A DNA stretch of 64,000 bases from an uncultured Gemmatimonadaceae bacterium (GTDB taxonomy: Bacteria > Gemmatimonadota > Gemmatimonadetes > Gemmatimonadales > Gemmatimonadaceae), in the NCBI GenBank assembly GCA_963790305.1, contig CAWBOC010000009.1, forward strand, positions 320,001 through 384,000, in the 5' to 3' direction. The notes under the pieces were generated by a model. It had not been told where the DNA came from. It did not search any database and saw only the letters and a program-made list of their open reading frames with translations. The position numbers and the translations under genes are program-made. This document shows, piece by piece, positions 1 through 64,000 of this stretch (position 1 is the first letter of the stretch; each line of letters opens with the position of its first letter).

Positions 1-2177
1 TCCGACGAGATCCCACGCAGCTGACGGTGGATCGACGGCAGCGGAATGCCGGACCGCAGCGCCAGCGAGATCAGGCGTCCCATCGCCTCGGCATCCGCCA
101 TCGCCGCGCCGCCAGCCTTGCCTAACGTGATGAACACCTCGAACGGCTGCCCGCGGTCGTCCTCGGTGATGTTCACGAACATGGTGCCGAGCGGGGTCTC
201 CTTGCGGATGGTGGTCCCGCGCAGCTTGTCGGGACGTGCCCGCTTCGCGCGGCGCTGGAGGTTTTCGGCCTCCACCTCGAAGAGCTGCTTGCGCAGCCGC
301 TCGATCTCATGGTGCAGTTCCGCCGTGGTGCCCTCGAGCTCCCCAATGCGACGCTTGTCCGACGTCGCCTGCTCGCGAGTCTGCTTCGCCTGCTCGGTGG
401 CGCCTGTCGAGAGCACCTGATTGTCACGCGACCCGTCACGGTACACGGTGACGCCCTTGCACCGCAGCTCGAAGGCGAGCTCGTAGATGGTGCGAACGTC
501 CTCGACCGCCGCGGTGTGCGCGAAGTTCGTCGTCTTCGAGATCGCCGAGTCGCAGTGGCGCTGGAAGGCGGCCTGCATGCGGATGTGCCATTCCGGGGCG
601 ATCTCGTTCGCGGTCGTGAAGACGCGCTGCCACTTCACGGGGACCTCGGGGAACTTGATCGTCCCCTGCTTCGCGATGCGCTCCATCAGCTCATCGGAGT
701 ACCATCCCTCGCGCTTGGCGATCGCCACGAAATCCTCGTTGACGTCGGGCATGAGGACGCCAGCCTGGTTCCGCATGAACGCCACGGCAAAGAGCGGCTC
801 GAGACCCGAGGAGCAGCCCGCGATGATCGAGATCGTCCCCGTCGGCGCAACCGTGGTGACGTTGCAGTTGCGGATCATCTTCATCGGACGGATGCGCTGC
901 CCACGCGCATCCTTCGCCGCCGTCTCCTCCGGCCCCCAAATGGACCGGGCCCAGTCGGAGAACGGGCCGCGCTCCACCGCCAGCCGCTCGCTTTCGCGCT
1001 TCGCCTCGACGTCGACGAACTCCATCACCGTCCGGCCGAACTCGACGCCCTCTTCGCTGTCGTAGGGGATGCCGAGCCGCACGAGCGCATCGGCGAAGCC
1101 CATCACGCCCAGTCCGATGCGACGGATGCGCTTGGCGAGCGTGTCGATCTCGACCAGCGGGTACTTGTTGACGTCGATGATGTTGTCGAGGAAGTGCGTG
1201 CTGAGGTGGATGTCGCGCTTGAACGCGTCCCAGTCCATCTGCCCGTCGCGCACGTAGTAGCCGACGTTGATGGAGCCGAGGTTGCAGACATCGTAGGCGA
1301 GCAGCGGCTGCTCCCCGCAGGGATTGGTCGCCTCGTACGAGCCTAACGTCGGCACCGGGTTGTGCCGGTTGGCTTCATCGATGAAGAACACACCCGGCTC
1401 GCCGGTGCGCCACGCGCCCTCGATCATCTTGTCCCAGACCATGTTCGCGTCGAGTCGCCCCGCTTCCTTGCCGCTGTGCGGATCGATCAGCGAATACTCG
1501 GTGCGCTCCTTGACCGCCCGCATGAACGCGTCGGTGATCGCGACCGAGATGTTGAAGTTCGTGATCTGGGTGAGGTCTTCCTTGCAGGTGATGAACTCGA
1601 GGATGTCGGGATGATCGACCCGGAGAATGCCCATGTTCGCGCCGCGGCGCGTGCCCCCCTGCTTCACCGCCTCGGTGGAGGCGTCATACAGCTTCATGAA
1701 CGACACGGGGCCGCTGGCGACACCAGTCGTCGAGCGCACCATGCTTCCCTTGGGGCGCAGTCGCGAGAACGAGAATCCGGTACCCCCGCCCGACTGGTGG
1801 ATGAGCGCCATCGCCTTCAACGTGTCGTAGATGCCGTCATGCCCGTTCGAGAGAGAATCGTTGACGGGCAGCACGAAGCACGCGGAAAGCTGGCCTAACG
1901 GGCGGCCCGCGTTCATGAGCGTCGGCGAGTTGGGCTCGAACCGGCGCTCCGTCATCAGCCGATAGAACTCCTCGGCCACCGTCTCGACCGCGCCATCACT
2001 TGCGCCGTATCGTCTATCCGCCTCCGCCACGACCGTTGCCACGCGCCAGAAGAGCTCCTCCGGCGATTCGGTCGGCTTTCCGCGCTCATCCTTGACCAGG
2101 TAGCGCTTCTGAAGGACGGTGCGCGCGTTCTGGCTGAGCGCACCGGCGGGGATGGGCGGCTTGGACGACAGGGACAT
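1..2177 (-). CDS. nrdJ: Adenosylcobalamin-dependent (class II) ribonucleotide reductase, 3' end outside the window
   Basis: Hand translation from ATG 2177 (absent from the ORF track because it has no stop in the window): PNSPTLMNAG, QLSACFVL, KQGGTRRGANM, TNPCGEQPL, CNLGSIN, TTVAPTGTISII, DSAISKTTN, KGVTVYRDGSR, then a C-terminal TSCPD-like region. Confidence 0.95.
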   Translation of the reverse strand, partial: MSLSSKPPIPAGALSQNARTVLQKRYLVKDERGKPTESPEELFWRVATVVAEADRRYGASDGAVETVAEEFYRLMTERRFEPNSPTLMNAGRPLGQLSACFVLPVNDSLSNGHDGIYDTLKAMALIHQSGGGTGFSFSRLRPKGSMVRSTTGVASGPVSFMKLYDASTEAVKQGGTRRGANMGILRVDHPDILEFITCKEDLTQITNFNISVAITDAFMRAVKERTEYSLIDPHSGKEAGRLDANMVWDKMIEGAWRTGEPGVFFIDEANRHNPVPTLGSYEATNPCGEQPLLAYDVCNLGSINVGYYVRDGQMDWDAFKRDIHLSTHFLDNIIDVNKYPLVEIDTLAKRIRRIGLGVMGFADALVRLGIPYDSEEGVEFGRTVMEFVDVEAKRESERLAVERGPFSDWARSIWGPEETAAKDARGQRIRPMKMIRNCNVTTVAPTGTISIIAGCSSGLEPLFAVAFMRNQAGVLMPDVNEDFVAIAKREGWYSDELMERIAKQGTIKFPEVPVKWQRVFTTANEIAPEWHIRMQAAFQRHCDSAISKTTNFAHTAAVEDVRTIYELAFELRCKGVTVYRDGSRDNQVLSTGATEQAKQTREQATSDKRRIGELEGTTAELHHEIERLRKQLFEVEAENLQRRAKRARPDKLRGTTIRKETPLGTMFVNITEDDRGQPFEVFITLGKAGGAAMADAEAMGRLISLALRSGIPLPSIHRQLRGISS

Positions 2178-2674
2178 TGACTGCGCTCCCAGGTGAGTGT
2201 CCTACAAGCTACGCGGACGTGGGGATCTTGGAAGACCAGCGATCCCGCGCGGGAACTGCGTGGGCGCGGAGGATACCCGGGTTCGTGTTTCCGCGCAAGC
2301 GTTTTGTAAACGACGTACACGTAATGAGTTGAACTATCAACATCACGAATCGGTTCCTGGTAGTGCCTTTTCCACGCGCAAGACCGACGACGTAACCGGC
2401 GTCATATGTGACCTGCGTCCACATTGCCGTGGTCCCGCCAGGCGCGAGCCGCCGGTCTGCGATCCTGATCTCGCCCAAGAGCTTGCACTTCCCCGATCGC
2501 GCCGCGAGCTCGCCGGCGCCACCGTTTGTCTCGAGGCCGAAGCGCCTCGCGACGTCGTCGCCAGCGCGTGCGCCTTGCCTCGAAACACGTGCATGCGACG
2601 GACCATTGGGGCCCATAAGCGGCGGCGACGTCGAGCATGGTGCAACCGAGCAACTTGCGCTGGATCCGGAAATA

Positions 2675-2700
2675 CGTTAGTACTTACGTAACTGCTAACG
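2675..2700. promoter_or_regulatory. Imperfect 26-bp palindrome, candidate MarR operator
   Basis: CGTTAGTACTTACGTAACTGCTAACG matches its reverse complement at 22 of 26 positions, is AT-rich, and ends 9 bp before the GTG start of the MarR-fusion gene. Confidence 0.6.
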
Positions 2701-2709
2701 GAGTTTCCT

Positions 2710-4191
2710 GTGGATTACGTTCGTGAGCTCGGCGTCCTCGTCCTCGATCACCGGTTCCGCCGCATGACGGAGACCCTCCTCCGCACGGCAGACGAGCTCT
2801 ATGAGGCTCGCGGGCTCCCATTCCGCGCGCGCTGGACCTCGACCTACCAGCTCCTCTTCTCCCATGGGCCCCTCGGAATCACCGATCTCGCCGAGCGGCT
2901 GCGACTCACGCACCCGGCGATCATCGGCATCACCAATGCCATGCGCGAGGAAGGGCTCGTGAGCGACGCGCGCGACCGGCATGACGCACGGCGGCGCATG
3001 ATCGCCTTGACCGCACGCGCGCGGGAGCTGGACCCCGAGCTGCGAGCACTCTGGAAAGCGCTTGCCGACGTACAGCACGAACGCTTCGCGGCCGCCGGCG
3101 TCGAGATCGTCGCGGTACTCGACGCGGTCGAGGACGACATGACGAAGCGACCGCTGACCACGGAGGTCCTCGACCGTCTGGGTCCCGTTGCGACGCCAGC
3201 CTCGCGCGCGCGAGGGCGCCGCGGAGCCGTTGCCACGGTCCTCGCGTTATGCATCGCCGGAGCGAGCGCGTATGCCCAGGCACCCTCGCCTTCTCCGCGT
3301 GTTGTCGTGCAGGCGATCGCCGACTCCCTCGTTGGTGGCTACATCTACGAAGCCACCGGGCGCGTATTCGCCGACAGCCTGCGCGCGCGCTTAGCCAGAG
3401 GGCACTTCGACACGTTGCGTGGTACCTCGTTGGCGAACGAGGTGACGAGCGTCCTGCAACGCGTCAGCCCCGATCGCCACCTCGGTATCCGCTTCGACGC
3501 GGCACCTGTCGCTCCGACCGGCGGCCCGGTGCGGGTGCGGCGCCGTCCAACCAATGCCCCCGGCGGCGTGGCCTCCAACGATCCGGCACGCTTCGGCTTC
3601 GCCCGCGTCGAGCGGCTTCCCGGGAACGTTGGGTATCTCGACGTACGGGGCTTCTCCAACGACCCCGAGGCGCTGCGGTTCGCGGATTCCGCAATGGCCA
3701 GCTTCGCCGGCGTGAGCGCCCTGATCATCGACGTCGGGCAGAATCGCGGGGGTGGGCCGGAGATGGTGCGATTGCTCTCCACCTACCTCTTCGATGGGCC
3801 TACACACCTCGTGTCGTCGTTCAGGCGCGGAATGTCCGAGCCATCGGAGCGGTGGACGCTCGAAGAGGTGCGCGGTCCGCGGCTCGCGTCGGTGCCGGTC
3901 TTCGTCCTCACCAGCAATCTCACGATTTCCGCCGCGGAATCGTTCACCTTCGGCCTCGAGGCGCACGACCGCATAACGATCGTCGGTGAGCCGACGGCCG
4001 GTGGTGGGCACTTCGGCGACGTGATCCCCCTTCCCGGCGGCTTCTCAATGTTTCTCCCGCGCGGGCGCACGTACGATCCGCGCACCAACAAGGGCTGGGA
4101 AGCGACGGGCATCCAGCCCGATGTCCGGGTGCCCTACGAGCGTGCGCTCGAGACGGCGCTCGGGATGGCCGGAAAGAAGCAAAGGCGCTAA
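2710..4191 (+). CDS. MarR-family winged HTH fused to an S41-family (tail-specific/IRBP-like) peptidase through a signal-peptide-like segment
   Basis: N-terminus LGITDLAERLRLTHPAI...DARRRMIALT (MarR); hydrophobic AVATVLALCIAGASAYAQ; S41 motifs GNVGYLDVRGF, LIIDVGQNRGGG, TISAAESF, IVGEPTAGG, GIQPDV. Confidence 0.8.
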   Translation: MDYVRELGVLVLDHRFRRMTETLLRTADELYEARGLPFRARWTSTYQLLFSHGPLGITDLAERLRLTHPAIIGITNAMREEGLVSDARDRHDARRRMIALTARARELDPELRALWKALADVQHERFAAAGVEIVAVLDAVEDDMTKRPLTTEVLDRLGPVATPASRARGRRGAVATVLALCIAGASAYAQAPSPSPRVVVQAIADSLVGGYIYEATGRVFADSLRARLARGHFDTLRGTSLANEVTSVLQRVSPDRHLGIRFDAAPVAPTGGPVRVRRRPTNAPGGVASNDPARFGFARVERLPGNVGYLDVRGFSNDPEALRFADSAMASFAGVSALIIDVGQNRGGGPEMVRLLSTYLFDGPTHLVSSFRRGMSEPSERWTLEEVRGPRLASVPVFVLTSNLTISAAESFTFGLEAHDRITIVGEPTAGGGHFGDVIPLPGGFSMFLPRGRTYDPRTNKGWEATGIQPDVRVPYERALETALGMAGKKQRR

Positions 4192-4278
4192 AGGCGCTAA
4201 AGGCGCTAAGGGCGCGGAACCGCTCGCCTCTAGCGCGTCTAGCGCCTCTAGCGCCTCTAGCGCCTCTAGCGCCTCTAG
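4181..4278. repeat. Inverted pair of tandem 9-mer arrays between convergent genes (probable terminator-like hairpin)
   Basis: (AAAGGCGCT)x3-4, a short spacer, then (GCGCCTCTA)x5-6; both flanking stop codons lie inside repeat units. Confidence 0.85.
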
Positions 4279-5924
4279 GGTTCCGGCTCCGCGCGCTCCG
4301 CGACCGTCGACGGCGCCTGCGCACGGGTCCGTGCCAGATACGCCGCGCTCAGATTCGCGTACGCCCTCGGCACATCGGGATACTCCATCAGCGCCAGCTC
4401 GAGGATCGCGATCGCGCGGTCATACTCGCGGCGCTCGAGAAAGTGCATCGCCGCCGAGTCGAGGGAGAGGCGCGCATCGGCATAAGCGTGGGTGGAGTCT
4501 TCGCGGAAGGCGGCGAGTCGCTCGCGCGCGGCCGACGTGTCGCCCGCGCTGATCGCCTGACGAATCTCATCCGAGAGACGCGGGCGGGCAACGAATCCGA
4601 GCGCGGTCGTCAGGATGGGATCCTCGTTGCGCACGTAGTCGCTGAAGGAGAGGGCCGCCGCGACATCGGGCGCTGTCCACTGGCGCTGGTCGCTGGGAAG
4701 CCACGCCTGCCAGTAGATCGTGGCGGCGCGCACGGTGATTCCGCTGTTCGGCAGCGAGATGCGCCGTGAATCGCCGTAGTGGTTCCCCTTCGAGGCGGAC
4801 GGCTCGCCGACGAAGGTGACGTCGGCGTACTTCTGCAGGTCGTCGACGAGGAACTGGGCCGCCGACCACGTGCTCCGTCCCGTCAGCACGAGCAGCTTGC
4901 CACGCTCGTTGACGTTAGGCCGTTTGAGAATACCACTCACCAGCGGGCGCAGGAGCACACCGTTGCCGCCGCGATTGAGGCGCAGGTCGAGCACGAGGCG
5001 GTCGGCGTGCACACTGTCGATCGCCGATAGCAGCCGCTGCGTGAACTCGGCGAAACTCTCCGACGGTCCATTCCGCACCTGGTTGATCTGCGCGTACACC
5101 GTCTTCGATTCGGGGAGCACCGTAAACCACCAGAGCACCTTTTCCGGATCGCGGCTGATCCAGAGGGGCTCGGGCGCCGATGCACGGTCACGCGCATCGA
5201 CCCAACCCGGCTTGCGACGCCAGCTCACGTCCGCGTCGGCCGGCATCAGATCGACGGGGCCGACGGGACGCAACCAGACCGAGCGCGTGCTGCCGCCAAC
5301 CTCGAGCTCGAACAGAACGCTATCGGGGCTCGGTGCCAGCCCGGCGGCGTGCAGGACCTCGGGGATGGCGAGCAGATGTGGCGCAAAGAATCTCACGCCC
5401 ATCTCGTTGTCGCGTCCGATGTATGGACGAACGCGACCATAGGCCTCGTCGACGGTCGCATCGCCAATGCGAAGCACGCGCGCTCCGGCGAGGTCGGCGT
5501 GGATGCGGTGCGCCGCACGCACGTAGAGTCCGTCGCGAAACAGGTACAGCGCGACAGGGAGCGCGCGAAAGCCGATCGCGCCGTCTCGGGTCGGGTAGAT
5601 GTTGGTGTGACCGTCGCCGCCGAGGGCGACAATGCGCGCCATCTCGAGGATGATCTCGTGGCGCGCGAGCGTCGGGATGCGCGCGTGCAGCGCTTTCGCG
5701 GCGCTGTCGAACGTCTCCGCGCTCGTGGTGTGATAGAGATTTCGGTGTTGTCGTGGCAGCTCGTCCATCATCATCCGGAGATCTTCTCGCCATTGCTCTG
5801 GAGTGAGCGTGTAGCGGGGAGCGACTGTCTGCGAGAAGACCGGGGGCGCCAGGAGGAGCGCGCTGATGATGGCGACGATGCAGTACCCTGCCCGTAGGGC
5901 ACTGCCGCCAGCACGACGAGTCAT
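4275..5924 (-). CDS. Secreted S41-like peptidase with C-terminal TPR
   Basis: Signal peptide; DGHT; LVLDLRLNRGGNG; TGRSTWSAA; FVGEPSASKGNHYGD; TPR-like YDRAIAILELALMEYPDVPRAYANL. Confidence 0.75.
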   Translation of the reverse strand: MTRRAGGSALRAGYCIVAIISALLLAPPVFSQTVAPRYTLTPEQWREDLRMMMDELPRQHRNLYHTTSAETFDSAAKALHARIPTLARHEIILEMARIVALGGDGHTNIYPTRDGAIGFRALPVALYLFRDGLYVRAAHRIHADLAGARVLRIGDATVDEAYGRVRPYIGRDNEMGVRFFAPHLLAIPEVLHAAGLAPSPDSVLFELEVGGSTRSVWLRPVGPVDLMPADADVSWRRKPGWVDARDRASAPEPLWISRDPEKVLWWFTVLPESKTVYAQINQVRNGPSESFAEFTQRLLSAIDSVHADRLVLDLRLNRGGNGVLLRPLVSGILKRPNVNERGKLLVLTGRSTWSAAQFLVDDLQKYADVTFVGEPSASKGNHYGDSRRISLPNSGITVRAATIYWQAWLPSDQRQWTAPDVAAALSFSDYVRNEDPILTTALGFVARPRLSDEIRQAISAGDTSAARERLAAFREDSTHAYADARLSLDSAAMHFLERREYDRAIAILELALMEYPDVPRAYANLSAAYLARTRAQAPSTVAERAEPEP

Positions 5925-5942
5925 GCAAGCCTCACATCAGAA

Positions 5943-5962
5943 GAAGTGATGCTGATCACTTC
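5943..5962. promoter_or_regulatory. Short inverted repeat upstream of the S41-like gene (operator or hairpin)
   Basis: GAAGTGAT-gctg-ATCACTTC, 18 bp upstream of ATG 5924. Confidence 0.3.
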
Positions 5963-6019
5963 AACTGCGACACCTCAATCCGATGAGAGGTTTACGCACG
6001 TCGAACGTTGACGTTTTCA

Positions 6020-6511
6020 TTACTTCGCGCTCTTCCGGTATTCCTCCTGAAGGTCGAGGTAGCTCTCCACCGTCTTCCGAATGCGCCCGCGCTCGGCCTC
6101 GGTCGTCTGGCGAACGACGCGCGCCGGCACGCCCAGCACGAGCGAGTTGGGCGGGATCCGCATCCCCTCCGGGCACACCGCGCCCGCACCGATGATCGAC
6201 CCAGTCCCGACCTCGACGCCGTTAAGCAGCACTGCGCCCATCGCAATGAGCACGTCATCCTCGATCGTCGCGCCGTGCACGATCGCCCGGTGCCCGATCC
6301 CGACCCGCGCCCCGATGATCGTGGGCACGCCGTGATCCACGTGGATGATCGTTCCGTCCTGCACGTTGGTGTCGGCGCCGATGACGATCCGATCCGTGTC
6401 GCCGCGAATGACCGCCGTCGGCCACACCGACACGTGTGCGCCGAGCGTGACGTCACCCGTGACGACGGCCGCCGGGTGGATGTAGGCGGTGGGGTGGATG
6501 GTCGGTGGCAT
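6020..6511 (-). CDS. Gamma carbonic anhydrase family (YrdA-like) hexapeptide-repeat protein
   Basis: MPPTIHPTAYIHP; IRGD; TNVQDGTIIH; GHRAIVHG (metal-binding His residues); GVPARVVR. Confidence 0.92.
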   Translation of the reverse strand: MPPTIHPTAYIHPAAVVTGDVTLGAHVSVWPTAVIRGDTDRIVIGADTNVQDGTIIHVDHGVPTIIGARVGIGHRAIVHGATIEDDVLIAMGAVLLNGVEVGTGSIIGAGAVCPEGMRIPPNSLVLGVPARVVRQTTEAERGRIRKTVESYLDLQEEYRKSAK

Positions 6512-6550
6512 CTCAATCCGCAGGTTGGAGGCTTGGTGCGCGGTGAGCCT

Positions 6551-6656
6551 AACTGCATCACCACGGAGGCACAGAGGGCACAGAGGACGGCCACCTGCAA
6601 CGGCCGTTGCAGGTGGCCGTCCTCTGTGCCCTCTGTGCCTCCGTGGTGATGCAGTT
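6551..6656. repeat. 106-bp perfect palindrome containing 9-mer-like units
   Basis: The 53-bp left arm AACTGCATCACCACGGAGGCACAGAGGGCACAGAGGACGGCCACCTGCAACGG is followed directly by its exact reverse complement. Confidence 0.95.
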
Positions 6657-6675
6657 GGCTCCTGTCGACACGAAC

Positions 6676-9553
6676 CTAGAATGAAGTCCCAAGCAGCACA
6701 TACACGCTCCCGTCTCCCCGCCTCGAGCCAGCCACGGGCCGAGCGGCTCCGACCCGCAAGCGGTACGCGTCGTCGTAGAGCCACGCAATGTCGAGTGCGA
6801 GCTCGGCGCCCGCGGAGGCAATCCACTCCACGGGTCGCGGATCCCAGCCCGCGCCGGCATCGGCGAAGATCGAGCCCGACAGACGGTCGAAGAAGAGCGG
6901 ACCGGCACCACGAGTGGCGAGGGTCAGCGGGAATCGCCACTCCGCCGACGTAGCGAGCGCGCGCGTCCCCTCGCGTGAGTCAGTCGGCCAGCCACGCACG
7001 CCGAAGGTGCGGCGGGTGCCGGTGCGCACGCCGGGGAGCACCTCCACTGACGAGCCGCTCTCGCCGCCTACGGAGAAGATCTCGGGCGCGATGCCATCGG
7101 ACCACCCAGCCGCCACGCGCGCCGCCAATACGTGGTGCGCGTAGCCCGGCAGGTCGAGCGACTTGTACATCGACAGCACGCCAAGAGCCTCCTTCGACCA
7201 TGGCCGCGACTCACCGGCGATCCATCGCTGACGTCCGAACGCGCCGAGCTGGACGCCATCCTCGAGAGAGATCGCGAGCGGCGGTCGTCGCGCGTTCGCC
7301 CATCCCGCCGAGACGTACGCGCCGCGAAATGACGGTGTACGCCCACGAGAGAAGGTGAGACGGTCGATCACCGGAACCGGATCGGACGTGTAGCGAAGCC
7401 ATTCGTACTCGCCACCAACGGTGATCGACGAATAGGTCCGCACGCGCGGGCGCTCCAGCGACAGCCCCAGCGAGACCTCGCGCGATCGCTCGAGCAGCGC
7501 GCCAATGGGGTTGTCATCGGTGTCGACGATGGTGAACGCGTCCCATGATTGCGCGGCAACGATATCGACGACCGGAAGTCCGAGCCCGCGCCACACCCAC
7601 TCCACGTCGCCAGCGAGCTCATCGTCCTCAGGCGACCACACGACTTCCGCCCCCCAAGAGTGTCGGCCGACGATGTCGGATGCGCTCGTGAATCCGCCGA
7701 GCGAGGTCGCACCACGAGAGCTCTCGCCAATGGTGGGAAGCCAGTAGCGAGGCAAAAGCATCTGCAGCGATGAGTATCGTCGCGTGTGGTGCTTGCGAAG
7801 GCTCAGGGTGCCGCGCGGCGCTGGCCGAGAACCGTTCCAGAGGGGTGGGCCGATCCACACCGATGGTATCGAGGGGAGCCACGCCGACGTGGAATCCATC
7901 GTTGCGGTAATGGACGGCCGCGAGTCGATCGCCCTCGGGCGACGGCTCGGGCTCGAACATGCCGGTGGCCGCCGAGCTGAGCCGCCTGACGAGCGCGCCA
8001 TTGATGGCATCGTCACTGCCGAGCGAGTCCACCGGCACCGCGTAGAGCTGGGTCGCTCCGGTGCGATCCGATGAAAAGAAGAGCCAGCGGCCATCACGAC
8101 TCCACGACGGTGACGCGTCGACCGCGCGGTCGGCGGTGACGCGCGCGATCACCACCCCTGTCGTGTCGAGCAGCACGACGTCGCCGAAACCGCCGTGTGT
8201 CCAGCGCACGGCGGCAATGCGATCTCCGCGCGGTGACCACCTCGGCTCGGCCCACTGTGTATCGGGATGAACGCGCGTGAGCGGAGTGACGACGCCATCC
8301 ATCGTAACGCGGACGAGTCGGTTGGTGGCCGGCGCTCCCTGGACCGCCACGATCGCGCCGTCATCGCGCGCATCGGGCTCGCCGAGGCGGGCGTCGCTCG
8401 TAAGGCGGCGGGCGTTGCCAGGATGGCCGATCCACAGGTCGCTGCGAATGTGCCAGGGACTGGTGAACTCGAGCTGCGCGAACAGCAGCCGCCCGTCACG
8501 CAGCGGGACGTTGACGTCGGTCCCGTTCCGCCGCGCCAGTCGATCCACGCGCCCGCCCATGTCGACCTCATAGACGCCAGGCACTTCCTCGCCGGGTATC
8601 GCGGCAAAGATGAGGGAGCTGTCGGTCGACCACCGTGGCGTCATGGCGACGCGTCCCTCCCGCGTGAGATCGCGCCACCCGGGGATCGGCGTCTCCGGTG
8701 CCCCCACGACGCCCCTCGCAAGCGTGTCGCGCCACTCGCGGAACGCATCGCCGAACGAGACACCGAATGCGCCTCGTGAGGCACGTCCGAGAAAGAACGG
8801 GATCGGGAACCTCGACATCCGCTCGATGAACTCCGGCACCTTCTCGGCGCCGCGCGTGCGGGCGAGGTAGTCGAAGAAGAGCGAGCCGAATGCGTACGGA
8901 ATCTCACCCCACGGGTAGCGCGCCGTTGCCGCGCTCCATTCGGCCGGTGGCGGAACGTCGTTCGCCAGCGCGCTCGCGCGCGCGATCATCTCCTGGTGCG
9001 TGCCACGGACCCGGCCGGCGCTGGTGAGGCGCGACTCGTAATACGTCGCGAGCCCCTCGATGACCCACGCCGGGGTGTACAAATTCGGCATGAGCACCGG
9101 CGCGCGGCCAAACAGCTTGCGTGCCGCGCCCCACCACCCCGCTGAGCGATCGAGATGAAAAATGTGAAAGAGCTCGTGCGTTATGACGAGCTCGGTCCAG
9201 TCATCGTAGAACCGAAGCGACCGCGACGCCGTCGGCGGGTTCGCGTAGATGACGATGCGGTTGGTCGGAAAGGGCGTGGCGTAGCCGTTCGTGAAGTCGA
9301 CGTTGTCGGCAATGACGAGATCGATCACTCCGCGCGGAGGGCGCAGCTCTCCCGCCAGCTGCGTCCAGGCGACCTCTGCCTGCGAGGCGGCGCGCCTCGC
9401 GGCGGCTTCGAGGGGCGGCGTGAAGTGCACGCGAAAATGGGGCGTTGCGAGGGTGCGCCACGAATCGTGCGGAACCAGCTGCGCCGAAGCTGGAAGCACT
9501 CCGACGAAAACGGTGACGAGCGCCGCCAACACACCTCGTGCGAACGGCCTCAT
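6676..9553 (-). CDS. Exported protein: zincin-like (HEXXH) domain, TolB/PD40 beta-propeller and outer-membrane (Omp85-like) barrel; frameshift near 7785
   Basis: Signal peptide MRPFARGVLAALVTVFVGVLPASAQ; ITHELFH and WVIEGLATY; PRWS/SPSWS propeller repeats; continues in the 6676-8097 frame with amphipathic strands ending VYVLLGTSF. Confidence 0.7.
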
Positions 9554-11458
9554 CGTACCATCCCTCGGAAGAAATCCTCGAGGCCTTCCACGAGCGCCCG
9601 CGCGTAAGCCTCCTGGTACCCAGGCGTTCGCAGCGCCGCCTCGTGCTCCGGCATCATGATGTAGGCACCCTCGGCGAGGATCGACGGCATCCACGTCGGC
9701 CGAGCGAGCGCGAGCGTGCGCGAATAAATGCCATTGTCGCGCAGTCCCATGCGGGCGACCATGCGGCGCTGCGCCGCACGAGCGAGAGGCTCTGCCTGCG
9801 GATGGAGGAAATACGTCTCGGTGCCGTGGGCGGTGAATGGATTCACCCCATCCGGCAGTGCGTTCAAGTGAATCGAGACGAGTGCGTGCGCGTTGGCGCG
9901 ACGCGCGATGATCGGACGGTCCGCGAGCGCCACCGGCTCCGGAGTGGTACGCGTCATCACGACCGTTGCTCCACGCTCCACGAGCAGCGCGCGCATGCGC
10001 TCGCCAACCGCGAGGACCGCATCTCCCTCGTACAGACCCGTCGGCCCCGTCGCGCCGATGGGTGGGTGACCTGGATCGACCGTGATGGTCAGACCACGGA
10101 GCGGCGACCCCGAACCGCGGATCTGCGGCGGGCGACGAACTCGAAGCACGAACGCGCCACGAGCGGCGTCCCAGAACGCGAGGTATCCAAACGGCCGTTC
10201 CGGCGAGATGCAGGGTAAAGCGGAGCCGATCGCTCGCCTGCTGGTCCCAGGTCACCATCCGGATGAGCGAGTCGTTCGAGACGAAGCGGGTGACGTCGCT
10301 GCTGCTCGCGGTGCCGTAGAGCGTCAGGGAGATGCTCTGGTCGCTCTGGGTGACCAGGTACGCGGGTCGCTCCGTCATCGGCACGACGAAGTCGGACCAC
10401 TCATCACCGGGCACCACGCGTGCGTTGCGCGCGACGCGTCGCGGGATGGACACCCCGGCCTCGAGAAAGCGCGCGTCCGCCGCAGGTACCCACGCCTCCA
10501 GAGTCGCGTCGAGGCGCACACGCACGAATCCGCCGCTCCCCCCGGTAAGCTCGAGGCGTGTACCGGGGAGAAGAAACCACTTGTACGTATCGTCCGGCTG
10601 CGGCCGCCCGAAGATCACGCGATCGGTGTCGCTCATCGGCGCGGGGTCAGCGCCCAGGATGACGAAGCGCGGCGCCGTGTCGGTGAGCGCAACGGCCGGC
10701 AGCGTGAGTCGCACCGTGTCGAGACCCCGCGCGACGACGATTCGCTTTGGCGAGGCGAGCATCGCGGCGGCGATCTCGATCGCCCAGGAGTCAGCTGCGC
10801 CAAGAAACCTCGCCACCGAGTCGCGCGGGAGCACCGTCGTATCGCGGCCGGTGGCGCGGAGCCCCGGCACTGCCGCTCCGTTCAGAAGCATCCGGCGTCC
10901 GGCGACCGTAGTGTCGATCTCCACCCACACCAGCGCATTCGCGGGCGCACGCAGGCTCACGCGAACGCGTTCCTCGGGACGCAGCATGAGTCCCGCAGGT
11001 GGAGTAACGCTCGCCGAGTCCACCACGAGCGGACCGTCGGGCGTGAGCGCCGCGCGCACCGCCGGTAGACGTACCGGGTGCGACACTCGTACGGTGTCGG
11101 CGCCGAGGGCCGCCACGAGGTCGAAGCGCGCGGAATCGGGGCGCGGGAGGGGCAAAAATGCGAGATAGCTTCCGTTGGGAAGCACGGGAACCCGATTACC
11201 GTTTATCGTCAATGTCGCACGGCCGTTGCCCACGTGCCCGAAGATGAAGCTCGAATCGCGGGCTTCGACCAGGGCATTCGCCAATGGATACTGCACGTGA
11301 ATGCGGAGAGGGCCTTCGATGAGCGGCACCGGCGGCAGCGCCGGGGAGCGGGATGGCGCGGGCGGCGGTGCGCTGGCGGGCGCCGCCGAGGCGCATGCGC
11401 TTACCGCCACGAGAAGCGCGACACCGGCGGGGCGTCGCGCGATCGAATGACGCAACAT
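9550..11458 (-). CDS. N-acetylmuramoyl-L-alanine amidase (Amidase_3), probable lipoprotein; frameshift near 10200
   Basis: Lipobox-like VAVSAC; C-terminal domain in the 9550-10149 frame with TVDPGH, LYE, VSIHLNA, PSILAEG; joining the frames gives LHLAERPFGYLAFW. Confidence 0.85.
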
Positions 11459-11646
11459 GAGGTCAAGCTAACCGCGCCCCCTGAGGTGGGCGAGGTTGTC
11501 ATGGTTTGCCGCGCTTCACCGGCATTTCTATATTGCCGCGGCACCCGAACGGGAGGTGGCGCACCGCCGGGCGGCATCGTGACAACTCAACCGCCGGAGA
11601 CGTCTATTCTGTACGCCCATCCCGGCTCGACCCGCTTCCCCACTTC

Positions 11647-12822
11647 GTGACGACGCCCAACCCCTCCGCGAGCGCCACTCCGCGCGGCGATATCACCGCC
11701 CACGTCCTCGGCCGCACCGATGTCGGGCGTACGCGCGAGCACAACGAGGACGCGTTCCTCGTCGCCGATCTCAGCGCCGGCACCGTCAGCGATCAGGCCG
11801 AAGCGGTGACGTACACGCTTGGCCCGCGCGGGGCACTCTTCATGGTCGCCGATGGGCTAGGAGGCGCCGCAGCAGGCGAGATCGCGAGTGGAATGGCGGT
11901 CGATATCGTCCTTCAGGAGCTGCGCCGCACCTGGGTGAACGTGCCGGCAACCGACCCGGACGCCTTCGCTCACGCATTGAAGAAGGCCTGCGAGCTCGCC
12001 AACACCCGTATTTACGAGTACGCGATGAAGAACCCGGATCATCGCGGACTCGGCACCACGGCGACCATTGCCGGCCTGCTCGGCAACACCCTCTATCTCG
12101 TGCAGGTGGGGGACTCGCGCGCGTACATCGTGCGCGGCGGTGTGGCGCAGCAGATCACGAAGGACCAATCGCTGATGCAGCGTCTCATCGAGGCCGGGGA
12201 GCTGACGGCCGAGGAGGCCGAGCAGAGCGAGCGACGCAACATCATTCTTCAGGCCCTCGGTCCCGAGCCGGTCGTGAAGATCGATCTCACGCACCAGCCG
12301 GTGCGCCGCGGCGATCTGCTCGTGCTGTGCACCGATGGCCTCTCCGGCCAGGTCCGCAAGGAGGAGATCGCGCGCATCGTTGTGGAGGAGCGCGACCTCA
12401 CCACGGCAGGGCAGACTCTGATCGACCGCGCGAACGAGAATGGCGGTCCCGACAACATCACCGTTGTGATCGCGCACCTGGAGGGCGAGGGACTCGCGCC
12501 GCCCACGGAAAGCGACGTGGTTGGCCATTCCGTCTTCGAGCTGCAGAATGCGACGCCGTCGACGCCGCTCGCCCCGTTGCGACGCATCACCGGCAAGATG
12601 CGCAGTGTCATCACGCCTACGGAGGCGGCGAGCACCGAGGACGCGTCGCCGTTGAAGACCGCGCAGGCGTCGCGATGGAATCAAGTCCTGTTGGTGGCCC
12701 TCGCGGCGGCGCTGGTGATCGCGCTGGTTGCCTTCCTGTACGTCCACGTGCGCGGCGCCGTTGGCGGCGATAGCGCCGCACCCGCGGTCGATTCGGCCGC
12801 GGGAGCGGCCAGTCCGCAATAG
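11647..12822 (+). CDS. Stp1/PrpC-type PP2C Ser/Thr phosphatase with C-terminal TM helix
   Basis: TDVGRTREHNED, VADGLGG, GTTAT, VGDSRAY, LCTDGLS, GGPDNIT; GTG start chosen at 11647. Confidence 0.92.
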   Translation: MTTPNPSASATPRGDITAHVLGRTDVGRTREHNEDAFLVADLSAGTVSDQAEAVTYTLGPRGALFMVADGLGGAAAGEIASGMAVDIVLQELRRTWVNVPATDPDAFAHALKKACELANTRIYEYAMKNPDHRGLGTTATIAGLLGNTLYLVQVGDSRAYIVRGGVAQQITKDQSLMQRLIEAGELTAEEAEQSERRNIILQALGPEPVVKIDLTHQPVRRGDLLVLCTDGLSGQVRKEEIARIVVEERDLTTAGQTLIDRANENGGPDNITVVIAHLEGEGLAPPTESDVVGHSVFELQNATPSTPLAPLRRITGKMRSVITPTEAASTEDASPLKTAQASRWNQVLLVALAAALVIALVAFLYVHVRGAVGGDSAAPAVDSAAGAASPQ

Positions 12823-12835
12823 CGGACACCGCGCG

Positions 12836-14815
12836 ATGCGTTTTCCCGCAGATGGGCTTCGCGGCGTCGCCCGTCGGGTGACGGCCGCGCCCGACAACGC
12901 GTTGGCGGATGCTTCCGCTCACGGTGCAGCTCATGCTGCTCGGGGCGGCAATGGTGGTGGCCTGGGTCCTGACGACGCGGGCTTACGACCGCATCGCAGG
13001 GCCGAAGCAGGTGGAGTCGCGCGTGCGGCATTGGCAGCTCGCCGAGGTCATCGCCGGGCGAGTCGCTGCCGCCGCGTACGAGATGCAGGGCGCCTCGCGG
13101 GCATACGCGCTCACCGGGGACAGCGCCCGCCGGCGCGAAGCCGATCACGCCGCACGGACGCCATGCAGCCCTCCTCGACTCGCTGCACACGCTCGCGGCC
13201 GTGGATCGAGACATCCTGACGCATGTGGTCGCCTATCGGGAGCTCGCATCCCGCTGGCGCGACGCACTGCAGGCGAGTGTCGCGGCACGCGACGCTCGAC
13301 GCGATTCGCGCCCTTACATCGCGCGTGAGCGCCCGCTCTCCGACAGCGCCCGCGCTTTGGCGAGATCCCTTCTCGAGGAAATGCGCGGCCGCGAGCATCT
13401 CGGCACAGATGGAGACAGAGGCGCGGATTGCCTCACGAGAGTCGTTCCTGTTGCGCGTCGGCCCGATCGTCACCGTGCTCCTGCTTCTCGGGATCGCGGG
13501 GCTCCTGTTGCGGCGTACGCTGCTCGCCGTGTCCCAGGCTGCCCGCGCGCTCGCGGAAGGGCGGTACTCCGATGTGCGCCTTCCCGCCGAGCTCGGCGCC
13601 AATCGTGAGATGCGAAAGATCGCGGACACGTTCGAGGAGCTGGCGCTCGCCATCGAGGAGCGCGAGCAGATTCTGCAAAGCGACATTCTGCAGCTGCGGG
13701 AATACGAGCAGCTCAAGAGCGACTTCGTCTCGACAGTGAGCCACGAGCTCCGAACGCCCCTGACCTCCATGCGCGGGGCATTGGGACTCGTGCTGAGCGG
13801 CGCCGCCGGTCCCTTGTCGCCCCAGGGAGACGAGCTGCTTCGGATCGCGAATCAGAATACCGAGCGGCTCATCCGACTCATCAACGACATCCTGGACGTC
13901 GAGAAGATCGAATCGGGGACGATCACGGTGCGCCGCGATCGATGCGACCTCCGCACCGTTGTCGAGACCACGATCGCGGGAGTGCATGGCTACGCCATGG
14001 AGCACCGTGTACGCATCACGGTGCGCGCACCGGATACGGCGGAGGTCATCGGCGATCAGGATCGCCTGATTCAGGTGTTCACCAACCTGGTCTCCAACGC
14101 GATCAAGTTTTCACCGGCGGATGGCGAGGTCCTGGTCACGATCGAGGTGGAACGCGAGACCGCGCGAGTGAGCGTGCGAGATCAGGGACCGGGCATTCCC
14201 ACCGAGTTTCAGCCGCGCGTCTTCGGCAAGTTTCAGCAGGCGGAGAGCTCCTCGTCCAGACGCCATGGCGGCACCGGTCTCGGCTTGGCGATCGCGCGCG
14301 CGATCGTCGAGCGACATGAGGGGCACATTCACTTCCGGACCGCTCTGGGGGCGGGCACGACGTTCACCGTCGAGCTTCCGTGCTCCGCCGGTCACGCCGC
14401 GGAGCTGAAGATCCCTGACTCCACCCTTCCGCGTGTGCTGGTCGTGGACGCCGATCGCGACATCGTGCAGATCCTCCAGAGCCTCGCCTCCTCACTCGCA
14501 CTGCTCGTTCCCGCCCGGTCGCGGGAGGACGCGCTCCGCATCGCTCGCGGGACCACGGTCGATGCCGTCATCGTGGAGCCCGAGATCCCCGGTGGAAATG
14601 GCTTCGCGGTCGTGCACGAGCTGCGATCGCTCCGCGGCTATTCAGACCTTCCGGTGATCGTCTTCTCCTCGCGCGAGTTCACCGCGACCGAGCTGCACGG
14701 TGTGACCCTGACTCCCGCGCACGCCTACGTGAAGGCGCGCGACACGGCGAAGGACGTGGTCATGCGATTGAGGGCGGTGCTTGCCGCTCGGGCAGGAGTG
14801 AGGAGTGAGGAGTGA
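12836..14815 (+). CDS. Membrane sensor histidine kinase (periplasmic sensor, HAMP, HisKA, HATPase, C-terminal receiver-like domain); several frameshifts in the 5' part
   Basis: FVSTVSHELRTPL, NLVSNAIKFS, DQGPGI, GTGLGLAI; the N-terminal TM and sensor region is split over ORFs 12728, 12909, 13201 and 13223; start approximate. Confidence 0.8.
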
Positions 14816-14819
14816 GGAG
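14794..14819 (+). repeat. Tandem heptamer (AGGAGTG)x3 plus a partial unit at a convergent gene junction
   Basis: AGGAGTG AGGAGTG AGGAGTG AGGAG; contains the kinase TGA stop. Confidence 0.7.
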
Positions 14820-16268
14820 CTAGTTCGTGAGAAAGCCCTCCGGCCCCCTCGCCTCCTCGACGGCCGCGTCCCACTCCGGCGCTTCGCCTGGCTTGTTGAG
14901 TCGGAGTGAGTCCAGCAGCCGCCGAGCCAGTGCAGAGGGCGCATCGAGGATCAGGAGCAGCGCGAGATCATCGCGGTAGGCGGCGAAGCGCGCCGTCGCA
15001 CCGATGGCTCGGACCAGACGCCGCGACTCGCGCAGCCACGCGACGACACGCGGAGCGTCACTCGCCGATATGCGCGGACTCAACAGGACCGACGTCACGC
15101 GTCGCCCCGCCGCGGCAAGCACGCGATGCTGCTCGATGCTCTCCGCGACCCGCGGGGGCAAGGCGATCGCCGTCATCGCGTGCACTCCCTTGGTTAGGCG
15201 ATCCACCCGCAGGCGCTCGAGGCGGCTCGCGACCCGGGCGCGAAGCTCCAGGGGAATGAGCGGCTTGGCCAGCGTCTCATCGACCCCGGCGTCGTAGGCC
15301 GCCAGCGACGTAGCGCTGTCGAGGTTCTCCCCGAGCAACAGCACCGGAAGATCCCGATAGGCGGGCATGCCACGCAGGAGCCGAGTGAAGGCGATCGCGT
15401 CGAAGGACGGGAGTCGCGCCTCGAACAGCAGGACGACCGGCTGCTCGCGCTCGAGCGTCTCGAAGAGCTGAAGGGGTGACTCGATCGTGACGACGCGAAG
15501 CTCCTGACCGAGCGCATAACGCGCGATCTCGAGAATCGAAGGATCGTCGTCGAGGAGCAGGATCGTCGGACGGAGCCAGGTGGTGGCAAGGAGAAGCCGG
15601 TCCGCGCGATCGAACAGTGCGTCCACATCGCCCGGGCCATCGGGGCCTTCATCGACGGCGAGCGTGGGGAGCCAGCGCTCCGGCCCCGACCGCGCGACCC
15701 GAAGCGCACGTTCTCGCGACATCACCACGAGGTGCGGGATCCGGTCGCGGGTGGGCGGGCTCGTCGCTTCGCCATCCATGGTCTCGAGGACGTAGCCCCG
15801 CCTCGACGCTTCCGCCGCCAATGCGCTCTGCGTGCGTTCCCCCAGAGAGACCAACAGCATTCGACGCCGAGGCGCTGCGGTCAGCGCGGGCAATCGGTCT
15901 GCCTCGACGGGATTCTGGAACGCGAGACGAAGCGCGCTTCCGAAATGACTGATGATCGTCGCGCGACTATCGAGCTCGAGCTTGGGATCCACGATCCAGC
16001 CCGCCACCCGCTCCTCGAGTTTCGTCGCGAGCGTGCTCGCATCGAGGAATCCGTAGCTTCCCGCCGTTCCCTTGACTCGATGGAGCTCGCGCCTGAGCGC
16101 CTCGAGCGCGCGCGGCGCGGCGGGCGACGCCGTCAGCTGGGTCGCGAGCCGCTCGAACGCCGCGACGATCGGCCCGGAGGACGCGCGAAAGTGCTCGCGC
16201 AGTGCCGCGAGCGCGTGACCCACATCCGAGGTCGTTCCGCCGTTGGTGCCGATGCTTGTACTCGTCAT
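14820..16268 (-). CDS. Hpt domain plus receiver-like domain(s) protein
   Basis: LRRELHRVKGTAGSYGF (Hpt); ILLLDDDPSIL...AGVDETLAKP (receiver); C-terminal region possibly a degenerate GGDEF. Confidence 0.75.
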   Translation of the reverse strand: MTSTSIGTNGGTTSDVGHALAALREHFRASSGPIVAAFERLATQLTASPAAPRALEALRRELHRVKGTAGSYGFLDASTLATKLEERVAGWIVDPKLELDSRATIISHFGSALRLAFQNPVEADRLPALTAAPRRRMLLVSLGERTQSALAAEASRRGYVLETMDGEATSPPTRDRIPHLVVMSRERALRVARSGPERWLPTLAVDEGPDGPGDVDALFDRADRLLLATTWLRPTILLLDDDPSILEIARYALGQELRVVTIESPLQLFETLEREQPVVLLFEARLPSFDAIAFTRLLRGMPAYRDLPVLLLGENLDSATSLAAYDAGVDETLAKPLIPLELRARVASRLERLRVDRLTKGVHAMTAIALPPRVAESIEQHRVLAAAGRRVTSVLLSPRISASDAPRVVAWLRESRRLVRAIGATARFAAYRDDLALLLILDAPSALARRLLDSLRLNKPGEAPEWDAAVEEARGPEGFLTN

Positions 16269-16359
16269 GTCGACGCGAAGCGTGACGCAACCCGCGCGGT
16301 GCTCGTCGCTCGGGAATTCGCGTAACATACAGGGCCTTCTCGCGCTTCGCGCCCCCGTC

Positions 16360-16731
16360 ATGCCGATCCGTCTGCTGTGCGCCGACGATGAAGACGACAT
16401 TCGAACGATCCTTCGATTGGCGCTTGCGCTCGATCGGGAGCTCGACGTCCACTTCGTCGCTTCGGGGGCGGAGGCGCTGGCGCAGGCGAAGGCAGGCCGC
16501 TTCGACGCCATCGTGCTCGATGGGATGATGCCGGGCCTCGACGGCTACGAGACGTGCCGCCGGCTCAAGGCCGATCCGGCAACCGCGGAGATCCCGGTCG
16601 TCTTTCTCACCGCGAAATCGCAGCGCGACGAGACGCATCGCGCGCTCGCGCTTGGCGCGATCGCCTGTCTCACCAAGCCCTTTGACCCAATGACCATCGC
16701 CGGCGACCTCCGTCGCGCACTCGGCCGCTAG
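16360..16731 (+). CDS. Single-domain response regulator
   Basis: LLCADDEDDI, IVLDGMMPGLDG, VVFLTAK, CLTKPF. Confidence 0.92.
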   Translation: MPIRLLCADDEDDIRTILRLALALDRELDVHFVASGAEALAQAKAGRFDAIVLDGMMPGLDGYETCRRLKADPATAEIPVVFLTAKSQRDETHRALALGAIACLTKPFDPMTIAGDLRRALGR

Positions 16732-16788
16732 CAGCTCGATCGCGGGGCTGGTGAAGGCGGGCGCCGCTCGTCCATATTCGCGGCGCCC

Positions 16789-18006
16789 ATGACGACGCCC
16801 GAATCTCCGCGCGCGGCTGCGCCGGTCTCCCTGCGCACGAAGCTGCTGTGGGTCGCCGCCTTTTACTTCGCATCGGGCTTCCCCTTCGGCATCACGACGG
16901 AGCTGCTGCCGGTCTATTACCGCCAGCGCGGCGTCAGTCTCACCGACATTGGGCTGCTGAGCGTCATCGCACTCCCGTGGACGTTCAAGTTCCTCTGGGC
17001 CCCGCTCGTCGATCGCATCGGGACATACAAGCGGTGGCTGCTTGGCGTGCAGATCGGGCTCGCGGGAACAATGCTCGCGCTCCTGCTGGCCGATCCGGCG
17101 CGCGCGATGCCGCTGTTGTGGGTCGTGCTGATGGCCATGGCAACGCTCTCGGCCACGCAGGACATCGTCGTCGACGCATACACGATCCGCCTGCTCGACA
17201 CGCGGGAGTACGGGGCGGCGAACGGGGTGCGCGTCACCTCCTATCGAGTGGCGATGCTGGTCGCTGCCGGGGTGTTGCTCACCGCCGCGGGCCGCATGGG
17301 ATGGCCGACGATCTTCATGCTCGCGGCGGGGATCATGCTGATCCTGACCGCGATCTCCTTCACGATTCCGAGCAGCAATGTGCCGCGAGCTGCTGCGCAC
17401 GGGGGTCTCCGCGATCTCGTCGAGCCATTCCGCGAGCTGCTGACCCTCCCTGCCGCGATCGCCGTCCTCATCTTCGTGCTGACGTTCAAGCTGGGCGACA
17501 TATCGCTCATCCCGATGACGAAGCCGTTCTGGGTCGATCGTGGCTTTTCGACCGAGAGCATCGGGGCCGCGAGCACACTCGGGATCATCGCGGCGATCGC
17601 GGGAGCGCTCCTAGGGGGCGCGCTGACGACACGGTGGGGAATCTTCACCGCACTCTGGAGCCTCGGCCTCGTGCAGGCCCTCTCCAACCTCGGCTACTGG
17701 GCGGCGTCGCAGCTGCCCGCCGAGCAGAGCGTCCTCTACGGGACGATCCTGCTGGAGCAGGTCACGTACGGGATGGGCACCGCCGCTTTCCTTTCCTTCC
17801 TCATGTCGCTGTGCTCGAAGCGATACGCGGCGACGCAATACGCGCTGCTGTCGGCGCTCTTTCGTGTTGGCGGGCTCATCGCCGGAGCGATCTCCGGCGC
17901 GATCACCGAGGACGTGGGCTACGGGACGTACTTTTTCATCACGTTCCTGCTCGCGTTGCCGGCGTTCTCGCTGCTTCCCTGGGTGCGTCGGACGGTCGCT
18001 CGTTAG
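16789..18006 (+). CDS. ampG: AmpG-family muropeptide MFS permease
   Basis: YFASGFP, LPWTFKFLWAPLVD, SATQDIVVDAY, ATQYALLS; about 12 TM helices; next to nagZ/anmK/murQ. Confidence 0.85.
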   Translation: MTTPESPRAAAPVSLRTKLLWVAAFYFASGFPFGITTELLPVYYRQRGVSLTDIGLLSVIALPWTFKFLWAPLVDRIGTYKRWLLGVQIGLAGTMLALLLADPARAMPLLWVVLMAMATLSATQDIVVDAYTIRLLDTREYGAANGVRVTSYRVAMLVAAGVLLTAAGRMGWPTIFMLAAGIMLILTAISFTIPSSNVPRAAAHGGLRDLVEPFRELLTLPAAIAVLIFVLTFKLGDISLIPMTKPFWVDRGFSTESIGAASTLGIIAAIAGALLGGALTTRWGIFTALWSLGLVQALSNLGYWAASQLPAEQSVLYGTILLEQVTYGMGTAAFLSFLMSLCSKRYAATQYALLSALFRVGGLIAGAISGAITEDVGYGTYFFITFLLALPAFSLLPWVRRTVAR

Positions 18007-18045
18007 GCTTTCCAGTCGAGCGCGCCCGTGTACAGCGGAACTCGG

Positions 18046-19509
18046 TCAACGCGCCTTGAGAAGCCACCGCGCCGCCGCCTGCTGCATGACCGTCTCCCCG
18101 CCCCACGCACTCGCGACGTGCTTGGGCTTCTTGAGCTCGGTCGCCAGCCGCGGATGCGAGAACTGCATGACGACTGCCTCGGGCGCCTTGTCGATGACCT
18201 TGTCGACGGCTTTCCGCGCTTCGGGCGAGTAGCCTGGGCGTCCCTTCCAGCTGCGAACGTCGCCGAAGAGCGCGATGACGACGGACGCACGCCCGTCGCC
18301 ACTCACCTTGTCGACGCGCTTCACCTCGGCCCCCGCCAGCGACAACGTCTGAAAGAATGGATCTCGCGACGGCGCGGGGTATGGGCCGCCAAGGTCATCG
18401 TCGACGACGACCACCTCGACCGGCGACGTCACCCGCGGCGGGGCGCCGCGTACCACGTGCATCACGCGGTCAGCGAGCGTCGAGCCCCAGGCGACATCGG
18501 CCGCTGACGCGCGGCGGTACTCGTTGGGCGGGGACGCCCACTGCGCCCACTTCTGACGCCGCCGCAACGAGTGCTGTACGCGCTCGCGATCGAGCGTGCC
18601 GTTCTCCACCGCCTTCTCGATGGCGTGCGCCACCGCCGCGAGATCCTTGGGGTACAGCAGCACATCGCAGCCGGCATCGATCGCCCGGATGGCGGCTTCG
18701 CCCTCGGTGCGCCCCTCGAGGACGCCGTCCATGATGAACGCATCCGTGACAATGAGTCCTTCGAACTTCATCTGCTGGCGCAGCAGCCAGCGCAGGATCT
18801 CTCGGGACAGCGTCGCGGGCATCCCGCTCGGATCGAGTGCGGGAAAGGCGACGTGCGCGGTCATCACCGACGCGACCCCGGCTTCGATCGCCGCGCGGAA
18901 GGGCAAGAGATCGTTGTCGAGCAGATCCTGCCTCGACGCGTTCACGACCGGCATCGTCATGTGCGAGTCGACCGTGGTTCGCCCATGCCCCGGGAAATGC
19001 TTCGCGCACGCGAGCACTCCCTCCGCCTGGCAGGCGTCGATCCACTCGCTCGCGAGCTTCGCCACGAGCCGGGGGTTGCTCCCTAACGAGCGCGTGCCAA
19101 TGATCGGATTGGTCGGCTCAATGTCGAGGTCGCACACCGGTGCGTAGTCCCAGTTCACGCCCATCGTACGAGCCTCACGGGCGGTCAGCCGTGCGGCGCG
19201 ACGGACCGCGTCGGTGTCCCCGAGCGACGCGATGGCCGCGAGCGGCGGCAACCCCGTGGCGCCGGAGATCTGCTGCCCGGCACCGCGCTCGAGGTCTGCC
19301 CCGATGAGCAAGGGCACTCGGGAGCGCTGGCGGAGCTCCTTCGTCAGGGAGCGCACCGCATCTTCGACCCCGCCGAACAGAATGAATCCGCCGACGCCGA
19401 GCTGCAGCCCCTTCTCGATGAGCGGCCGCTCCTTCTCCCATCCAACGGCCGTGTCCCAGCGAAGCGCGGGGAGGAGCAGCTGCGCGACGCCGTTCACGCG
19501 GGACTCCAT
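18046..19509 (-). CDS. nagZ: GH3 beta-N-acetylhexosaminidase
   Basis: GADLERG, APVCD, IGTRSLG, KHFPGHGRTTVDSH, VMTAHV, IVTD. Confidence 0.88.
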   Translation of the reverse strand: MESRVNGVAQLLLPALRWDTAVGWEKERPLIEKGLQLGVGGFILFGGVEDAVRSLTKELRQRSRVPLLIGADLERGAGQQISGATGLPPLAAIASLGDTDAVRRAARLTAREARTMGVNWDYAPVCDLDIEPTNPIIGTRSLGSNPRLVAKLASEWIDACQAEGVLACAKHFPGHGRTTVDSHMTMPVVNASRQDLLDNDLLPFRAAIEAGVASVMTAHVAFPALDPSGMPATLSREILRWLLRQQMKFEGLIVTDAFIMDGVLEGRTEGEAAIRAIDAGCDVLLYPKDLAAVAHAIEKAVENGTLDRERVQHSLRRRQKWAQWASPPNEYRRASAADVAWGSTLADRVMHVVRGAPPRVTSPVEVVVVDDDLGGPYPAPSRDPFFQTLSLAGAEVKRVDKVSGDGRASVVIALFGDVRSWKGRPGYSPEARKAVDKVIDKAPEAVVMQFSHPRLATELKKPKHVASAWGGETVMQQAAARWLLKAR

Positions 19510-20681
19510 TTGCCGAGGAGGCGTCGACCGCGCGCGCCGGTCGCTCCCGGCATGTTACCCGATCGCCCTTCGACGAAGAGATATCCCATCAATGCGAATG
19601 CCACCGCTTCCTTGGCTTCCCCGTCGAAGAAGAGATCATCGAAGCGCGTGACGGCCACGGGCGCGAGTCGGGTTGTGATCGCATCGACGAGCGCCGGGTT
19701 GCGTGCGCCGCCCCCCGACACGACCACCTCCGCCACCGGTTCGGGAATGAAGCGTCGGAACGCGTCGGCGATGCTTGCCGCGGTGAGCGCGACCGCCGTC
19801 GCGACGATATCCTCGGTGGTGGCTGTGCACTGCTCGCGACAGATCGCGATGAGCCGCTCCATGTACGCGCGAGTGAAGAGCTCACGGCCCGTGCTCTTCG
19901 GAGGCGGTGCCGCAAAGTAGGGCTCGGCAAGCAGCTCGCGGACGACGGCTTCACACTCACGTCCCCGCCTCGCGAGCGCCCCATCAATGTCGTAAGGCAA
20001 TTCGGGAACGAGCATTCGCGTCACGCCGTCCATGACACCCACGCCTGGACCCGTGTCGAACGCGCGCACACCTTCGAGCCCGCCGCCGGGCGGCACCACG
20101 GTGATGTTCCCAATGCCACCGAGGTTCTGGAGTGCGCGCCATCGCTGCACGTCATGAAAGAGCAGCGCGTCGGCGATCGGAACCAGCGGTGCGCCCTGCC
20201 CTCCCGCAGCGACATCGCGAACCCGGAAGTCGCTCACGACACCGATGCCGGTTCGCTCGGCGATCACAGCCGGCTCGCCGAACTGCCAGGTCGAATGACC
20301 CGGCTCATGCCACACGGTTTGACCGTGCGAGGCGATCGCGCGCACGTCTTCGCGCGAAACCCCGGCGTCAGCCAGCACGGCCACCGCCGCGTCGGCGAGC
20401 CAGGCGCCCAGCTCGAAGTTGAGGCGGCAGTACTCGGTGGGCGACGTTCCCTCGAGTGCGCGCAGCAGACGGTCACGCTGTTCACGCGTGTAGGAGAACG
20501 AACGATACGCGAGCAGCTCCGCCGAGATATGGTCGACACCCGGGACGAATCGCGTCACGGCAGCGGAGATTCCGTCGAGCGACGTGCCCGACATGAGCCC
20601 CACGACCACGGCCGGGGTCAGCGGCCGCTCTTCCGTGAGTTGGGAGGCGCGCGCGGAACCAGTGCGAGGCGCGGCGGTCAC
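19494..20681 (-). CDS. anmK: Anhydro-N-acetylmuramic acid kinase
   Basis: GLMSGTSLDG, SHGQTVWH, DFRVRDVAAGGQGAPLVP, NLGGIGN, FDTGPG, PKSTGRE, KEAVAFA. Confidence 0.95.
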   Translation of the reverse strand: MTAAPRTGSARASQLTEERPLTPAVVVGLMSGTSLDGISAAVTRFVPGVDHISAELLAYRSFSYTREQRDRLLRALEGTSPTEYCRLNFELGAWLADAAVAVLADAGVSREDVRAIASHGQTVWHEPGHSTWQFGEPAVIAERTGIGVVSDFRVRDVAAGGQGAPLVPIADALLFHDVQRWRALQNLGGIGNITVVPPGGGLEGVRAFDTGPGVGVMDGVTRMLVPELPYDIDGALARRGRECEAVVRELLAEPYFAAPPPKSTGRELFTRAYMERLIAICREQCTATTEDIVATAVALTAASIADAFRRFIPEPVAEVVVSGGGARNPALVDAITTRLAPVAVTRFDDLFFDGEAKEAVAFALMGYLFVEGRSGNMPGATGARGRRLLGKWSPA

Positions 20682-21604
20682 GTCGACGGCGGCGGAGGCG
20701 CTCCCGGAACGACGCGACGCACCACGCCGCGGGACGAGGCGAGCAGTCGCTCCGCCTCCTCGCGCGTCGTCGAGAGCTTCTGCATAACGATCGCCGTTTT
20801 CACGCTCCCGTGCGCGGCGTGGATCAGGCGACGTGCCGCCTCGCGCTCGACCCCGCAGACCTCCATCAGAATGCGCTCGCCGCGGTCGACGAGCTTCTGA
20901 CTCATCGCGCGAAGGTCCACCATGAGGTTGCCGTAGGTCTTCCCGAGGCGAATCATGGCCCCGGTCGTAATCATGTTCAGGACGAGCTTGGTCGCGGTGC
21001 CGGCCTTGAGCCGCGTGGATCCGGTGACGACCTCGGGCCCGGTGAGGGGAACGATCGCGACATCCACCCGCTCCACGAGGTCCGCGGGCGGGGGCGAGCA
21101 GGCGAGAATCGCCGTGCGAGACCCGCGCTCGATCGCGCGCTCGAGTGCGCCACGCACGTAGGGCGTCGTGCCTGACGCGGCGATCCCGACCACGAAATCG
21201 TTGGACCCGACCTCGCGCTCATCCATGGCGGCAGCGCCGTCGGTGGCGACGTCCTCGGCCCCCTCCTGCGACTTCGTAAGCGCGGGGAAGCCGCCGGCAA
21301 TGATCCCCTGCACCATCTCCGGATCGGTGCCGAAGGTCGGCGGGCATTCACTGGCATCGAGCACGCCGAGCCGACCCGACGTGCCGGCGCCAATGTAAAA
21401 GAGCCGGCCCCCCGCGCGAAAGGCCTCCTCGGCAAGCTCGATTGCGCGCGTGATTCCATCGCGCTGCGTCGCCACCGCCTCGGGCACGCTTCGATCTTCG
21501 GCATTCATGAGATCGACTATCTCGGCCGGAGACGCGAGGTCGATGCTGGCGGTACGCGGATTCCGCCGCTCGGTCAGGCGCGGATCGATGAAAGACAGCG
21601 TCAA
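20678..21604 (-). CDS. murQ: N-acetylmuramic acid 6-phosphate etherase
   Basis: TERRNP, GAGTSGRLGVLDASECPPTFG, GIAASGTTPYV, GPEVVTGSTRLKAGTATK; start uncertain (TTG 21604 or ATG 21655). Confidence 0.95.
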   Translation of the reverse strand: MTLSFIDPRLTERRNPRTASIDLASPAEIVDLMNAEDRSVPEAVATQRDGITRAIELAEEAFRAGGRLFYIGAGTSGRLGVLDASECPPTFGTDPEMVQGIIAGGFPALTKSQEGAEDVATDGAAAMDEREVGSNDFVVGIAASGTTPYVRGALERAIERGSRTAILACSPPPADLVERVDVAIVPLTGPEVVTGSTRLKAGTATKLVLNMITTGAMIRLGKTYGNLMVDLRAMSQKLVDRGERILMEVCGVEREAARRLIHAAHGSVKTAIVMQKLSTTREEAERLLASSRGVVRRVVPGAPPPPST

Positions 21605-21739
21605 TCGCGAAGCAGTTCGAGGGATTCTGACGGGGATAACGTTTGGCCGGCGCATGCCAGGGTCGCGGGCGCAGTGCGCCCCGCATTCCGGAATTCGCGC
21701 CCCTTCCCCTATCTTACCCATCACCCATCCCCTCGACCA

Positions 21740-22391
21740 GTGCAATTTACTCTCGCTCGTGTTCTCACGGTCGCGCTCGGCGTGACGATTTTCACCGCTG
21801 ACGCCGCCGCACAGATTCTGCAGCTGCCGACCAAGCGGCGCGATGTCGTGTGGGCGACGGCGTGGGCGGGGTATTACGATCCTGGTTCCTTCGCCGATGG
21901 CCGCACGAACACCGACTGGCTTTTCTCGGATGGGCTCGGGTGGCGCGCGTCGCTCGAGTACGGGATCGGCGGTGGATCGGCGATCGGCATCCTGGGAACG
22001 TTCGCGCGAATGCCGCTCGAAGTCCGCAGCCGAACCGGAGCGCTTTCGCGCGACGCCAATGGGGACATTCTCTCGCTGCAGGCGCTCTTTCACGGAGGCG
22101 GTGGTGCGGGCCTCCACCAGGTGATCGAAGTCTCCGCGGGCGTGATCGAGTTTCGGAACTTTCGCGCGAAGGACAACGGCGAAAACATTGGTCCGCCGGA
22201 TGGCGATCGCGATCTTACCTTCGCGCTGGGATACGGATTCGGCTTTGGAATCTCCAATCGGGCACAGATCGCGCTCGTGCAGGACTTCGGGTACACGTTT
22301 CACCAGCGAGAATGGCCTTCCCGCAAGCTCGTCCCGCACGACAATGAATCGGTCAACGCGCATCGGGCTCCGCGTAGGCTTTGGCGGGTAG
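21740..22391 (+). CDS. Putative small outer-membrane beta-barrel protein; frameshift near 22308
   Basis: Signal peptide ending ADAAAQ; alternating aromatic/Gly strands; the alternative frame supplies a plausible last strand STRIGLRVGFGG. Confidence 0.6.
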
Positions 22392-22392
22392 C

Positions 22393-24144
22393 ATGCGCTT
22401 CTTCGGATTCCTGGAGCATCGAATGACTGCTGGACGGCGGGTTGGTCTTGCCCTCTTGCTCATCACGGTGGCCACATGCAGGCCGCCCTGGAGCCGTTCG
22501 AGCGGCCTCTTTCCCGCGGAATGGCGTTTCAGCTCGGGGCGCACCGCCGCGTATGCGCCGAGCGCGATGGTCTCCAGCAACGACTCGCTGGCGAGCCTGG
22601 CCGGGGTGGAGATTCTGCGCCGGGGCGGCAACGCGGTAGACGCCGCGGTCGCGGTCGGATTCGCGCTGGCGGTGACGTATCCCGAGGCCGGCAACCTCGG
22701 CGGCGGTGGATATATGGTCATCCGAATGGCCGACGGCCGCACCGCCGCGCTCGACTATCGCGAGCGTGCGCCGCGGGGCGCCACGCGCGACATGTATTCG
22801 CAGACCTACGCCAGCGTTCCCAACGCGAGCCTGGTCGGTCATCTCGCGTCCGGCGTTCCTGGCGCGGTGGCGGGAATGGTCGAGGCGCACGCGAAATACG
22901 GCATCCTCCCGCTCGTCGATGTGCTTGCTCCGGCGATTCGCCTTGCCGACTCCGGGTTCACGGTCGACTCGGCGCTGGCGCGGTCGCTGGAGAATGCACG
23001 TGAGCTCATTGCGGCCTACGCGGGCGGTGCGCTCTTCATGCCTAACGGCGTTCCGCTGCCGCGAGGAACCCGCCTGGCGCAACCAGACCTCGCCAACACG
23101 CTTCGGCGCATCGCCGAGCGCGGGGCGCCAGGCTTCTACGAGGGGGAGACGGCGCGCCTGCTGGCCGAGGAGATGCGTCGCGGCGGTGGTCTGATCACCG
23201 AAGAAGATCTGCGCGACTATCGCCCGGCATGGAGGGCCGCCCTCGAAGGCACATATCGGGGATACCGGCTCATCGGAATGCCGCCGTCCTCGTCGGGCGG
23301 CGTGACGATGATGGAGACGCTCAACATTCTCGAGACATTCCCCGACCTGCCCCCGTTCGGAAGCGCCGCGTACACGCACGTGCTCACCGAGGCGTTTCGT
23401 CGAGCCTTCATCGACCGCAACACAAAGCTCGGCGATCCCGATTTCGTCAGCGTTCCCGTCGTGCGCCTGACGAGCGACTCGTACGCCCGTGAGCTCGCCG
23501 CCACGATCGATCCGGCCCGCGCATCCGTCACGGTGGCGTTCGACAGCGCGGCCCGGGAGAGCGACCACACCACGCACTACTCGGTGGTGGACGCGGCCGG
23601 CAACGCGGTCGCAACGACGACGACGATCAACGAGCTGTACGGCTCCGGGGTGTACATTCCCGGTGCGGGCTTCTTCATGAACAACGAGATGGATGACTTC
23701 GCCACGCGCCCTGGCGAGCCCAATCTCTTTGGCCTGGTGCAGGGGGAGACGAACGCCATCGCGCCAGGCAAGCGCATGCTGAGCGCAATGTCTCCGACGA
23801 TCGTCCTCGACACGGCGGGGGCGGTAGTTCTCGTCCTGGGCGGACGCGGTGGTCCGCGCATCATCTCCAGCACGCTGCAGGTGGTCGTAAACGTGATCGA
23901 TCACGGGATGAGCCTCGCCGACGCCCTGGCGGCGCCGCGCATCCACCATCAGGCGTGGCCGGATACGCTACGGTACGAGCAGGAGGGCCTCACGGCGGCA
24001 GTCGTCGATTCGCTCCGCGCAATGGGCCACGGGGTGTCCGCTGGACGTGCGAGCGGATTGGTGAAGGCGATCATGCGTGCGCCAGGCGGAGGATGGCACG
24101 GAGCGTACGATCCTCGGTCGTCTGGGGGCGCGGTCGGATACTGA
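22393..24144 (+). CDS. ggt: Gamma-glutamyltranspeptidase
   Basis: GGNAVDAAVA, GNLGGGG, GVPGAVAG, PPSSSGG, autoprocessing site HTTHYSVVD, NNEMDDF, RMLSAMSPTIV, PRIHHQ. Confidence 0.95.
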   Translation: MRFFGFLEHRMTAGRRVGLALLLITVATCRPPWSRSSGLFPAEWRFSSGRTAAYAPSAMVSSNDSLASLAGVEILRRGGNAVDAAVAVGFALAVTYPEAGNLGGGGYMVIRMADGRTAALDYRERAPRGATRDMYSQTYASVPNASLVGHLASGVPGAVAGMVEAHAKYGILPLVDVLAPAIRLADSGFTVDSALARSLENARELIAAYAGGALFMPNGVPLPRGTRLAQPDLANTLRRIAERGAPGFYEGETARLLAEEMRRGGGLITEEDLRDYRPAWRAALEGTYRGYRLIGMPPSSSGGVTMMETLNILETFPDLPPFGSAAYTHVLTEAFRRAFIDRNTKLGDPDFVSVPVVRLTSDSYARELAATIDPARASVTVAFDSAARESDHTTHYSVVDAAGNAVATTTTINELYGSGVYIPGAGFFMNNEMDDFATRPGEPNLFGLVQGETNAIAPGKRMLSAMSPTIVLDTAGAVVLVLGGRGGPRIISSTLQVVVNVIDHGMSLADALAAPRIHHQAWPDTLRYEQEGLTAAVVDSLRAMGHGVSAGRASGLVKAIMRAPGGGWHGAYDPRSSGGAVGY

Positions 24145-24167
24145 CGCTCAATGGGAACGGCCGAGAC

Positions 24168-24268
24168 GTCAGAGGTCAGAATACGGATTTCAGAATTCAG
24201 AAACGACTACGGGGAGCCACCAGCTGGCTCCCCGTAGGTTCTTTCCGAATTCTGAATTCTGTTTTGCT
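24168..24268. repeat. Hairpin with tandem heptamer arms (TCAGAAT-like / ATTCTGA-like) around a 13-bp stem; probable bidirectional terminator
   Basis: Core CTACGGGGAGCCA-ccagc-TGGCTCCCCGTAG (24207-24237) flanked by degenerate heptamer arrays; lies between convergent genes. Confidence 0.8.
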
Positions 24269-24300
24269 GTTCAAGCAACCCGCCTGCACGCGCGCGATGC

Positions 24301-25152
24301 TTATTCGGCCTGGATCTGCGCTGCCGAGTTGAGCTTCACCGTAATGTTGCCGCCGTTCGGGATGCAGCCAGCGTAGTCGCCCGTGCCCATCGCGACCGCC
24401 GTACCCGCGGCAGCGCCCGTCGCCGCGCCAATCACGGTCGACTTGGTGTCCTTGCCGAGGATCTGGCCGATGACCGCGCCGGCGATGGCGCCGCCGATCA
24501 CCTTCTTCGCATCGTCGCCCTTCGTCGATTCACGCTGGGTCTCGGTCGCAACGGCGGTGATCGACGCGTCGATCGGATAGGTCTTGCCGTTGAAGCGTAC
24601 CGACTGCACGACGAGGCCGAGGCGCGCCGGGTCGTTCGCATTCTCGGAGCGTTCCACCGAGGTCACTTGGACGACGGCGGTGGCACCGGCGGGAATCACC
24701 GCGCCGTTGGAGCCCTGCACTGCATTCGTCACCGTGGCGGTAAACCTGTCGCCCGGCTTGTGCGTGTTGGTGCAGACGCGTGCGCCCGAGGTCAGCGCGA
24801 TCGTCGTGCCCGCGCCGATGCTCGCAACGCGGCCTTCACTACCGCTCGGCGACGTCGAGACACGGTTGCCGCTCGGCGTCGTGCTCGGCGTGCTTGGCCG
24901 AGGTGCCGGCGTGGCGGGTCTCGACGTGCTTGGACGTGACGTGCTCGGCCGGCTCACATTGCCGCCGCTCGATGAAGTCGCGGGGACGTCGCTCAGCTGC
25001 GGCTGCAATGTGTCGCTGTTCGCGAGCTCGAGATCGCGGTTCAGCGCCGCGGTGTCGCCCGCCAGGTCATCGCCATCGTCTCGACAGGCGCCAACCGAAA
25101 GAACCGCCGCAAGTGCGAGCGGGGTGACAGCCCACCGGATATATTTCGACAT
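24301..25152 (-). CDS. Lipoprotein with Ser/Pro/Thr linker and glycine-zipper-containing C-terminal domain
   Basis: Lipobox SVGAC; SRPST repeats; KVIGGAIAGAVIGQILG...IGAATGAAAGTA; GGAGG RBS upstream. Confidence 0.75.
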   Translation of the reverse strand: MSKYIRWAVTPLALAAVLSVGACRDDGDDLAGDTAALNRDLELANSDTLQPQLSDVPATSSSGGNVSRPSTSRPSTSRPATPAPRPSTPSTTPSGNRVSTSPSGSEGRVASIGAGTTIALTSGARVCTNTHKPGDRFTATVTNAVQGSNGAVIPAGATAVVQVTSVERSENANDPARLGLVVQSVRFNGKTYPIDASITAVATETQRESTKGDDAKKVIGGAIAGAVIGQILGKDTKSTVIGAATGAAAGTAVAMGTGDYAGCIPNGGNITVKLNSAAQIQAE

Positions 25153-25275
25153 ATTGCCTCCCTCTAGGGTCGTACTGCGTTCTGTAAACGCTTGCAATCT
25201 GCATCGTTACGTGCGGCCGGCGCTTCGTGACATGCCGCGCACATCAATGATATCCGGGCAAGGGGTGTGCCAGTC

Positions 25276-27063
25276 ATGAGGGCTCTCTGGCAACTCCTTC
25301 CCTACTATCGGCCCTACCGTAGGCGGTTCGTCGCCGGCCTGGCCCTCGTGATTGTCTCGTCCGGGTTGGCTGGGATCATCCCCTGGCTGCTCCGCCGAGC
25401 CATCGATGACATGCGTGCCGGCACGTCCGCCGGGCGCATTGTGCTCATCGCCGCCAGTATGGTGGCCATCGCACTCCTCAGCGGTGCCGCGCGCTACGGG
25501 ATGCGCGACCTCATGAACGGCGTGTCGCGATCGATCGAGTACGATCTGCGCAATGGCCTGTTCCGCCACCTCGCCTCGCTCAATGCGTCGTTCTTCGCCT
25601 CGATGCGCACCGGCGACATCATGGCCCGCCTAACGAACGATCTCAGCGCGGTCCGGATGGCGGTGGGTCCGGCGATCATGTATCTCGTCAACACGATCGC
25701 GGGTGGCGCCTTCGCGCTCGTCTTCATGCTGAGCATCGATCCGCGGTTCACGCTCGTCGCCCTGCTGCCCGTCGTGCTGTTGCCGATCATCATGGCGAAG
25801 GGCGGCACGGCCATTCACCATCGCTTCGAGGCGGTGCAGGAGCACTTCTCGACGATGACCACCCGTGCCCAGGAGAACATCTCCGGAGCGCGGATCGTCA
25901 AGGCCTATCGGCAGGAGAGACCCGAAATCGATCGCTGGCGTGACATGAACGAGGAGTACGTCCGCCGGAACATGCGCCTCGTGCGGCTGTGGGGCCTGTT
26001 GAACCCGGGATTCTCGCTGCTGGCGGGGTTGGGAGGCGTCATCGTGCTCGGGTACGGCGGGCGCCTCGTACTCGCGGGAGAGATTTCGGTCGGCTCGCTG
26101 GTCGCGTTCGGCTTTTATCTGGGGATGCTCACCTGGCCCCTCATAGCGCTCGGCTGGGTGACGAACCTCTTTCAGCGCGGGGCGGCGTCCCTGGCACGGC
26201 TCAACCAGATCGTTCACGCGCGCTCGGCGATCCGCGAGCGCGCGGATCCTCGCCCGCTTCCACCGGCCCGAGCGGGACGCTCGATCGAATTCCGCAACGT
26301 CGGGTTCCACTACCCCGTAAGACAGGGGGAGACGCCACGGTGGGTGCTGCGAGAGATCTCGTTCTCGCTTCCCCCAGGTGGGACGCTGGGCGTGGTGGGA
26401 GCGACCGGCAGCGGCAAGAGCGCGCTCATCGACCTCGTTCCGCGCATTCACGACCCCCAGGAAGGGGAGATTCTCATCGACGGCCTGTCGATTCGCGACC
26501 TTTCTCTCGCCGCTCTGCGAGCCGAGATCGGGTACGTGCCACAGGAGACCTTCCTGTTCAGTGATACCGTCCGAGCCAACCTGCTGTACGGCGCGGAGGA
26601 CCTGTCATCGACCGAGTGGGCGGCGGGCGTCGCCCAGCTGGACGAGACCATCGCAGAATTTCCTGGCGGATATGAAACACTTCTGGGCGAACGCGGTATC
26701 AATCTCTCCGGCGGGCAAAAACAACGCGCAGCACTGGCGCGAGCGCTCGCCCGGCGGCCCGGAATCGTCCTGCTGGACGACGCGCTCTCAGCCGTCGACT
26801 CTCACACCGAAGCAGAGATTCTCCACGGCCTTCGCGACGCGCTGGGCGGTCGGACGGCGATCATCGCCTCGCACCGAATCAGCGCTATCCGCGAAGCCAG
26901 CTGGATCATTGTGCTCGACGACGGACGGATCGTCGAAGAAGGACGTCACGCGGAGCTGCTCGCCGCTGGCGGTCGGTATTGGTCGCTGCTGAACCGCCAA
27001 CTGCTCGAGGACTCGATCGAGCACGAACGCGACGTCATGGCACCGAGTGCCATTTCTCAATAA
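25276..27063 (+). CDS. ABC exporter, fused TMD-NBD (MdlA/MsbA-like)
   Basis: Six TM segments; GATGSGKS; VPQE; LSGGQKQR; LLDDALSAVD; SHR. Confidence 0.93.
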   Translation: MRALWQLLPYYRPYRRRFVAGLALVIVSSGLAGIIPWLLRRAIDDMRAGTSAGRIVLIAASMVAIALLSGAARYGMRDLMNGVSRSIEYDLRNGLFRHLASLNASFFASMRTGDIMARLTNDLSAVRMAVGPAIMYLVNTIAGGAFALVFMLSIDPRFTLVALLPVVLLPIIMAKGGTAIHHRFEAVQEHFSTMTTRAQENISGARIVKAYRQERPEIDRWRDMNEEYVRRNMRLVRLWGLLNPGFSLLAGLGGVIVLGYGGRLVLAGEISVGSLVAFGFYLGMLTWPLIALGWVTNLFQRGAASLARLNQIVHARSAIRERADPRPLPPARAGRSIEFRNVGFHYPVRQGETPRWVLREISFSLPPGGTLGVVGATGSGKSALIDLVPRIHDPQEGEILIDGLSIRDLSLAALRAEIGYVPQETFLFSDTVRANLLYGAEDLSSTEWAAGVAQLDETIAEFPGGYETLLGERGINLSGGQKQRAALARALARRPGIVLLDDALSAVDSHTEAEILHGLRDALGGRTAIIASHRISAIREASWIIVLDDGRIVEEGRHAELLAAGGRYWSLLNRQLLEDSIEHERDVMAPSAISQ

Positions 27064-27075
27064 CATTTGGACGTC

Positions 27076-27906
27076 ATGAAAACTACGCTGTCCGATCAGA
27101 TCAAGCTCGAGGCGCGCTCAATCGAAGAGCGTTTGGCGCTGTTCGAGGAGCAGCACCTTCAGCTCACCCGCCAGATCTCCGAGCTGCGCAACGAGGACGC
27201 GATGAAGACGCAGTTCCTCGCGAACATCTCGCATGATTTGCGTACGCCCCTGACCGCCATCATCACCCACGCCGAAATTCTGCGCGATGGCATCCTGGGC
27301 GAGCTCAATCCGCGACAGCGCGAAAGCGTCGTCGGCATGATCAACGGCGGTCGCCAGCTGCTCGACATGGTCAGCGACATCCTGACCTACGCGCGCAGCG
27401 CGGCCAATCAGCTCACCACGTCGCACACCGAGTTCGGCATTGAGGCGTTGATCCACCAGGTCACCACGCTCAATGGGCCGCTCATCGCCAAGCGGACGCT
27501 GACGCTGACCGTCGACGTCGCGCCGAATCTCCCCCACGTGCGCGCCGATCGCGACAAGATTCACCACGTCCTCAGCAACCTGCTCGGGAACGCCATCGAC
27601 TTCACATCGTCGGGCGGCCGCGTCTGGATCCGCGCCGCTGTGGCCTCCGAGGAGCCACGGCCGACGATCTTCGTGGAGGTCGGCGACACCGGGATCGGTA
27701 TCGCGCCGGAGCATCACGAGCTCGTCTTCCGCGAGTTCGCCCAGGTCGACGCCTCCCCCTCGCGGGCGCACCACGGCACGGGCCTGGGTCTGGCCATCGC
27801 GCGGAAGTTCGTCGAGCTCCACGACGGAAAGATCTGGGTCGAAAGCGCCCTCGGTCAGGGAAGCCGCTTCTGCTTTACCCTGCCGTGCCGACCAAGGACG
27901 GAGTGA
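27076..27906 (+). CDS. Cytoplasmic histidine kinase with a short coiled-coil N-terminus
   Basis: FLANISHDLRTPL, NLLGNAIDF, DTGIGI, GTGLGLAI. Confidence 0.9.
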   Translation: MKTTLSDQIKLEARSIEERLALFEEQHLQLTRQISELRNEDAMKTQFLANISHDLRTPLTAIITHAEILRDGILGELNPRQRESVVGMINGGRQLLDMVSDILTYARSAANQLTTSHTEFGIEALIHQVTTLNGPLIAKRTLTLTVDVAPNLPHVRADRDKIHHVLSNLLGNAIDFTSSGGRVWIRAAVASEEPRPTIFVEVGDTGIGIAPEHHELVFREFAQVDASPSRAHHGTGLGLAIARKFVELHDGKIWVESALGQGSRFCFTLPCRPRTE

Positions 27907-28292
27907 CGCCGGACACGGCCCACGTACTCGTCGTTGAAGACAACGCGCTCGTGACCAGTGCGATGCGCATTCTGCTCGAGGATGCCGCGTTTCGAGTGAG
28001 CACGGCCGCCAGCCTGGCTGAGGCGCACGCGCTCTGCCTGAAGGATCCGCCGGCCGCGATACTCCTCGATCTCCGTCTCCCGGACGGCGACGGGCTGTCT
28101 CTGCTCAAGCGACTCCGGGCAGACGGAATCGTCCCGGGCGTCGTCGTGGCGCTCACCGGGCGAGACGAGCCCGACATTCGCGCACGCTGCCTCCGGGCGG
28201 GGTGCCTCGACGTATTGCTGAAGCCGGTGGACGTCCGCTCGCTCGCGCCGCGGCTCAGGTCGTGGTTGGCAGCGAGCGCGGGCGCGTCCTAA
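27903..28292 (+). CDS. Single-domain response regulator
   Basis: VLVVEDN, ILLDLRLPDGDG, VALTG, LLKPV; GTGA overlap with the kinase. Confidence 0.9.
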   Translation: MTPDTAHVLVVEDNALVTSAMRILLEDAAFRVSTAASLAEAHALCLKDPPAAILLDLRLPDGDGLSLLKRLRADGIVPGVVVALTGRDEPDIRARCLRAGCLDVLLKPVDVRSLAPRLRSWLAASAGAS

Positions 28293-28600
28293 CGAGCGCT
28301 GCGATAGAACTCCTCGACGCACATCGTCACGACCGAGTCGAAGAGGGGACCGGTCTCCTCACGCGACATCCTGTGAAGCTCGGGGCGGCCCTGCCAGGTT
28401 CGCTTGAAGAGGACGATCAGCTCCTCGGCGCGCATGCCCTGTCGGCGCGCCTCCTCGCACACGGCTCGCATGGCACGCTGAACATCGAGTTCACGGGCGC
28501 CGCCATCGGACTGAAGGGCAAGCTCCAGGGTTCGATCGGTCACCGTCATGAGGTAAGACGAGGAGGATTCGCCCGCAATCGGAGCCTGTTCGAACTCCAT
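28289..28600 (-). CDS. Small helical hypothetical protein (103 aa)
   Basis: AAGGAGG RBS 5 nt before ATG 28600 and a near-consensus promoter upstream. Confidence 0.75.
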   Translation of the reverse strand: MEFEQAPIAGESSSSYLMTVTDRTLELALQSDGGARELDVQRAMRAVCEEARRQGMRAEELIVLFKRTWQGRPELHRMSREETGPLFDSVVTMCVEEFYRSAR

Positions 28601-28656
28601 GCAAGCCTCCTTGTTCCGTTCGCGGAGTGAGCAGCGTCGCTCACACGCCCGCACCC

Positions 28657-28685
28657 ATAATACGAAATGCGACCTAGCCTGTCAA
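28657..28685 (-). promoter_or_regulatory. Sigma70-type promoter TTGACA-N17-TATTAT
   Basis: Minus strand: TTGACA (28685-28680), 17-nt spacer, TATTAT (28662-28657). Confidence 0.75.
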
Positions 28686-28780
28686 GCTACTGTCGTATAA
28701 GGAGTTATGGCACATCGATGAGCGGCGCGAACCCTTCAGTGCCCTGTCGTTCAACGCGCTGTTGCGAACGTTAGGCAACG

Positions 28781-29509
28781 TCAAATGCGGTTTCGTATCG
28801 CGTCGGGCGTCAGTCGCTGCAGGTACCCCGCGAGAACGGTGAAATAGTCCGTAAGGAGCAGCACGCCGACCAGAATCAGCAACACGCCACCCGCTCTGCT
28901 GACCCACATCATGTGGCGTCGCACGCGCGTGAAGAACGAGATGAAGTGATTGATGGCCAGCGACGCGGCGAGAAACGGGACGGCCAGGCCCATCGAGTAC
29001 GCGGTCAGCAGGCCGAGACCGCGCCCGAGATCAGCGGAGCTCGACGTGTAGATGAGAATGGAGCCGAGAATCGGGCCTATGCACGGCGTCCATCCCGCGC
29101 CGAAGGCGATCCCGACGAGCACCGTGCCCAAGTACCCAATCGGCTTGTCCGCCAGGTGCACCCGGCGCTCACGCGCCAGCACCGCCATATTGAACGCGCC
29201 GAGCAGATACAGGCCGAAGACGATGACGAGGACGCCCCCCACGCGGCTGATCCACTCCCGATACACGAGCAGTGCACGCCCCAACACCGTCGCGGTCGCC
29301 CCAAGCGCCAGGAAGATGAGCGTGAAGCCGAGGATGAACAGCAGCGAGTGGATGAGCGCGAGACGGCGCGTCTTCTGCACTTCCTCCAGGCTCAGTCCGG
29401 TGATAAACGTGACGTAGCTCGGAATGAGTGGCAGAACGCACGGCGACAAAAAGCTCAGCAACCCGGCGGTAAACGCGATGACGATGCCCAACGAGGCTGT
29501 TTCTTCCAT
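28781..29509 (-). CDS. ccdA: Cytochrome c biogenesis protein CcdA
   Basis: AGLLSFLSPCVLPLIP and GWTPCIGPILG; six TM helices. Confidence 0.93.
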   Translation of the reverse strand: MEETASLGIVIAFTAGLLSFLSPCVLPLIPSYVTFITGLSLEEVQKTRRLALIHSLLFILGFTLIFLALGATATVLGRALLVYREWISRVGGVLVIVFGLYLLGAFNMAVLARERRVHLADKPIGYLGTVLVGIAFGAGWTPCIGPILGSILIYTSSSADLGRGLGLLTAYSMGLAVPFLAASLAINHFISFFTRVRRHMMWVSRAGGVLLILVGVLLLTDYFTVLAGYLQRLTPDAIRNRI

Positions 29510-29546
29510 GCAGGCTCCGAGGGTGGAGCGCCGGCGCCGCAAGCGC

Positions 29547-31322
29547 ATGGGCCGGGTGCTCCGCTGGTACTACTCGCTCAAATACGGCGCCTTTCGACGT
29601 GAGAGACGACCTCGCGATGAACGGCGCGGGCTCGTCGCGCTCCAGATCGATGCGCTCGCCTACTCCGACCTGCGCCGCGCCCTCGACCTTGGCTACTGCC
29701 CGACAATCGCGCGGCTCCTGGATGACGAAGGCTTTCACTTGCGCCGATGGTTCTCCGGCCTTCCCTCGGCGACGCCGTACTGCCAGGCGGGAATCTTCCA
29801 CGGCGAGAATGACCTCATCCCCGCCTTTCGCTTTTACGACCGCAAGGCGCGCCGCATCATCACATGCAACGCCCTCGACGGCGTGCAATATATCCGCGAT
29901 CGCATCCATTCGCCCGGGGCGCTTGCGGGTGGGTCGAGCTACGTGAACCTGCTCGATGGCGACGCGGAGACGGTCGCGTTCACGATCGCCACGCGGGAGC
30001 GATCGTCGATCTTCCGCCGCCTCGGCGGCCTCCGCATGGCACTGCTGATCCTCGTGCACCCGATTCGCGTCGCACGCATGGGTCTCCAGTCGGTGGCCGA
30101 GTGGCTGCGCGAGGAGTTCGAGCGGCTGCGACACGAGCTGGCCGGCAAGGCGACGCATGCCGAGGGCATTTTTCCGTTCCTTCGCGTCTTCACCAACGTC
30201 GTCGTCCGCGAGCTGCAGACGATGGCGATCATGCTCGACATCTACCTCGGCGTGCCGGTCATCTATAGCACCTTCATGCAATACGACGAGCTCGGTCACC
30301 ACTTCGGCCCGTCGAGCCGCGTGTCGCTCGCCGATCTGCGACGGACCGATGCCCGCATCAAGGAGATCTATCGCATGATCGGCGCGGTCAGCTCGCGGCC
30401 GTACGACCTCGTGATCCTGTCCGACCACGGCATGACACCCGCCTCGAGCTATCGCGTGCGTTTTGGCGAGTCCCTCGGCACCACTGTGCAGCGGATGCTC
30501 GAGGAAGAGGCGAAGGAGGTTGGCATCACCCCGCTGTCCAATCTCATGACTGTCGCGCCGCCTGACGAGTACGTGGACATCGGCGCCCAGATCGTCGATG
30601 AGGTTGCCGCGGCGGCTGACGAGAAGCACGTGCGCACCGGTCGCGTCCTTCGAGGATTCCGTGACTGGTTGCGCAGCCGCTACGGTGTGCGAGAGCTGCT
30701 ATGGCCTCAGAAATACTGGGTGAGCCAACGCCACGAGGTCGTCGTGACCTTCAGCTCATCACTCGCGCACGTCTACTTCGCGGATTCCGAAACACCGCTT
30801 ACCCTCCCTGATATCGCCCGCGATCGGGGACGGGCGCATCTCTACGCATCCTTGCTCGCGCATCCCGGCATTGGCGTCCTGTTTGCGCGCCTGAAGGAGG
30901 GCGTGCACGTCCAGACGCCCAGCGGCCGGGCGATCATCGTGGGGGAGCAGCTCGAGGTGCTCGAAGGCAGCAATCCCATGGATCGGTACGGGATGGAGCC
31001 GTGCGTCCTTCGCGCGGTGGCGTCACTCGTCAGGCAGGGCAACGCCGGTGACATCGTGATCTTCGGCGCGTACGATGGCTACGACATCATCTCGTTCGAC
31101 GACCAGGTCGGCGCACACGGCTCCGCCGGCGGCGACCAGGTGTGGCCCTTCCTCGTGACGCCGGCAAGCGTCGACGTCTCCGCTGAGCGCATCGAGGACG
31201 CGAGGGACATCCATCGCGTCATCATGCTGAAATGGGCGAAACCAGAAAGCGGAATGCGGAATGCGGATCGTGACGGTAGCGAGAAGGCACTGGTGGCGAC
31301 GGAAGCAGCTCCGAATCGCTGA
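29547..31322 (+). CDS. Alkaline phosphatase / nucleotide pyrophosphatase superfamily protein
   Basis: LQIDAL, PSATPYCQAGIFHG, YDELGHHFGP, VILSDHGMT, GAHGSAGG. Confidence 0.8.
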   Translation: MGRVLRWYYSLKYGAFRRERRPRDERRGLVALQIDALAYSDLRRALDLGYCPTIARLLDDEGFHLRRWFSGLPSATPYCQAGIFHGENDLIPAFRFYDRKARRIITCNALDGVQYIRDRIHSPGALAGGSSYVNLLDGDAETVAFTIATRERSSIFRRLGGLRMALLILVHPIRVARMGLQSVAEWLREEFERLRHELAGKATHAEGIFPFLRVFTNVVVRELQTMAIMLDIYLGVPVIYSTFMQYDELGHHFGPSSRVSLADLRRTDARIKEIYRMIGAVSSRPYDLVILSDHGMTPASSYRVRFGESLGTTVQRMLEEEAKEVGITPLSNLMTVAPPDEYVDIGAQIVDEVAAAADEKHVRTGRVLRGFRDWLRSRYGVRELLWPQKYWVSQRHEVVVTFSSSLAHVYFADSETPLTLPDIARDRGRAHLYASLLAHPGIGVLFARLKEGVHVQTPSGRAIIVGEQLEVLEGSNPMDRYGMEPCVLRAVASLVRQGNAGDIVIFGAYDGYDIISFDDQVGAHGSAGGDQVWPFLVTPASVDVSAERIEDARDIHRVIMLKWAKPESGMRNADRDGSEKALVATEAAPNR

Positions 31323-31343
31323 ATTCCGCATTCCGCATTCCGT
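31245..31343. repeat. Inverted tandem heptamer arrays (GAATGCG)n / (ATTCCGC)n
   Basis: GAAAGCG GAATGCG GAATGCG ... ATTCCGC ATTCCGC ATTCCGT at a convergent junction. Confidence 0.8.
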
Positions 31344-31345
31344 CT

Positions 31346-31783
31346 TTACCTCGCCCTGCAGACCCCGCAAATCCCCTCGATCACGAGCTTGTGCCGAGTC
31401 CGCGCAAAGTCGTGCTGCTCCGCGATCAGCATCGTCATGCGGTCCAGACGCTCCTCGCGAAACTCGACCACGCGCCCGCACACGGTACAGATCACATGCT
31501 CGTGGTTCGGCTCGTCGCGTGCCGGCTCGAAACGACGGAAGCCCTCGCCGAAGTCGCGCTCGACCACCAGACCTGATCGCACCATGACGTCGAGCGTGCG
31601 ATAGATCGTCGCGGTGCCGACGGCCGCGCCGCGGGCCCACAGCTCTTGCTCGATCTCGTCGGCCGAGACGTGGCGGTCGCTGCACAACACGACTTCCGCA
31701 ATGGCTTGCCGCTGCGCGGTGACGGGCAGGTTGTGATCGCGCAGATACGCGAGAAACCCCTCTATGGCCGAGGCGCAGTCCAC
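31346..31783 (-). CDS. fur: Fur-family transcriptional regulator
   Basis: TAQRQAI, HVSADEI, ATIYRTL, HEHVICTVCG, GICGVC. Confidence 0.9.
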   Translation of the reverse strand: MDCASAIEGFLAYLRDHNLPVTAQRQAIAEVVLCSDRHVSADEIEQELWARGAAVGTATIYRTLDVMVRSGLVVERDFGEGFRRFEPARDEPNHEHVICTVCGRVVEFREERLDRMTMLIAEQHDFARTRHKLVIEGICGVCRAR

Positions 31784-32169
31784 GGCTCTACGACCAGCGC
31801 CTGCCGAAACGATTCGCCGGTGAGGCGCTCTGGCTCGTCGTCTTCGCCCGCACGGCGAAGGACCCCGCGCACGACGGCTTCCACCGCCACGAGCGGCGCA
31901 TCAGCCTCTGCCGTCACCGTGGTCTCCCAGCGGCCGCGATCAGGGCCTTTGAGAACCAGGCGATACCGCGCCGAATACACGATGTGACGCGTCATGGAAG
32001 GCGACTCAGCGCCCTCCGCCTGCGCCTCTGGCTCCACCGCGACGACGGCGACCCCCGTCTCCTGCCCACTCTGACGGATGGGCCGGAAGACGCGCACTTC
32101 CTCGACGCGCTCGGGCGCGACCTGATCCGCGATCGCGAGCAGGAACCGGCGGCGCGTATCGTCCGTCAT
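31762..32169 (-). CDS. Hypothetical protein
   Basis: Overlaps both neighbours in the operon; protein-like composition. Confidence 0.7.
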   Translation of the reverse strand: MTDDTRRRFLLAIADQVAPERVEEVRVFRPIRQSGQETGVAVVAVEPEAQAEGAESPSMTRHIVYSARYRLVLKGPDRGRWETTVTAEADAPLVAVEAVVRGVLRRAGEDDEPERLTGESFRQALVVEPWTAPRP

Positions 32170-33290
32170 CGAGACGCCGCGGCGGGCGCTTCCGTCTTGA
32201 TGACGGCCCGCGCCGCGATCTCTCTCTCGACGTACAGTCTGAGAATGTGCATGAAATCCTGCGCATTGGTGACGACGCCGAACGCCTGGTGCGTCCCGCG
32301 ATCCTTGAGCTTGCTCACGACGAACTCCGAGGAATCGACGCAGATCGTCGGCAGCTCGCGCAACGAGCCGTCCTGCTCCGTCACGAAGGCGGGAAGCATG
32401 TTGCCGGTGGCGATCGCGTGCAGGGCGGTTGCGATCAGAATGGCCATCGTGGCGCGGATCGCGTGCGCGCGCATGGCGTCCTGCGCATCGAGGTTGTCCG
32501 TGATCACACCGGGCAAGGGACCGTCATCGCGTATCGAACCGGTGAGCACGAACGGAACGCTGTGAACCACGCACGCGTGCATGATCCCATCGGTAATGAT
32601 CCCCTGCTTGACCGCTTCGGCAATCGAGCCCGCCGCGCGCACCTTGTTGATCGCACGCATGTGCAGGCCGTGCCCGCCTATCGTGGCCTCTCCGCTCCCC
32701 GTCATCCCGAGCGTGGTTCCGAAGATCGACGCCTCAATGTCGTGGACCGCGACCGCATTCCCCGCGAGCAGCGCTCCGACGAAGCCGTTGGCGATGAACC
32801 AGACCATGTCGGTGCGCGCGCGGGAGTGCACCAGCGCGGGGCCAGTGACCCATACCGGATATCCACCGCGATCACGCTCCTCGACGAGAATCCTCGCCAT
32901 GAGCCCGTAATCGATCGGCTTCTCGCGCGACACCTCGCTGGTCATGAACTTGAACTCGCCACCGACGGCGTCGCCGAGGAAGGCGCCCACGTGCACGTAA
33001 ATGCCTTCGCTCCCGTCTTCCTTCACGCCCACGGCCACGACCTCGCCCTTCTTCACGCGCCTTCCCTCGCGCACCCACACCTCGCCGGCCTTGTCGCGAA
33101 CGAGCGCTGCGTCCATCCGCGGTTCGCGCGGCATCCGCCATTTCCCATCGACCCGCACGTACGTCGGGAGATTCGTCGTCGAGAAAAACCCCTCGGGCAG
33201 CACGCCGTCGGCGGGCGCGGGCACGAAGCGGGCATCGGACGCCTGCGCAAACCGCGCGGCGGTGAAATCAGGATGCGAGAACGATGGCAC
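32166..33290 (-). CDS. TIGR00300 / LOR-SDH family protein (ornithine-cyclodeaminase-like, related to the AgrE/ArgZ C-terminus)
   Basis: DGVLPEGFFSTTNLPT, FKFMTSEVSREKP, GPALVH, AGNAVAVHDIE, LTGSIRDDGPLP, LHAIATGNMLP, KLKDRGT. Confidence 0.8.
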   Translation of the reverse strand: MPSFSHPDFTAARFAQASDARFVPAPADGVLPEGFFSTTNLPTYVRVDGKWRMPREPRMDAALVRDKAGEVWVREGRRVKKGEVVAVGVKEDGSEGIYVHVGAFLGDAVGGEFKFMTSEVSREKPIDYGLMARILVEERDRGGYPVWVTGPALVHSRARTDMVWFIANGFVGALLAGNAVAVHDIEASIFGTTLGMTGSGEATIGGHGLHMRAINKVRAAGSIAEAVKQGIITDGIMHACVVHSVPFVLTGSIRDDGPLPGVITDNLDAQDAMRAHAIRATMAILIATALHAIATGNMLPAFVTEQDGSLRELPTICVDSSEFVVSKLKDRGTHQAFGVVTNAQDFMHILRLYVEREIAARAVIKTEAPAAASR

Positions 33291-33374
33291 AGAAAGGCGG
33301 TGACAGATGGCGATTCGAACGGCAGGCCGCAGCGGCAATGAAAGATGGCCTGACGCCGCGCGCGGATTCAACCA

Positions 33375-34136
33375 TCACTCGTACAGATCTTTCGGGTCCA
33401 CGCTCGCCAGCTCGACGAGGAAGCTCGCAACGCGCGCCACGACCGCCTCCGTATATCGGGCCCCCTTCTCCGCGGTCGCCCGCGAGGGATCACCGATGCC
33501 CGTGTCCGCGGTCACCTTCGTCCAGGCGCGGGGCGCCCACGCCCACCCCTCGCGCATTCCCGCAGGGCGCGCGCGCTTGGCGGCTCCCGGGCCCGCTTCG
33601 CCCAGCGGACGAACGAGCTCGGGAGCGACGTGCATCATCACGCTCGTCTCGAGCTCGCCGGCGTGGTCCCCGGATTTCTCGAAGAACCCTGCCGGATCGA
33701 CGATCTTCCACCACTCAATGGCGGAGAGGAACACCGGAGTCCGTGGCGCGAGCTCGCGGATCATCTGCCGGAAATCGTTGCCGCCGTGCCCGTTCAATAG
33801 CACCAGCTTGGGGATTCCCTGGCCGGCGAGCGCGTCGACGACGTCACGCAGAACCGCCATCTGCGTCGACGGATTCATGTTGATGGTGAGCGGAATGTCG
33901 AGCTGACCGGTGTTCACCCCAAAGGGAACGGTGGGCAGCACGATCACTTTCGTCCCGCGTTCCCACGCAATGCGAGCCGCTTCGGCCGCGAGCCGATCGC
34001 ATTGCACGTTGTCCGTCCCGTACGGCAGATGATAGTTGTGCGCCTCGGTCGCGCCCCACGGGAGGATCGCGATCTCGTATCGCGTCGAGGACACCGTGCG
34101 GTACGTCGACTCGGAAAGAATGTAGGGGCGGGACAT
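33375..34136 (-). CDS. Creatininase-family amidohydrolase
   Basis: LPWGATEAHNYHLPYGTD, NGHGGN, DHAGELETS, GDPSRATAEKG. Confidence 0.92.
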   Translation of the reverse strand: MSRPYILSESTYRTVSSTRYEIAILPWGATEAHNYHLPYGTDNVQCDRLAAEAARIAWERGTKVIVLPTVPFGVNTGQLDIPLTINMNPSTQMAVLRDVVDALAGQGIPKLVLLNGHGGNDFRQMIRELAPRTPVFLSAIEWWKIVDPAGFFEKSGDHAGELETSVMMHVAPELVRPLGEAGPGAAKRARPAGMREGWAWAPRAWTKVTADTGIGDPSRATAEKGARYTEAVVARVASFLVELASVDPKDLYE

Positions 34137-34144
34137 GAGGAGAC

Positions 34145-34246
34145 CGGATTGCGGATCCGAGTGCGGAAATCGGAATGCGGAATGGGACGAAACCTACGCC
34201 AAAAAGCCCTCCTGCGCCCGTTCCGCATTCCGCTTTCCGCATTCGG
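34145..34246. repeat. Inverted tandem heptamer arrays (CGGAATG)n / (TTCCGCA)n
   Basis: Same unit as at 31245-31343; lies between priA and the creatininase gene. Confidence 0.8.
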
Positions 34247-34251
34247 AGGAG

Positions 34252-36501
34252 CTAGAGCAGCGAGACCGGATCCCGGTCAATCACCACCCTCATGTCGTAT
34301 GCGTTCGGGATCTCGAAGCGCTCGAGAAAGTAACGCAGGACCCGGGTGAGTGAGCCGGGGTGGTCCGACTTCAGCAGGAAGTGCCAGCGCCAACGGCGCT
34401 TGATCCGATCGATGGCACAGGGCGCGGCGCCAACCACCGTCACCGGGAGGTCGGGCGCACTCACGATCAGCTGCCTTAGCCAGTCTGCGCCCGCGATCGC
34501 GACGTTCGCCGCCGGCTCCTCCGCCAGCCCGCTGACGATGACGTTCACCAGCCGCGTGTGCGGCGGGTATGGTGGATTGCGCCGCGCAGGGAGCTCCTCG
34601 GCCACGAATGAGCCATAGTCATGGGTGATGGCGCATCGGACGGCGTGGTGCGTTGGAATCCGTGTTTGAATGATCACCGATCCGCCCTTCGGTCCGCGTC
34701 CCGCGCGACCGGCGACCTGACTGAGCAGCTGGAAGCTTCGCTCAGAGGCGCGGAAGTCGGGCAGGTTGATTCCGACGTCCGCATCGACCACCCCGACCAG
34801 CGTGACGTTCGGGAAGTCGAGCCCCTTCGCGATCATCTGCGTGCCGAGCAGGATGTCGACCTCTCCGCGTCCGACGCGGTCGAGGATTTCCGCGTGAGCC
34901 CACTTTCCGCTCGTGGTGTCCACGTCCATGCGGGCGATCCGCGCCGCGGGCCAGCGCTCGCCGAGCAGCCGCTCGACCTGTTGTGTGCCCAGGCCGCGCT
35001 GACGGACGGTGCTTCCGCCGCATCGCACACATTGCGTCACCAGCGGCGCCTGGTACAGGCAGTAGTGACAGATCAGCCGCTCGGGCGCGCGATGGTAGGT
35101 GAGCGTGATGCTGCAGTTGGGGCACGAGACCACATATCCGCAGTCCGCGCATTGGACGAAGGAGGCATATCCCCGACGGTTCAACAGCAGAATGCTCTGC
35201 TCTTCTCGCTCGAGGCACTGCTGCAGCGCGCGCTCCAGACTCTCACTCACCACGCTGGAGAATTCGGTAGCCGCCTCCGGTTTCTTCCGGCGGAGGTCGA
35301 CCACGCTGACGTTAGGCATCCGACCCGCGCCAACGCGCTCGGGGAGCGTCAGCAGCCGATATTTTCCACCGTCCGCGTTGTGCCAGCTCTCGAGGCTCGG
35401 CGTCGCGCTCCCCAGGACCACGATCGCGCCCTCGTCGCGCGCACGGACCACCGAGACTTCTCGCGCGTGATATCTGGGGGTTTCGCCATTCTTGTAGCTC
35501 CCCTCGTGCTCCTCGTCGACGATCACCGCGCCGAGGTTATCGAGCGGGGCGAAGATCGCGGAGCGCGCCCCCACGGCAATCCGCTTCTCGCCCCGTTTGA
35601 GCGCGAGCCACGCGTCATAGCGTTCTCCATCGCTCAGCGCGGAGTGAAGCACCGCAATGCGATCGCCGAACACCGCGCGGAAGCGGTCGACGGTCTGCGG
35701 CGTCAGCGCGATCTCGGGCACCAGCACGATCGCCGTCTGGTTTCGGCGATCCACGATCTCGCGAAGCAGCTCAATGTAGACCAGCGTTTTGCCACTTCCG
35801 GTGACGCCGTGAAGAAGAAAGACCTCGCCCGCCTTTGCAGACACCAATGCGTCGATGGCGGCACGCTGCGGAGGGGAGGGCACGTGTCGCTCGGGCGCGA
35901 GCGGGCGCCGGAGCGCGAAGGGGTCGCGCTGCACGACCGATTCCTGCAGGGCGAGCAACTCCTTCTCGACGAGCGAATCGAGCACGCTGCGCGAAACACC
36001 CAGATGCTCCATGAGGTGCGTGGCCGGACTGCGGCCGCCCAGTGACTCGAGGAGCTCGTACAGCGCTCGCTGCTTGAGGGCGCGACCAAAGGTCTTGTCG
36101 CGCAGCTCGAGCGACGGGAGCCGGCGCGTCAGCACCGCAATGCGCTCCGTTCGCTGTTCAGGCGTCGGCCGCGCCGCACCCGCCAGCGCCAATGGCATCG
36201 CCGAGCGCAGCACGAGGCCGAGCGGAACGACGTAGTACTCCGCGATCCATCGGCAGAGCGAGAGCATGCGTTCGGCGAAGACGGGCTCCGCGTCCGGGAC
36301 CTCGAGAATGGGACGTGGACCCTTTACTGCCGTCTCATCAGAGGTGCCGAGGCAAATGCCGACGGCGCGACGCTTTCGCACCGGGACAATGACGCGCGTA
36401 CCGGGGACCAGTGGATGGGCCGGCTCGCGATCGACCGAATACGTGAATGTCTGAAAGACGGGGAGCGGGAGCGCGACCTCGACGAAGCGAGGTGCGGTCA
36501 T
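34252..36501 (-). CDS. priA: Primosomal protein N' (replication restart helicase)
   Basis: GVTGSGKT, VPEIALTPQ, GARSAIFAP, DEEHE, SATPSLES, LNRRGY, four CxxC pairs, GTQMIAKGLDFP, QVAGRAGR. Confidence 0.97.
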   Translation of the reverse strand: MTAPRFVEVALPLPVFQTFTYSVDREPAHPLVPGTRVIVPVRKRRAVGICLGTSDETAVKGPRPILEVPDAEPVFAERMLSLCRWIAEYYVVPLGLVLRSAMPLALAGAARPTPEQRTERIAVLTRRLPSLELRDKTFGRALKQRALYELLESLGGRSPATHLMEHLGVSRSVLDSLVEKELLALQESVVQRDPFALRRPLAPERHVPSPPQRAAIDALVSAKAGEVFLLHGVTGSGKTLVYIELLREIVDRRNQTAIVLVPEIALTPQTVDRFRAVFGDRIAVLHSALSDGERYDAWLALKRGEKRIAVGARSAIFAPLDNLGAVIVDEEHEGSYKNGETPRYHAREVSVVRARDEGAIVVLGSATPSLESWHNADGGKYRLLTLPERVGAGRMPNVSVVDLRRKKPEAATEFSSVVSESLERALQQCLEREEQSILLLNRRGYASFVQCADCGYVVSCPNCSITLTYHRAPERLICHYCLYQAPLVTQCVRCGGSTVRQRGLGTQQVERLLGERWPAARIARMDVDTTSGKWAHAEILDRVGRGEVDILLGTQMIAKGLDFPNVTLVGVVDADVGINLPDFRASERSFQLLSQVAGRAGRGPKGGSVIIQTRIPTHHAVRCAITHDYGSFVAEELPARRNPPYPPHTRLVNVIVSGLAEEPAANVAIAGADWLRQLIVSAPDLPVTVVGAAPCAIDRIKRRWRWHFLLKSDHPGSLTRVLRYFLERFEIPNAYDMRVVIDRDPVSLL

Positions 36502-37517
36502 GCTTTCGTGACGCCCAACCCTGGCGCGTCGCGGAGCGCGATGCGCCCCCCCGCGATCGAAGCGCCAATGAACGGATCGTTGGCGACAAGGGCAGCCCCG
36601 TCCAGATCCGCGTAGTCGAGCAGCGGTGCCGAATGCGCCGCCGCGGTGATACCCAGACTCGTCTCGATCATGCACCCGCACATGACCAGCATCCCATGCG
36701 AGCGCGCGGTGGCGATCATGCGGAGCGCCTCTCGCAATCCACCGCACTTGGCAAGCTTGATGTTGATCCCGTCCACCGCGCCGACGAGTCGCGGAATGTC
36801 CGCGCTGGTCACGCACGATTCATCGGCGATGATCGGCAGCGGCGCCCGCTCGCGCACGAAACGGAGCCCGTCAATGTCGTGCGCTGGAAGGGGCTGCTCG
36901 ACGAACTCTACGCCATGCTCTACCAACACTCCCATCATCCGGAGCGCGTGCTTGGGCGTCCACGCAGCGTTCGCGTCGACGCGCAGCAGCTTGTCCGGCG
37001 CGGCCTCCCGCACGGCGCGCAGAATCTCCTCATCGTGGTCCGATCCCAGCTTCACCTTGAGAATCGGATACTCGGCCGCTTCCGCAACCTTGCGCTTGAT
37101 GTCGGCGGCGTCGCCAATCCCGATCGTGAAGCTCGAGCGTGGCGCACGGGCGGGATCCAGCCCCCACATCTTCCAGAGCGGAACGTTCAGACGCTTGGCG
37201 GCGAGGTCATGCAGCGCGGTGCTGATCGCGCTCTTCGCCGCACCGTTGAAGCGAATCGCGAGATCGAGCTGCCGCTCAATGTCCTCCAGCGACCAGGGAT
37301 TGATGCCATCGATGGCGGCAGCGAGCCGTGGCAGGACCGCGACGACCGTCTCCGCCGTTTCCCCATAGTACTTGCTTGGCGACGCTTCGCCCCACCCATC
37401 GTTCCCGTCCGAATCGGTCACGCGCACCCACACGACGGGAAACTCCGTCGCACCACCGCGCGCGATGGTGAAGGGGTGCGTCGTGCGAAGGGTCAGGATC
37501 TCGTGCGACAGCTTCAT
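36498..37517 (-). CDS. Dipeptide (L-Ala-D/L-Glu) epimerase, enolase superfamily
   Basis: HPFTIARG, GWGEASP, KVKLG, RVDAN, EQP, IADES, NIKLAKCGG, GCMIET, DLDG. Confidence 0.92.
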   Translation of the reverse strand: MKLSHEILTLRTTHPFTIARGGATEFPVVWVRVTDSDGNDGWGEASPSKYYGETAETVVAVLPRLAAAIDGINPWSLEDIERQLDLAIRFNGAAKSAISTALHDLAAKRLNVPLWKMWGLDPARAPRSSFTIGIGDAADIKRKVAEAAEYPILKVKLGSDHDEEILRAVREAAPDKLLRVDANAAWTPKHALRMMGVLVEHGVEFVEQPLPAHDIDGLRFVRERAPLPIIADESCVTSADIPRLVGAVDGINIKLAKCGGLREALRMIATARSHGMLVMCGCMIETSLGITAAAHSAPLLDYADLDGAALVANDPFIGASIAGGRIALRDAPGLGVTKA

Positions 37518-38527
37518 GAGCGCACGTTCGAGGGCGTCGCGCCAGTGCGACGCGGAACCCACGCCGCGCGCTGCTCATCCGTCGCGCCGGCGGCGCCGAG
37601 GAATGCGATGAGCGCGTCGGCCAGATCATTGCCCCGCTGGTAGCGCTCCGCCGCGGTCTTCGCCAGGCAGCGCATGACGATCTGGGCCATGGCCGCTGGA
37701 ACGCGCGAGTCGACGATGTCGAGCGATGCCGGCTGCTCGTGGACGTGCTTGTATCCGATGGAGTACGAGTCGGCCCCATCGAAGGGCGGGAATCCAACCA
37801 GCATCTCGTACAGCATCACGCCCACCGCGTAGAGGTCGCTGCGACCGTCGACCATCCGGCCCATCGCCTGCTCGGGCGACATGTAGTGGGGCGTTCCCAT
37901 CGCGCGACCGGTGCCGGTGAGGCGGGCGTGAAAGCGAGCAGTCGCGATGCCGAAGTCGGTGATCAGCGCGTTGCCATCTTCATCGAACAGGATGTTGTCA
38001 GGCTTGATGTCGCAATGCACAATGCCGTGGCGATGGGCGTAGTCGAGCGCAACTGCGACCTGCGCGCACACGGCGGCGGAGCGCGGCACAGGCACAGTTC
38101 CGTCGCGAACGACCACGTCGGCCAGCGACCCGTTCGCCAGGTACGGCATCACGAGATAGACGACGTTGTCCACCTCGCCGTAGTCCATGATCGAGCAGAT
38201 GTGCGGGTGCGACAGCTGGGACGACGCCTCCGCCTCGCGCTTGAATCGCTCGCGCATCTCGGCATCGCGCGCGAGGTGGGGGAGCAGCGCCTTGATCACC
38301 AGCGGCCGCTCCAGCACGGCGTGCTGCGCGTAGTACACGTTCGCCATTCCCCCGGTGCCAAGGCGACGGTACACGCGATACCGTCCTCCGGTGGCGCGAC
38401 GGATCGTGTCGAGCTCGTCGTCGGGCTTCGCGCCGGGCGCCTCGGGAATGTCGGGAAGATCCGCCTGGCACCGCGTGCACTTCGCGATCGAGGCCCGATT
38501 CCACGTGCCGCACTCGGGACAGAACAT
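37514..38527 (-). CDS. Hanks-type Ser/Thr protein kinase with N-terminal zinc ribbon
   Basis: CPEC...CTRC; LGTGGMANVY; HCDIKPDN; DFG; GTPHYMSPEQ; SDLYAVG; no TM segment. Confidence 0.93.
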   Translation of the reverse strand: MFCPECGTWNRASIAKCTRCQADLPDIPEAPGAKPDDELDTIRRATGGRYRVYRRLGTGGMANVYYAQHAVLERPLVIKALLPHLARDAEMRERFKREAEASSQLSHPHICSIMDYGEVDNVVYLVMPYLANGSLADVVVRDGTVPVPRSAAVCAQVAVALDYAHRHGIVHCDIKPDNILFDEDGNALITDFGIATARFHARLTGTGRAMGTPHYMSPEQAMGRMVDGRSDLYAVGVMLYEMLVGFPPFDGADSYSIGYKHVHEQPASLDIVDSRVPAAMAQIVMRCLAKTAAERYQRGNDLADALIAFLGAAGATDEQRAAWVPRRTGATPSNVRS

Positions 38528-39142
38528 CTACGCTCCGAAGTCCATCCGCACGAAATCGTACGGAGGCCAGGGCCCGGTGATCTGAAAGCGAAGTCCGGCG
38601 GCGCGACGCGCCTGCTCCTTCACCCGATCCTCGAAATCGGCGTACTCCGCCCGGTCCACGAGATAGGCTCCGCTCAGGAGCCGCCCTTCCTCGGGGCGGA
38701 TGGGCAGCGCCGCCACGGCGAACTTTCGCAGCGCGCGAAAGCAATCGGTGGCGAGGGCCATGTGGTCGTGATCGCTGGCGTCGACATCGTCGCCGGGAAG
38801 ATCCGAGACGTGGACACGCCCCTCGCACCGTCCGTCGACGAAGTGAATGCCCTCGACCAGTGAGACGTAGTTGAGCTCCAGCCAGCGGCGGACATGATCC
38901 TCGGACTTGAAGACCGTTCCGCAGGGGGCCGGCAGAATCGTCTGCGCACGAAAGACCGCCTCCACGACTCGCTGGCAGTCGAGCATCTCGTTGTCGTCGA
39001 GCGGCGGAATCGTGTACGACGACGGGCGCACGATGGCGCCGATGTCGCGAAGCGCCACCACCGAGGTGCTATCGACGAGCGGGCGATCGTCCGCATGAGC
39101 GAGCGTCGCGACGCCGTACAGCCGAAGACCATTTACAGCCAT
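38528..39142 (-). CDS. GvpL/GvpF-family protein (orphan)
   Basis: LRLYGVA, TILPAPCGTVF, GAYLVDR, ITGPWPPYDFV; motifs parallel the GvpL/F copies at 61782-63503. Confidence 0.8.
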   Translation of the reverse strand: MAVNGLRLYGVATLAHADDRPLVDSTSVVALRDIGAIVRPSSYTIPPLDDNEMLDCQRVVEAVFRAQTILPAPCGTVFKSEDHVRRWLELNYVSLVEGIHFVDGRCEGRVHVSDLPGDDVDASDHDHMALATDCFRALRKFAVAALPIRPEEGRLLSGAYLVDRAEYADFEDRVKEQARRAAGLRFQITGPWPPYDFVRMDFGA

Positions 39143-40176
39143 TTCCGCCACAGGAGCAGGAAGAGCAGCGCACCGCCGATGGCGAGCTGCAGCCCGAGCA
39201 TCAACCAGAAGCCTAACGGGTTGTCGGACAATGGAATGTGCCGAAAGTTCATTCCCCACATGCCGCTGACCACGACGAACGGGACGCTGAGGGTCGCGAT
39301 CACCGAAAGGCCCTTGGTCACCACGCCCAGGCGATTGGAGACCTGGGTGAGGTACGCCTCCATCGTACCGCCGAGGAGGTCCCGCTGCGTCTCGAGCCCA
39401 TCGTTGATGCGGAGCACGTGATCGTACACGTCGCGGAAGTAGATCTGCGTCTCGTGCGACAGCAGGGCGTTGGGTCGGTTCGTGAGCAGGTTGAATACCT
39501 CGCGCTGCGGAAAGAGGTGTCGTCGCAATGAGAGAATCAGTCGCTTCACCTGGAGGATGTCCTGCAGCGTGTCCCGCTGGAAGCTGACGAACACACGATC
39601 CTCGAATTGCTCGACCATTCCGTCGATGCGCTCGAGGAGCGGGAAGTACTCGTCGACGGCGGTATCCATGATCAGGTGCAAGAGCCGCTGCGCCCCGCGA
39701 CCGAGCACGTCGGGGCTCCGCTCGAGCACATCCGCGACGATCATGATGCTCCGCGCGCGCTCGCCGTGGACGGTGACGAGGTAGTTGGGCCCGAGGAAGA
39801 AATACAGGTTGAACGTCTCGAGATCGTACGGGTCGGGGGTGTCGTCCTCGAAGCAGACGCCACGCACGATCATGAAGAGGTATCCGTCGTACTCCTCGAG
39901 CTTGACGCGCGATTCCGGGTTGAGCGTGTCTTCGATCGAGAGAGGGTGGAATCCGAAGACCTTCTCGAGAATGGCCAGCTGGTGGCGGTTCCTCGAGTCG
40001 ACGTCCACCCACAGCTGTCCCGCGCCCGAGCGCACGACCTCGGCGAGCTCGCGCGGGCCCAGATCGCGGCGCATCGTGCCGTCGGCATCGCGCAGCCAGC
40101 TGCGCGGGACCTTCCCCTCGACTGCCGTCAGCGGCGCGACGCTCGCCACCGTCATGCCGACCTCGCGTGTGGCCAT
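39133..40176 (-). CDS. corA: CorA magnesium/cobalt transporter
   Basis: FGFHPLSIED, YFRDVYDH, GMWGMNF signature, two C-terminal TM helices. Confidence 0.93.
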   Translation of the reverse strand: MATREVGMTVASVAPLTAVEGKVPRSWLRDADGTMRRDLGPRELAEVVRSGAGQLWVDVDSRNRHQLAILEKVFGFHPLSIEDTLNPESRVKLEEYDGYLFMIVRGVCFEDDTPDPYDLETFNLYFFLGPNYLVTVHGERARSIMIVADVLERSPDVLGRGAQRLLHLIMDTAVDEYFPLLERIDGMVEQFEDRVFVSFQRDTLQDILQVKRLILSLRRHLFPQREVFNLLTNRPNALLSHETQIYFRDVYDHVLRINDGLETQRDLLGGTMEAYLTQVSNRLGVVTKGLSVIATLSVPFVVVSGMWGMNFRHIPLSDNPLGFWLMLGLQLAIGGALLFLLLWRKWL

Positions 40177-40973
40177 TTCACACCCTTGATCAACTGAAAT
40201 CCAATCGCGCGCTCGCGCGACAGCTCGCGGAGCAGCGTCGTTTCGCGCTCGACCGCACTGCGTGCCTCACGCCAGCCCCACACGCGCCAGGCGCGCCCGA
40301 GAATCTGCATCTTTTGCCGCCAATTGAGCACTGGGGCCTGCGTCGCGCTCGCTCCAGTCCAGCGCGCGCCCGAGGCGGAGCCGGTCGTCCAGTCCTGAAC
40401 CTGCACGTCGACGACACCCGCGTCGCGTAGCATCTGCTTCCACTCCACGAGAAGAAAGGGGCGCAGACCGAGCCGCTCGATCAGCAGCTCCCGCGCGCCG
40501 ACGGAAATGTCGGAGCTCCATGTCGGCTGGAGAAGGACGACGGGCCCCATCGGCTTGGTCACGCGCACCAGCTCGGCGACCGCGCGCGCTGGGTCGCCTG
40601 AGGACGAGAGCGCGGGCTCACCGATCGCGATGTCGAACACCGCCGTCTCATAGGGGAGATCATCGAGTGGGGCGCCCTGGTAATGCAGCTGGGGCGCGGT
40701 CTGCAGCGCTCGCGCGCGCGTTTCTGCCCCCTCGATCGCGTCCAGGTCGGGGTCGACACCGGTGACCGATGCCGCCGTCCGAAGTGCCAGCCACTCCGCG
40801 GTGACCCCGTCGCCGCATCCGGAGACGACGATCTCCTTCTTCGGCGCGGCCTCCGTGACCCTCGCAACCTCTCGATAGAGGTCTTCGCCGGTCGCGCGCC
40901 AGCGGCCAAGCACCGCCATCTGGACGAGGCGGAGGACCGCCGGCACCGGCGGGACGCGCGGAGTTGCGCTCAT
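40152..40973 (-). CDS. Class I SAM-dependent methyltransferase
   Basis: SGCGDG, VTGVDPD, DLPYETAVFD, ELVRVTKP. Confidence 0.8.
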   Translation of the reverse strand: MSATPRVPPVPAVLRLVQMAVLGRWRATGEDLYREVARVTEAAPKKEIVVSGCGDGVTAEWLALRTAASVTGVDPDLDAIEGAETRARALQTAPQLHYQGAPLDDLPYETAVFDIAIGEPALSSSGDPARAVAELVRVTKPMGPVVLLQPTWSSDISVGARELLIERLGLRPFLLVEWKQMLRDAGVVDVQVQDWTTGSASGARWTGASATQAPVLNWRQKMQILGRAWRVWGWREARSAVERETTLLRELSRERAIGFQLIKGVKWPHARSA

Positions 40974-41006
40974 GTGGGGCGAAATCTACCCCGGGCGCGC
41001 GGAGAC

Positions 41007-41148
41007 GGGGAGTCAGGGGTCAGGAGTCAGGGGTCAGGGGTGGAAAGGCGCGGCAGCGAAGCTGCCGCGCTCATCTGATGAGGGCCGCACGCGCGAAGCG
41101 CGGCGGCCCCTTTCCACCCCTGACCCCTGACTCCTGACTCCTGACCCC
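41007..41148. repeat. Branched (cloverleaf) palindrome with tandem heptamer arms
   Basis: (GGRGTCA)x4-GGGGTGGAAAG ... CTTTCCACCCC-(TGACYCC)x4 enclosing internal hairpins with GCGAAGC loops. Confidence 0.9.
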
Positions 41149-41152
41149 TACC

Positions 41153-42079
41153 TCAAAGCATTGCTCGCATGTGCTCGACACACGCTTCGGCGAGCCGATC
41201 CGGAGCATAGCCGCCTTCGAGAGCGCTCACCACGCGTCCGCCGCACCACGTGTTCGCCCGCTCGACCAGAAGCCGCGTGAGCGCCGCGACGTGCTCGATC
41301 TCGAGAGTAAACCCGCCCAGCGGATCGTCGCGGAGAGAGTCGAATCCCGCCGAGATCAGGACGATGTCGGGCGTGAACGCTGTCGTGGCGTCGTCGATCG
41401 CCCGCGTGATCGCGTCCACGTACCGCTCGGGCGCAAGCCCGGCCGCCATCGGCACGTTCCACACGTTCCGATGAGGACCCCGATCATCGGCGGCGCCGGT
41501 TCCCGGATACCAGGGCCATTGATGCATGGACACGAAATGGATGTTCGCGTCGCTCTCCACGAGTGCCTGGGTACCGTTGCCGTGGTGAACATCCCAGTCG
41601 ACGATCAGCACGCGGCTCAGCTGGTGACGCCGCTGGGCGTACCGGGCCGCGATGGCGACGTTGCCGAACAGGCAAAAGCCCATCGCGCGGTCGGCGAGGG
41701 CATGGTGGCCAGGGGGACGCACCGCGCAGAATGCACGCTTTCCCGCGTCCGCCATCGCGAAGTCCACACCATTGAGCACGGCTCCCGCGCCCGCTCGTGC
41801 CGCGTCCCACGAGCCCTCGCTTGCGACGGTATCGGCGTCCAGGTGGCCTCCACCGGTGCGCGCCACCTCGCGGACCTGCTCGATGTAGGCGCGAGCATGC
41901 ATGAGCGCGATCTCGTCCTCCGTCGCGTGGCGCGCCTCGATGTGCTCGAGGGCGGTGAGCACGTCCGGATGGTCGCGGAGTGCCTTCGTGATTGCTCGGA
42001 TGCGACCCACGTGCTCGGGATGGCCCCAACCTGTGTCGTGGCGTCCGCAGTCCGAGTGCGAGATGAAGGCGACGCTCAT
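41153..42079 (-). CDS. Histone-deacetylase-family (Zn-dependent) amidohydrolase
   Basis: [41 protein letters not shown]. Confidence 0.95.
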
Positions 42080-43368
42080 GGCGCGCCCCGCAGTCGCCGG
42101 GATGCCAGCTCCGCGAGCAGAAGCAGGCTGAGCAGCGTGAACAGCAACAGTGGCGACGGCAGCCCGCGCGCCCGCGCGCTCGCCTCGGCTGTGGTCGAGC
42201 TCGAGGGACCGAGCGCCTCGACGAGACGCGCGAGCGGGGCGTCGTCGTCAGCCGCATCCCGCCGGATCGGGACGGCTGCACGATAGGCAACGCTCGAGAC
42301 CAGCGCGCTCCACCAGCTCCGATGGGCGTCGAGTGCCTGCGCTCCTCCGGCGAGTCGCCAGCGCCAGGTCTCATCGTACCCAAGCTGGACGACGCGTCCG
42401 GCGTCCACGCGTCGAGCCGCCGCGGCCACCCGCCCGTCGCGCTCCTCGAGCGGAACCGCATCATCCCGGGTGGCGATGGCGAGAAAGCCGAGCGCACGGC
42501 GAGGCCTGTCGTCTGCGAACGCCATGGACGCCGCACGGATTCGTGCTCCCGCCCGGCCGACCGAAATCTCGGTCAGGGACGAGGCGTTCGCGGTTGTGCC
42601 GGAGAGAACGGCTCCACCACCAGACCGCACATAACGAGCGACTGCGGCCGCGGTGCTGGCCGACGGGACATCGAGCACCACGACTGCCGCATGCCGCGCC
42701 GTGTCCGGGGAACGCGCCACGCCCTGCGTAACCTCGATGCCCGGGGCGACGGAGAGGCGCGCGTCCACCGGCCACCCCGCTTCCTCGAGCGCCGCAATGA
42801 CGAATTTTGCCTCCCAGGTCGCGCGGCCCAGCACCAGGACGCGCCGGGCCATTACGCTGTCGTGCGAGCTCGCAGTCGCGAGGTGCTCGCCAACCCCTGC
42901 GGTGAGCGCCCCCGTGGTGATGGGTGCTATTACCCTTGCTCCGCCGGCGGCGGCGACCACGGTGTCGATGGGAGCCAGGGCGTCTCCGACGGCGATTCGC
43001 GAGCCCGGTGGCGCGGCAATCCAGAGCACCGTTCCGCCCCGCGGATTGGCGACGGAGGCAGCCTCGAGCGCCACGGGAGGAATGTCATCCCCTCTCCACG
43101 TCAGTGGCGTCCCAGCACGCCGGATCGCGCGAAGCCAATCGCGCGCCACGGGTGAGGGCGCACCATCGAGCGTGAGGTGAGCGCGTGGAGGCCCGGTGGC
43201 CGTCCAGCGAGCGAGCGCTTCTGTCAGATGCGCAGTGTCGGAGGTCTCCGATGCGCGCTCGGCCGGTGGACGCATGGCGATCCACAGCGCCACGGCCAGC
43301 GAGAGCAGCGAGAGCGCGCGGAGCCCGCGCTCGATCGCTATGCGGGCTTGCTTACCGCGTGAGGGCAT
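42076..43368 (-). CDS. Membrane-anchored hypothetical protein of the MoxR operon
   Basis: N- and C-terminal TM helices; ETWRWR; ends [16 protein letters not shown]. Confidence 0.7.
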
Positions 43369-43978
43369 ACACCACCACGTTCACGGCGAACTTCGTGTTG
43401 TCCACCGCGAGAAAGCGCTTGTTGTCAGGATGGTATCCCCACTCCGAGGAATAGTCCTTGTTGCTGTAGAGGACGGCGAGGCGCCCATCGCGGATGACTC
43501 CCTGAAGGTGCTTGTGCACCAGGTTGTCTCCCCACCCGTTGAGCTCGTGGGCAGTGGTCGGTGGGCCGTCCGCGAAGTGAAAGAACGCACGATAGAGTGG
43601 ATGATCGTTGGGAAGCTCCACGAGCGGCGCCACGGAGCGCGCGATCTCCTCGGTCGCCGTCTTGTGAAACGCGCCGTCGATATCGTGGTTGTGATCGTCG
43701 ATGAAGAGGAATCCGCCACGTCGAATGAACTCGGAGACGTTGGCGCGCTCCGCGGCGGTAAACCGCACCGGCAGGTGGCCGGTCAGATACATCATCGGGT
43801 GCCGGAAGATATCGCGCGACGACAGGGCGACGATGGCACCGGTAGGCGCGACATCGATCGACGTGTAGCGTGCGATCGAGTCGATGACATTGGCCGGCAC
43901 CAGCGGGGCGCTGTCCCAGTCACCCGACTCGTACTGCGCCGTGGCGAAGACGAACTCGCTCACCAGGGGCCTCCCCAC
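43352..43978 (-). CDS. DUF4159 family protein
   Basis: [55 protein letters not shown]. Confidence 0.85.
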   Translation of the reverse strand: MGRPLVSEFVFATAQYESGDWDSAPLVPANVIDSIARYTSIDVAPTGAIVALSSRDIFRHPMMYLTGHLPVRFTAAERANVSEFIRRGGFLFIDDHNHDIDGAFHKTATEEIARSVAPLVELPNDHPLYRAFFHFADGPPTTAHELNGWGDNLVHKHLQGVIRDGRLAVLYSNKDYSSEWGYHPDNKRFLAVDNTKFAVNVVVYALTR

Positions 43979-46021
43979 GACCGCATCGTGGTGTCGCTCC
44001 GCGGCGCCCCGGCGAGAACGGTACGCGCATTCGCGAGCGGCCGAGCAAGGTCGGTTCCCGCGCGCAGGGCCGCAATGACCTCGCCTAACGCCGCGGCACC
44101 GCCAGGCGATGCGACCAGCACATCAATGCGCAGGAGCATGAGGGAGTCGATCGCAGCCTGCCGGTCTTGAGCGATGAGCACAGCCGATTGCGCGAGCCGC
44201 TGAGCGGGGGGCATCCCTTCCTGCCGGGCAAGCGGTGCACGCGTCGCCGGAGGAAGCGAGTCCCGTTTGCCGGCCAGTCGGGCACGATTGACGTCCACCA
44301 CCACTGCCGCCGGTCGCCCCCGCAGATACACCCGCTCGGCCTGGCGAGCCCGCTCGATCGCGGCGAGCGCGGCGTACATGTGCGGCAGCGCGCGGCGCGG
44401 CGCTCCCACATTGAGCTCCGATCCGGCGGACCACATTGCGTTGTACGCCTCGAGCAACGGCCGATTGATCGCCACGACCGGGCTTTCCCCCTCGGCGAAG
44501 TCCAGGACCTCCCCCGCCCCGTGCTCGGTTGCCTCCTCGGCGGCGCGCAAGAGCTCCTCCGCGGTCATTTGCCCTCGGCGCTCCTCCTCTTCGTGCGAAT
44601 GCTCCGCCCCTTCCTCCCCCGTTAGGCGACTGAAGATGATCTCCCCGACCCGGCGGCGAAGCCGTGCCTGGTCGTCCCCAATCGCGCGTGATTCACGAAC
44701 GAGCGTGTCTCGCGGCAACCGCGGCTCGCGTTGGACCAACGCCTCGGTGAGGAGAATGAGCATTCGCTGGCTGATCGCCGCCGTGTCCCCTTCGGGTGGC
44801 GGGGCGCCTTCGACGGCGACCGAGTCGTACTCGCCGAGACGCGCGATGCGTATGACGCGCGTTTCCGATGCGCCGGTGCCGGCGTCACGCGCAGGGTTGC
44901 GATCGCGCGCGACCAACCGCATGTGAACGACATCGCCGGGCACGAGGCGAAGCGAGTCGATGACGACCGCCGTCTCGATCGTGGTCTGTCGGGCACCGTC
45001 GTGCGCGCGTCGCGCGAGTACGCCCGAGCGGAAGCGAAAGCTCTCGCCCTGTCCGCTGCTGACGATGTACTCGAGCCAGCTGGAGGCCAGCCCGAGCCCG
45101 TCACGCGCCTCGCCGCGGACGGCGATGCGGCCCGTTGGCGTGCGTAGAATGGTGTCGCGCGCGGGCGTCACCATCGCGACGACCGGCGCGGAGTCGGGCC
45201 GCGCGTCGAGAACGATCAGGCGATCGAACTCGCGGTCGCGCAATCGGAGCGCGCTCGATGTCGCCGGCATGGTGAGAACGAGCTGCCACCTCGCCCCACG
45301 CGCGGTCGCGGAGAGCTCGGCGTTCCCGAGCGCGGCAACAATGCCGTCGCCGTCGCCCCGACCCTCCAGCTCAATGCGACTCCCGACAAGCGCTTCAATG
45401 GTGTGCGGCTCGTCGACGCTCGTCGTTCCGAGACTCGTATACGCGGGAGGGGATGACGCGCGCGGCAAGGGGCGTCAGACGATTCGCCTGGCGCGCGAGC
45501 CCGATCGCCGGGCGATCGACGGCGTCTCCCGCCCGCGGATCTCGAACACGCGCAATGACCCCGCGCGGCAGCGCGAGAAGCATCCCCGCTGCCAGGGCAA
45601 ATGCGACCAGCGGCGGAATCGCGGCCCGTGACACCGCCCGCGGCAAGATCGCCGACTCCCACCGGTGACGGTCGATCTCGCGCTCGAGGAGCGGGGAGGC
45701 GCGCGCCGCCTCCGCCTCCAGCGACGTGACCAGGGCGTACTGAAGCGACGGCACTCGCTCCTCGATCCAGAGCGCGGTGGCCGCGAGTGAACGGACTCGT
45801 CGCGCTCGCCAGAGAAGCGCGAGCCCGATGACTGCTGCCGTTGTCACGGCGATTGGAATCGCCAGCTGTCGAAGCTCACGGGGCAGTCCTATGACCAGAT
45901 CGAGCAACGCGACGACGCCGATGACCGCCACGCCGGCAGCCGCTGCCCATAGGACGGCGCGGACGAGGACCGCCGCCATGAGGACGAAGCGGGTACGGCG
46001 CACACGCTGATGCGGCGTCAC
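43960..46021 (-). CDS. DUF4175-like membrane protein; frameshift near 45450
   Basis: ALWIEERVPSLQYALVT and TM helices in ORF 45395-46216 join ORF 43960-45468 at RVIP/PAYTSLG, at a G4 run. Confidence 0.7.
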
Positions 46022-47271
46022 GTTGCTACCGCGCGCCGCCGCACGCCGAGCTCGAGGATGAGTAGCAACGCCCCCGCAGCGAGGAGCCACGGTGTCGCCT
46101 GGCTGCGCGCCAGTCCAGGCCGCGCAACTGCGGATGTAGCGAGCAAGGCTCCAGCACCACGCAGCGAATTCAGTTGCATCGCGTCGAGCTCGGTGCGTGC
46201 CTCCCCTTTTTCGCACGCCGTCGCGACGAACGCCAGCAACCTGCGCGCGCTTTCGCGCAAGGGGGCGTCACCCGCTGAGGGAAAATCGAACGCGACGTCG
46301 CGGATGCATCCCTGGCGATGCTCGCGCTCGATGATGGCAGGTGCCCCGTCGGCGAAACGCGCGACGACCCGACCGGCGCTGGCATCGACCGCGCGCCTGA
46401 CGAGAGCCGCCGCCAGGACGACCTCGTGCGCGACGACGCCCTCCGCGGTCAGCGAATCCGAGTCGGTCGCTCGCGGCCAGTGGACCAGCACGCGCCCGGC
46501 GCCGCTGCCCCACGCAGAATCCGCAGCGGACGCTCCGCTTCGAACGATTCGAGTGAGAGCTGTACTCCCACTCAGGAAGGGGGCGGCAGCGGCGCTCACC
46601 GGATCCGACCGGGGGGCCCGCACGTCGATCGTGCGTGCCGCGGAGTCACCACGGGCCAACGGAAGGATGACCAGGCGCGCGCGTCCACCCCACCGCGCGC
46701 GCAGCACGAGGGTCGCTTCGTCCCACGCGTTGCCCGCGAATGGTGAGACAATGATGAGCTCAATGGAATCCGCACGATCTTGCAGCGCCGCTGCGGCCCG
46801 TTCCGCGGCGATCAACGCCGGGCTGAGCGACGCTGGCGCGCCCAATGCTGCAAGTGCCGCAGCCGTGTCGCGCACGTTGGTCGTGATCACGCGAACCAAC
46901 GTATCGAACGCGACGAGGATGTCGCCGTCGCGCACAACGGCGAGCACCGAGTCGCGCATCGCACGCTCATCGGCGACCGCGCGGGACCGGTCTACCAGCA
47001 CGATTCGGCTCGTGATTGCTCGATCAGGCTCGCGCACGGGACCCGCGAACGCCGCCGCGACGGCGACGATCGCCATCACACGCAGCGCGAGCAGCAGCCA
47101 GTCGGTCGGCCTCGGCGCTGGCGATGGCCAGCGCGCTGGGCGATCGGGAACGAACCGTGCCGTCGGCAGCACCGCGGGGCGCGGCCGTCGCCGCGCGAGG
47201 AAGTGAAGCAGCACGATGGCACCGGCGACCGCGGCGCCGGCGGCGAGGAAAATCGGGGCGAGGAATGTCAC
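46018..47271 (-). CDS. BatA N-terminal domain / vWA-like protein
   Basis: MTFLAPIFL...VLLHFLARRRP...WLLLALR...FAGP; IVLVDRS; C-terminal TM. Confidence 0.8.
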   Translation of the reverse strand: MTFLAPIFLAAGAAVAGAIVLLHFLARRRPRPAVLPTARFVPDRPARWPSPAPRPTDWLLLALRVMAIVAVAAAFAGPVREPDRAITSRIVLVDRSRAVADERAMRDSVLAVVRDGDILVAFDTLVRVITTNVRDTAAALAALGAPASLSPALIAAERAAAALQDRADSIELIIVSPFAGNAWDEATLVLRARWGGRARLVILPLARGDSAARTIDVRAPRSDPVSAAAAPFLSGSTALTRIVRSGASAADSAWGSGAGRVLVHWPRATDSDSLTAEGVVAHEVVLAAALVRRAVDASAGRVVARFADGAPAIIEREHRQGCIRDVAFDFPSAGDAPLRESARRLLAFVATACEKGEARTELDAMQLNSLRGAGALLATSAVARPGLARSQATPWLLAAGALLLILELGVRRRAVAT

Positions 47272-48149
47272 GCCTCGCTCTCCCCTTCCCGCTCTCCGCG
47301 GGCAATGCGACGAACGACTCGATCGACGGGTTCATCCGTCACCGTCATTTCGTACTGCGCACCCGCCGCGCGCCACTCGCGCGCAAGCCACTCTCGCCAG
47401 TCCGCGAACTCGCGCATGTATGCACCGGCGGTCTCTGGCGTCAATGCGCGTTTGATCTCGACCGCCTCGGGATCGGTCGCGAGAATGGCGTCCGTCGATG
47501 GGGACAGCTCCTCCCGTGCCACGATGTGAATCGCGACCACCTCGCCGCCCTCACCGAGAAGCGCACGGGCAGGTCGGAGCAATGACGAGAGGTCACCAAG
47601 GAAGTCCGAGATCACCACCAGCCGACGCGCCGAGTGCGCTTCGTGCATGGCGGCTCCAAGATCGACGTGTCCCTGAGGGGTCGCCGCATCGAGCACGCGC
47701 GCGCAGTCAGTCACCACACCCCGCCGCGTGCGAGGCGCCGTCCTGATCGTTCCGTGCGCCGTCACCACCGCGACCGCCACCGGGTCACCGCTGGCGTGCG
47801 CGATGCTCGTGAGCCCGATCGCCAGCCGTCGCGCGTGGCTCCACTTGCCTAACGACCGCTCCGGGAACGCCATCGACGCGGATGCGTCGACGAGGAGCAG
47901 CGTCGAAAGCGTCGCCCGATCGCTGGTGATGCGGAGGTAGGCGCGGTTCGTCCGGGCGAGCAAGCGCCAGTCGAGCCGGCGCGGATCGTCGCCCTGCCGA
48001 TACGGGCGATACTCCGTGAACTCGGGCGAGACGCCGCGCAGCCGCGACCGATGCGTCCCACTGGTGCTGCTCCGCGCGACACGCCGTGCGGGCCATGTCA
48101 CCCCACGCAGGGCATCGAGCAGCTCACCGTAGCCCGCCGCCCCGCTCAT
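47268..48149 (-). CDS. DUF58 family protein
   Basis: GTHRSRLRG, EFTEYRPYRQGDDPRRLDWR, VDASASM, VVISDF. Confidence 0.92.
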   Translation of the reverse strand: MSGAAGYGELLDALRGVTWPARRVARSSTSGTHRSRLRGVSPEFTEYRPYRQGDDPRRLDWRLLARTNRAYLRITSDRATLSTLLLVDASASMAFPERSLGKWSHARRLAIGLTSIAHASGDPVAVAVVTAHGTIRTAPRTRRGVVTDCARVLDAATPQGHVDLGAAMHEAHSARRLVVISDFLGDLSSLLRPARALLGEGGEVVAIHIVAREELSPSTDAILATDPEAVEIKRALTPETAGAYMREFADWREWLAREWRAAGAQYEMTVTDEPVDRVVRRIARGEREGESEA

Positions 48150-48150
48150 G

Positions 48151-49185
48151 TCAGAGCGGAACCTGGCTCCGCGGCGGCGAGACGCGGGCGAGCACCTCAT
48201 CGATCACCCGCTCGGCGGTGATCCCTTCCGCCTCGCCCGCGAACGACGGCAGCACGCGGTGGCGTAATACCGGACGAGCGACGCGGCGAATGTCGTCAGG
48301 CGAAACCGCCGCGCGGCCGGCGAGGAGCGCGTGCGCTTTCGCACCGAGGATGAGAGCCTGTCCCGCCCGCGGGCCGGCGCCCCAGCGCACCGCGCGCTTC
48401 ACCAGGTCGGGAGCCGTCGGATCGTCCGGTCGCGTCGCGCGCGCAAGCGCGGCGGCGTATCGCAGCGCCGGGTCCGAAGCGGGGACCTCGCGCACCAAAC
48501 GCTGCACCGCGATCGTTCCCTCGCCGTCGAGCACGGCCGACAGCGGCGGTGGCGCGCTCCCGGTGGTGGCGCGAAGAATGGACACCTCGTCTTCTTCCGC
48601 TGGATATCCGATGCGGATGTCGAAGAGAAAGCGATCGAGCTGCGCCTCGGGAAGTGGGTACGTGCCTTCCTGCTCGATCGGGTTCTGCGTCGCGAGCACG
48701 AAGAACGGCTCCGGCAGCCGCATCGTCTCCCCCGCCGCCGTGACGCTGTGCTCCTGCATCGCCTCCAGCAGCGCGGCCTGCGTGCGCGGCGGGGTGCGAT
48801 TGATCTCGTCGGCAAGCACGATGTTGGCGAAGATCGGTCCGTGGACGAAGCGAAACGAGCGAGCGCCCGTCGCGCTGTCCTCTTCCATGATCTCCGTCCC
48901 GGTGATGTCGCTCGGAACCAGGTCCGGCGTGAACTGAATGCGATGAAAATCGAGTCGCATTGCTTCGGCGATCGACCGGATCATGAGCGTCTTCGCGAGG
49001 CCCGGAACGCCCACGAGCAGCGCGTGCCCACCGGCCATGATCGCCATGAGGATCTCGTCCAGCACCGCGTGCTGGCCGACGATACGCCGAGCGACTTCCT
49101 CGCGGAGGCGCGCGACCGAAGCGACGACCGCCTCACGATCAGCGGCGTCCGCGGGCCGATCCCGACGCTGCACGACGGTGCTCAC
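48151..49185 (-). CDS. moxR: MoxR-family AAA+ ATPase
   Basis: GVPGLAKT, RIQFTPDLVPSDITG, LADEINRTPPRTQAALLEAMQE, ATQNPIEQEGTYPLPEAQLDRF. Confidence 0.95.
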   Translation of the reverse strand: MSTVVQRRDRPADAADREAVVASVARLREEVARRIVGQHAVLDEILMAIMAGGHALLVGVPGLAKTLMIRSIAEAMRLDFHRIQFTPDLVPSDITGTEIMEEDSATGARSFRFVHGPIFANIVLADEINRTPPRTQAALLEAMQEHSVTAAGETMRLPEPFFVLATQNPIEQEGTYPLPEAQLDRFLFDIRIGYPAEEDEVSILRATTGSAPPPLSAVLDGEGTIAVQRLVREVPASDPALRYAAALARATRPDDPTAPDLVKRAVRWGAGPRAGQALILGAKAHALLAGRAAVSPDDIRRVARPVLRHRVLPSFAGEAEGITAERVIDEVLARVSPPRSQVPL

Positions 49186-49505
49186 CGCACGGGGCGTCGG
49201 CGCCGGTGGGTCAGGAGGAAGATCGAGCCATCGATCGCTCCCGCGTGCTCGACCGAGGCACGCTCATCAAGAACCTCGAATCCCCGGAGCTTGATGACGT
49301 ATGCATCCGGATTCGCGCGCGCGTTGAGCGCGTGCAGGGCGGCCTTCTTCACCTCGTCGACAGTGGCGTCAGGCGCGGCTACGACGCGAACGACATCCCA
49401 CAACTCCGGAATCTCGACGCGAAGCGTGAGAGCCCTGCCGTCCTTCCGTCCGACGTGTACGGCGTCACGACGCGTGCGCAGCCCGGTGACAAACGGCGCC
49501 GTCAC
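49182..49505 (-). CDS. Small protein with a probable ubiquitin-like (beta-grasp, YukD/EsaB-like) fold
   Basis: LTLRVEI...VRVVAAPDATVDEVKKAAL...YVIKLRGFEVLDERASVEHAGAIDGSIFLL follows the ubiquitin strand/helix pattern; GTGA overlaps on both sides. Confidence 0.6.
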   Translation of the reverse strand: MTAPFVTGLRTRRDAVHVGRKDGRALTLRVEIPELWDVVRVVAAPDATVDEVKKAALHALNARANPDAYVIKLRGFEVLDERASVEHAGAIDGSIFLLTHRRRRPVR

Positions 49506-49783
49506 GCGACTGCCGCCTTGGGTGCCGGCAGTGGAGGCAACATTGCGAAAAACCGCTGCGCCTGCATGTCGAACAGGTACGTCGACGCGCGCACCGCGGT
49601 GCCCCCTTCGACGGGCGCCACCCCGATCACGAGCTCCTCGCCTCCCTGTCCGCGAAAGGTGGCGAACGTGTCGCCCTCTTTCTCGAGAAAGGCCGCGTAG
49701 ATCGGATTGCGGCGGGCGAAGAAGGACTTGGCCTTCGCCAGGACATCCGCGGGAGAGAGGCCAGTCTGGTATTCGAGGACCAT
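49502..49783 (-). CDS. Hypothetical protein (93 aa)
   Basis: MVLEYQTGLSPADVLAKAKSFF...; coupled to the ubiquitin-like gene. Confidence 0.7.
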   Translation of the reverse strand: MVLEYQTGLSPADVLAKAKSFFARRNPIYAAFLEKEGDTFATFRGQGGEELVIGVAPVEGGTAVRASTYLFDMQAQRFFAMLPPLPAPKAAVA

Positions 49784-49818
49784 CGCTCTGTTGTTGAGAT
49801 GAAAATGGAGCCCCGAGC

Positions 49819-51165
<1,347 letters not shown>

Positions 51166-51242
51166 GCCCGAAATCTACCGGCGGCGCCGCACTGGCGGCT
51201 AGGGCAGCGTTCTCGAGTGGGCCACCTGCGGGTCCAAGACGG

Positions 51243-51629
51243 TCAGGAGTCGCGAGCGTGCGCTGCGATGCGCTCCATCATTGCCGGCAGCTGCCCGACG
51301 AAGGCCGAGCGCGCCATCACCTGCACGCCGTCAGCGCGGGCGGCGTGGATGACCTCCACGTTCGTATGGCCGGCGAAGCCGATCACAGGCACCTTCGCCG
51401 CCGCGGGATTCGCGCGTAACCGCGACAGCATCGCCGGCGTGTCGAGTCCCTCCATCTCGAGATCCATCAGCACGACGGCGGGCGTGGCGTTCCCGAGGTG
51501 GCGATCCAGCTGCTCGGGACTCTTCGCCACGCGAAGCGGGACGCCCGCGCGACGGGCGGCCTCGTCGATCTTGGAGCGGAAGATCAGATCCGAAATGACG
51601 ACGAGAACTGGTTGTGGCTGTTCTGTCAT
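51243..51629 (-). CDS. Atypical single receiver-domain protein
   Basis: VLVVISDLIFRSKI, VVLMDLEM, PVIGFAGH; lacks the usual KP motif. Confidence 0.7.
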   Translation of the reverse strand: MTEQPQPVLVVISDLIFRSKIDEAARRAGVPLRVAKSPEQLDRHLGNATPAVVLMDLEMEGLDTPAMLSRLRANPAAAKVPVIGFAGHTNVEVIHAARADGVQVMARSAFVGQLPAMMERIAAHARDS

Positions 51630-51636
51630 CTTTGCG

Positions 51637-53097
51637 TCACCCCGCGACGTTGATCGTTGCCAGGTAGATGACTTTCGTCCCGAAGAGCAGGCTCTCCACC
51701 GGCACCCGCTCGTCATTGCCGTGCATCCGCTCCTCGTCGTCCTGCGCGAGCGGGAACGGGAGCACGCCGTACGTCTGTACACCCCACGCCCGCAATCGCG
51801 CGCTGTCGGTCGCACCCGTGCTCATGTAGGGGACCACCGCAACGCTGGAATCAACGGACCGTACGGCCTCGGCGATCGCACTGAACATCGCCGACCGGAA
51901 TGAGGACGCCGGCGCATCGATCGTGTCCCGGCTCACCTCGAAGGTGACCTGCTTGTCGCCAACGACGCGCCGAAGGCGTACGACCACGGAATCAATCGAC
52001 TGACCGGGGAGCGTGCGGATGTTGAGATTCGCCGTCGCTTCAGTGGGAATTACGTTGGTGCGAATGCCCCCGTCGATGAGGGTCGCCGAGATCCCGTTGC
52101 GCAGCACGGCGTTGTAGATCGGGATCGCCGAGAGTACGCGGGCGCCACGCGCGATCCGCCGCTCGTCGCGGGACGCGACATCGGCCATCGCCCGACGCTC
52201 GGCGGCATTGGGCCACACCGCGCTCAGCTCGGAGAAGAACACGCGGGTCGTGGGGTTGATGCGCACCGGCTCCTCGTACGCCGCGATCTTCGCCATGGCC
52301 CTCGCCAAACGGCTGATCGCGTTGCCGGGCAATGGAACCGATGCGTGTCCGCCTGGTCCCTTCGCGATCACGCGAACGTTGTGCGCGACTTTCTCGGTGT
52401 TCTGGACGGCTACATACAGCGGCCGCCCATTCACCACGCGCGTGCGCCCACCCTCGTTGAGCGCGAACTCGGCACGAATGAGATCGGGCTTGTTGGCGAT
52501 CAGCCAACCCATCCCCCACTCCCCACCCGCTTCCTCATCGGAGTTGGCGACGAGAACGACATCGCGCTGCAGCGAGCCACCGGCATCGATCACGTTGCGC
52601 TTCAGCAGCAGCATCGTGACCAGGTTCGCGGCCAGCATTCCCTTGTCGTCGATTGCGCCCCGGCCGTACACGTAGCCATCCTTTTCCACGCCCGCGAACG
52701 GGTCGACCGTCCACTGGTCCGCCTCGACGCCCACGACATCCATATGCGCCATCAACAGCACCGGCGGCTTCGAGCCATTCCCCTTGAGTCGCGCCACGAA
52801 CGCGGCGCGGCCCGGCGACGGTTCGAACAGGTGCGTCTCGATTCCGGCCGAGCGCAGTGTGCTGTCGAGGTATCGGGCGACAGTGATCTCGTTGCCAGGC
52901 GGGTTGACGGTGTTCAGCTGAATCAAACGCCGCAGGTGCCGCACCGTCTCGTCGCGCACCGCGCTCCACTCTGGCTGGCGCGCCACGGCAGCCCGCGCGT
53001 CAGGGTTTTGCGCGCGTGCCATGGCGAACGGAGTGGCGAGCGCGATCAAGGCGCCCGTCAGAAGTGTCCGGGGGAACTGTCGGCGCATAATGGTCAC
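51637..53097 (-). CDS. Secreted M20/M25/M40 metallopeptidase
   Basis: Signal peptide; AHMDVV, GRGAIDDKG, SDEEAGG, NEGG, GHAS, GATDS, HGNDER. Confidence 0.92.
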   Translation of the reverse strand: MTIMRRQFPRTLLTGALIALATPFAMARAQNPDARAAVARQPEWSAVRDETVRHLRRLIQLNTVNPPGNEITVARYLDSTLRSAGIETHLFEPSPGRAAFVARLKGNGSKPPVLLMAHMDVVGVEADQWTVDPFAGVEKDGYVYGRGAIDDKGMLAANLVTMLLLKRNVIDAGGSLQRDVVLVANSDEEAGGEWGMGWLIANKPDLIRAEFALNEGGRTRVVNGRPLYVAVQNTEKVAHNVRVIAKGPGGHASVPLPGNAISRLARAMAKIAAYEEPVRINPTTRVFFSELSAVWPNAAERRAMADVASRDERRIARGARVLSAIPIYNAVLRNGISATLIDGGIRTNVIPTEATANLNIRTLPGQSIDSVVVRLRRVVGDKQVTFEVSRDTIDAPASSFRSAMFSAIAEAVRSVDSSVAVVPYMSTGATDSARLRAWGVQTYGVLPFPLAQDDEERMHGNDERVPVESLLFGTKVIYLATINVAG

Positions 53098-54621
53098 TCA
53101 CGACGTGACGAGCAGATCCTCGATGGCGCGTACCAACGGCGCGAACGACAGCGTTCGGCCGGTGGCCCTTTCTGCGAGCTCGCCCGCCAGCTCGCGTTGT
53201 CCTTCGCCAAATAGCGCGCCGATCACCCACGGTCCCGCGCGCGGATTGCGCCACCAGTCCTCGTTGAAGCGCTCGACGAGCGTCTCCGTCAGCAGTGCCT
53301 GAAGCTGCCACGCGCGCAGATACCGTGCGGCGTAGAATCGCGGGTCGACGTCCACGAATGCATCCGCCGGGTCATACCGGAAGCTCGTCGCACTCGTCAG
53401 GCGGTCGACGTATAGATCCGGCAGCGCGTCCCAGCGGACCTCACCGCCGTAGAGTGCCGTCTCGTAGATGAGCTTCGCGCAGTAGCGCCGCAGGAAATGA
53501 AGCTCTTCGAATCCCACCGTGCGGAGAAAGGTCGGTGCGTGACGCCGCCCGAGCTCCGTATACCGAGCCAGCCACCCCGGATCGTGCATGAGGTGGTCGA
53601 GGAGCATCGCATACCCTTCGGTGACCGAGTTGTCACCCAGCCAGCGCCACTCGAACGGGTAGTCAGAGCGCGTGTAGGCGAAGTGCAACGCATGGCCGAG
53701 CTCGTGAAGCAGCGTGCGATAATCCGCCTGACCGCCGTGTGGACGCAGCACGAGATAGACCTCATCGGGCACGCGCACCGGCGCGCAAAAGGCGCGAGCC
53801 CGCTTTCCTTCCCGCTCGCCGGTGTCGTAGATGATCCGCCCGCCAGCATTGGGATCGATGCCCATCTCGGAGGTCTGTCGTCTCACGGACGCTTCCATCG
53901 ACGCGCTGGGAAAGTGAGCGTCGAACTCCTGGGCACGCAGGAGGTGAAGTGCATCCGCGCGCGTCGCGTCCGCCGGGTCCATGCGGAGCTTGCCGCGCAC
54001 CGTCTCCGCGTACACGTCGTCCCACATCGCCTGCGTGTCGCGGAGGAACTGCTCGCACTCGGCAACGAGGCCGCCAAGGTCGACGCCACTCAACGCCTCG
54101 AATGTCGCGTTGAAGGTTGGCGCGATCTCCATCCCCTCGATGATCTCCTTCTCGCGCTGAAACCGCTCCCGCCGAAGCGGGGCAAGCTCCGCCTCGACGA
54201 CGAGTGCGCGCCCGCGCTCGATCAGCATGCGCTCGTCCCGGTTCGAGGCGTTGCCGATGTCGATCGACGCGCGCTGATACGGGATCTCGCGGCCGTCCTC
54301 GAGGCGAACGATCGCGCTTCCCTCCCACTCGATCTCACGCTCGTCGAGCGCAGCAAGGGCCCGACCCGCGACGGAGTCGGTGAGCCACTCGAGCATCAGC
54401 CGAGCCGAGCGATGCGCATCGGATCCGGGGGCGGCTCCACGAAACTCCTCTCGCACGAGAGCCAGGGCGTCCTCGCCAAGAATCGCGGCGTGGCGCTCGT
54501 AGATCGCCTGGAGGTCCGCGGTCGGTTTGAGCCCTGCGTGCGCGAGGTAGTACTCGCGGGACACCTCTTCCATGAAGAGCTGCCCGTCCCGACGCAGCCG
54601 ATCGAGGGTGAGCGATTTCAT
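53098..54621 (-). CDS. M3/M32-like gluzincin metallopeptidase
   Basis: [24 protein letters not shown]. Confidence 0.7.
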
Positions 54622-55979
54622 GCAGCGAGCCGCTCCCGCACGACGTCCACCACTCGCGTCGCGTCGACCCGCTCCTGCTGGAGTGTATCGCGATCGCGGA
54701 TGGTCACCGTCTGGTCCGTAGTGGACTGGCCGTCGATCGTGATCCCGAAGGGCGTTCCCACTTCGTCCTGTCGCCGATACCGCCGACCGATCGCTCCCGA
54801 TTCGTCGTAAAACACGGGGAAGTGCCGTCGCAACTCGTTGGCCAGTCGCGTCGCCATTTCCGGCATTCCGTCTTTCTTGACCAGGGGAAAGACGCCCGCC
54901 TTCACCGGCGCCAGCGAGGGGTGGAGCGCGAGCACGGTGCGCCCCTCTTCCTCGCCCGCCACCTGCTCCTCGCGGTACGCGTTGACGAGGAGCGCGAGCA
55001 GCGTCCGATCGGCGCCGACCGAGGTTTCGATCACGAAGGGCACGAACCGTCGGTTATTCGGTTGATCGAAGTACTCGAGCTTTTTCCCGGAGTATTCCTG
55101 GTGACGTCCGAGATCGAAGTCGCCGCGATGGTGAACGCCCTCGATCTCCTGGAAGCCGAGCGTGCCCCCGAAATCGAACTGAATGTCGAACGCGGCGCGC
55201 GCGTAATGCGCGAGCTCCTGCGCGTCGTGCTGATGAAACTGAAGTCGCTCCTCACGCAGGCCAAGCAATCGGTGCCATTCCATACGCTGCGCCTTCCAGT
55301 ACTCGAACCATTCCATGTGGTTCGCGGCCGGATCGACGAAGAACTGCATCTCCATCTGCTCGAACTCGCGCGTGCGGAAGATGAAGTTGCCCGGCGTAAT
55401 CTCGTTCCGGAACGCCTTCCCGATCTGCGCGATCCCGAACGGCACCTTCTGCCGCGTGGACTGCTGCACGTTGAGGAAGTTGACGTAGATGCCTTGCGCG
55501 GTCTCTGGCCGGAGATACACGACGGACGCGGTGTCTTCCACCGGACCCATGAACGTCTTGAACATCAAGTTGAAGAGGCGCGCCTCGGAGAGCGTGCCCT
55601 TCATGCCACAGGCAGGACACTGCGCGTCCGGCGTCCCCGGGGTTCCCTTGATCTTCGGATCGTCGGCCCGGAACCGGCGCTTGCAGTTGCGGCAATCGAC
55701 CAGGGGATCGGTGAAGCCGGCGACGTGGCCGCTCGCCTCCCAGACTCGCGGGTGCATGAGGATCGCCGCGTCCAGGCCCTCGATGTCGTCGCGCATACGG
55801 ACCATGGCGTTCCACCACCGGTCCTTGAGGTTCCTCTTCAGCTCGACGCCGAGGGGGCCGTAATCCCACACCGAGCCGGTGCCGCCGTAGATCTCGGAGG
55901 ATTGAAAGATGAACCCGCGTCGCTTCGCGAGCGACACGAGCTTTTCCATTACATCGGGGAAGGTGCTGATCGAGGACAT
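54618..55979 (-). CDS. glyQS: Glycine--tRNA ligase (alpha2 type)
   Basis: [70 protein letters not shown]. Confidence 0.97.
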
Positions 55980-56011
55980 TTTCGAAAGATGACGAGGCCC
56001 GCTCGCAGGGG

Positions 56012-57030
56012 CTAGCCGCCGGCGTGCGCCTCGTGCGACGCTGCCGGATCGCTCCACATGGTGGTGAGCCGACGCGCGATGAGGTCCCCGTGCCCGCGCC
56101 CGTTTTCGATGAACACCTTGTTGGCATCGTTGCCGGCGCTGATCACTCCCGCGATGAACACGCCCGGCACGTCCGTCTCCATCGTGGCTGGATCGTGTAC
56201 CGGAATACCGGTGTCGGCGTCCACCGTTGCGCCAATGGCACGCAGCAGCTCGTGCTCGGGCGTATAGCCCGTCAGCAGATACACGTGGTCGGCCGCCAGG
56301 CGCTCGGTGCCGTGCGGCGTGTCGAGCACCACCGCGGAGGGTTCAATCGCTACGATTCGGGAGCGCCACCGAGTGGCGATGTGCCCCTCGGTGATTCGAT
56401 TCTGAAGGTCGGGAGCCACCCACGGCTTCACGCTCGGCGACAATCCTTCGCCGTGGTACACCATTGTCACGCGTGCACCGCTCCGGTAGAGGTCGAGCGC
56501 CGCTTCGGCAGCGGAGTTCTTTCCCCCACCACGATCGCGTCGCGCATGAACGCCTCGTGGCCTTCGCGATAGCGGTGCGTGACGTGCGGGAGATGTTCGC
56601 CCGGAACTCCGAGGAAATTCGGAGAATCGAAGTACCCGGTTGCCACGACGACGGCCCGCGCGGTAGTTGTTCGCACGTCCTGGCCGCGTGGCCGCGAGTG
56701 AACGACGAAACTCTCCCGTCCTGCTTCAAGGTGCTCGACCCGCTCGTACTGCCGCACGATCAGCCCCTGGCGCTCCACCACCTCGCGGTAATACGCCAGC
56801 GCATCGCGGCGCGTCGGCTTTTCCGTCGCCACGACGAATGGCATTCCGCCGATCTCAATGCGCTCCGCAGTCGAAAAGAACGTCAGGTACGTTGGATAGC
56901 CGGCGATCGATGAGACGACGCAGGACGCTTCGACAATGAGCGCGCGCCACCCGGCGCGCTCGATGGCGATGGCGGCGGCGAGGCCGCACGGGCCCGCGCC
57001 GACGACGACGACGTCCGTATCAAAGTCCAA
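56012..57030 (-). CDS. ypdA: YpdA-family FAD/NADPH oxidoreductase (putative bacillithiol disulfide reductase); frameshift near 56525
   Basis: [34 protein letters not shown]; one extra G in the G run restores [28 protein letters not shown]. Confidence 0.85.
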
Positions 57031-58300
57031 TGATTTGATCTCGCCGCGTTCCCACACTGACGTAGGCGATTCTCGTCTCGGCGAGCTCCTGAATGCGATC
57101 GAGGTACCGGCGTGCCTGGGACGGCAGATCCTCCATGCGACGCGCCTCCGTCGTCGGGCGGCGCCAGCCCTCCATCCACTCGTAACGCGGCTGCACGGCG
57201 TCGAGCGTCACCAGGTCGCCCGGGAATTCCGTAAAGGTCTCGCCGTTGAGCTCGTATCCGGTGCAGAGTCCCAGGCGGTCGAGCGTGTCAAGCACATCCA
57301 GCTTGGTCACGGCGAGACCGGTGAGTCCATTGATGCGTGAGGCGTATCGCACCACGACCGCGTCAAACCAACCGCAGCGCCGAGGTCGGCCTGTCGTCGC
57401 CCCGTATTCGTTGCCGAGTTTGCGAACCTGGCTGGCGAGGGGCTCATCGAGCTCGGTCGGCAGGGGCCCGTTCCCAACACGGGTCGTGTAGGCCTTCACG
57501 ACTCCGAGCACGGCATCGATCGACGTCGGCGCGAGTCCCGCGCCGGTAACGGCGCCGCCGGACGTCGTGTTGCTCGATGTCACGAAGGGGTAGGTGCCAT
57601 GATCGACATCGAGGAGCGAGCCTTGTGCGCCCTCGAGCAGTACCGCGGCGCCCGACTTTCGCGCCCGCGAAACGACAAGCCCAATGTCGTCGGCGAGCTC
57701 CAGGAGCCGAGGCGCAAGGCGTTCCAGCAGCTCGACCGTCGAGTCGACGTCGGCGCGGTGTGAGGAACCGAACGCGGCGAGCTGGGTGTTGGCATGCGCG
57801 ATTCCGCTTTCGACGAGCGATCGGAGCCGTTCCGGGTGTCGCAGGTCGAGGACGCGAACGCCGCGGCGTGCAACCTTGTCCTCGTAGGCAGGACCGATCC
57901 CCCGCCCCGTCGTGCCGATCTGCTTGCTCGCAGCGCTCTCCCCGTCGAGAAGCTTGTGATACGGCATGACGAGATGTGCGCGATCGCTGACGTAGAGTCG
58001 GCCGGATACGTCCACGCCATCCGCGATCAGCTCCTCGATCTCCTCGAACAGCGTGTCGGGATCGAGCACCACGCCGTTGCCGATCGCGCACCGCACGCCC
58101 GGGTGCAGGATTCCGCTCGGAATCTGATGGAGGACGAAGGAGCGCCCACCGATCGCCACGGTGTGGCCCGCGTTCGCGCCGCCCTGGTATCGGACGACCC
58201 AGTCGGCGCCCTCGGCGATCACATCGACGAGCTTCCCCTTGCCTTCGTCGCCCCATTGGGCGCCGACGACCACGAGGGTACGGATGTGCTGGTCAAACAT
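57020..58300 (-). CDS. purA: Adenylosuccinate synthetase
   Basis: QWGDEGKGK, GGANAGHT, IGTTGRGIGPAYEDK, EGAQG, GTYPFVTSS, ATTGRPRRCGWFD, TKLDVL. Confidence 0.97.
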   Translation of the reverse strand: MFDQHIRTLVVVGAQWGDEGKGKLVDVIAEGADWVVRYQGGANAGHTVAIGGRSFVLHQIPSGILHPGVRCAIGNGVVLDPDTLFEEIEELIADGVDVSGRLYVSDRAHLVMPYHKLLDGESAASKQIGTTGRGIGPAYEDKVARRGVRVLDLRHPERLRSLVESGIAHANTQLAAFGSSHRADVDSTVELLERLAPRLLELADDIGLVVSRARKSGAAVLLEGAQGSLLDVDHGTYPFVTSSNTTSGGAVTGAGLAPTSIDAVLGVVKAYTTRVGNGPLPTELDEPLASQVRKLGNEYGATTGRPRRCGWFDAVVVRYASRINGLTGLAVTKLDVLDTLDRLGLCTGYELNGETFTEFPGDLVTLDAVQPRYEWMEGWRRPTTEARRMEDLPSQARRYLDRIQELAETRIAYVSVGTRRDQIIGL

Positions 58301-58346
58301 GAAGAGAAAGTTAGTCAATACGGAGAGTGGAGCGCAAAACGACGAA

Positions 58347-58427
58347 GGCGCTGGAGAAGCGCTAAGGGCGCTGGATAAGCGCTGAGAACGAACAGCGCTA
58401 TTCCAGCGCTCCCAGCGCTTTTCCAGC
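58347..58427. repeat. Imperfect inverted arrays of AGCGCT/GCGCTGGA units
   Basis: GGCGCTGGAGA AGCGCTAAG GGCGCTGGATA AGCGCTGAG ... CAGCGCTATTC CAGCGCTCC CAGCGCTTTTC CAGC, between the kinase and purA. Confidence 0.7.
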
Positions 58428-58438
58428 CCCCCCGCTCC

Positions 58439-60733
58439 TCACGTCCGCGGCGGCGGCGCCATCGCCACCCGCGCAACCTGCTCATCGCTCGTCAGCGTTT
58501 CGCTCGTGAGCGGCAGCGTCACGGTGAAAGTGCTGCCGCGACCGTATTGGCTGGCCACGCCAATGTCGCCACCAAGGAGCGCGATGAGCTTGCGCGTGAT
58601 GCTCAGACCCAGCCCGGTGCCGCCATACTCGCGCGTCCGCGACTGGTCGACCTGGCGGAACTCCTCGAAGATGACCTCGAGGTCCTGCGGGCGAATGCCA
58701 ATACCCGTGTCGCTCACCGCGATGCGCACGTGTTGGCCATCCGAGCGCGTGGAGATGGACACCGACCCGCGCGGGGTGAACTTCACCGCGTTCGAGACGA
58801 GGTTGAGCACGATCTGTCGAACCTTCGTGCGATCGGTCTCCATGGAGATGGGCTCAGCCGGAAGCTGCACGTTGAACTCGAGGCCCTTGCGTCGGACCAT
58901 TGGCTCCATCTGTGCCGCGACGTCGTGCAGCACGTCGTTCAGCGACAGCTTCTCGAGATGCACCGGCATCTTCCCGGCTTCGATCTTGGCCAGATCGAGA
59001 ATGTCGTTGATGAGCGCCAGCAAATGCTGCGACGACACCTGAATGCGGTGGAGCCCCTCCTCCTGCTTCGCGGTCAGATCACCGTAAATGCGATCGAGCA
59101 TGAGTGCCGTATAGCCGATCAGCGCATTGATCGGCGTCCGCAGCTCGTGCGACATGTTGGCGAGGAACTCGCTCTTGAGCCGATACGCTTTCTCGAGCTC
59201 CTGTGACTGCCACTGGAGCCGAAGGTTCCGCTCTTCGAGATCGCGCGTGGCGTCCCGCACCCGATCTTCCAGCTCGGCGCTGAACCGCTTCAGCTCCTCG
59301 TAGAGCCGCTCGTTCTCCACCTCCTTGGTCCGGTCGTGGAGCACCGAGACGATCGCCATCGGCTCCCCGCGCTCGTCGAAGATTTTCCCGGACACCATCT
59401 CCATCGGCAGCGCCGCGCCAGTCGACGGCCGCACGAGGGACACCTGCGCGCGACGGGCACGGTCGTTCGTGAGCGCGAAGTCGGAGATGAACGACGTGAC
59501 CTTCGTATCGTTGTTGCGCACCCGTTGAATCATGGTCTGGTCACGACGCGTCGCGTCGGTCAGCTCGAAGAGCTCTTCCGCCTGACGATTCATCAGGATG
59601 ATGTTCGATTTCCCATCGGTGACGAGAATCGGGTCGGCGACGTTCTGCAGAATGAGCCCCAGGCGGTCGCGCTCGCGAGACGCCTGCTGCTCGGCCAGCC
59701 GCTCGCGATGAAACTGGCGCTGGAGCTGATGAGCGGCCTGCTTGAGGTCGGTCACATCCCGCAGCACCGACAGGTACGAGCCGCGGCGCGCCATTTCCAC
59801 CGGAAGCGGATGCGCCAGCACCTCGAACAGCAGGTCGGTCCCTTCGGTGGGATCGACGAGGTTGAGCTCTCGCGGTCCGCCTCCGAAGCCGCCCGGCGCG
59901 ATCGCCTTGGAGAGAAAGGAGCTATACAGGAGGGTGTTGATCTCGACCGCGCGACGCCGGCCCTCCGAGTCGTCGGAGCGCATGCCGAGGAGCTGCTCCG
60001 CCCGCTTGTTCAGGACAACGATCGTGTTCGATGTATCGGTAATCACGATCGGATCGGGAAGCGCGTTGATGATCGCCGTCAGGAGATTCGTTTGGCGATC
60101 GAGCTGCTCGGCGTAGCGTCGCTGTTCCTCCACGGTGTAGATGTGCGAGACGATCGGGCCGGCGACGCTGGCCATCTCGGCCAGCGTCTCGACCATCGCT
60201 GGCTCGATCGTCGATTCGAGCACCGCCACCGCGAAGGGCGACAGGCCAACGCGCCGGCGTCGCTCCGTCCCAACCGGCATCAGGCCGCAATCGCGGAACC
60301 GGCCGCTGAACGTGAGCCCGGACTCGCGCGCACGAGGAAGCGAGTCGCGATGCAGCGGCTGGGGGATCGGAATGGCGGCCCACGGGGCGAAGGGAATGCC
60401 GTCGCGGTCGAGCACGGCGTCGCGACACGCCACCGCCTCGAGCGACATCGCCGAGACCACCAGTGGATGATCGTTCTCGTCGAGGTGCACCGCGACGTCC
60501 GCGCCGAGCGTTTCGGGGACACCCACGACGTGGGTCACCTTCAGCCGATGCGCGGCGCCATCGATCATCAACAGGAGCGCACGTTTCGCCCCCGCTGTGT
60601 GGGCAAGTTGACGGAGAAGCAGCTGCGCGGCCTCCGTCCACGACCGCGCATGCGCCAGCGACGTCAGCAGCCCATCAAGGTCATTGCCGGTGTGCCGCGC
60701 CGGCGGTTCGGCGGCATCCCGTCGAACCGTCAC
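58439..60733 (-). CDS. Cytoplasmic GAF-like/PAS/PAS histidine kinase
   Basis: Two PAS starts (NALPDPIVITD, QNVADPILVTD); FLANMSHELRTPI; NLVSNAVKFT; GTGLGL. Confidence 0.92.
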   Translation of the reverse strand: MTVRRDAAEPPARHTGNDLDGLLTSLAHARSWTEAAQLLLRQLAHTAGAKRALLLMIDGAAHRLKVTHVVGVPETLGADVAVHLDENDHPLVVSAMSLEAVACRDAVLDRDGIPFAPWAAIPIPQPLHRDSLPRARESGLTFSGRFRDCGLMPVGTERRRRVGLSPFAVAVLESTIEPAMVETLAEMASVAGPIVSHIYTVEEQRRYAEQLDRQTNLLTAIINALPDPIVITDTSNTIVVLNKRAEQLLGMRSDDSEGRRRAVEINTLLYSSFLSKAIAPGGFGGGPRELNLVDPTEGTDLLFEVLAHPLPVEMARRGSYLSVLRDVTDLKQAAHQLQRQFHRERLAEQQASRERDRLGLILQNVADPILVTDGKSNIILMNRQAEELFELTDATRRDQTMIQRVRNNDTKVTSFISDFALTNDRARRAQVSLVRPSTGAALPMEMVSGKIFDERGEPMAIVSVLHDRTKEVENERLYEELKRFSAELEDRVRDATRDLEERNLRLQWQSQELEKAYRLKSEFLANMSHELRTPINALIGYTALMLDRIYGDLTAKQEEGLHRIQVSSQHLLALINDILDLAKIEAGKMPVHLEKLSLNDVLHDVAAQMEPMVRRKGLEFNVQLPAEPISMETDRTKVRQIVLNLVSNAVKFTPRGSVSISTRSDGQHVRIAVSDTGIGIRPQDLEVIFEEFRQVDQSRTREYGGTGLGLSITRKLIALLGGDIGVASQYGRGSTFTVTLPLTSETLTSDEQVARVAMAPPPRT

Positions 60734-60739
60734 GACACG

Positions 60740-61054
60740 TTAGGTGCGATCGCGACGACTGATCTCTTCGAGTCGGCGCTTGAGGTCTGCGTTCTCGCGC
60801 ATCACGCGATCGAGGTCGGCCTCCGTCCCCGCCGACAGCTCCCGAGGCCGCGCCGACGGCGCGGTGATGCCCACCGCCTCGGAAAAGCGCAGGTACGTAT
60901 CGATCGAGGCCACCACGATGCGTGCCTCGACGGTTACGAGGTCGATGCCGACCAGCGACACTCGAACCCATGCGTCGATCACGATGCCTTTGTCGAGGAC
61001 GCGATCGAGTACGTCAATGAGAGAACTGCCACCGGGGGCACGTTCGACTGCCAT
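60740..61054 (-). CDS. gvpA: Gas vesicle structural protein GvpA with C-terminal extension
   Basis: MAVER...[53 protein letters not shown]. Confidence 0.92.
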
Positions 61055-61060
61055 TCGCCG

Positions 61061-61402
61061 TTACTCCGTTGAAGTGGACGGTCGGCGCTTGGCGCCGCTC
61101 CGCTCGGTGAGCTGCCGCAGCTGCTGCTCGATGCGCTCCAGCCGCTTCTCGACTTCCCCCGAACCCAGCGCGCCAGCGTCGGCGGCCCGCGTCGTAAGGC
61201 GAGGGTCGTGCTGCCACCAGTTCATCCCGATCGACGCTGCCTTGTCGATCGAGCAGACGAGGAGCCGCACCTGGATGGTGAGGAGCTCCACGTTGGCGAG
61301 ATTGATCTTGATGTCACCCGCAATCACGAGTCCCTTGTCGAGCACCCGGTCGAGAATGTCGACCAGGCCGTGACTGCGCGTGGGTGCAATGTAATCAGGC
61401 AA
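61061..61402 (-). CDS. gvpJ: Gas vesicle protein GvpJ
   Basis: [43 protein letters not shown]...GMNWWQHDP. Confidence 0.85.
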   Translation of the reverse strand: MPDYIAPTRSHGLVDILDRVLDKGLVIAGDIKINLANVELLTIQVRLLVCSIDKAASIGMNWWQHDPRLTTRAADAGALGSGEVEKRLERIEQQLRQLTERSGAKRRPSTSTE

Positions 61403-61437
61403 AGGCGTTCTGCTCCGGTCGGCGGGTCTCCCCGCGG

Positions 61438-61785
61438 TTAGCGCAGCCGTCCAAGCGGCCCGAGGTCGATCTCCAGGTCCTCATCGTCGAGGTTGAAAAG
61501 CCGCTTCAGCTCGTTCATGCGCTCACTCAGCCGCAGCAGCGCCAAACCGAGACGCTCGACCTCCTCGTCGGTCAGCGACCCTCCGTCCATTCGTCGGACG
61601 GCCTGGTGTTCGAGGACTTTGCGCAACACTTCGATCAACGTCAATACGAGCTTCGCCAATCCCTGCTCGACGTGCTCCGGATCGGCGTCGATCCGCTCCG
61701 GGAGCGAGCGTGCGATCTCGTGCAGCTCACGCTCGAACTCGGCTGCCGCACCCGGCGTCACCTCCGTCACGCGCTCGTCGCTCAC
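61438..61785 (-). CDS. gvpK: Gas vesicle protein GvpK
   Basis: GLAKLVLTLIEVLRKVLEHQAVRRMDGGSLTDEEVERLG...IDLGPLG. Confidence 0.92.
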   Translation of the reverse strand: MSDERVTEVTPGAAAEFERELHEIARSLPERIDADPEHVEQGLAKLVLTLIEVLRKVLEHQAVRRMDGGSLTDEEVERLGLALLRLSERMNELKRLFNLDDEDLEIDLGPLGRLR

Positions 61786-62477
61786 GTGCCGATGCCCTCA
61801 GTGAAGCTATAGGGTGCCCACGGCCCTGACACCATGATCGCGAGCGCAGGGTCTTCCTCCCGGAGTGTCTGGAGCGCACCCCGGTATGCATCGATTCTTT
61901 CTCGCGGGACCAGGTGCGACAGCGTGGCCAGCGTCGATCCCGCCACCGCACCAGCGAACGCGTGGGCGCGAACGAGGTCTCCCACCGCGGCGTTCACACG
62001 ATCGCGAATTAGCCCAGCTTTCGCCAGTACGTTTCGTTCCTCGCGTTGCAGGGCAGCAACCCGCTCGAGATACCGACGCCCCCGCTCGGCGCCTTGCCCA
62101 ACCCGCGCCTTCCCAGTGGGCCCGGGTGCAGGCACGAGCATCCGCACGGTCATCTCCACGGCCCCCTCGACCCTCTCCAGCGCCGCCTCCAACAGCGCGC
62201 GGCGCTCCGACAACGCCGCGCGGAGCTCGTTCTCGCCCGCCACGATCTGGCCGAACCGCGCCGGGAGCGGCGTCTCGCTCTCGAGCGCGGCCCGGACAAC
62301 GCGATCGTGGTCGCGCGCGCGCCCCGGCGAGGGCACGACTGTCGTCGCCGCGGACTCGCTCACCCACGCGCCGAGCCCACTCAGGTCGATTGCACGCACC
62401 GGCGCACCATCGATCCCCGGCAGGTTGGGGGGCGGCTCACGTGTCGCGCGGAGGATGCAGTAGAGGTAGATCGCCAA
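61782..62477 (-). CDS. GvpL/GvpF-family gas vesicle protein
   Basis: IYLYCI, HDRVV, PLPARFG, SGPWAPYSF. Confidence 0.88.
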   Translation of the reverse strand: MAIYLYCILRATREPPPNLPGIDGAPVRAIDLSGLGAWVSESAATTVVPSPGRARDHDRVVRAALESETPLPARFGQIVAGENELRAALSERRALLEAALERVEGAVEMTVRMLVPAPGPTGKARVGQGAERGRRYLERVAALQREERNVLAKAGLIRDRVNAAVGDLVRAHAFAGAVAGSTLATLSHLVPRERIDAYRGALQTLREEDPALAIMVSGPWAPYSFTEGIGT

Positions 62478-62694
62478 GCGGATGCGAGAGCCGTCCGCTG
62501 ACGCCGACGGTCCTCCTCTCCAGAGTCTCGAGTGCGCTGATGATCACCGACAGACTCACCGAGATGAGATCAATTCCGGCGATCGAGATGATCACGTCTC
62601 CGGTGATCACAACCCCTTTGTCGAGCACGTGACTGAGCAGATCGCTCAGCACGAGCGCGTCATCGTCGGCCGGCTCCAGTGGTGCGTCCGTCAC
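62437..62694 (-). CDS. GvpA/J-like minor gas vesicle protein (GvpS/GvpM-like)
   Basis: LSDLLSHVLDKGVVITGDVIISIAGIDL. Confidence 0.8.
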   Translation of the reverse strand: MTDAPLEPADDDALVLSDLLSHVLDKGVVITGDVIISIAGIDLISVSLSVIISALETLERRTVGVSGRLSHPLGDLPLLHPPRDT

Positions 62695-63503
62695 GGCGTA
62701 CCCGCATCCGCGGGCGCTCGCACGAAGTGATACGGCGGCCACGGCCCGGTAAAATCGAACCGGAAGCCCCGGGGCTCGTGCTCGCGAACGATCGCGGTCA
62801 GCGACTCCTGAAAGGGCGCCAGTGCACCGCGTCTCACCAGAAAGAATGCGTTGAGGATCGCGACACCCGGCGTGTCATCGCGCCCCTTTGCCGGGAGTGG
62901 CTCGCGCACCGCTTCGAGCGCCAGCGGCGCGAGCGCCTGAAACGCTTCGCGAGCGACGTCGGCGGCAACCCGCTTGAGCTCGGTGCGGCGCTCCGCCTCC
63001 AGCTTGCGCTGCAGCAGATAACGCTGGCCCGGACTCGCCTCCCGCGCCTGTCGCTCGAGTCCTTCGACGGTGGAACTCAGAGCGGCCATGTGCTGGCTGA
63101 GCACCTCATCGAGCCGAAAGACGCGAAGACCGTATTCCTCGCCAACGCCGACTCGCTCGAAAGTCGCGCGCAGCTCTGCCGCTCGCTCGCGGAGCATGTC
63201 CCGCACGCGCGACTCATCATGAAAAAGGGTGAAAATGGGAAGCGGGATGACCGGCCCCCGATCACCCGCCCACGTCACGACCGCATCGTGTGCTGAGGCG
63301 CGAGGAGCCACCCACCCCACCTCTTCCGTGAGGACCTCCACACGCTCGGGCGCATATGCGTTCGTATCGACACTCGAGACGAGCGCCGCCATGTCGCCCT
63401 CGATCACCACGCGCACTGCCGTGTCATCGATGCCCGCCGGTGCCCCCGATGCCTTGAGGGACGCTGGGGCCACGGCGTAGGCGTACAGAACGCGATCAGG
63501 CAA
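62691..63503 (-). CDS. GvpL/GvpF-family gas vesicle protein
   Basis: LYAYAV, AHDAVV, EEYGLRVF, SPGQRYL, ILNAFFLV, FTGPWPPYHFV. Confidence 0.88.
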   Translation of the reverse strand: MPDRVLYAYAVAPASLKASGAPAGIDDTAVRVVIEGDMAALVSSVDTNAYAPERVEVLTEEVGWVAPRASAHDAVVTWAGDRGPVIPLPIFTLFHDESRVRDMLRERAAELRATFERVGVGEEYGLRVFRLDEVLSQHMAALSSTVEGLERQAREASPGQRYLLQRKLEAERRTELKRVAADVAREAFQALAPLALEAVREPLPAKGRDDTPGVAILNAFFLVRRGALAPFQESLTAIVREHEPRGFRFDFTGPWPPYHFVRAPADAGTP

Positions 63504-64000
63504 CGGTGTCCTCGTCGATCGGTCGCCAGGCGGCACACCAGCTTCGAAGCGCAGGGGCGCCCTGCGGCGCCGGCAATGCCATGGGAGCTTCAAACTGACG
63601 CGGGGTGCCCTCCCCGGAAAGGGGAGAGAACGGGAAGGTGACGCGGTTCCAGATCAGCCCGCCGACGAACATCCCTCGCGCGCGACAGGCTTCGATCAGC
63701 CGGCGACTCTCATCTCGAACCACGGGCTCATCGTTTCCGACGACGAGAATCACCGCGCGCTCGGGGTTGCCCATGAGCTCCCGGAGCGCCCGCGTGCGCT
63801 TGGCGAAGTCGAGCATCTCCTTCGCCGCTTCTCCGAGGCCGGCCACCTCCTTGTATTCGAGCATGAGACGCATGAGACGGTGCGTCCACGAGAGCGCCAG
63901 CGCGGGCATCTCGAGCAGGCGGAGCAGGTGCCCGGTCGGCGCGGGATCGACGATCACGTATGCGTACCGGCCGTCAGCGAGAAGCTCGCCTAACGTGACC
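63496..64000 (-). CDS. ArsA/GET3-family ATPase, C-terminal part (5' end outside the window)
   Basis: VIVDPAPTGHLLRLLEMP (DTAPTGH switch II motif), GLIWNRV; reading frame open to the window edge. Confidence 0.8.
   Translation of the reverse strand, partial: VTLGELLADGRYAYVIVDPAPTGHLLRLLEMPALALSWTHRLMRLMLEYKEVAGLGEAAKEMLDFAKRTRALRELMGNPERAVILVVGNDEPVVRDESRRLIEACRARGMFVGGLIWNRVTFPFSPLSGEGTPRQFEAPMALPAPQGAPALRSWCAAWRPIDEDTVA

Follow-up and report, generated by a model that had tools for sequence, protein, structure and literature searches.

Several systems of short words repeated along bacterial chromosomes are known. The DUS of the Neisseriaceae have 10-12 bases, and the USS of the Pasteurellaceae are composed of a 9-base core with AT tracts and are spaced more evenly than random. 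HIP1 (GCGATCGC) of cyanobacteria is palindromic and overlaps methylase targets, and we know of no agreed function for it; Chi and KOPS/AIMS show a strong bias towards one replication strand. Here we analyse one 8-letter word, GCCTAACG, which in a soil bacterium and other Gemmatimonadales related to it is written hundreds to thousands of times through the genes, contrary to the genomes' own codon habits.

The window, i.e. the whole 64,000-nt stretch of DNA that was analysed, contains 17 exact copies of CCTAACG, 11 on the plus and 6 on the minus strand, and 14 of them extend to GCCTAACG. In 100 dinucleotide shuffles CCTAACG occurred 2.33 times on average and at most 8 times, and GCCTAACG 0.90 times and at most 4 times; at least 17 copies of the former, or 14 of the latter, were reached in none. 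A sequence-only reading had claimed these 17 and 14 copies, and a search of the window recovered every coordinate and strand, together with the two GCCTAAC variants placed near 6547 and 15193, which lie at 6547 (plus) and 15193 (minus). Its tally of reading frames was also correct after gene identification: eight copies are read as xCG-TTA-GGx (121, 1342, 1894, 19082, 39212, 44084, 47848, 63989), two as CTA-ACG (25629, 44620) and three as CCT-AAC (4913, 23041, 35310), three supply stop codons (18001; 28288, for both convergent genes; 60738), and the copy at 28769 is the only intergenic one. The sites are as follows.

120..127, plus: GCCTAACG, xCG-TTA-GGC on the minus strand, class-II-type ribonucleotide reductase gene (3-2177, minus)
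1341..1348, plus: GCCTAACG, xCG-TTA-GGC, same reductase gene (3-2177, minus)
1893..1900, plus: GCCTAACG, xCG-TTA-GGC, same reductase gene (3-2177, minus)
4913..4920, minus: GCCTAACG, sense CGG-CCT-AAC-GTC, S41 peptidase gene (4275-5924, minus)
6547..6553, plus: GCCTAAC 7-mer variant, final G missing
15193..15199, minus: GCCTAAC 7-mer variant (GTTAGGC on the plus strand), final G missing
18001..18008, minus: GCCTAACG, CGT-TAG on the plus strand, stop codon of an MFS transporter gene (16789-18006, plus)
19082..19088, plus: CCTAACG with C at -1, TCG-TTA-GGG, GH3 (nagZ-like) gene (18046-19509, minus)
23040..23047, plus: GCCTAACG, ATG-CCT-AAC-GGC, gamma-glutamyltranspeptidase gene (22381-24144, plus)
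25628..25635, plus: GCCTAACG, CGC-CTA-ACG, ABC transporter gene (25267-27063, plus)
28288..28294, plus: CCTAACG with T at -1, TAA of a response-regulator gene (27885-28292, plus) and also stop of a convergent ORF (28289-28654, minus)
28769..28776, minus: GCCTAACG, intergenic
35310..35317, minus: GCCTAACG, ATG-CCT-AAC-GTC, priA (34252-36816, minus)
39211..39218, plus: GCCTAACG, CCG-TTA-GGC, corA (39133-40176, minus)
44083..44090, plus: GCCTAACG, GCG-TTA-GGC, 502-aa ORF without Pfam match (43960-45468, minus)
44620..44627, minus: GCCTAACG, CGC-CTA-ACG, same 502-aa ORF (43960-45468, minus)
47847..47854, plus: GCCTAACG, TCG-TTA-GGC, DUF58 gene (47268-48200, minus)
60738..60744, minus: CCTAACG, TAA stop of a gas-vesicle protein gene (60740-61054, minus)
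63988..63995, plus: GCCTAACG, ACG-TTA-GGC, ArsA-like ORF (63496-63999, minus, open at the window end)

The genome that contains the window (G000; G-numbers are genome labels) holds 855 copies of GCCTAACG (436 + 419) in 4.31 Mb and 1229 of CCTAACG, and GCCTAACG with its reverse complement is the pair with the highest z-score, with 68 copies expected under an order-1 and 44 under an order-3 Markov model. In the called genes 605 copies are found, against a mean of 38.5 after synonymous-codon shuffling within genes (n=30; 3150 crude gene calls; per-strand maxima 38 and 19). Moreover, 385 of the 977 TTA codons (39%) lie inside CG-TTA-GG, and 123 of the 1658 CTA codons inside GC-CTA-ACG. The genome-wide counts that had been proposed as a check were made against both Markov and codon-aware nulls; the earlier reading would have been abandoned on a codon-aware ratio near 1 or on TTA and CTA being equally common elsewhere, and neither was found. 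High-order models trained on the same genome absorb the word (its observed/expected ratio is 2.6 under an order-4 model, and it falls outside the top 14 under a maximal-order model), so that related genomes of like composition, with 3-65 copies, are the cleaner null. The overabundance of GCCTAACG is confirmed as real.

Of 31 relatives, 12 carry the word 345-6360 times (rich) and the other 19 carry it 3-65 times (poor); in a set of 301 Gemmatimonadota genomes, the 12 with at least 400 copies all belong to the Gemmatimonadales, in two families. The maximum is reached in a further relative, G016, whose 5.1 Mb carry 6360 copies, a density of about one in every 0.8 kb. The distribution is on/off by lineage even within a genus: in genus g38, G235 and G291 have 3896 and 4141 copies and G287 has 66, and of the G235 sites 16 of 23 are retained in G291 and 0 of 19 in G287, where the typical change is CGTTAGGC versus CGCTCGGC. 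A variant, GCATAACG, is enriched in precisely the 12 rich genomes among the 31 relatives, with 112-708 copies where the others have 3-73; its ratio to the main word is lowest in G016 (0.11) and highest in G030 (0.9). GCATAACG would be a weaker accepted form, giving the combined pattern GCMTAACG, and this exact co-enrichment points to one shared putative reader. Two 1-Mb plasmids of Gemmatirosa carry the word at full density (36 and 20 copies per 50 kb); GCATAACG was not found in 100 kb of this plasmid DNA.

The copies are spaced more evenly than random, which answers the question of regularity raised from the sequence. In G000, 15 neighbours lie less than 150 bp apart where 50.7 are expected; observed/expected ratios are 0.12-0.17 for gaps under 100 bp, rise to 1.15-1.2 between 0.75 and 3 kb and come to 0.8 for gaps over 10 kb. 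The pattern recurs in dense genomes over shorter distances, with 0.26-0.28 under 100 bp, 1.5 between 500 and 750 bp and 0.56 beyond 3 kb. The scarcity of close neighbours and the even spacing show that one copy per segment suffices. Copies are also conserved in relatives, with turnover, as was to be checked: the share of window sites retained, against that of all 7-mers in the same alignment, is 9/10 against 0.31 in G008, 6/9 against 0.185 in G003, 2/5 against 0.21 in G001, 3/4 against 0.31 in G004 and 3/4 against 0.20 in G006, and between species the word is retained 2-4 times as often as arbitrary 7-mers. For example, the copy at 23040..23047 is conserved in G001, G003 and G008, with CCTAACG at the same position in G016, and the counterpart of 25628..25635 in G001 is GCCTGACG.

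The signal is real, free of orientation and of reading frame, conserved and evenly spaced; some lineages have it and others lack it, and a shared variant goes with it. The proposal of a lineage-specific, frame-independent signal at the DNA level is supported. As its driving force we infer uptake or transfer bias. By analogy with DUS and USS, the word may be a self tag with a putative reader, a tentative reading but the best fit among the binding-protein, recombination and uptake options first suggested. A sequence-specific putative reader in some Gemmatimonadales lineages would retain GCCTAACG and GCATAACG in the genome, word-bearing fragments having an advantage at some stage when kin exchange genes. 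The simplest candidate stage would be uptake via a type IV pilus and ComEC, and biased packaging or processing would act likewise; homologous recombination would then spread the alleles that bear the word, and the drive could override codon preference until mutation and the cost of using rare codons offset it. ComEC and a PilM match are present in 31 of 31 genomes and G000 encodes major and minor pilins, but ComEC and PilM are a necessary condition only, since rich and poor genomes have them alike. In fact, profiling against gene families, as had been advised, gave no family that tracks the word among IntI, ComEC, PilM and GspH-type pilins: GspH/FimT-type minor pilins occur in 26 of 31 genomes, rich and poor alike, and none was found in the rich G012. 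ComP_DUS (PF16732; E of 0.01 or better) has no match in 11 of the 12 rich genomes, the exception being G030 with a single weak one, and the PilX-like pilin of G000 has a clear homologue in one of three other rich genomes tested. At the level of titles and abstracts, no report of natural transformation in Gemmatimonadota was found.

Foreign DNA is poor in the word, which speaks for the uptake model. The 16 kb searched downstream of intI in the cassette array of G000 hold one GTTAGGC, and a 37-kb sugar-nucleotide/glycosyltransferase island holds no copy. Three of four annotated long word-free stretches (29 kb in C3, 28.6 kb in C5 and 54 kb in C6, the 8-mer missing) are ordinary housekeeping genes and no islands, which goes against that model.

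There is next to no probability that the word is a polar signal of the Chi or KOPS/AIMS type for replication or recombination, a dispersed repeat element, or something that protein sequence or codon usage yields as a by-product, although it resembles Chi and KOPS in being short, non-palindromic and over-represented. Relative to the sign of GC skew the copies number 310 versus 371, and around the GC-skew switch of contig C5 the strand counts are 68/62 before and 82/76 after. The suggested check of strand skew against replication thus gave no replichore polarity, presence on both strands does argue, as had been claimed, against a polar KOPS-like role, and a KOPS- or Chi-type role is ruled out because the word is without polarity. 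There is no polarity relative to transcription either (264 copies sense, 366 antisense), and adjacent copies are randomly oriented (295, 302, 299, 320). No conserved flanks were found around the genome-wide copies, and this dissimilarity refutes a repeat element. Within called genes the copies occupy each of the four stop-free frames (123, 131, 292 and 59), 43 of 435 TAA and 47 of 848 TAG stop codons lie in the word, and 225 of 855 copies fall outside the gene calls, which span 76% of the genome, so that density is about equal inside and out; the occurrence of the word in six reading contexts, in stop codons and in spacers refutes a codon or protein by-product, as do the codon-aware null and the low counts in relatives with the same proteins. 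Very improbable, too, is a methylation target enriched by very-short-patch-type repair or tied to restriction-modification (compare HIP1). The patchy, mobile-looking distribution would suit it, and m5C is poorly detected by SMRT sequencing, as would apply to Gemmatirosa. However, C5-methyltransferase (PF00145) was found in 0 of 12 rich and 2 of 19 poor genomes, and Vsr (PF03852) in 0 of 12 rich ones. The published SMRT methylome of the cultured, word-rich Gemmatirosa kalamazoonensis lists only RGATCY, ATGCAC and CCAGN7TCA (PMC3974934), three 6mA motifs unrelated to the word, in the very strain whose plasmids carry 56 copies in 100 kb. Moreover, sister species typically differ as CTC versus TTA, and one repair step cannot create the word because two bases change. 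The methylation-linked option of the sequence-only reading is disfavoured, and such a drive is largely refuted.

Direct selection on the recognition site of a chromosomal protein, such as a nucleoid protein or a repair or defence enzyme that scans for a self mark needed at intervals of a few kilobases, is fairly unlikely. It would agree with retention above background, with the scarcity of gaps at either extreme of length, which a scanning enzyme would favour, with the on/off lineages and shared variant, which imply a specific protein, and with the full density on the Gemmatirosa plasmids. Selection per site, however, would have to outweigh codon cost at thousands of sites; the 66-copy species among congeners with about 4000 copies makes such a function dispensable; close pairs are depleted and unclustered, which disfavours cooperative nucleoid binding; and known self marks (Chi) are polar, unlike the word. 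It is rather improbable that the integron integrase, or some tyrosine recombinase related to it, reads the word, with the copies as docking or secondary insertion sites or as a by-product of cassette traffic. Letter for letter, the word is the attC core of integrons (GTTAGGC; inverse core GCCTAAC) with the flanking C of the order's integrons, an identity that the uptake model by itself leaves unexplained. The literature searched held no description of the word as a genomic signal, no match linking Gemmatimonadota with an uptake sequence, and, among the matches to its letters that were listed, primer or oligonucleotide text; the judgement that it is not a described motif stands in this sense, but its letters are a known core. 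CGTTAGGC is the R' end of attC-like sites across the order's cassette arrays, both in poor genomes (G021 12, G019 4/5, G020 5, and G009, G026 and G011 2 each) and in rich ones (G298 about 10, G235 1, G292 1), the secondary word CGTTATGC is an attC end in G000, G029 and G014, and an 8-mer would match a given named site by chance with a probability of about 3 in 100,000. Cassette integration at genomic attG sites is mentioned in the introduction of PMC12614218. Against a recombinase, IntI is above the cut-off in 22 of 31 relatives, most poor ones included (three copies in G287), whereas it is missing from the rich G012, split over three frames in the rich G016 and not found in the rich G125 (99% complete). 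The attC sites of G000 carry GTTCTGC and GTTATGC instead of GTTAGGC, genomic copies lack both a partner arm and flanks that resemble attC, and cutting or recombination would be expected to deplete the site in genes, the opposite of enrichment.

Set beside the known systems, the word shares with Chi and KOPS/AIMS, which are read by a DNA-processing machine, that it is short, non-palindromic and over-represented, but it lacks their strand skew. With the integron attC core (GTTRRRY) it has in common identical letters, the 5' C of the order's arrays and the secondary form GTTATGC found in attC sites of the order; it differs in consisting of lone 8-mers in ordinary genes, without second arm or folded structure, and in an abundance independent of intI. 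Like HIP1, it is a hyper-abundant 8-mer lying in genes in all frames, lineage-specific and conserved, but it is non-palindromic, no cytosine methylase was found in the rich genomes, and it is outside the methylated motifs of Gemmatirosa. Unlike DUS and USS it has 8 specified bases without a flanking tract, no ComP-type receptor match in 11 of 12 rich genomes, an on/off state between and within genera where DUS and USS are family-wide, and letters that coincide with an integron recombination core; close pairs are depleted here, whereas inverted pairs mark terminators in Neisseria. It resembles DUS and USS in being a short non-palindromic word of up to about one copy per 0.8 kb, equal on both strands, placed in every open frame of genes despite codon preference, retained at orthologous positions with turnover, limited to lineages and accompanied by dialect variants, and it resembles USS in its even spacing.

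The sequence-only reading had counted 17 copies of the 7-base core CCTAACG in the window, 14 of them extending to the 8-mer GCCTAACG (reverse complement CGTTAGGC; the word in what follows), and all 17 were recovered where it had placed them, together with the 14 extensions and two 7-mer variants at positions 6547 and 15193. Dinucleotide shuffles contain on average 2.33 copies of the core (maximum 8) and 0.90 of the word, and none of 100 reaches 17 or 14, respectively. The tally of reading frames is also right when genes are taken from Pfam matches and frames are computed from the ORFs: eight copies are read as xCG-TTA-GGx, two as CTA-ACG and three as CCT-AAC, three supply stop codons and one is intergenic. 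The ribonucleotide reductase gene (3-2177, reverse strand) carries three of the eight xCG-TTA-GGx copies.

Across the whole genome (G000, with the window at C9:320001-384000; 4.31 Mb in 13 contigs, 66% G+C), whose PriA locus has uncultured Gemmatimonadaceae MAGs as its closest named relatives, the word occurs 855 times (436 and 419 by strand) and the core 1229 times. By z-score no 8-mer pair ranks above the word and its complement, for which an order-1 Markov model expects 68 copies and an order-3 model 44. The excess withstands a codon-aware count, since called genes (3150 crude calls, covering 76% of the genome) hold 605 copies, versus a mean of 38.5 in 30 synonymous-codon shuffles within genes and 27 in codon-order shuffles. 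With an order-4 Markov model trained on G000 the observed/expected ratio is 2.6, and with the maximal-order model the word is outside the top 14; the excess largely disappears in models of order 4 or higher when G000 is the training set, because the sub-words of the word are themselves inflated. The better null is given by 19 related genomes of similar composition, which have 3-65 copies each.

TTA and CTA codons had been proposed to be concentrated in the word context, and in the called genes of G000 385 of 977 TTA and 123 of 1658 CTA codons are inside the word, which also makes 43 of 435 TAA and 47 of 848 TAG stops. Permissive peptide contexts are spelled as the word in 13.6% of cases for [SPTA]-L-G, 22% for P-N-[VADEG], 9.2% for L-T after a codon ending in C and 1.7% for V-R. 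The word occupies four stop-free frames, stop codons and spacers; about three quarters of its copies are within called genes, and its density is similar inside and outside them. The force maintaining the word acts on the DNA level.

The information of the word is limited to its 8 bases and falls to background outside them, where positions -2 and +7 show slight preferences. As it lacks conserved flanks, it is no repeat element. Among the 64 words of the form CGTTxyzC only two are in excess: CGTTAGGC (21-fold) and CGTTATGC (253 copies, 6.9-fold), the latter being the reverse complement of a variant, GCATAACG. The suggestion that the signal is non-polar is borne out, with 310 versus 371 copies relative to the sign of the GC skew and, on contig C5, 68/62 ahead of the skew switch and 82/76 beyond it; this lack of polarity excludes Chi or KOPS. 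With respect to transcription, 264 copies are sense and 366 antisense, with no polarity beyond what the frames allow. Adjacent copies have random relative orientation, and their spacing is more even than random both in G000 and in denser genomes. Pairs less than 150 bp apart number 15 in G000 versus 50.7 expected, the inverted orientation not being in excess, and gaps shorter than 100 bp have an observed/expected ratio of 0.12-0.17, those of 0.75-3 kb one of 1.15-1.2 and those longer than 10 kb one of 0.8. Over 349 kb of the denser genomes the ratio is 0.26-0.28 for gaps shorter than 100 bp, 1.5 for those of 500-750 bp and 0.56 for those longer than 3 kb.

Other words are over-represented in G000, mostly in intergenic DNA: TTCCGCATT (384 copies, 273 outside gene calls), TCCGCATTC (520 copies), AGGAGTCAGG (260 copies, 241 outside gene calls) and a family around GCCTCTAGCGCC (about 156-190 copies). 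The window also contains two small elements. An intergenic element of about 110 bp (24152-24265), palindromic in that it matches both strands, occurs dozens of times in the congeners G001, G003 and G008 at 75-91% identity and looks like a REP- or MITE-type repeat. Another of about 140 bp (41009-41155) is present many times in G004, G006 and G008 at 92-98% identity, where the surrounding genes are at 74-87%; an identity so far above that of its neighbours suggests a recently mobile small element common to several species. A gas-vesicle protein gene (Pfam Gas_vesicle) is found at 60740-61054 in this soil Gemmatimonadaceae genome, followed on the same strand by small ORFs at 61061-61402 and 61438-61785.

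Within the genus, the word sites of the window are kept in orthologues far better than arbitrary 7-mers, in a comparison whose five genomes are kin and not independent samples, and both gains and losses of sites are seen.

Retention of the window's word sites in five related genomes, with the fraction of all 7-mers kept
G008: 9 of 10 sites kept; all 7-mers, 0.31
G003: 6 of 9 sites kept; all 7-mers, 0.185
G001: 2 of 5 sites kept; all 7-mers, 0.21
G004: 3 of 4 sites kept; all 7-mers, 0.31
G006: 3 of 4 sites kept; all 7-mers, 0.20

The proposal of a lineage-specific signal is supported by profiling of the phylum: 12 of 301 Gemmatimonadota genomes have at least 400 copies, namely 9 of 70 in family f1, 3 of 125 in family f2 (all of genus g68) and none of the 106 from the ten remaining families. 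This survey and the tallies on 31 relatives reported here (word, GCATAACG, IntI, ComEC, GspH/FimT and PilM) include four unpublished genomes (G015, G079, G118 and G198), all word-poor, and the conclusions are independent of them. At 80 Gemmatimonadaceae PriA loci the density is bimodal, 23 having 0.2-1.5 copies per kb, 50 none and 7 being intermediate. In a PriA tree of 64 rows, which is that of a single gene and omits 17 loci with a short or broken match, the rich loci form four supported clades with poor ones interleaved, and the rich label requires five changes, three of them forced by well-supported branches. Several copies are found at the same PriA residue across different rich clades (residue 258 in 14 loci, for example), which is compatible with common descent and equally with the few permissive places being used more than once.

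The contrast is sharpest within genus g38, where G235 and G291 have 3896 and 4141 copies and G287 only 66. Between G235 and G291 (83.4% identity) 16 of 23 sites are kept, versus 0 of 19 G235 sites between G235 and G287 (13 kb aligned, 73.6% identity); at these sites G287 has mostly ordinary codons, with CGCTCGGC where G235 has CGTTAGGC. Since about 4000 and 66 copies occur within one genus, the gene for a reader of the word should be findable by comparative genomics. Enrichment of the variant GCATAACG is seen in all 12 of the 31 relatives that are word-rich and in no others (112-708 copies versus 3-73); the ratio of the variant to the main word varies by lineage from 0 to 0.9, and 100 kb of Gemmatirosa plasmid DNA contain no copy of the variant. 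Both forms are most simply explained by one homologous reader with lineage dialects.

Uptake hardware (ComEC, PilM, pilins) exists in these bacteria, but in word-poor genomes as well. ComEC and a PilM match are present in 31 of 31 genomes and, like the GspH/FimT pilins, do not track the word, so that none of them is retained as its driver or reader; a PilX-like pilin of G000 also fails to track it in the five genomes tested. The minor pilin ComP is the known DUS receptor in Neisseriaceae. Of 12 rich genomes 11 were without a match to ComP_DUS (PF16732), and the twelfth, G030, has one below the cut-off (E 0.0015), so that no specificity factor emerged among the ComP_DUS, GspH/FimT and PilX-like candidates. 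Among the papers listed by a literature search, none reports natural transformation in Gemmatimonadota, a phylum in which competence is undocumented. The methylation link raised from sequence fares poorly: none of the 12 rich genomes gave a match to Vsr or to C5-methyltransferase (PF00145). In the cultured Gemmatirosa kalamazoonensis KBS708 both megaplasmids contain the word, at 36 and 20 copies per 50 kb, and the SMRT methylome of this species names only RGATCY, ATGCAC and CCAGN7TCA (PMC3974934). With these enzymes not found and these motifs unrelated, methylation or very-short-patch repair is rejected as driver, a small formal probability being left for m5C.

The integron sites attC and attI are characterized by a core GTTRRRY and a complementary inverse core, folded as an imperfect palindrome. 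The core letters of the word match the attC core, and the genome-wide copies have neither partner arm nor conserved flanks. In word-poor relatives the few copies are clustered in one-strand runs with 500-650 bp spacing, which are cassette arrays, and their attC-like sites start with GCCTAAC and end with CGTTAGGC; chromosomal integron cassette arrays hold most word copies of these genomes. Small same-strand ORFs, with an attC-like imperfect palindrome of about 97-100 nt (GCCTAAC...CGTTAGGC) behind every one of them, were seen at the loci L006/L007 (G021:C95:1-24000), L008 (G019:C3), L009, L010, L011, L128 (G020:C8) and L185-L187 (G298:C2:832001-880000). We had considered that integrons of word-rich genomes avoid the GTTAGGC core, and rejected this idea because four rich genomes (G298, G235, G292 and G030) have attC-like sites with GTTAGGC; in G298 the 8-mer is at both ends of these sites. 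Detection of attC was folding-based (an ungapped-stem detector gave nothing real), and attC counts are minima because the detector misses many sites and most intI loci or arrays are cut by contig ends.

G000 has its own integron about 311 kb to the right of the window, with intI at C9:694984-695919 (forward strand) and the array downstream at C9:696.5-716.6 kb, and the attC cores of G000 and its congeners are GTTCTGC or GTTATGC, not GTTAGGC. Its layout is inverted, with about 20 kb of cassettes 3' of intI on the same strand at 62% G+C; the attC repeats (about 125-150 bp) read GCAGAAC...GTTCTGC or GCATAAC...GTTATGC, and a search of 16 kb downstream of intI gave a single GTTAGGC. We also considered that all long word-free stretches are islands, but only the cassette array and one sugar island are of this kind, and three further annotated stretches contain housekeeping genes. 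This sugar-nucleotide island on C13 (37 kb, 63% G+C) contains a 1019-aa ORF call (L159:13553-16612; G000:C13:219553-222612) with a weak TIR_2 match (E 1.7e-6) and mannose-1-phosphate guanylyltransferase/isomerase, a fusion that may be an artefact of the ORF call. At G000:C13:236564-239632 (L160:10564-13632) an AcrB-type transporter is split into three consecutive ORFs (profile positions 2-511, 672-802 and 807-1020) and may be frameshifted.

How is the word maintained? Because it is orientation-free, evenly spaced, conserved, dispensable to some lineages and set in rare codons at 10-20% occupancy, we read it as the product of transfer-bias drive, and uptake or transfer bias of the DUS/USS type is the explanation that we tentatively prefer, at somewhat less than an even chance. 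That the word is instead a selected protein-binding or self-mark site appears rather unlikely. A tie to IntI or a related recombinase would account for the agreement of the 8-mer and, in part, of its variant with the attC end of the order's integrons, which is too exact to dismiss; but the copies are without partner arm and the presence of IntI does not follow the word (no match in the rich genomes G012 and G125, a gene split over three reading frames in the rich G016, and IntI in most poor genomes), and we hold this link to be distinctly improbable. IntI is not what maintains the genome-wide copies. The remaining readings, including methylation and a polar signal, are given lower probability.

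Work on Vibrio (PMC12614218) describes transformation as feeding single-stranded cassettes to integrons. An uptake or transfer tag spelled as the integron attC core, with transformation and cassette capture coupled, would be a long shot; the host genome would then be painted with the attC-core label by molecular drive and, if this were true, each gene cassette leaving the integrons of the order would be addressed from the outset in word-reading Gemmatimonadales.

Among the papers listed by a literature search, none was found that treats the word as a genomic signal. New here are the phylum-wide census, the on/off contrast within a genus, the rule of spacing, the variant enriched together with the word, the rejection of Vsr, Dcm and 6mA, and the observation that attC cores match the word in rich and poor genomes, with a differing array in G000. 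A signal like the uptake tags is found here in an abundant, little-studied soil phylum, with a cultured carrier, G. kalamazoonensis, that makes uptake, pull-down and knockout work possible, and the exact identity with the attC core may link two routes of gene exchange. A reader, if found, would reveal by what route a genome acquires and loses such a word throughout its length, and whether kin are the preferred partners of soil Gemmatimonadales in DNA exchange.

To our knowledge, uptake-type self tags are established in two proteobacterial families only, DUS and USS are the sole established examples of transfer-bias drive, and the second classic word of such abundance, HIP1, has yet to be explained. 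Unlike HIP1, the word is non-palindromic, and PF00145 was not found in any of the 12 rich genomes; unlike Chi and KOPS, it has no leading-strand skew switching at origin and terminus; unlike REP and MITE elements, its similarity ends at the 8-base core and its location is mainly genic; and unlike attC and attI, it has genome-wide no folded palindrome and does not depend on an integrase of the same genome. From the DUS of Neisseria it differs in having no inverted terminator-type pairs, and from Neisseriaceae in that a ComP-type receptor was not found in rich genomes, apart from the weak match in G030. As with DUS and USS, the word is hyper-abundant and equal on both strands, far above composition- and codon-aware expectation, frame-independent in genes and spacers, and lineage-specific with dialects.
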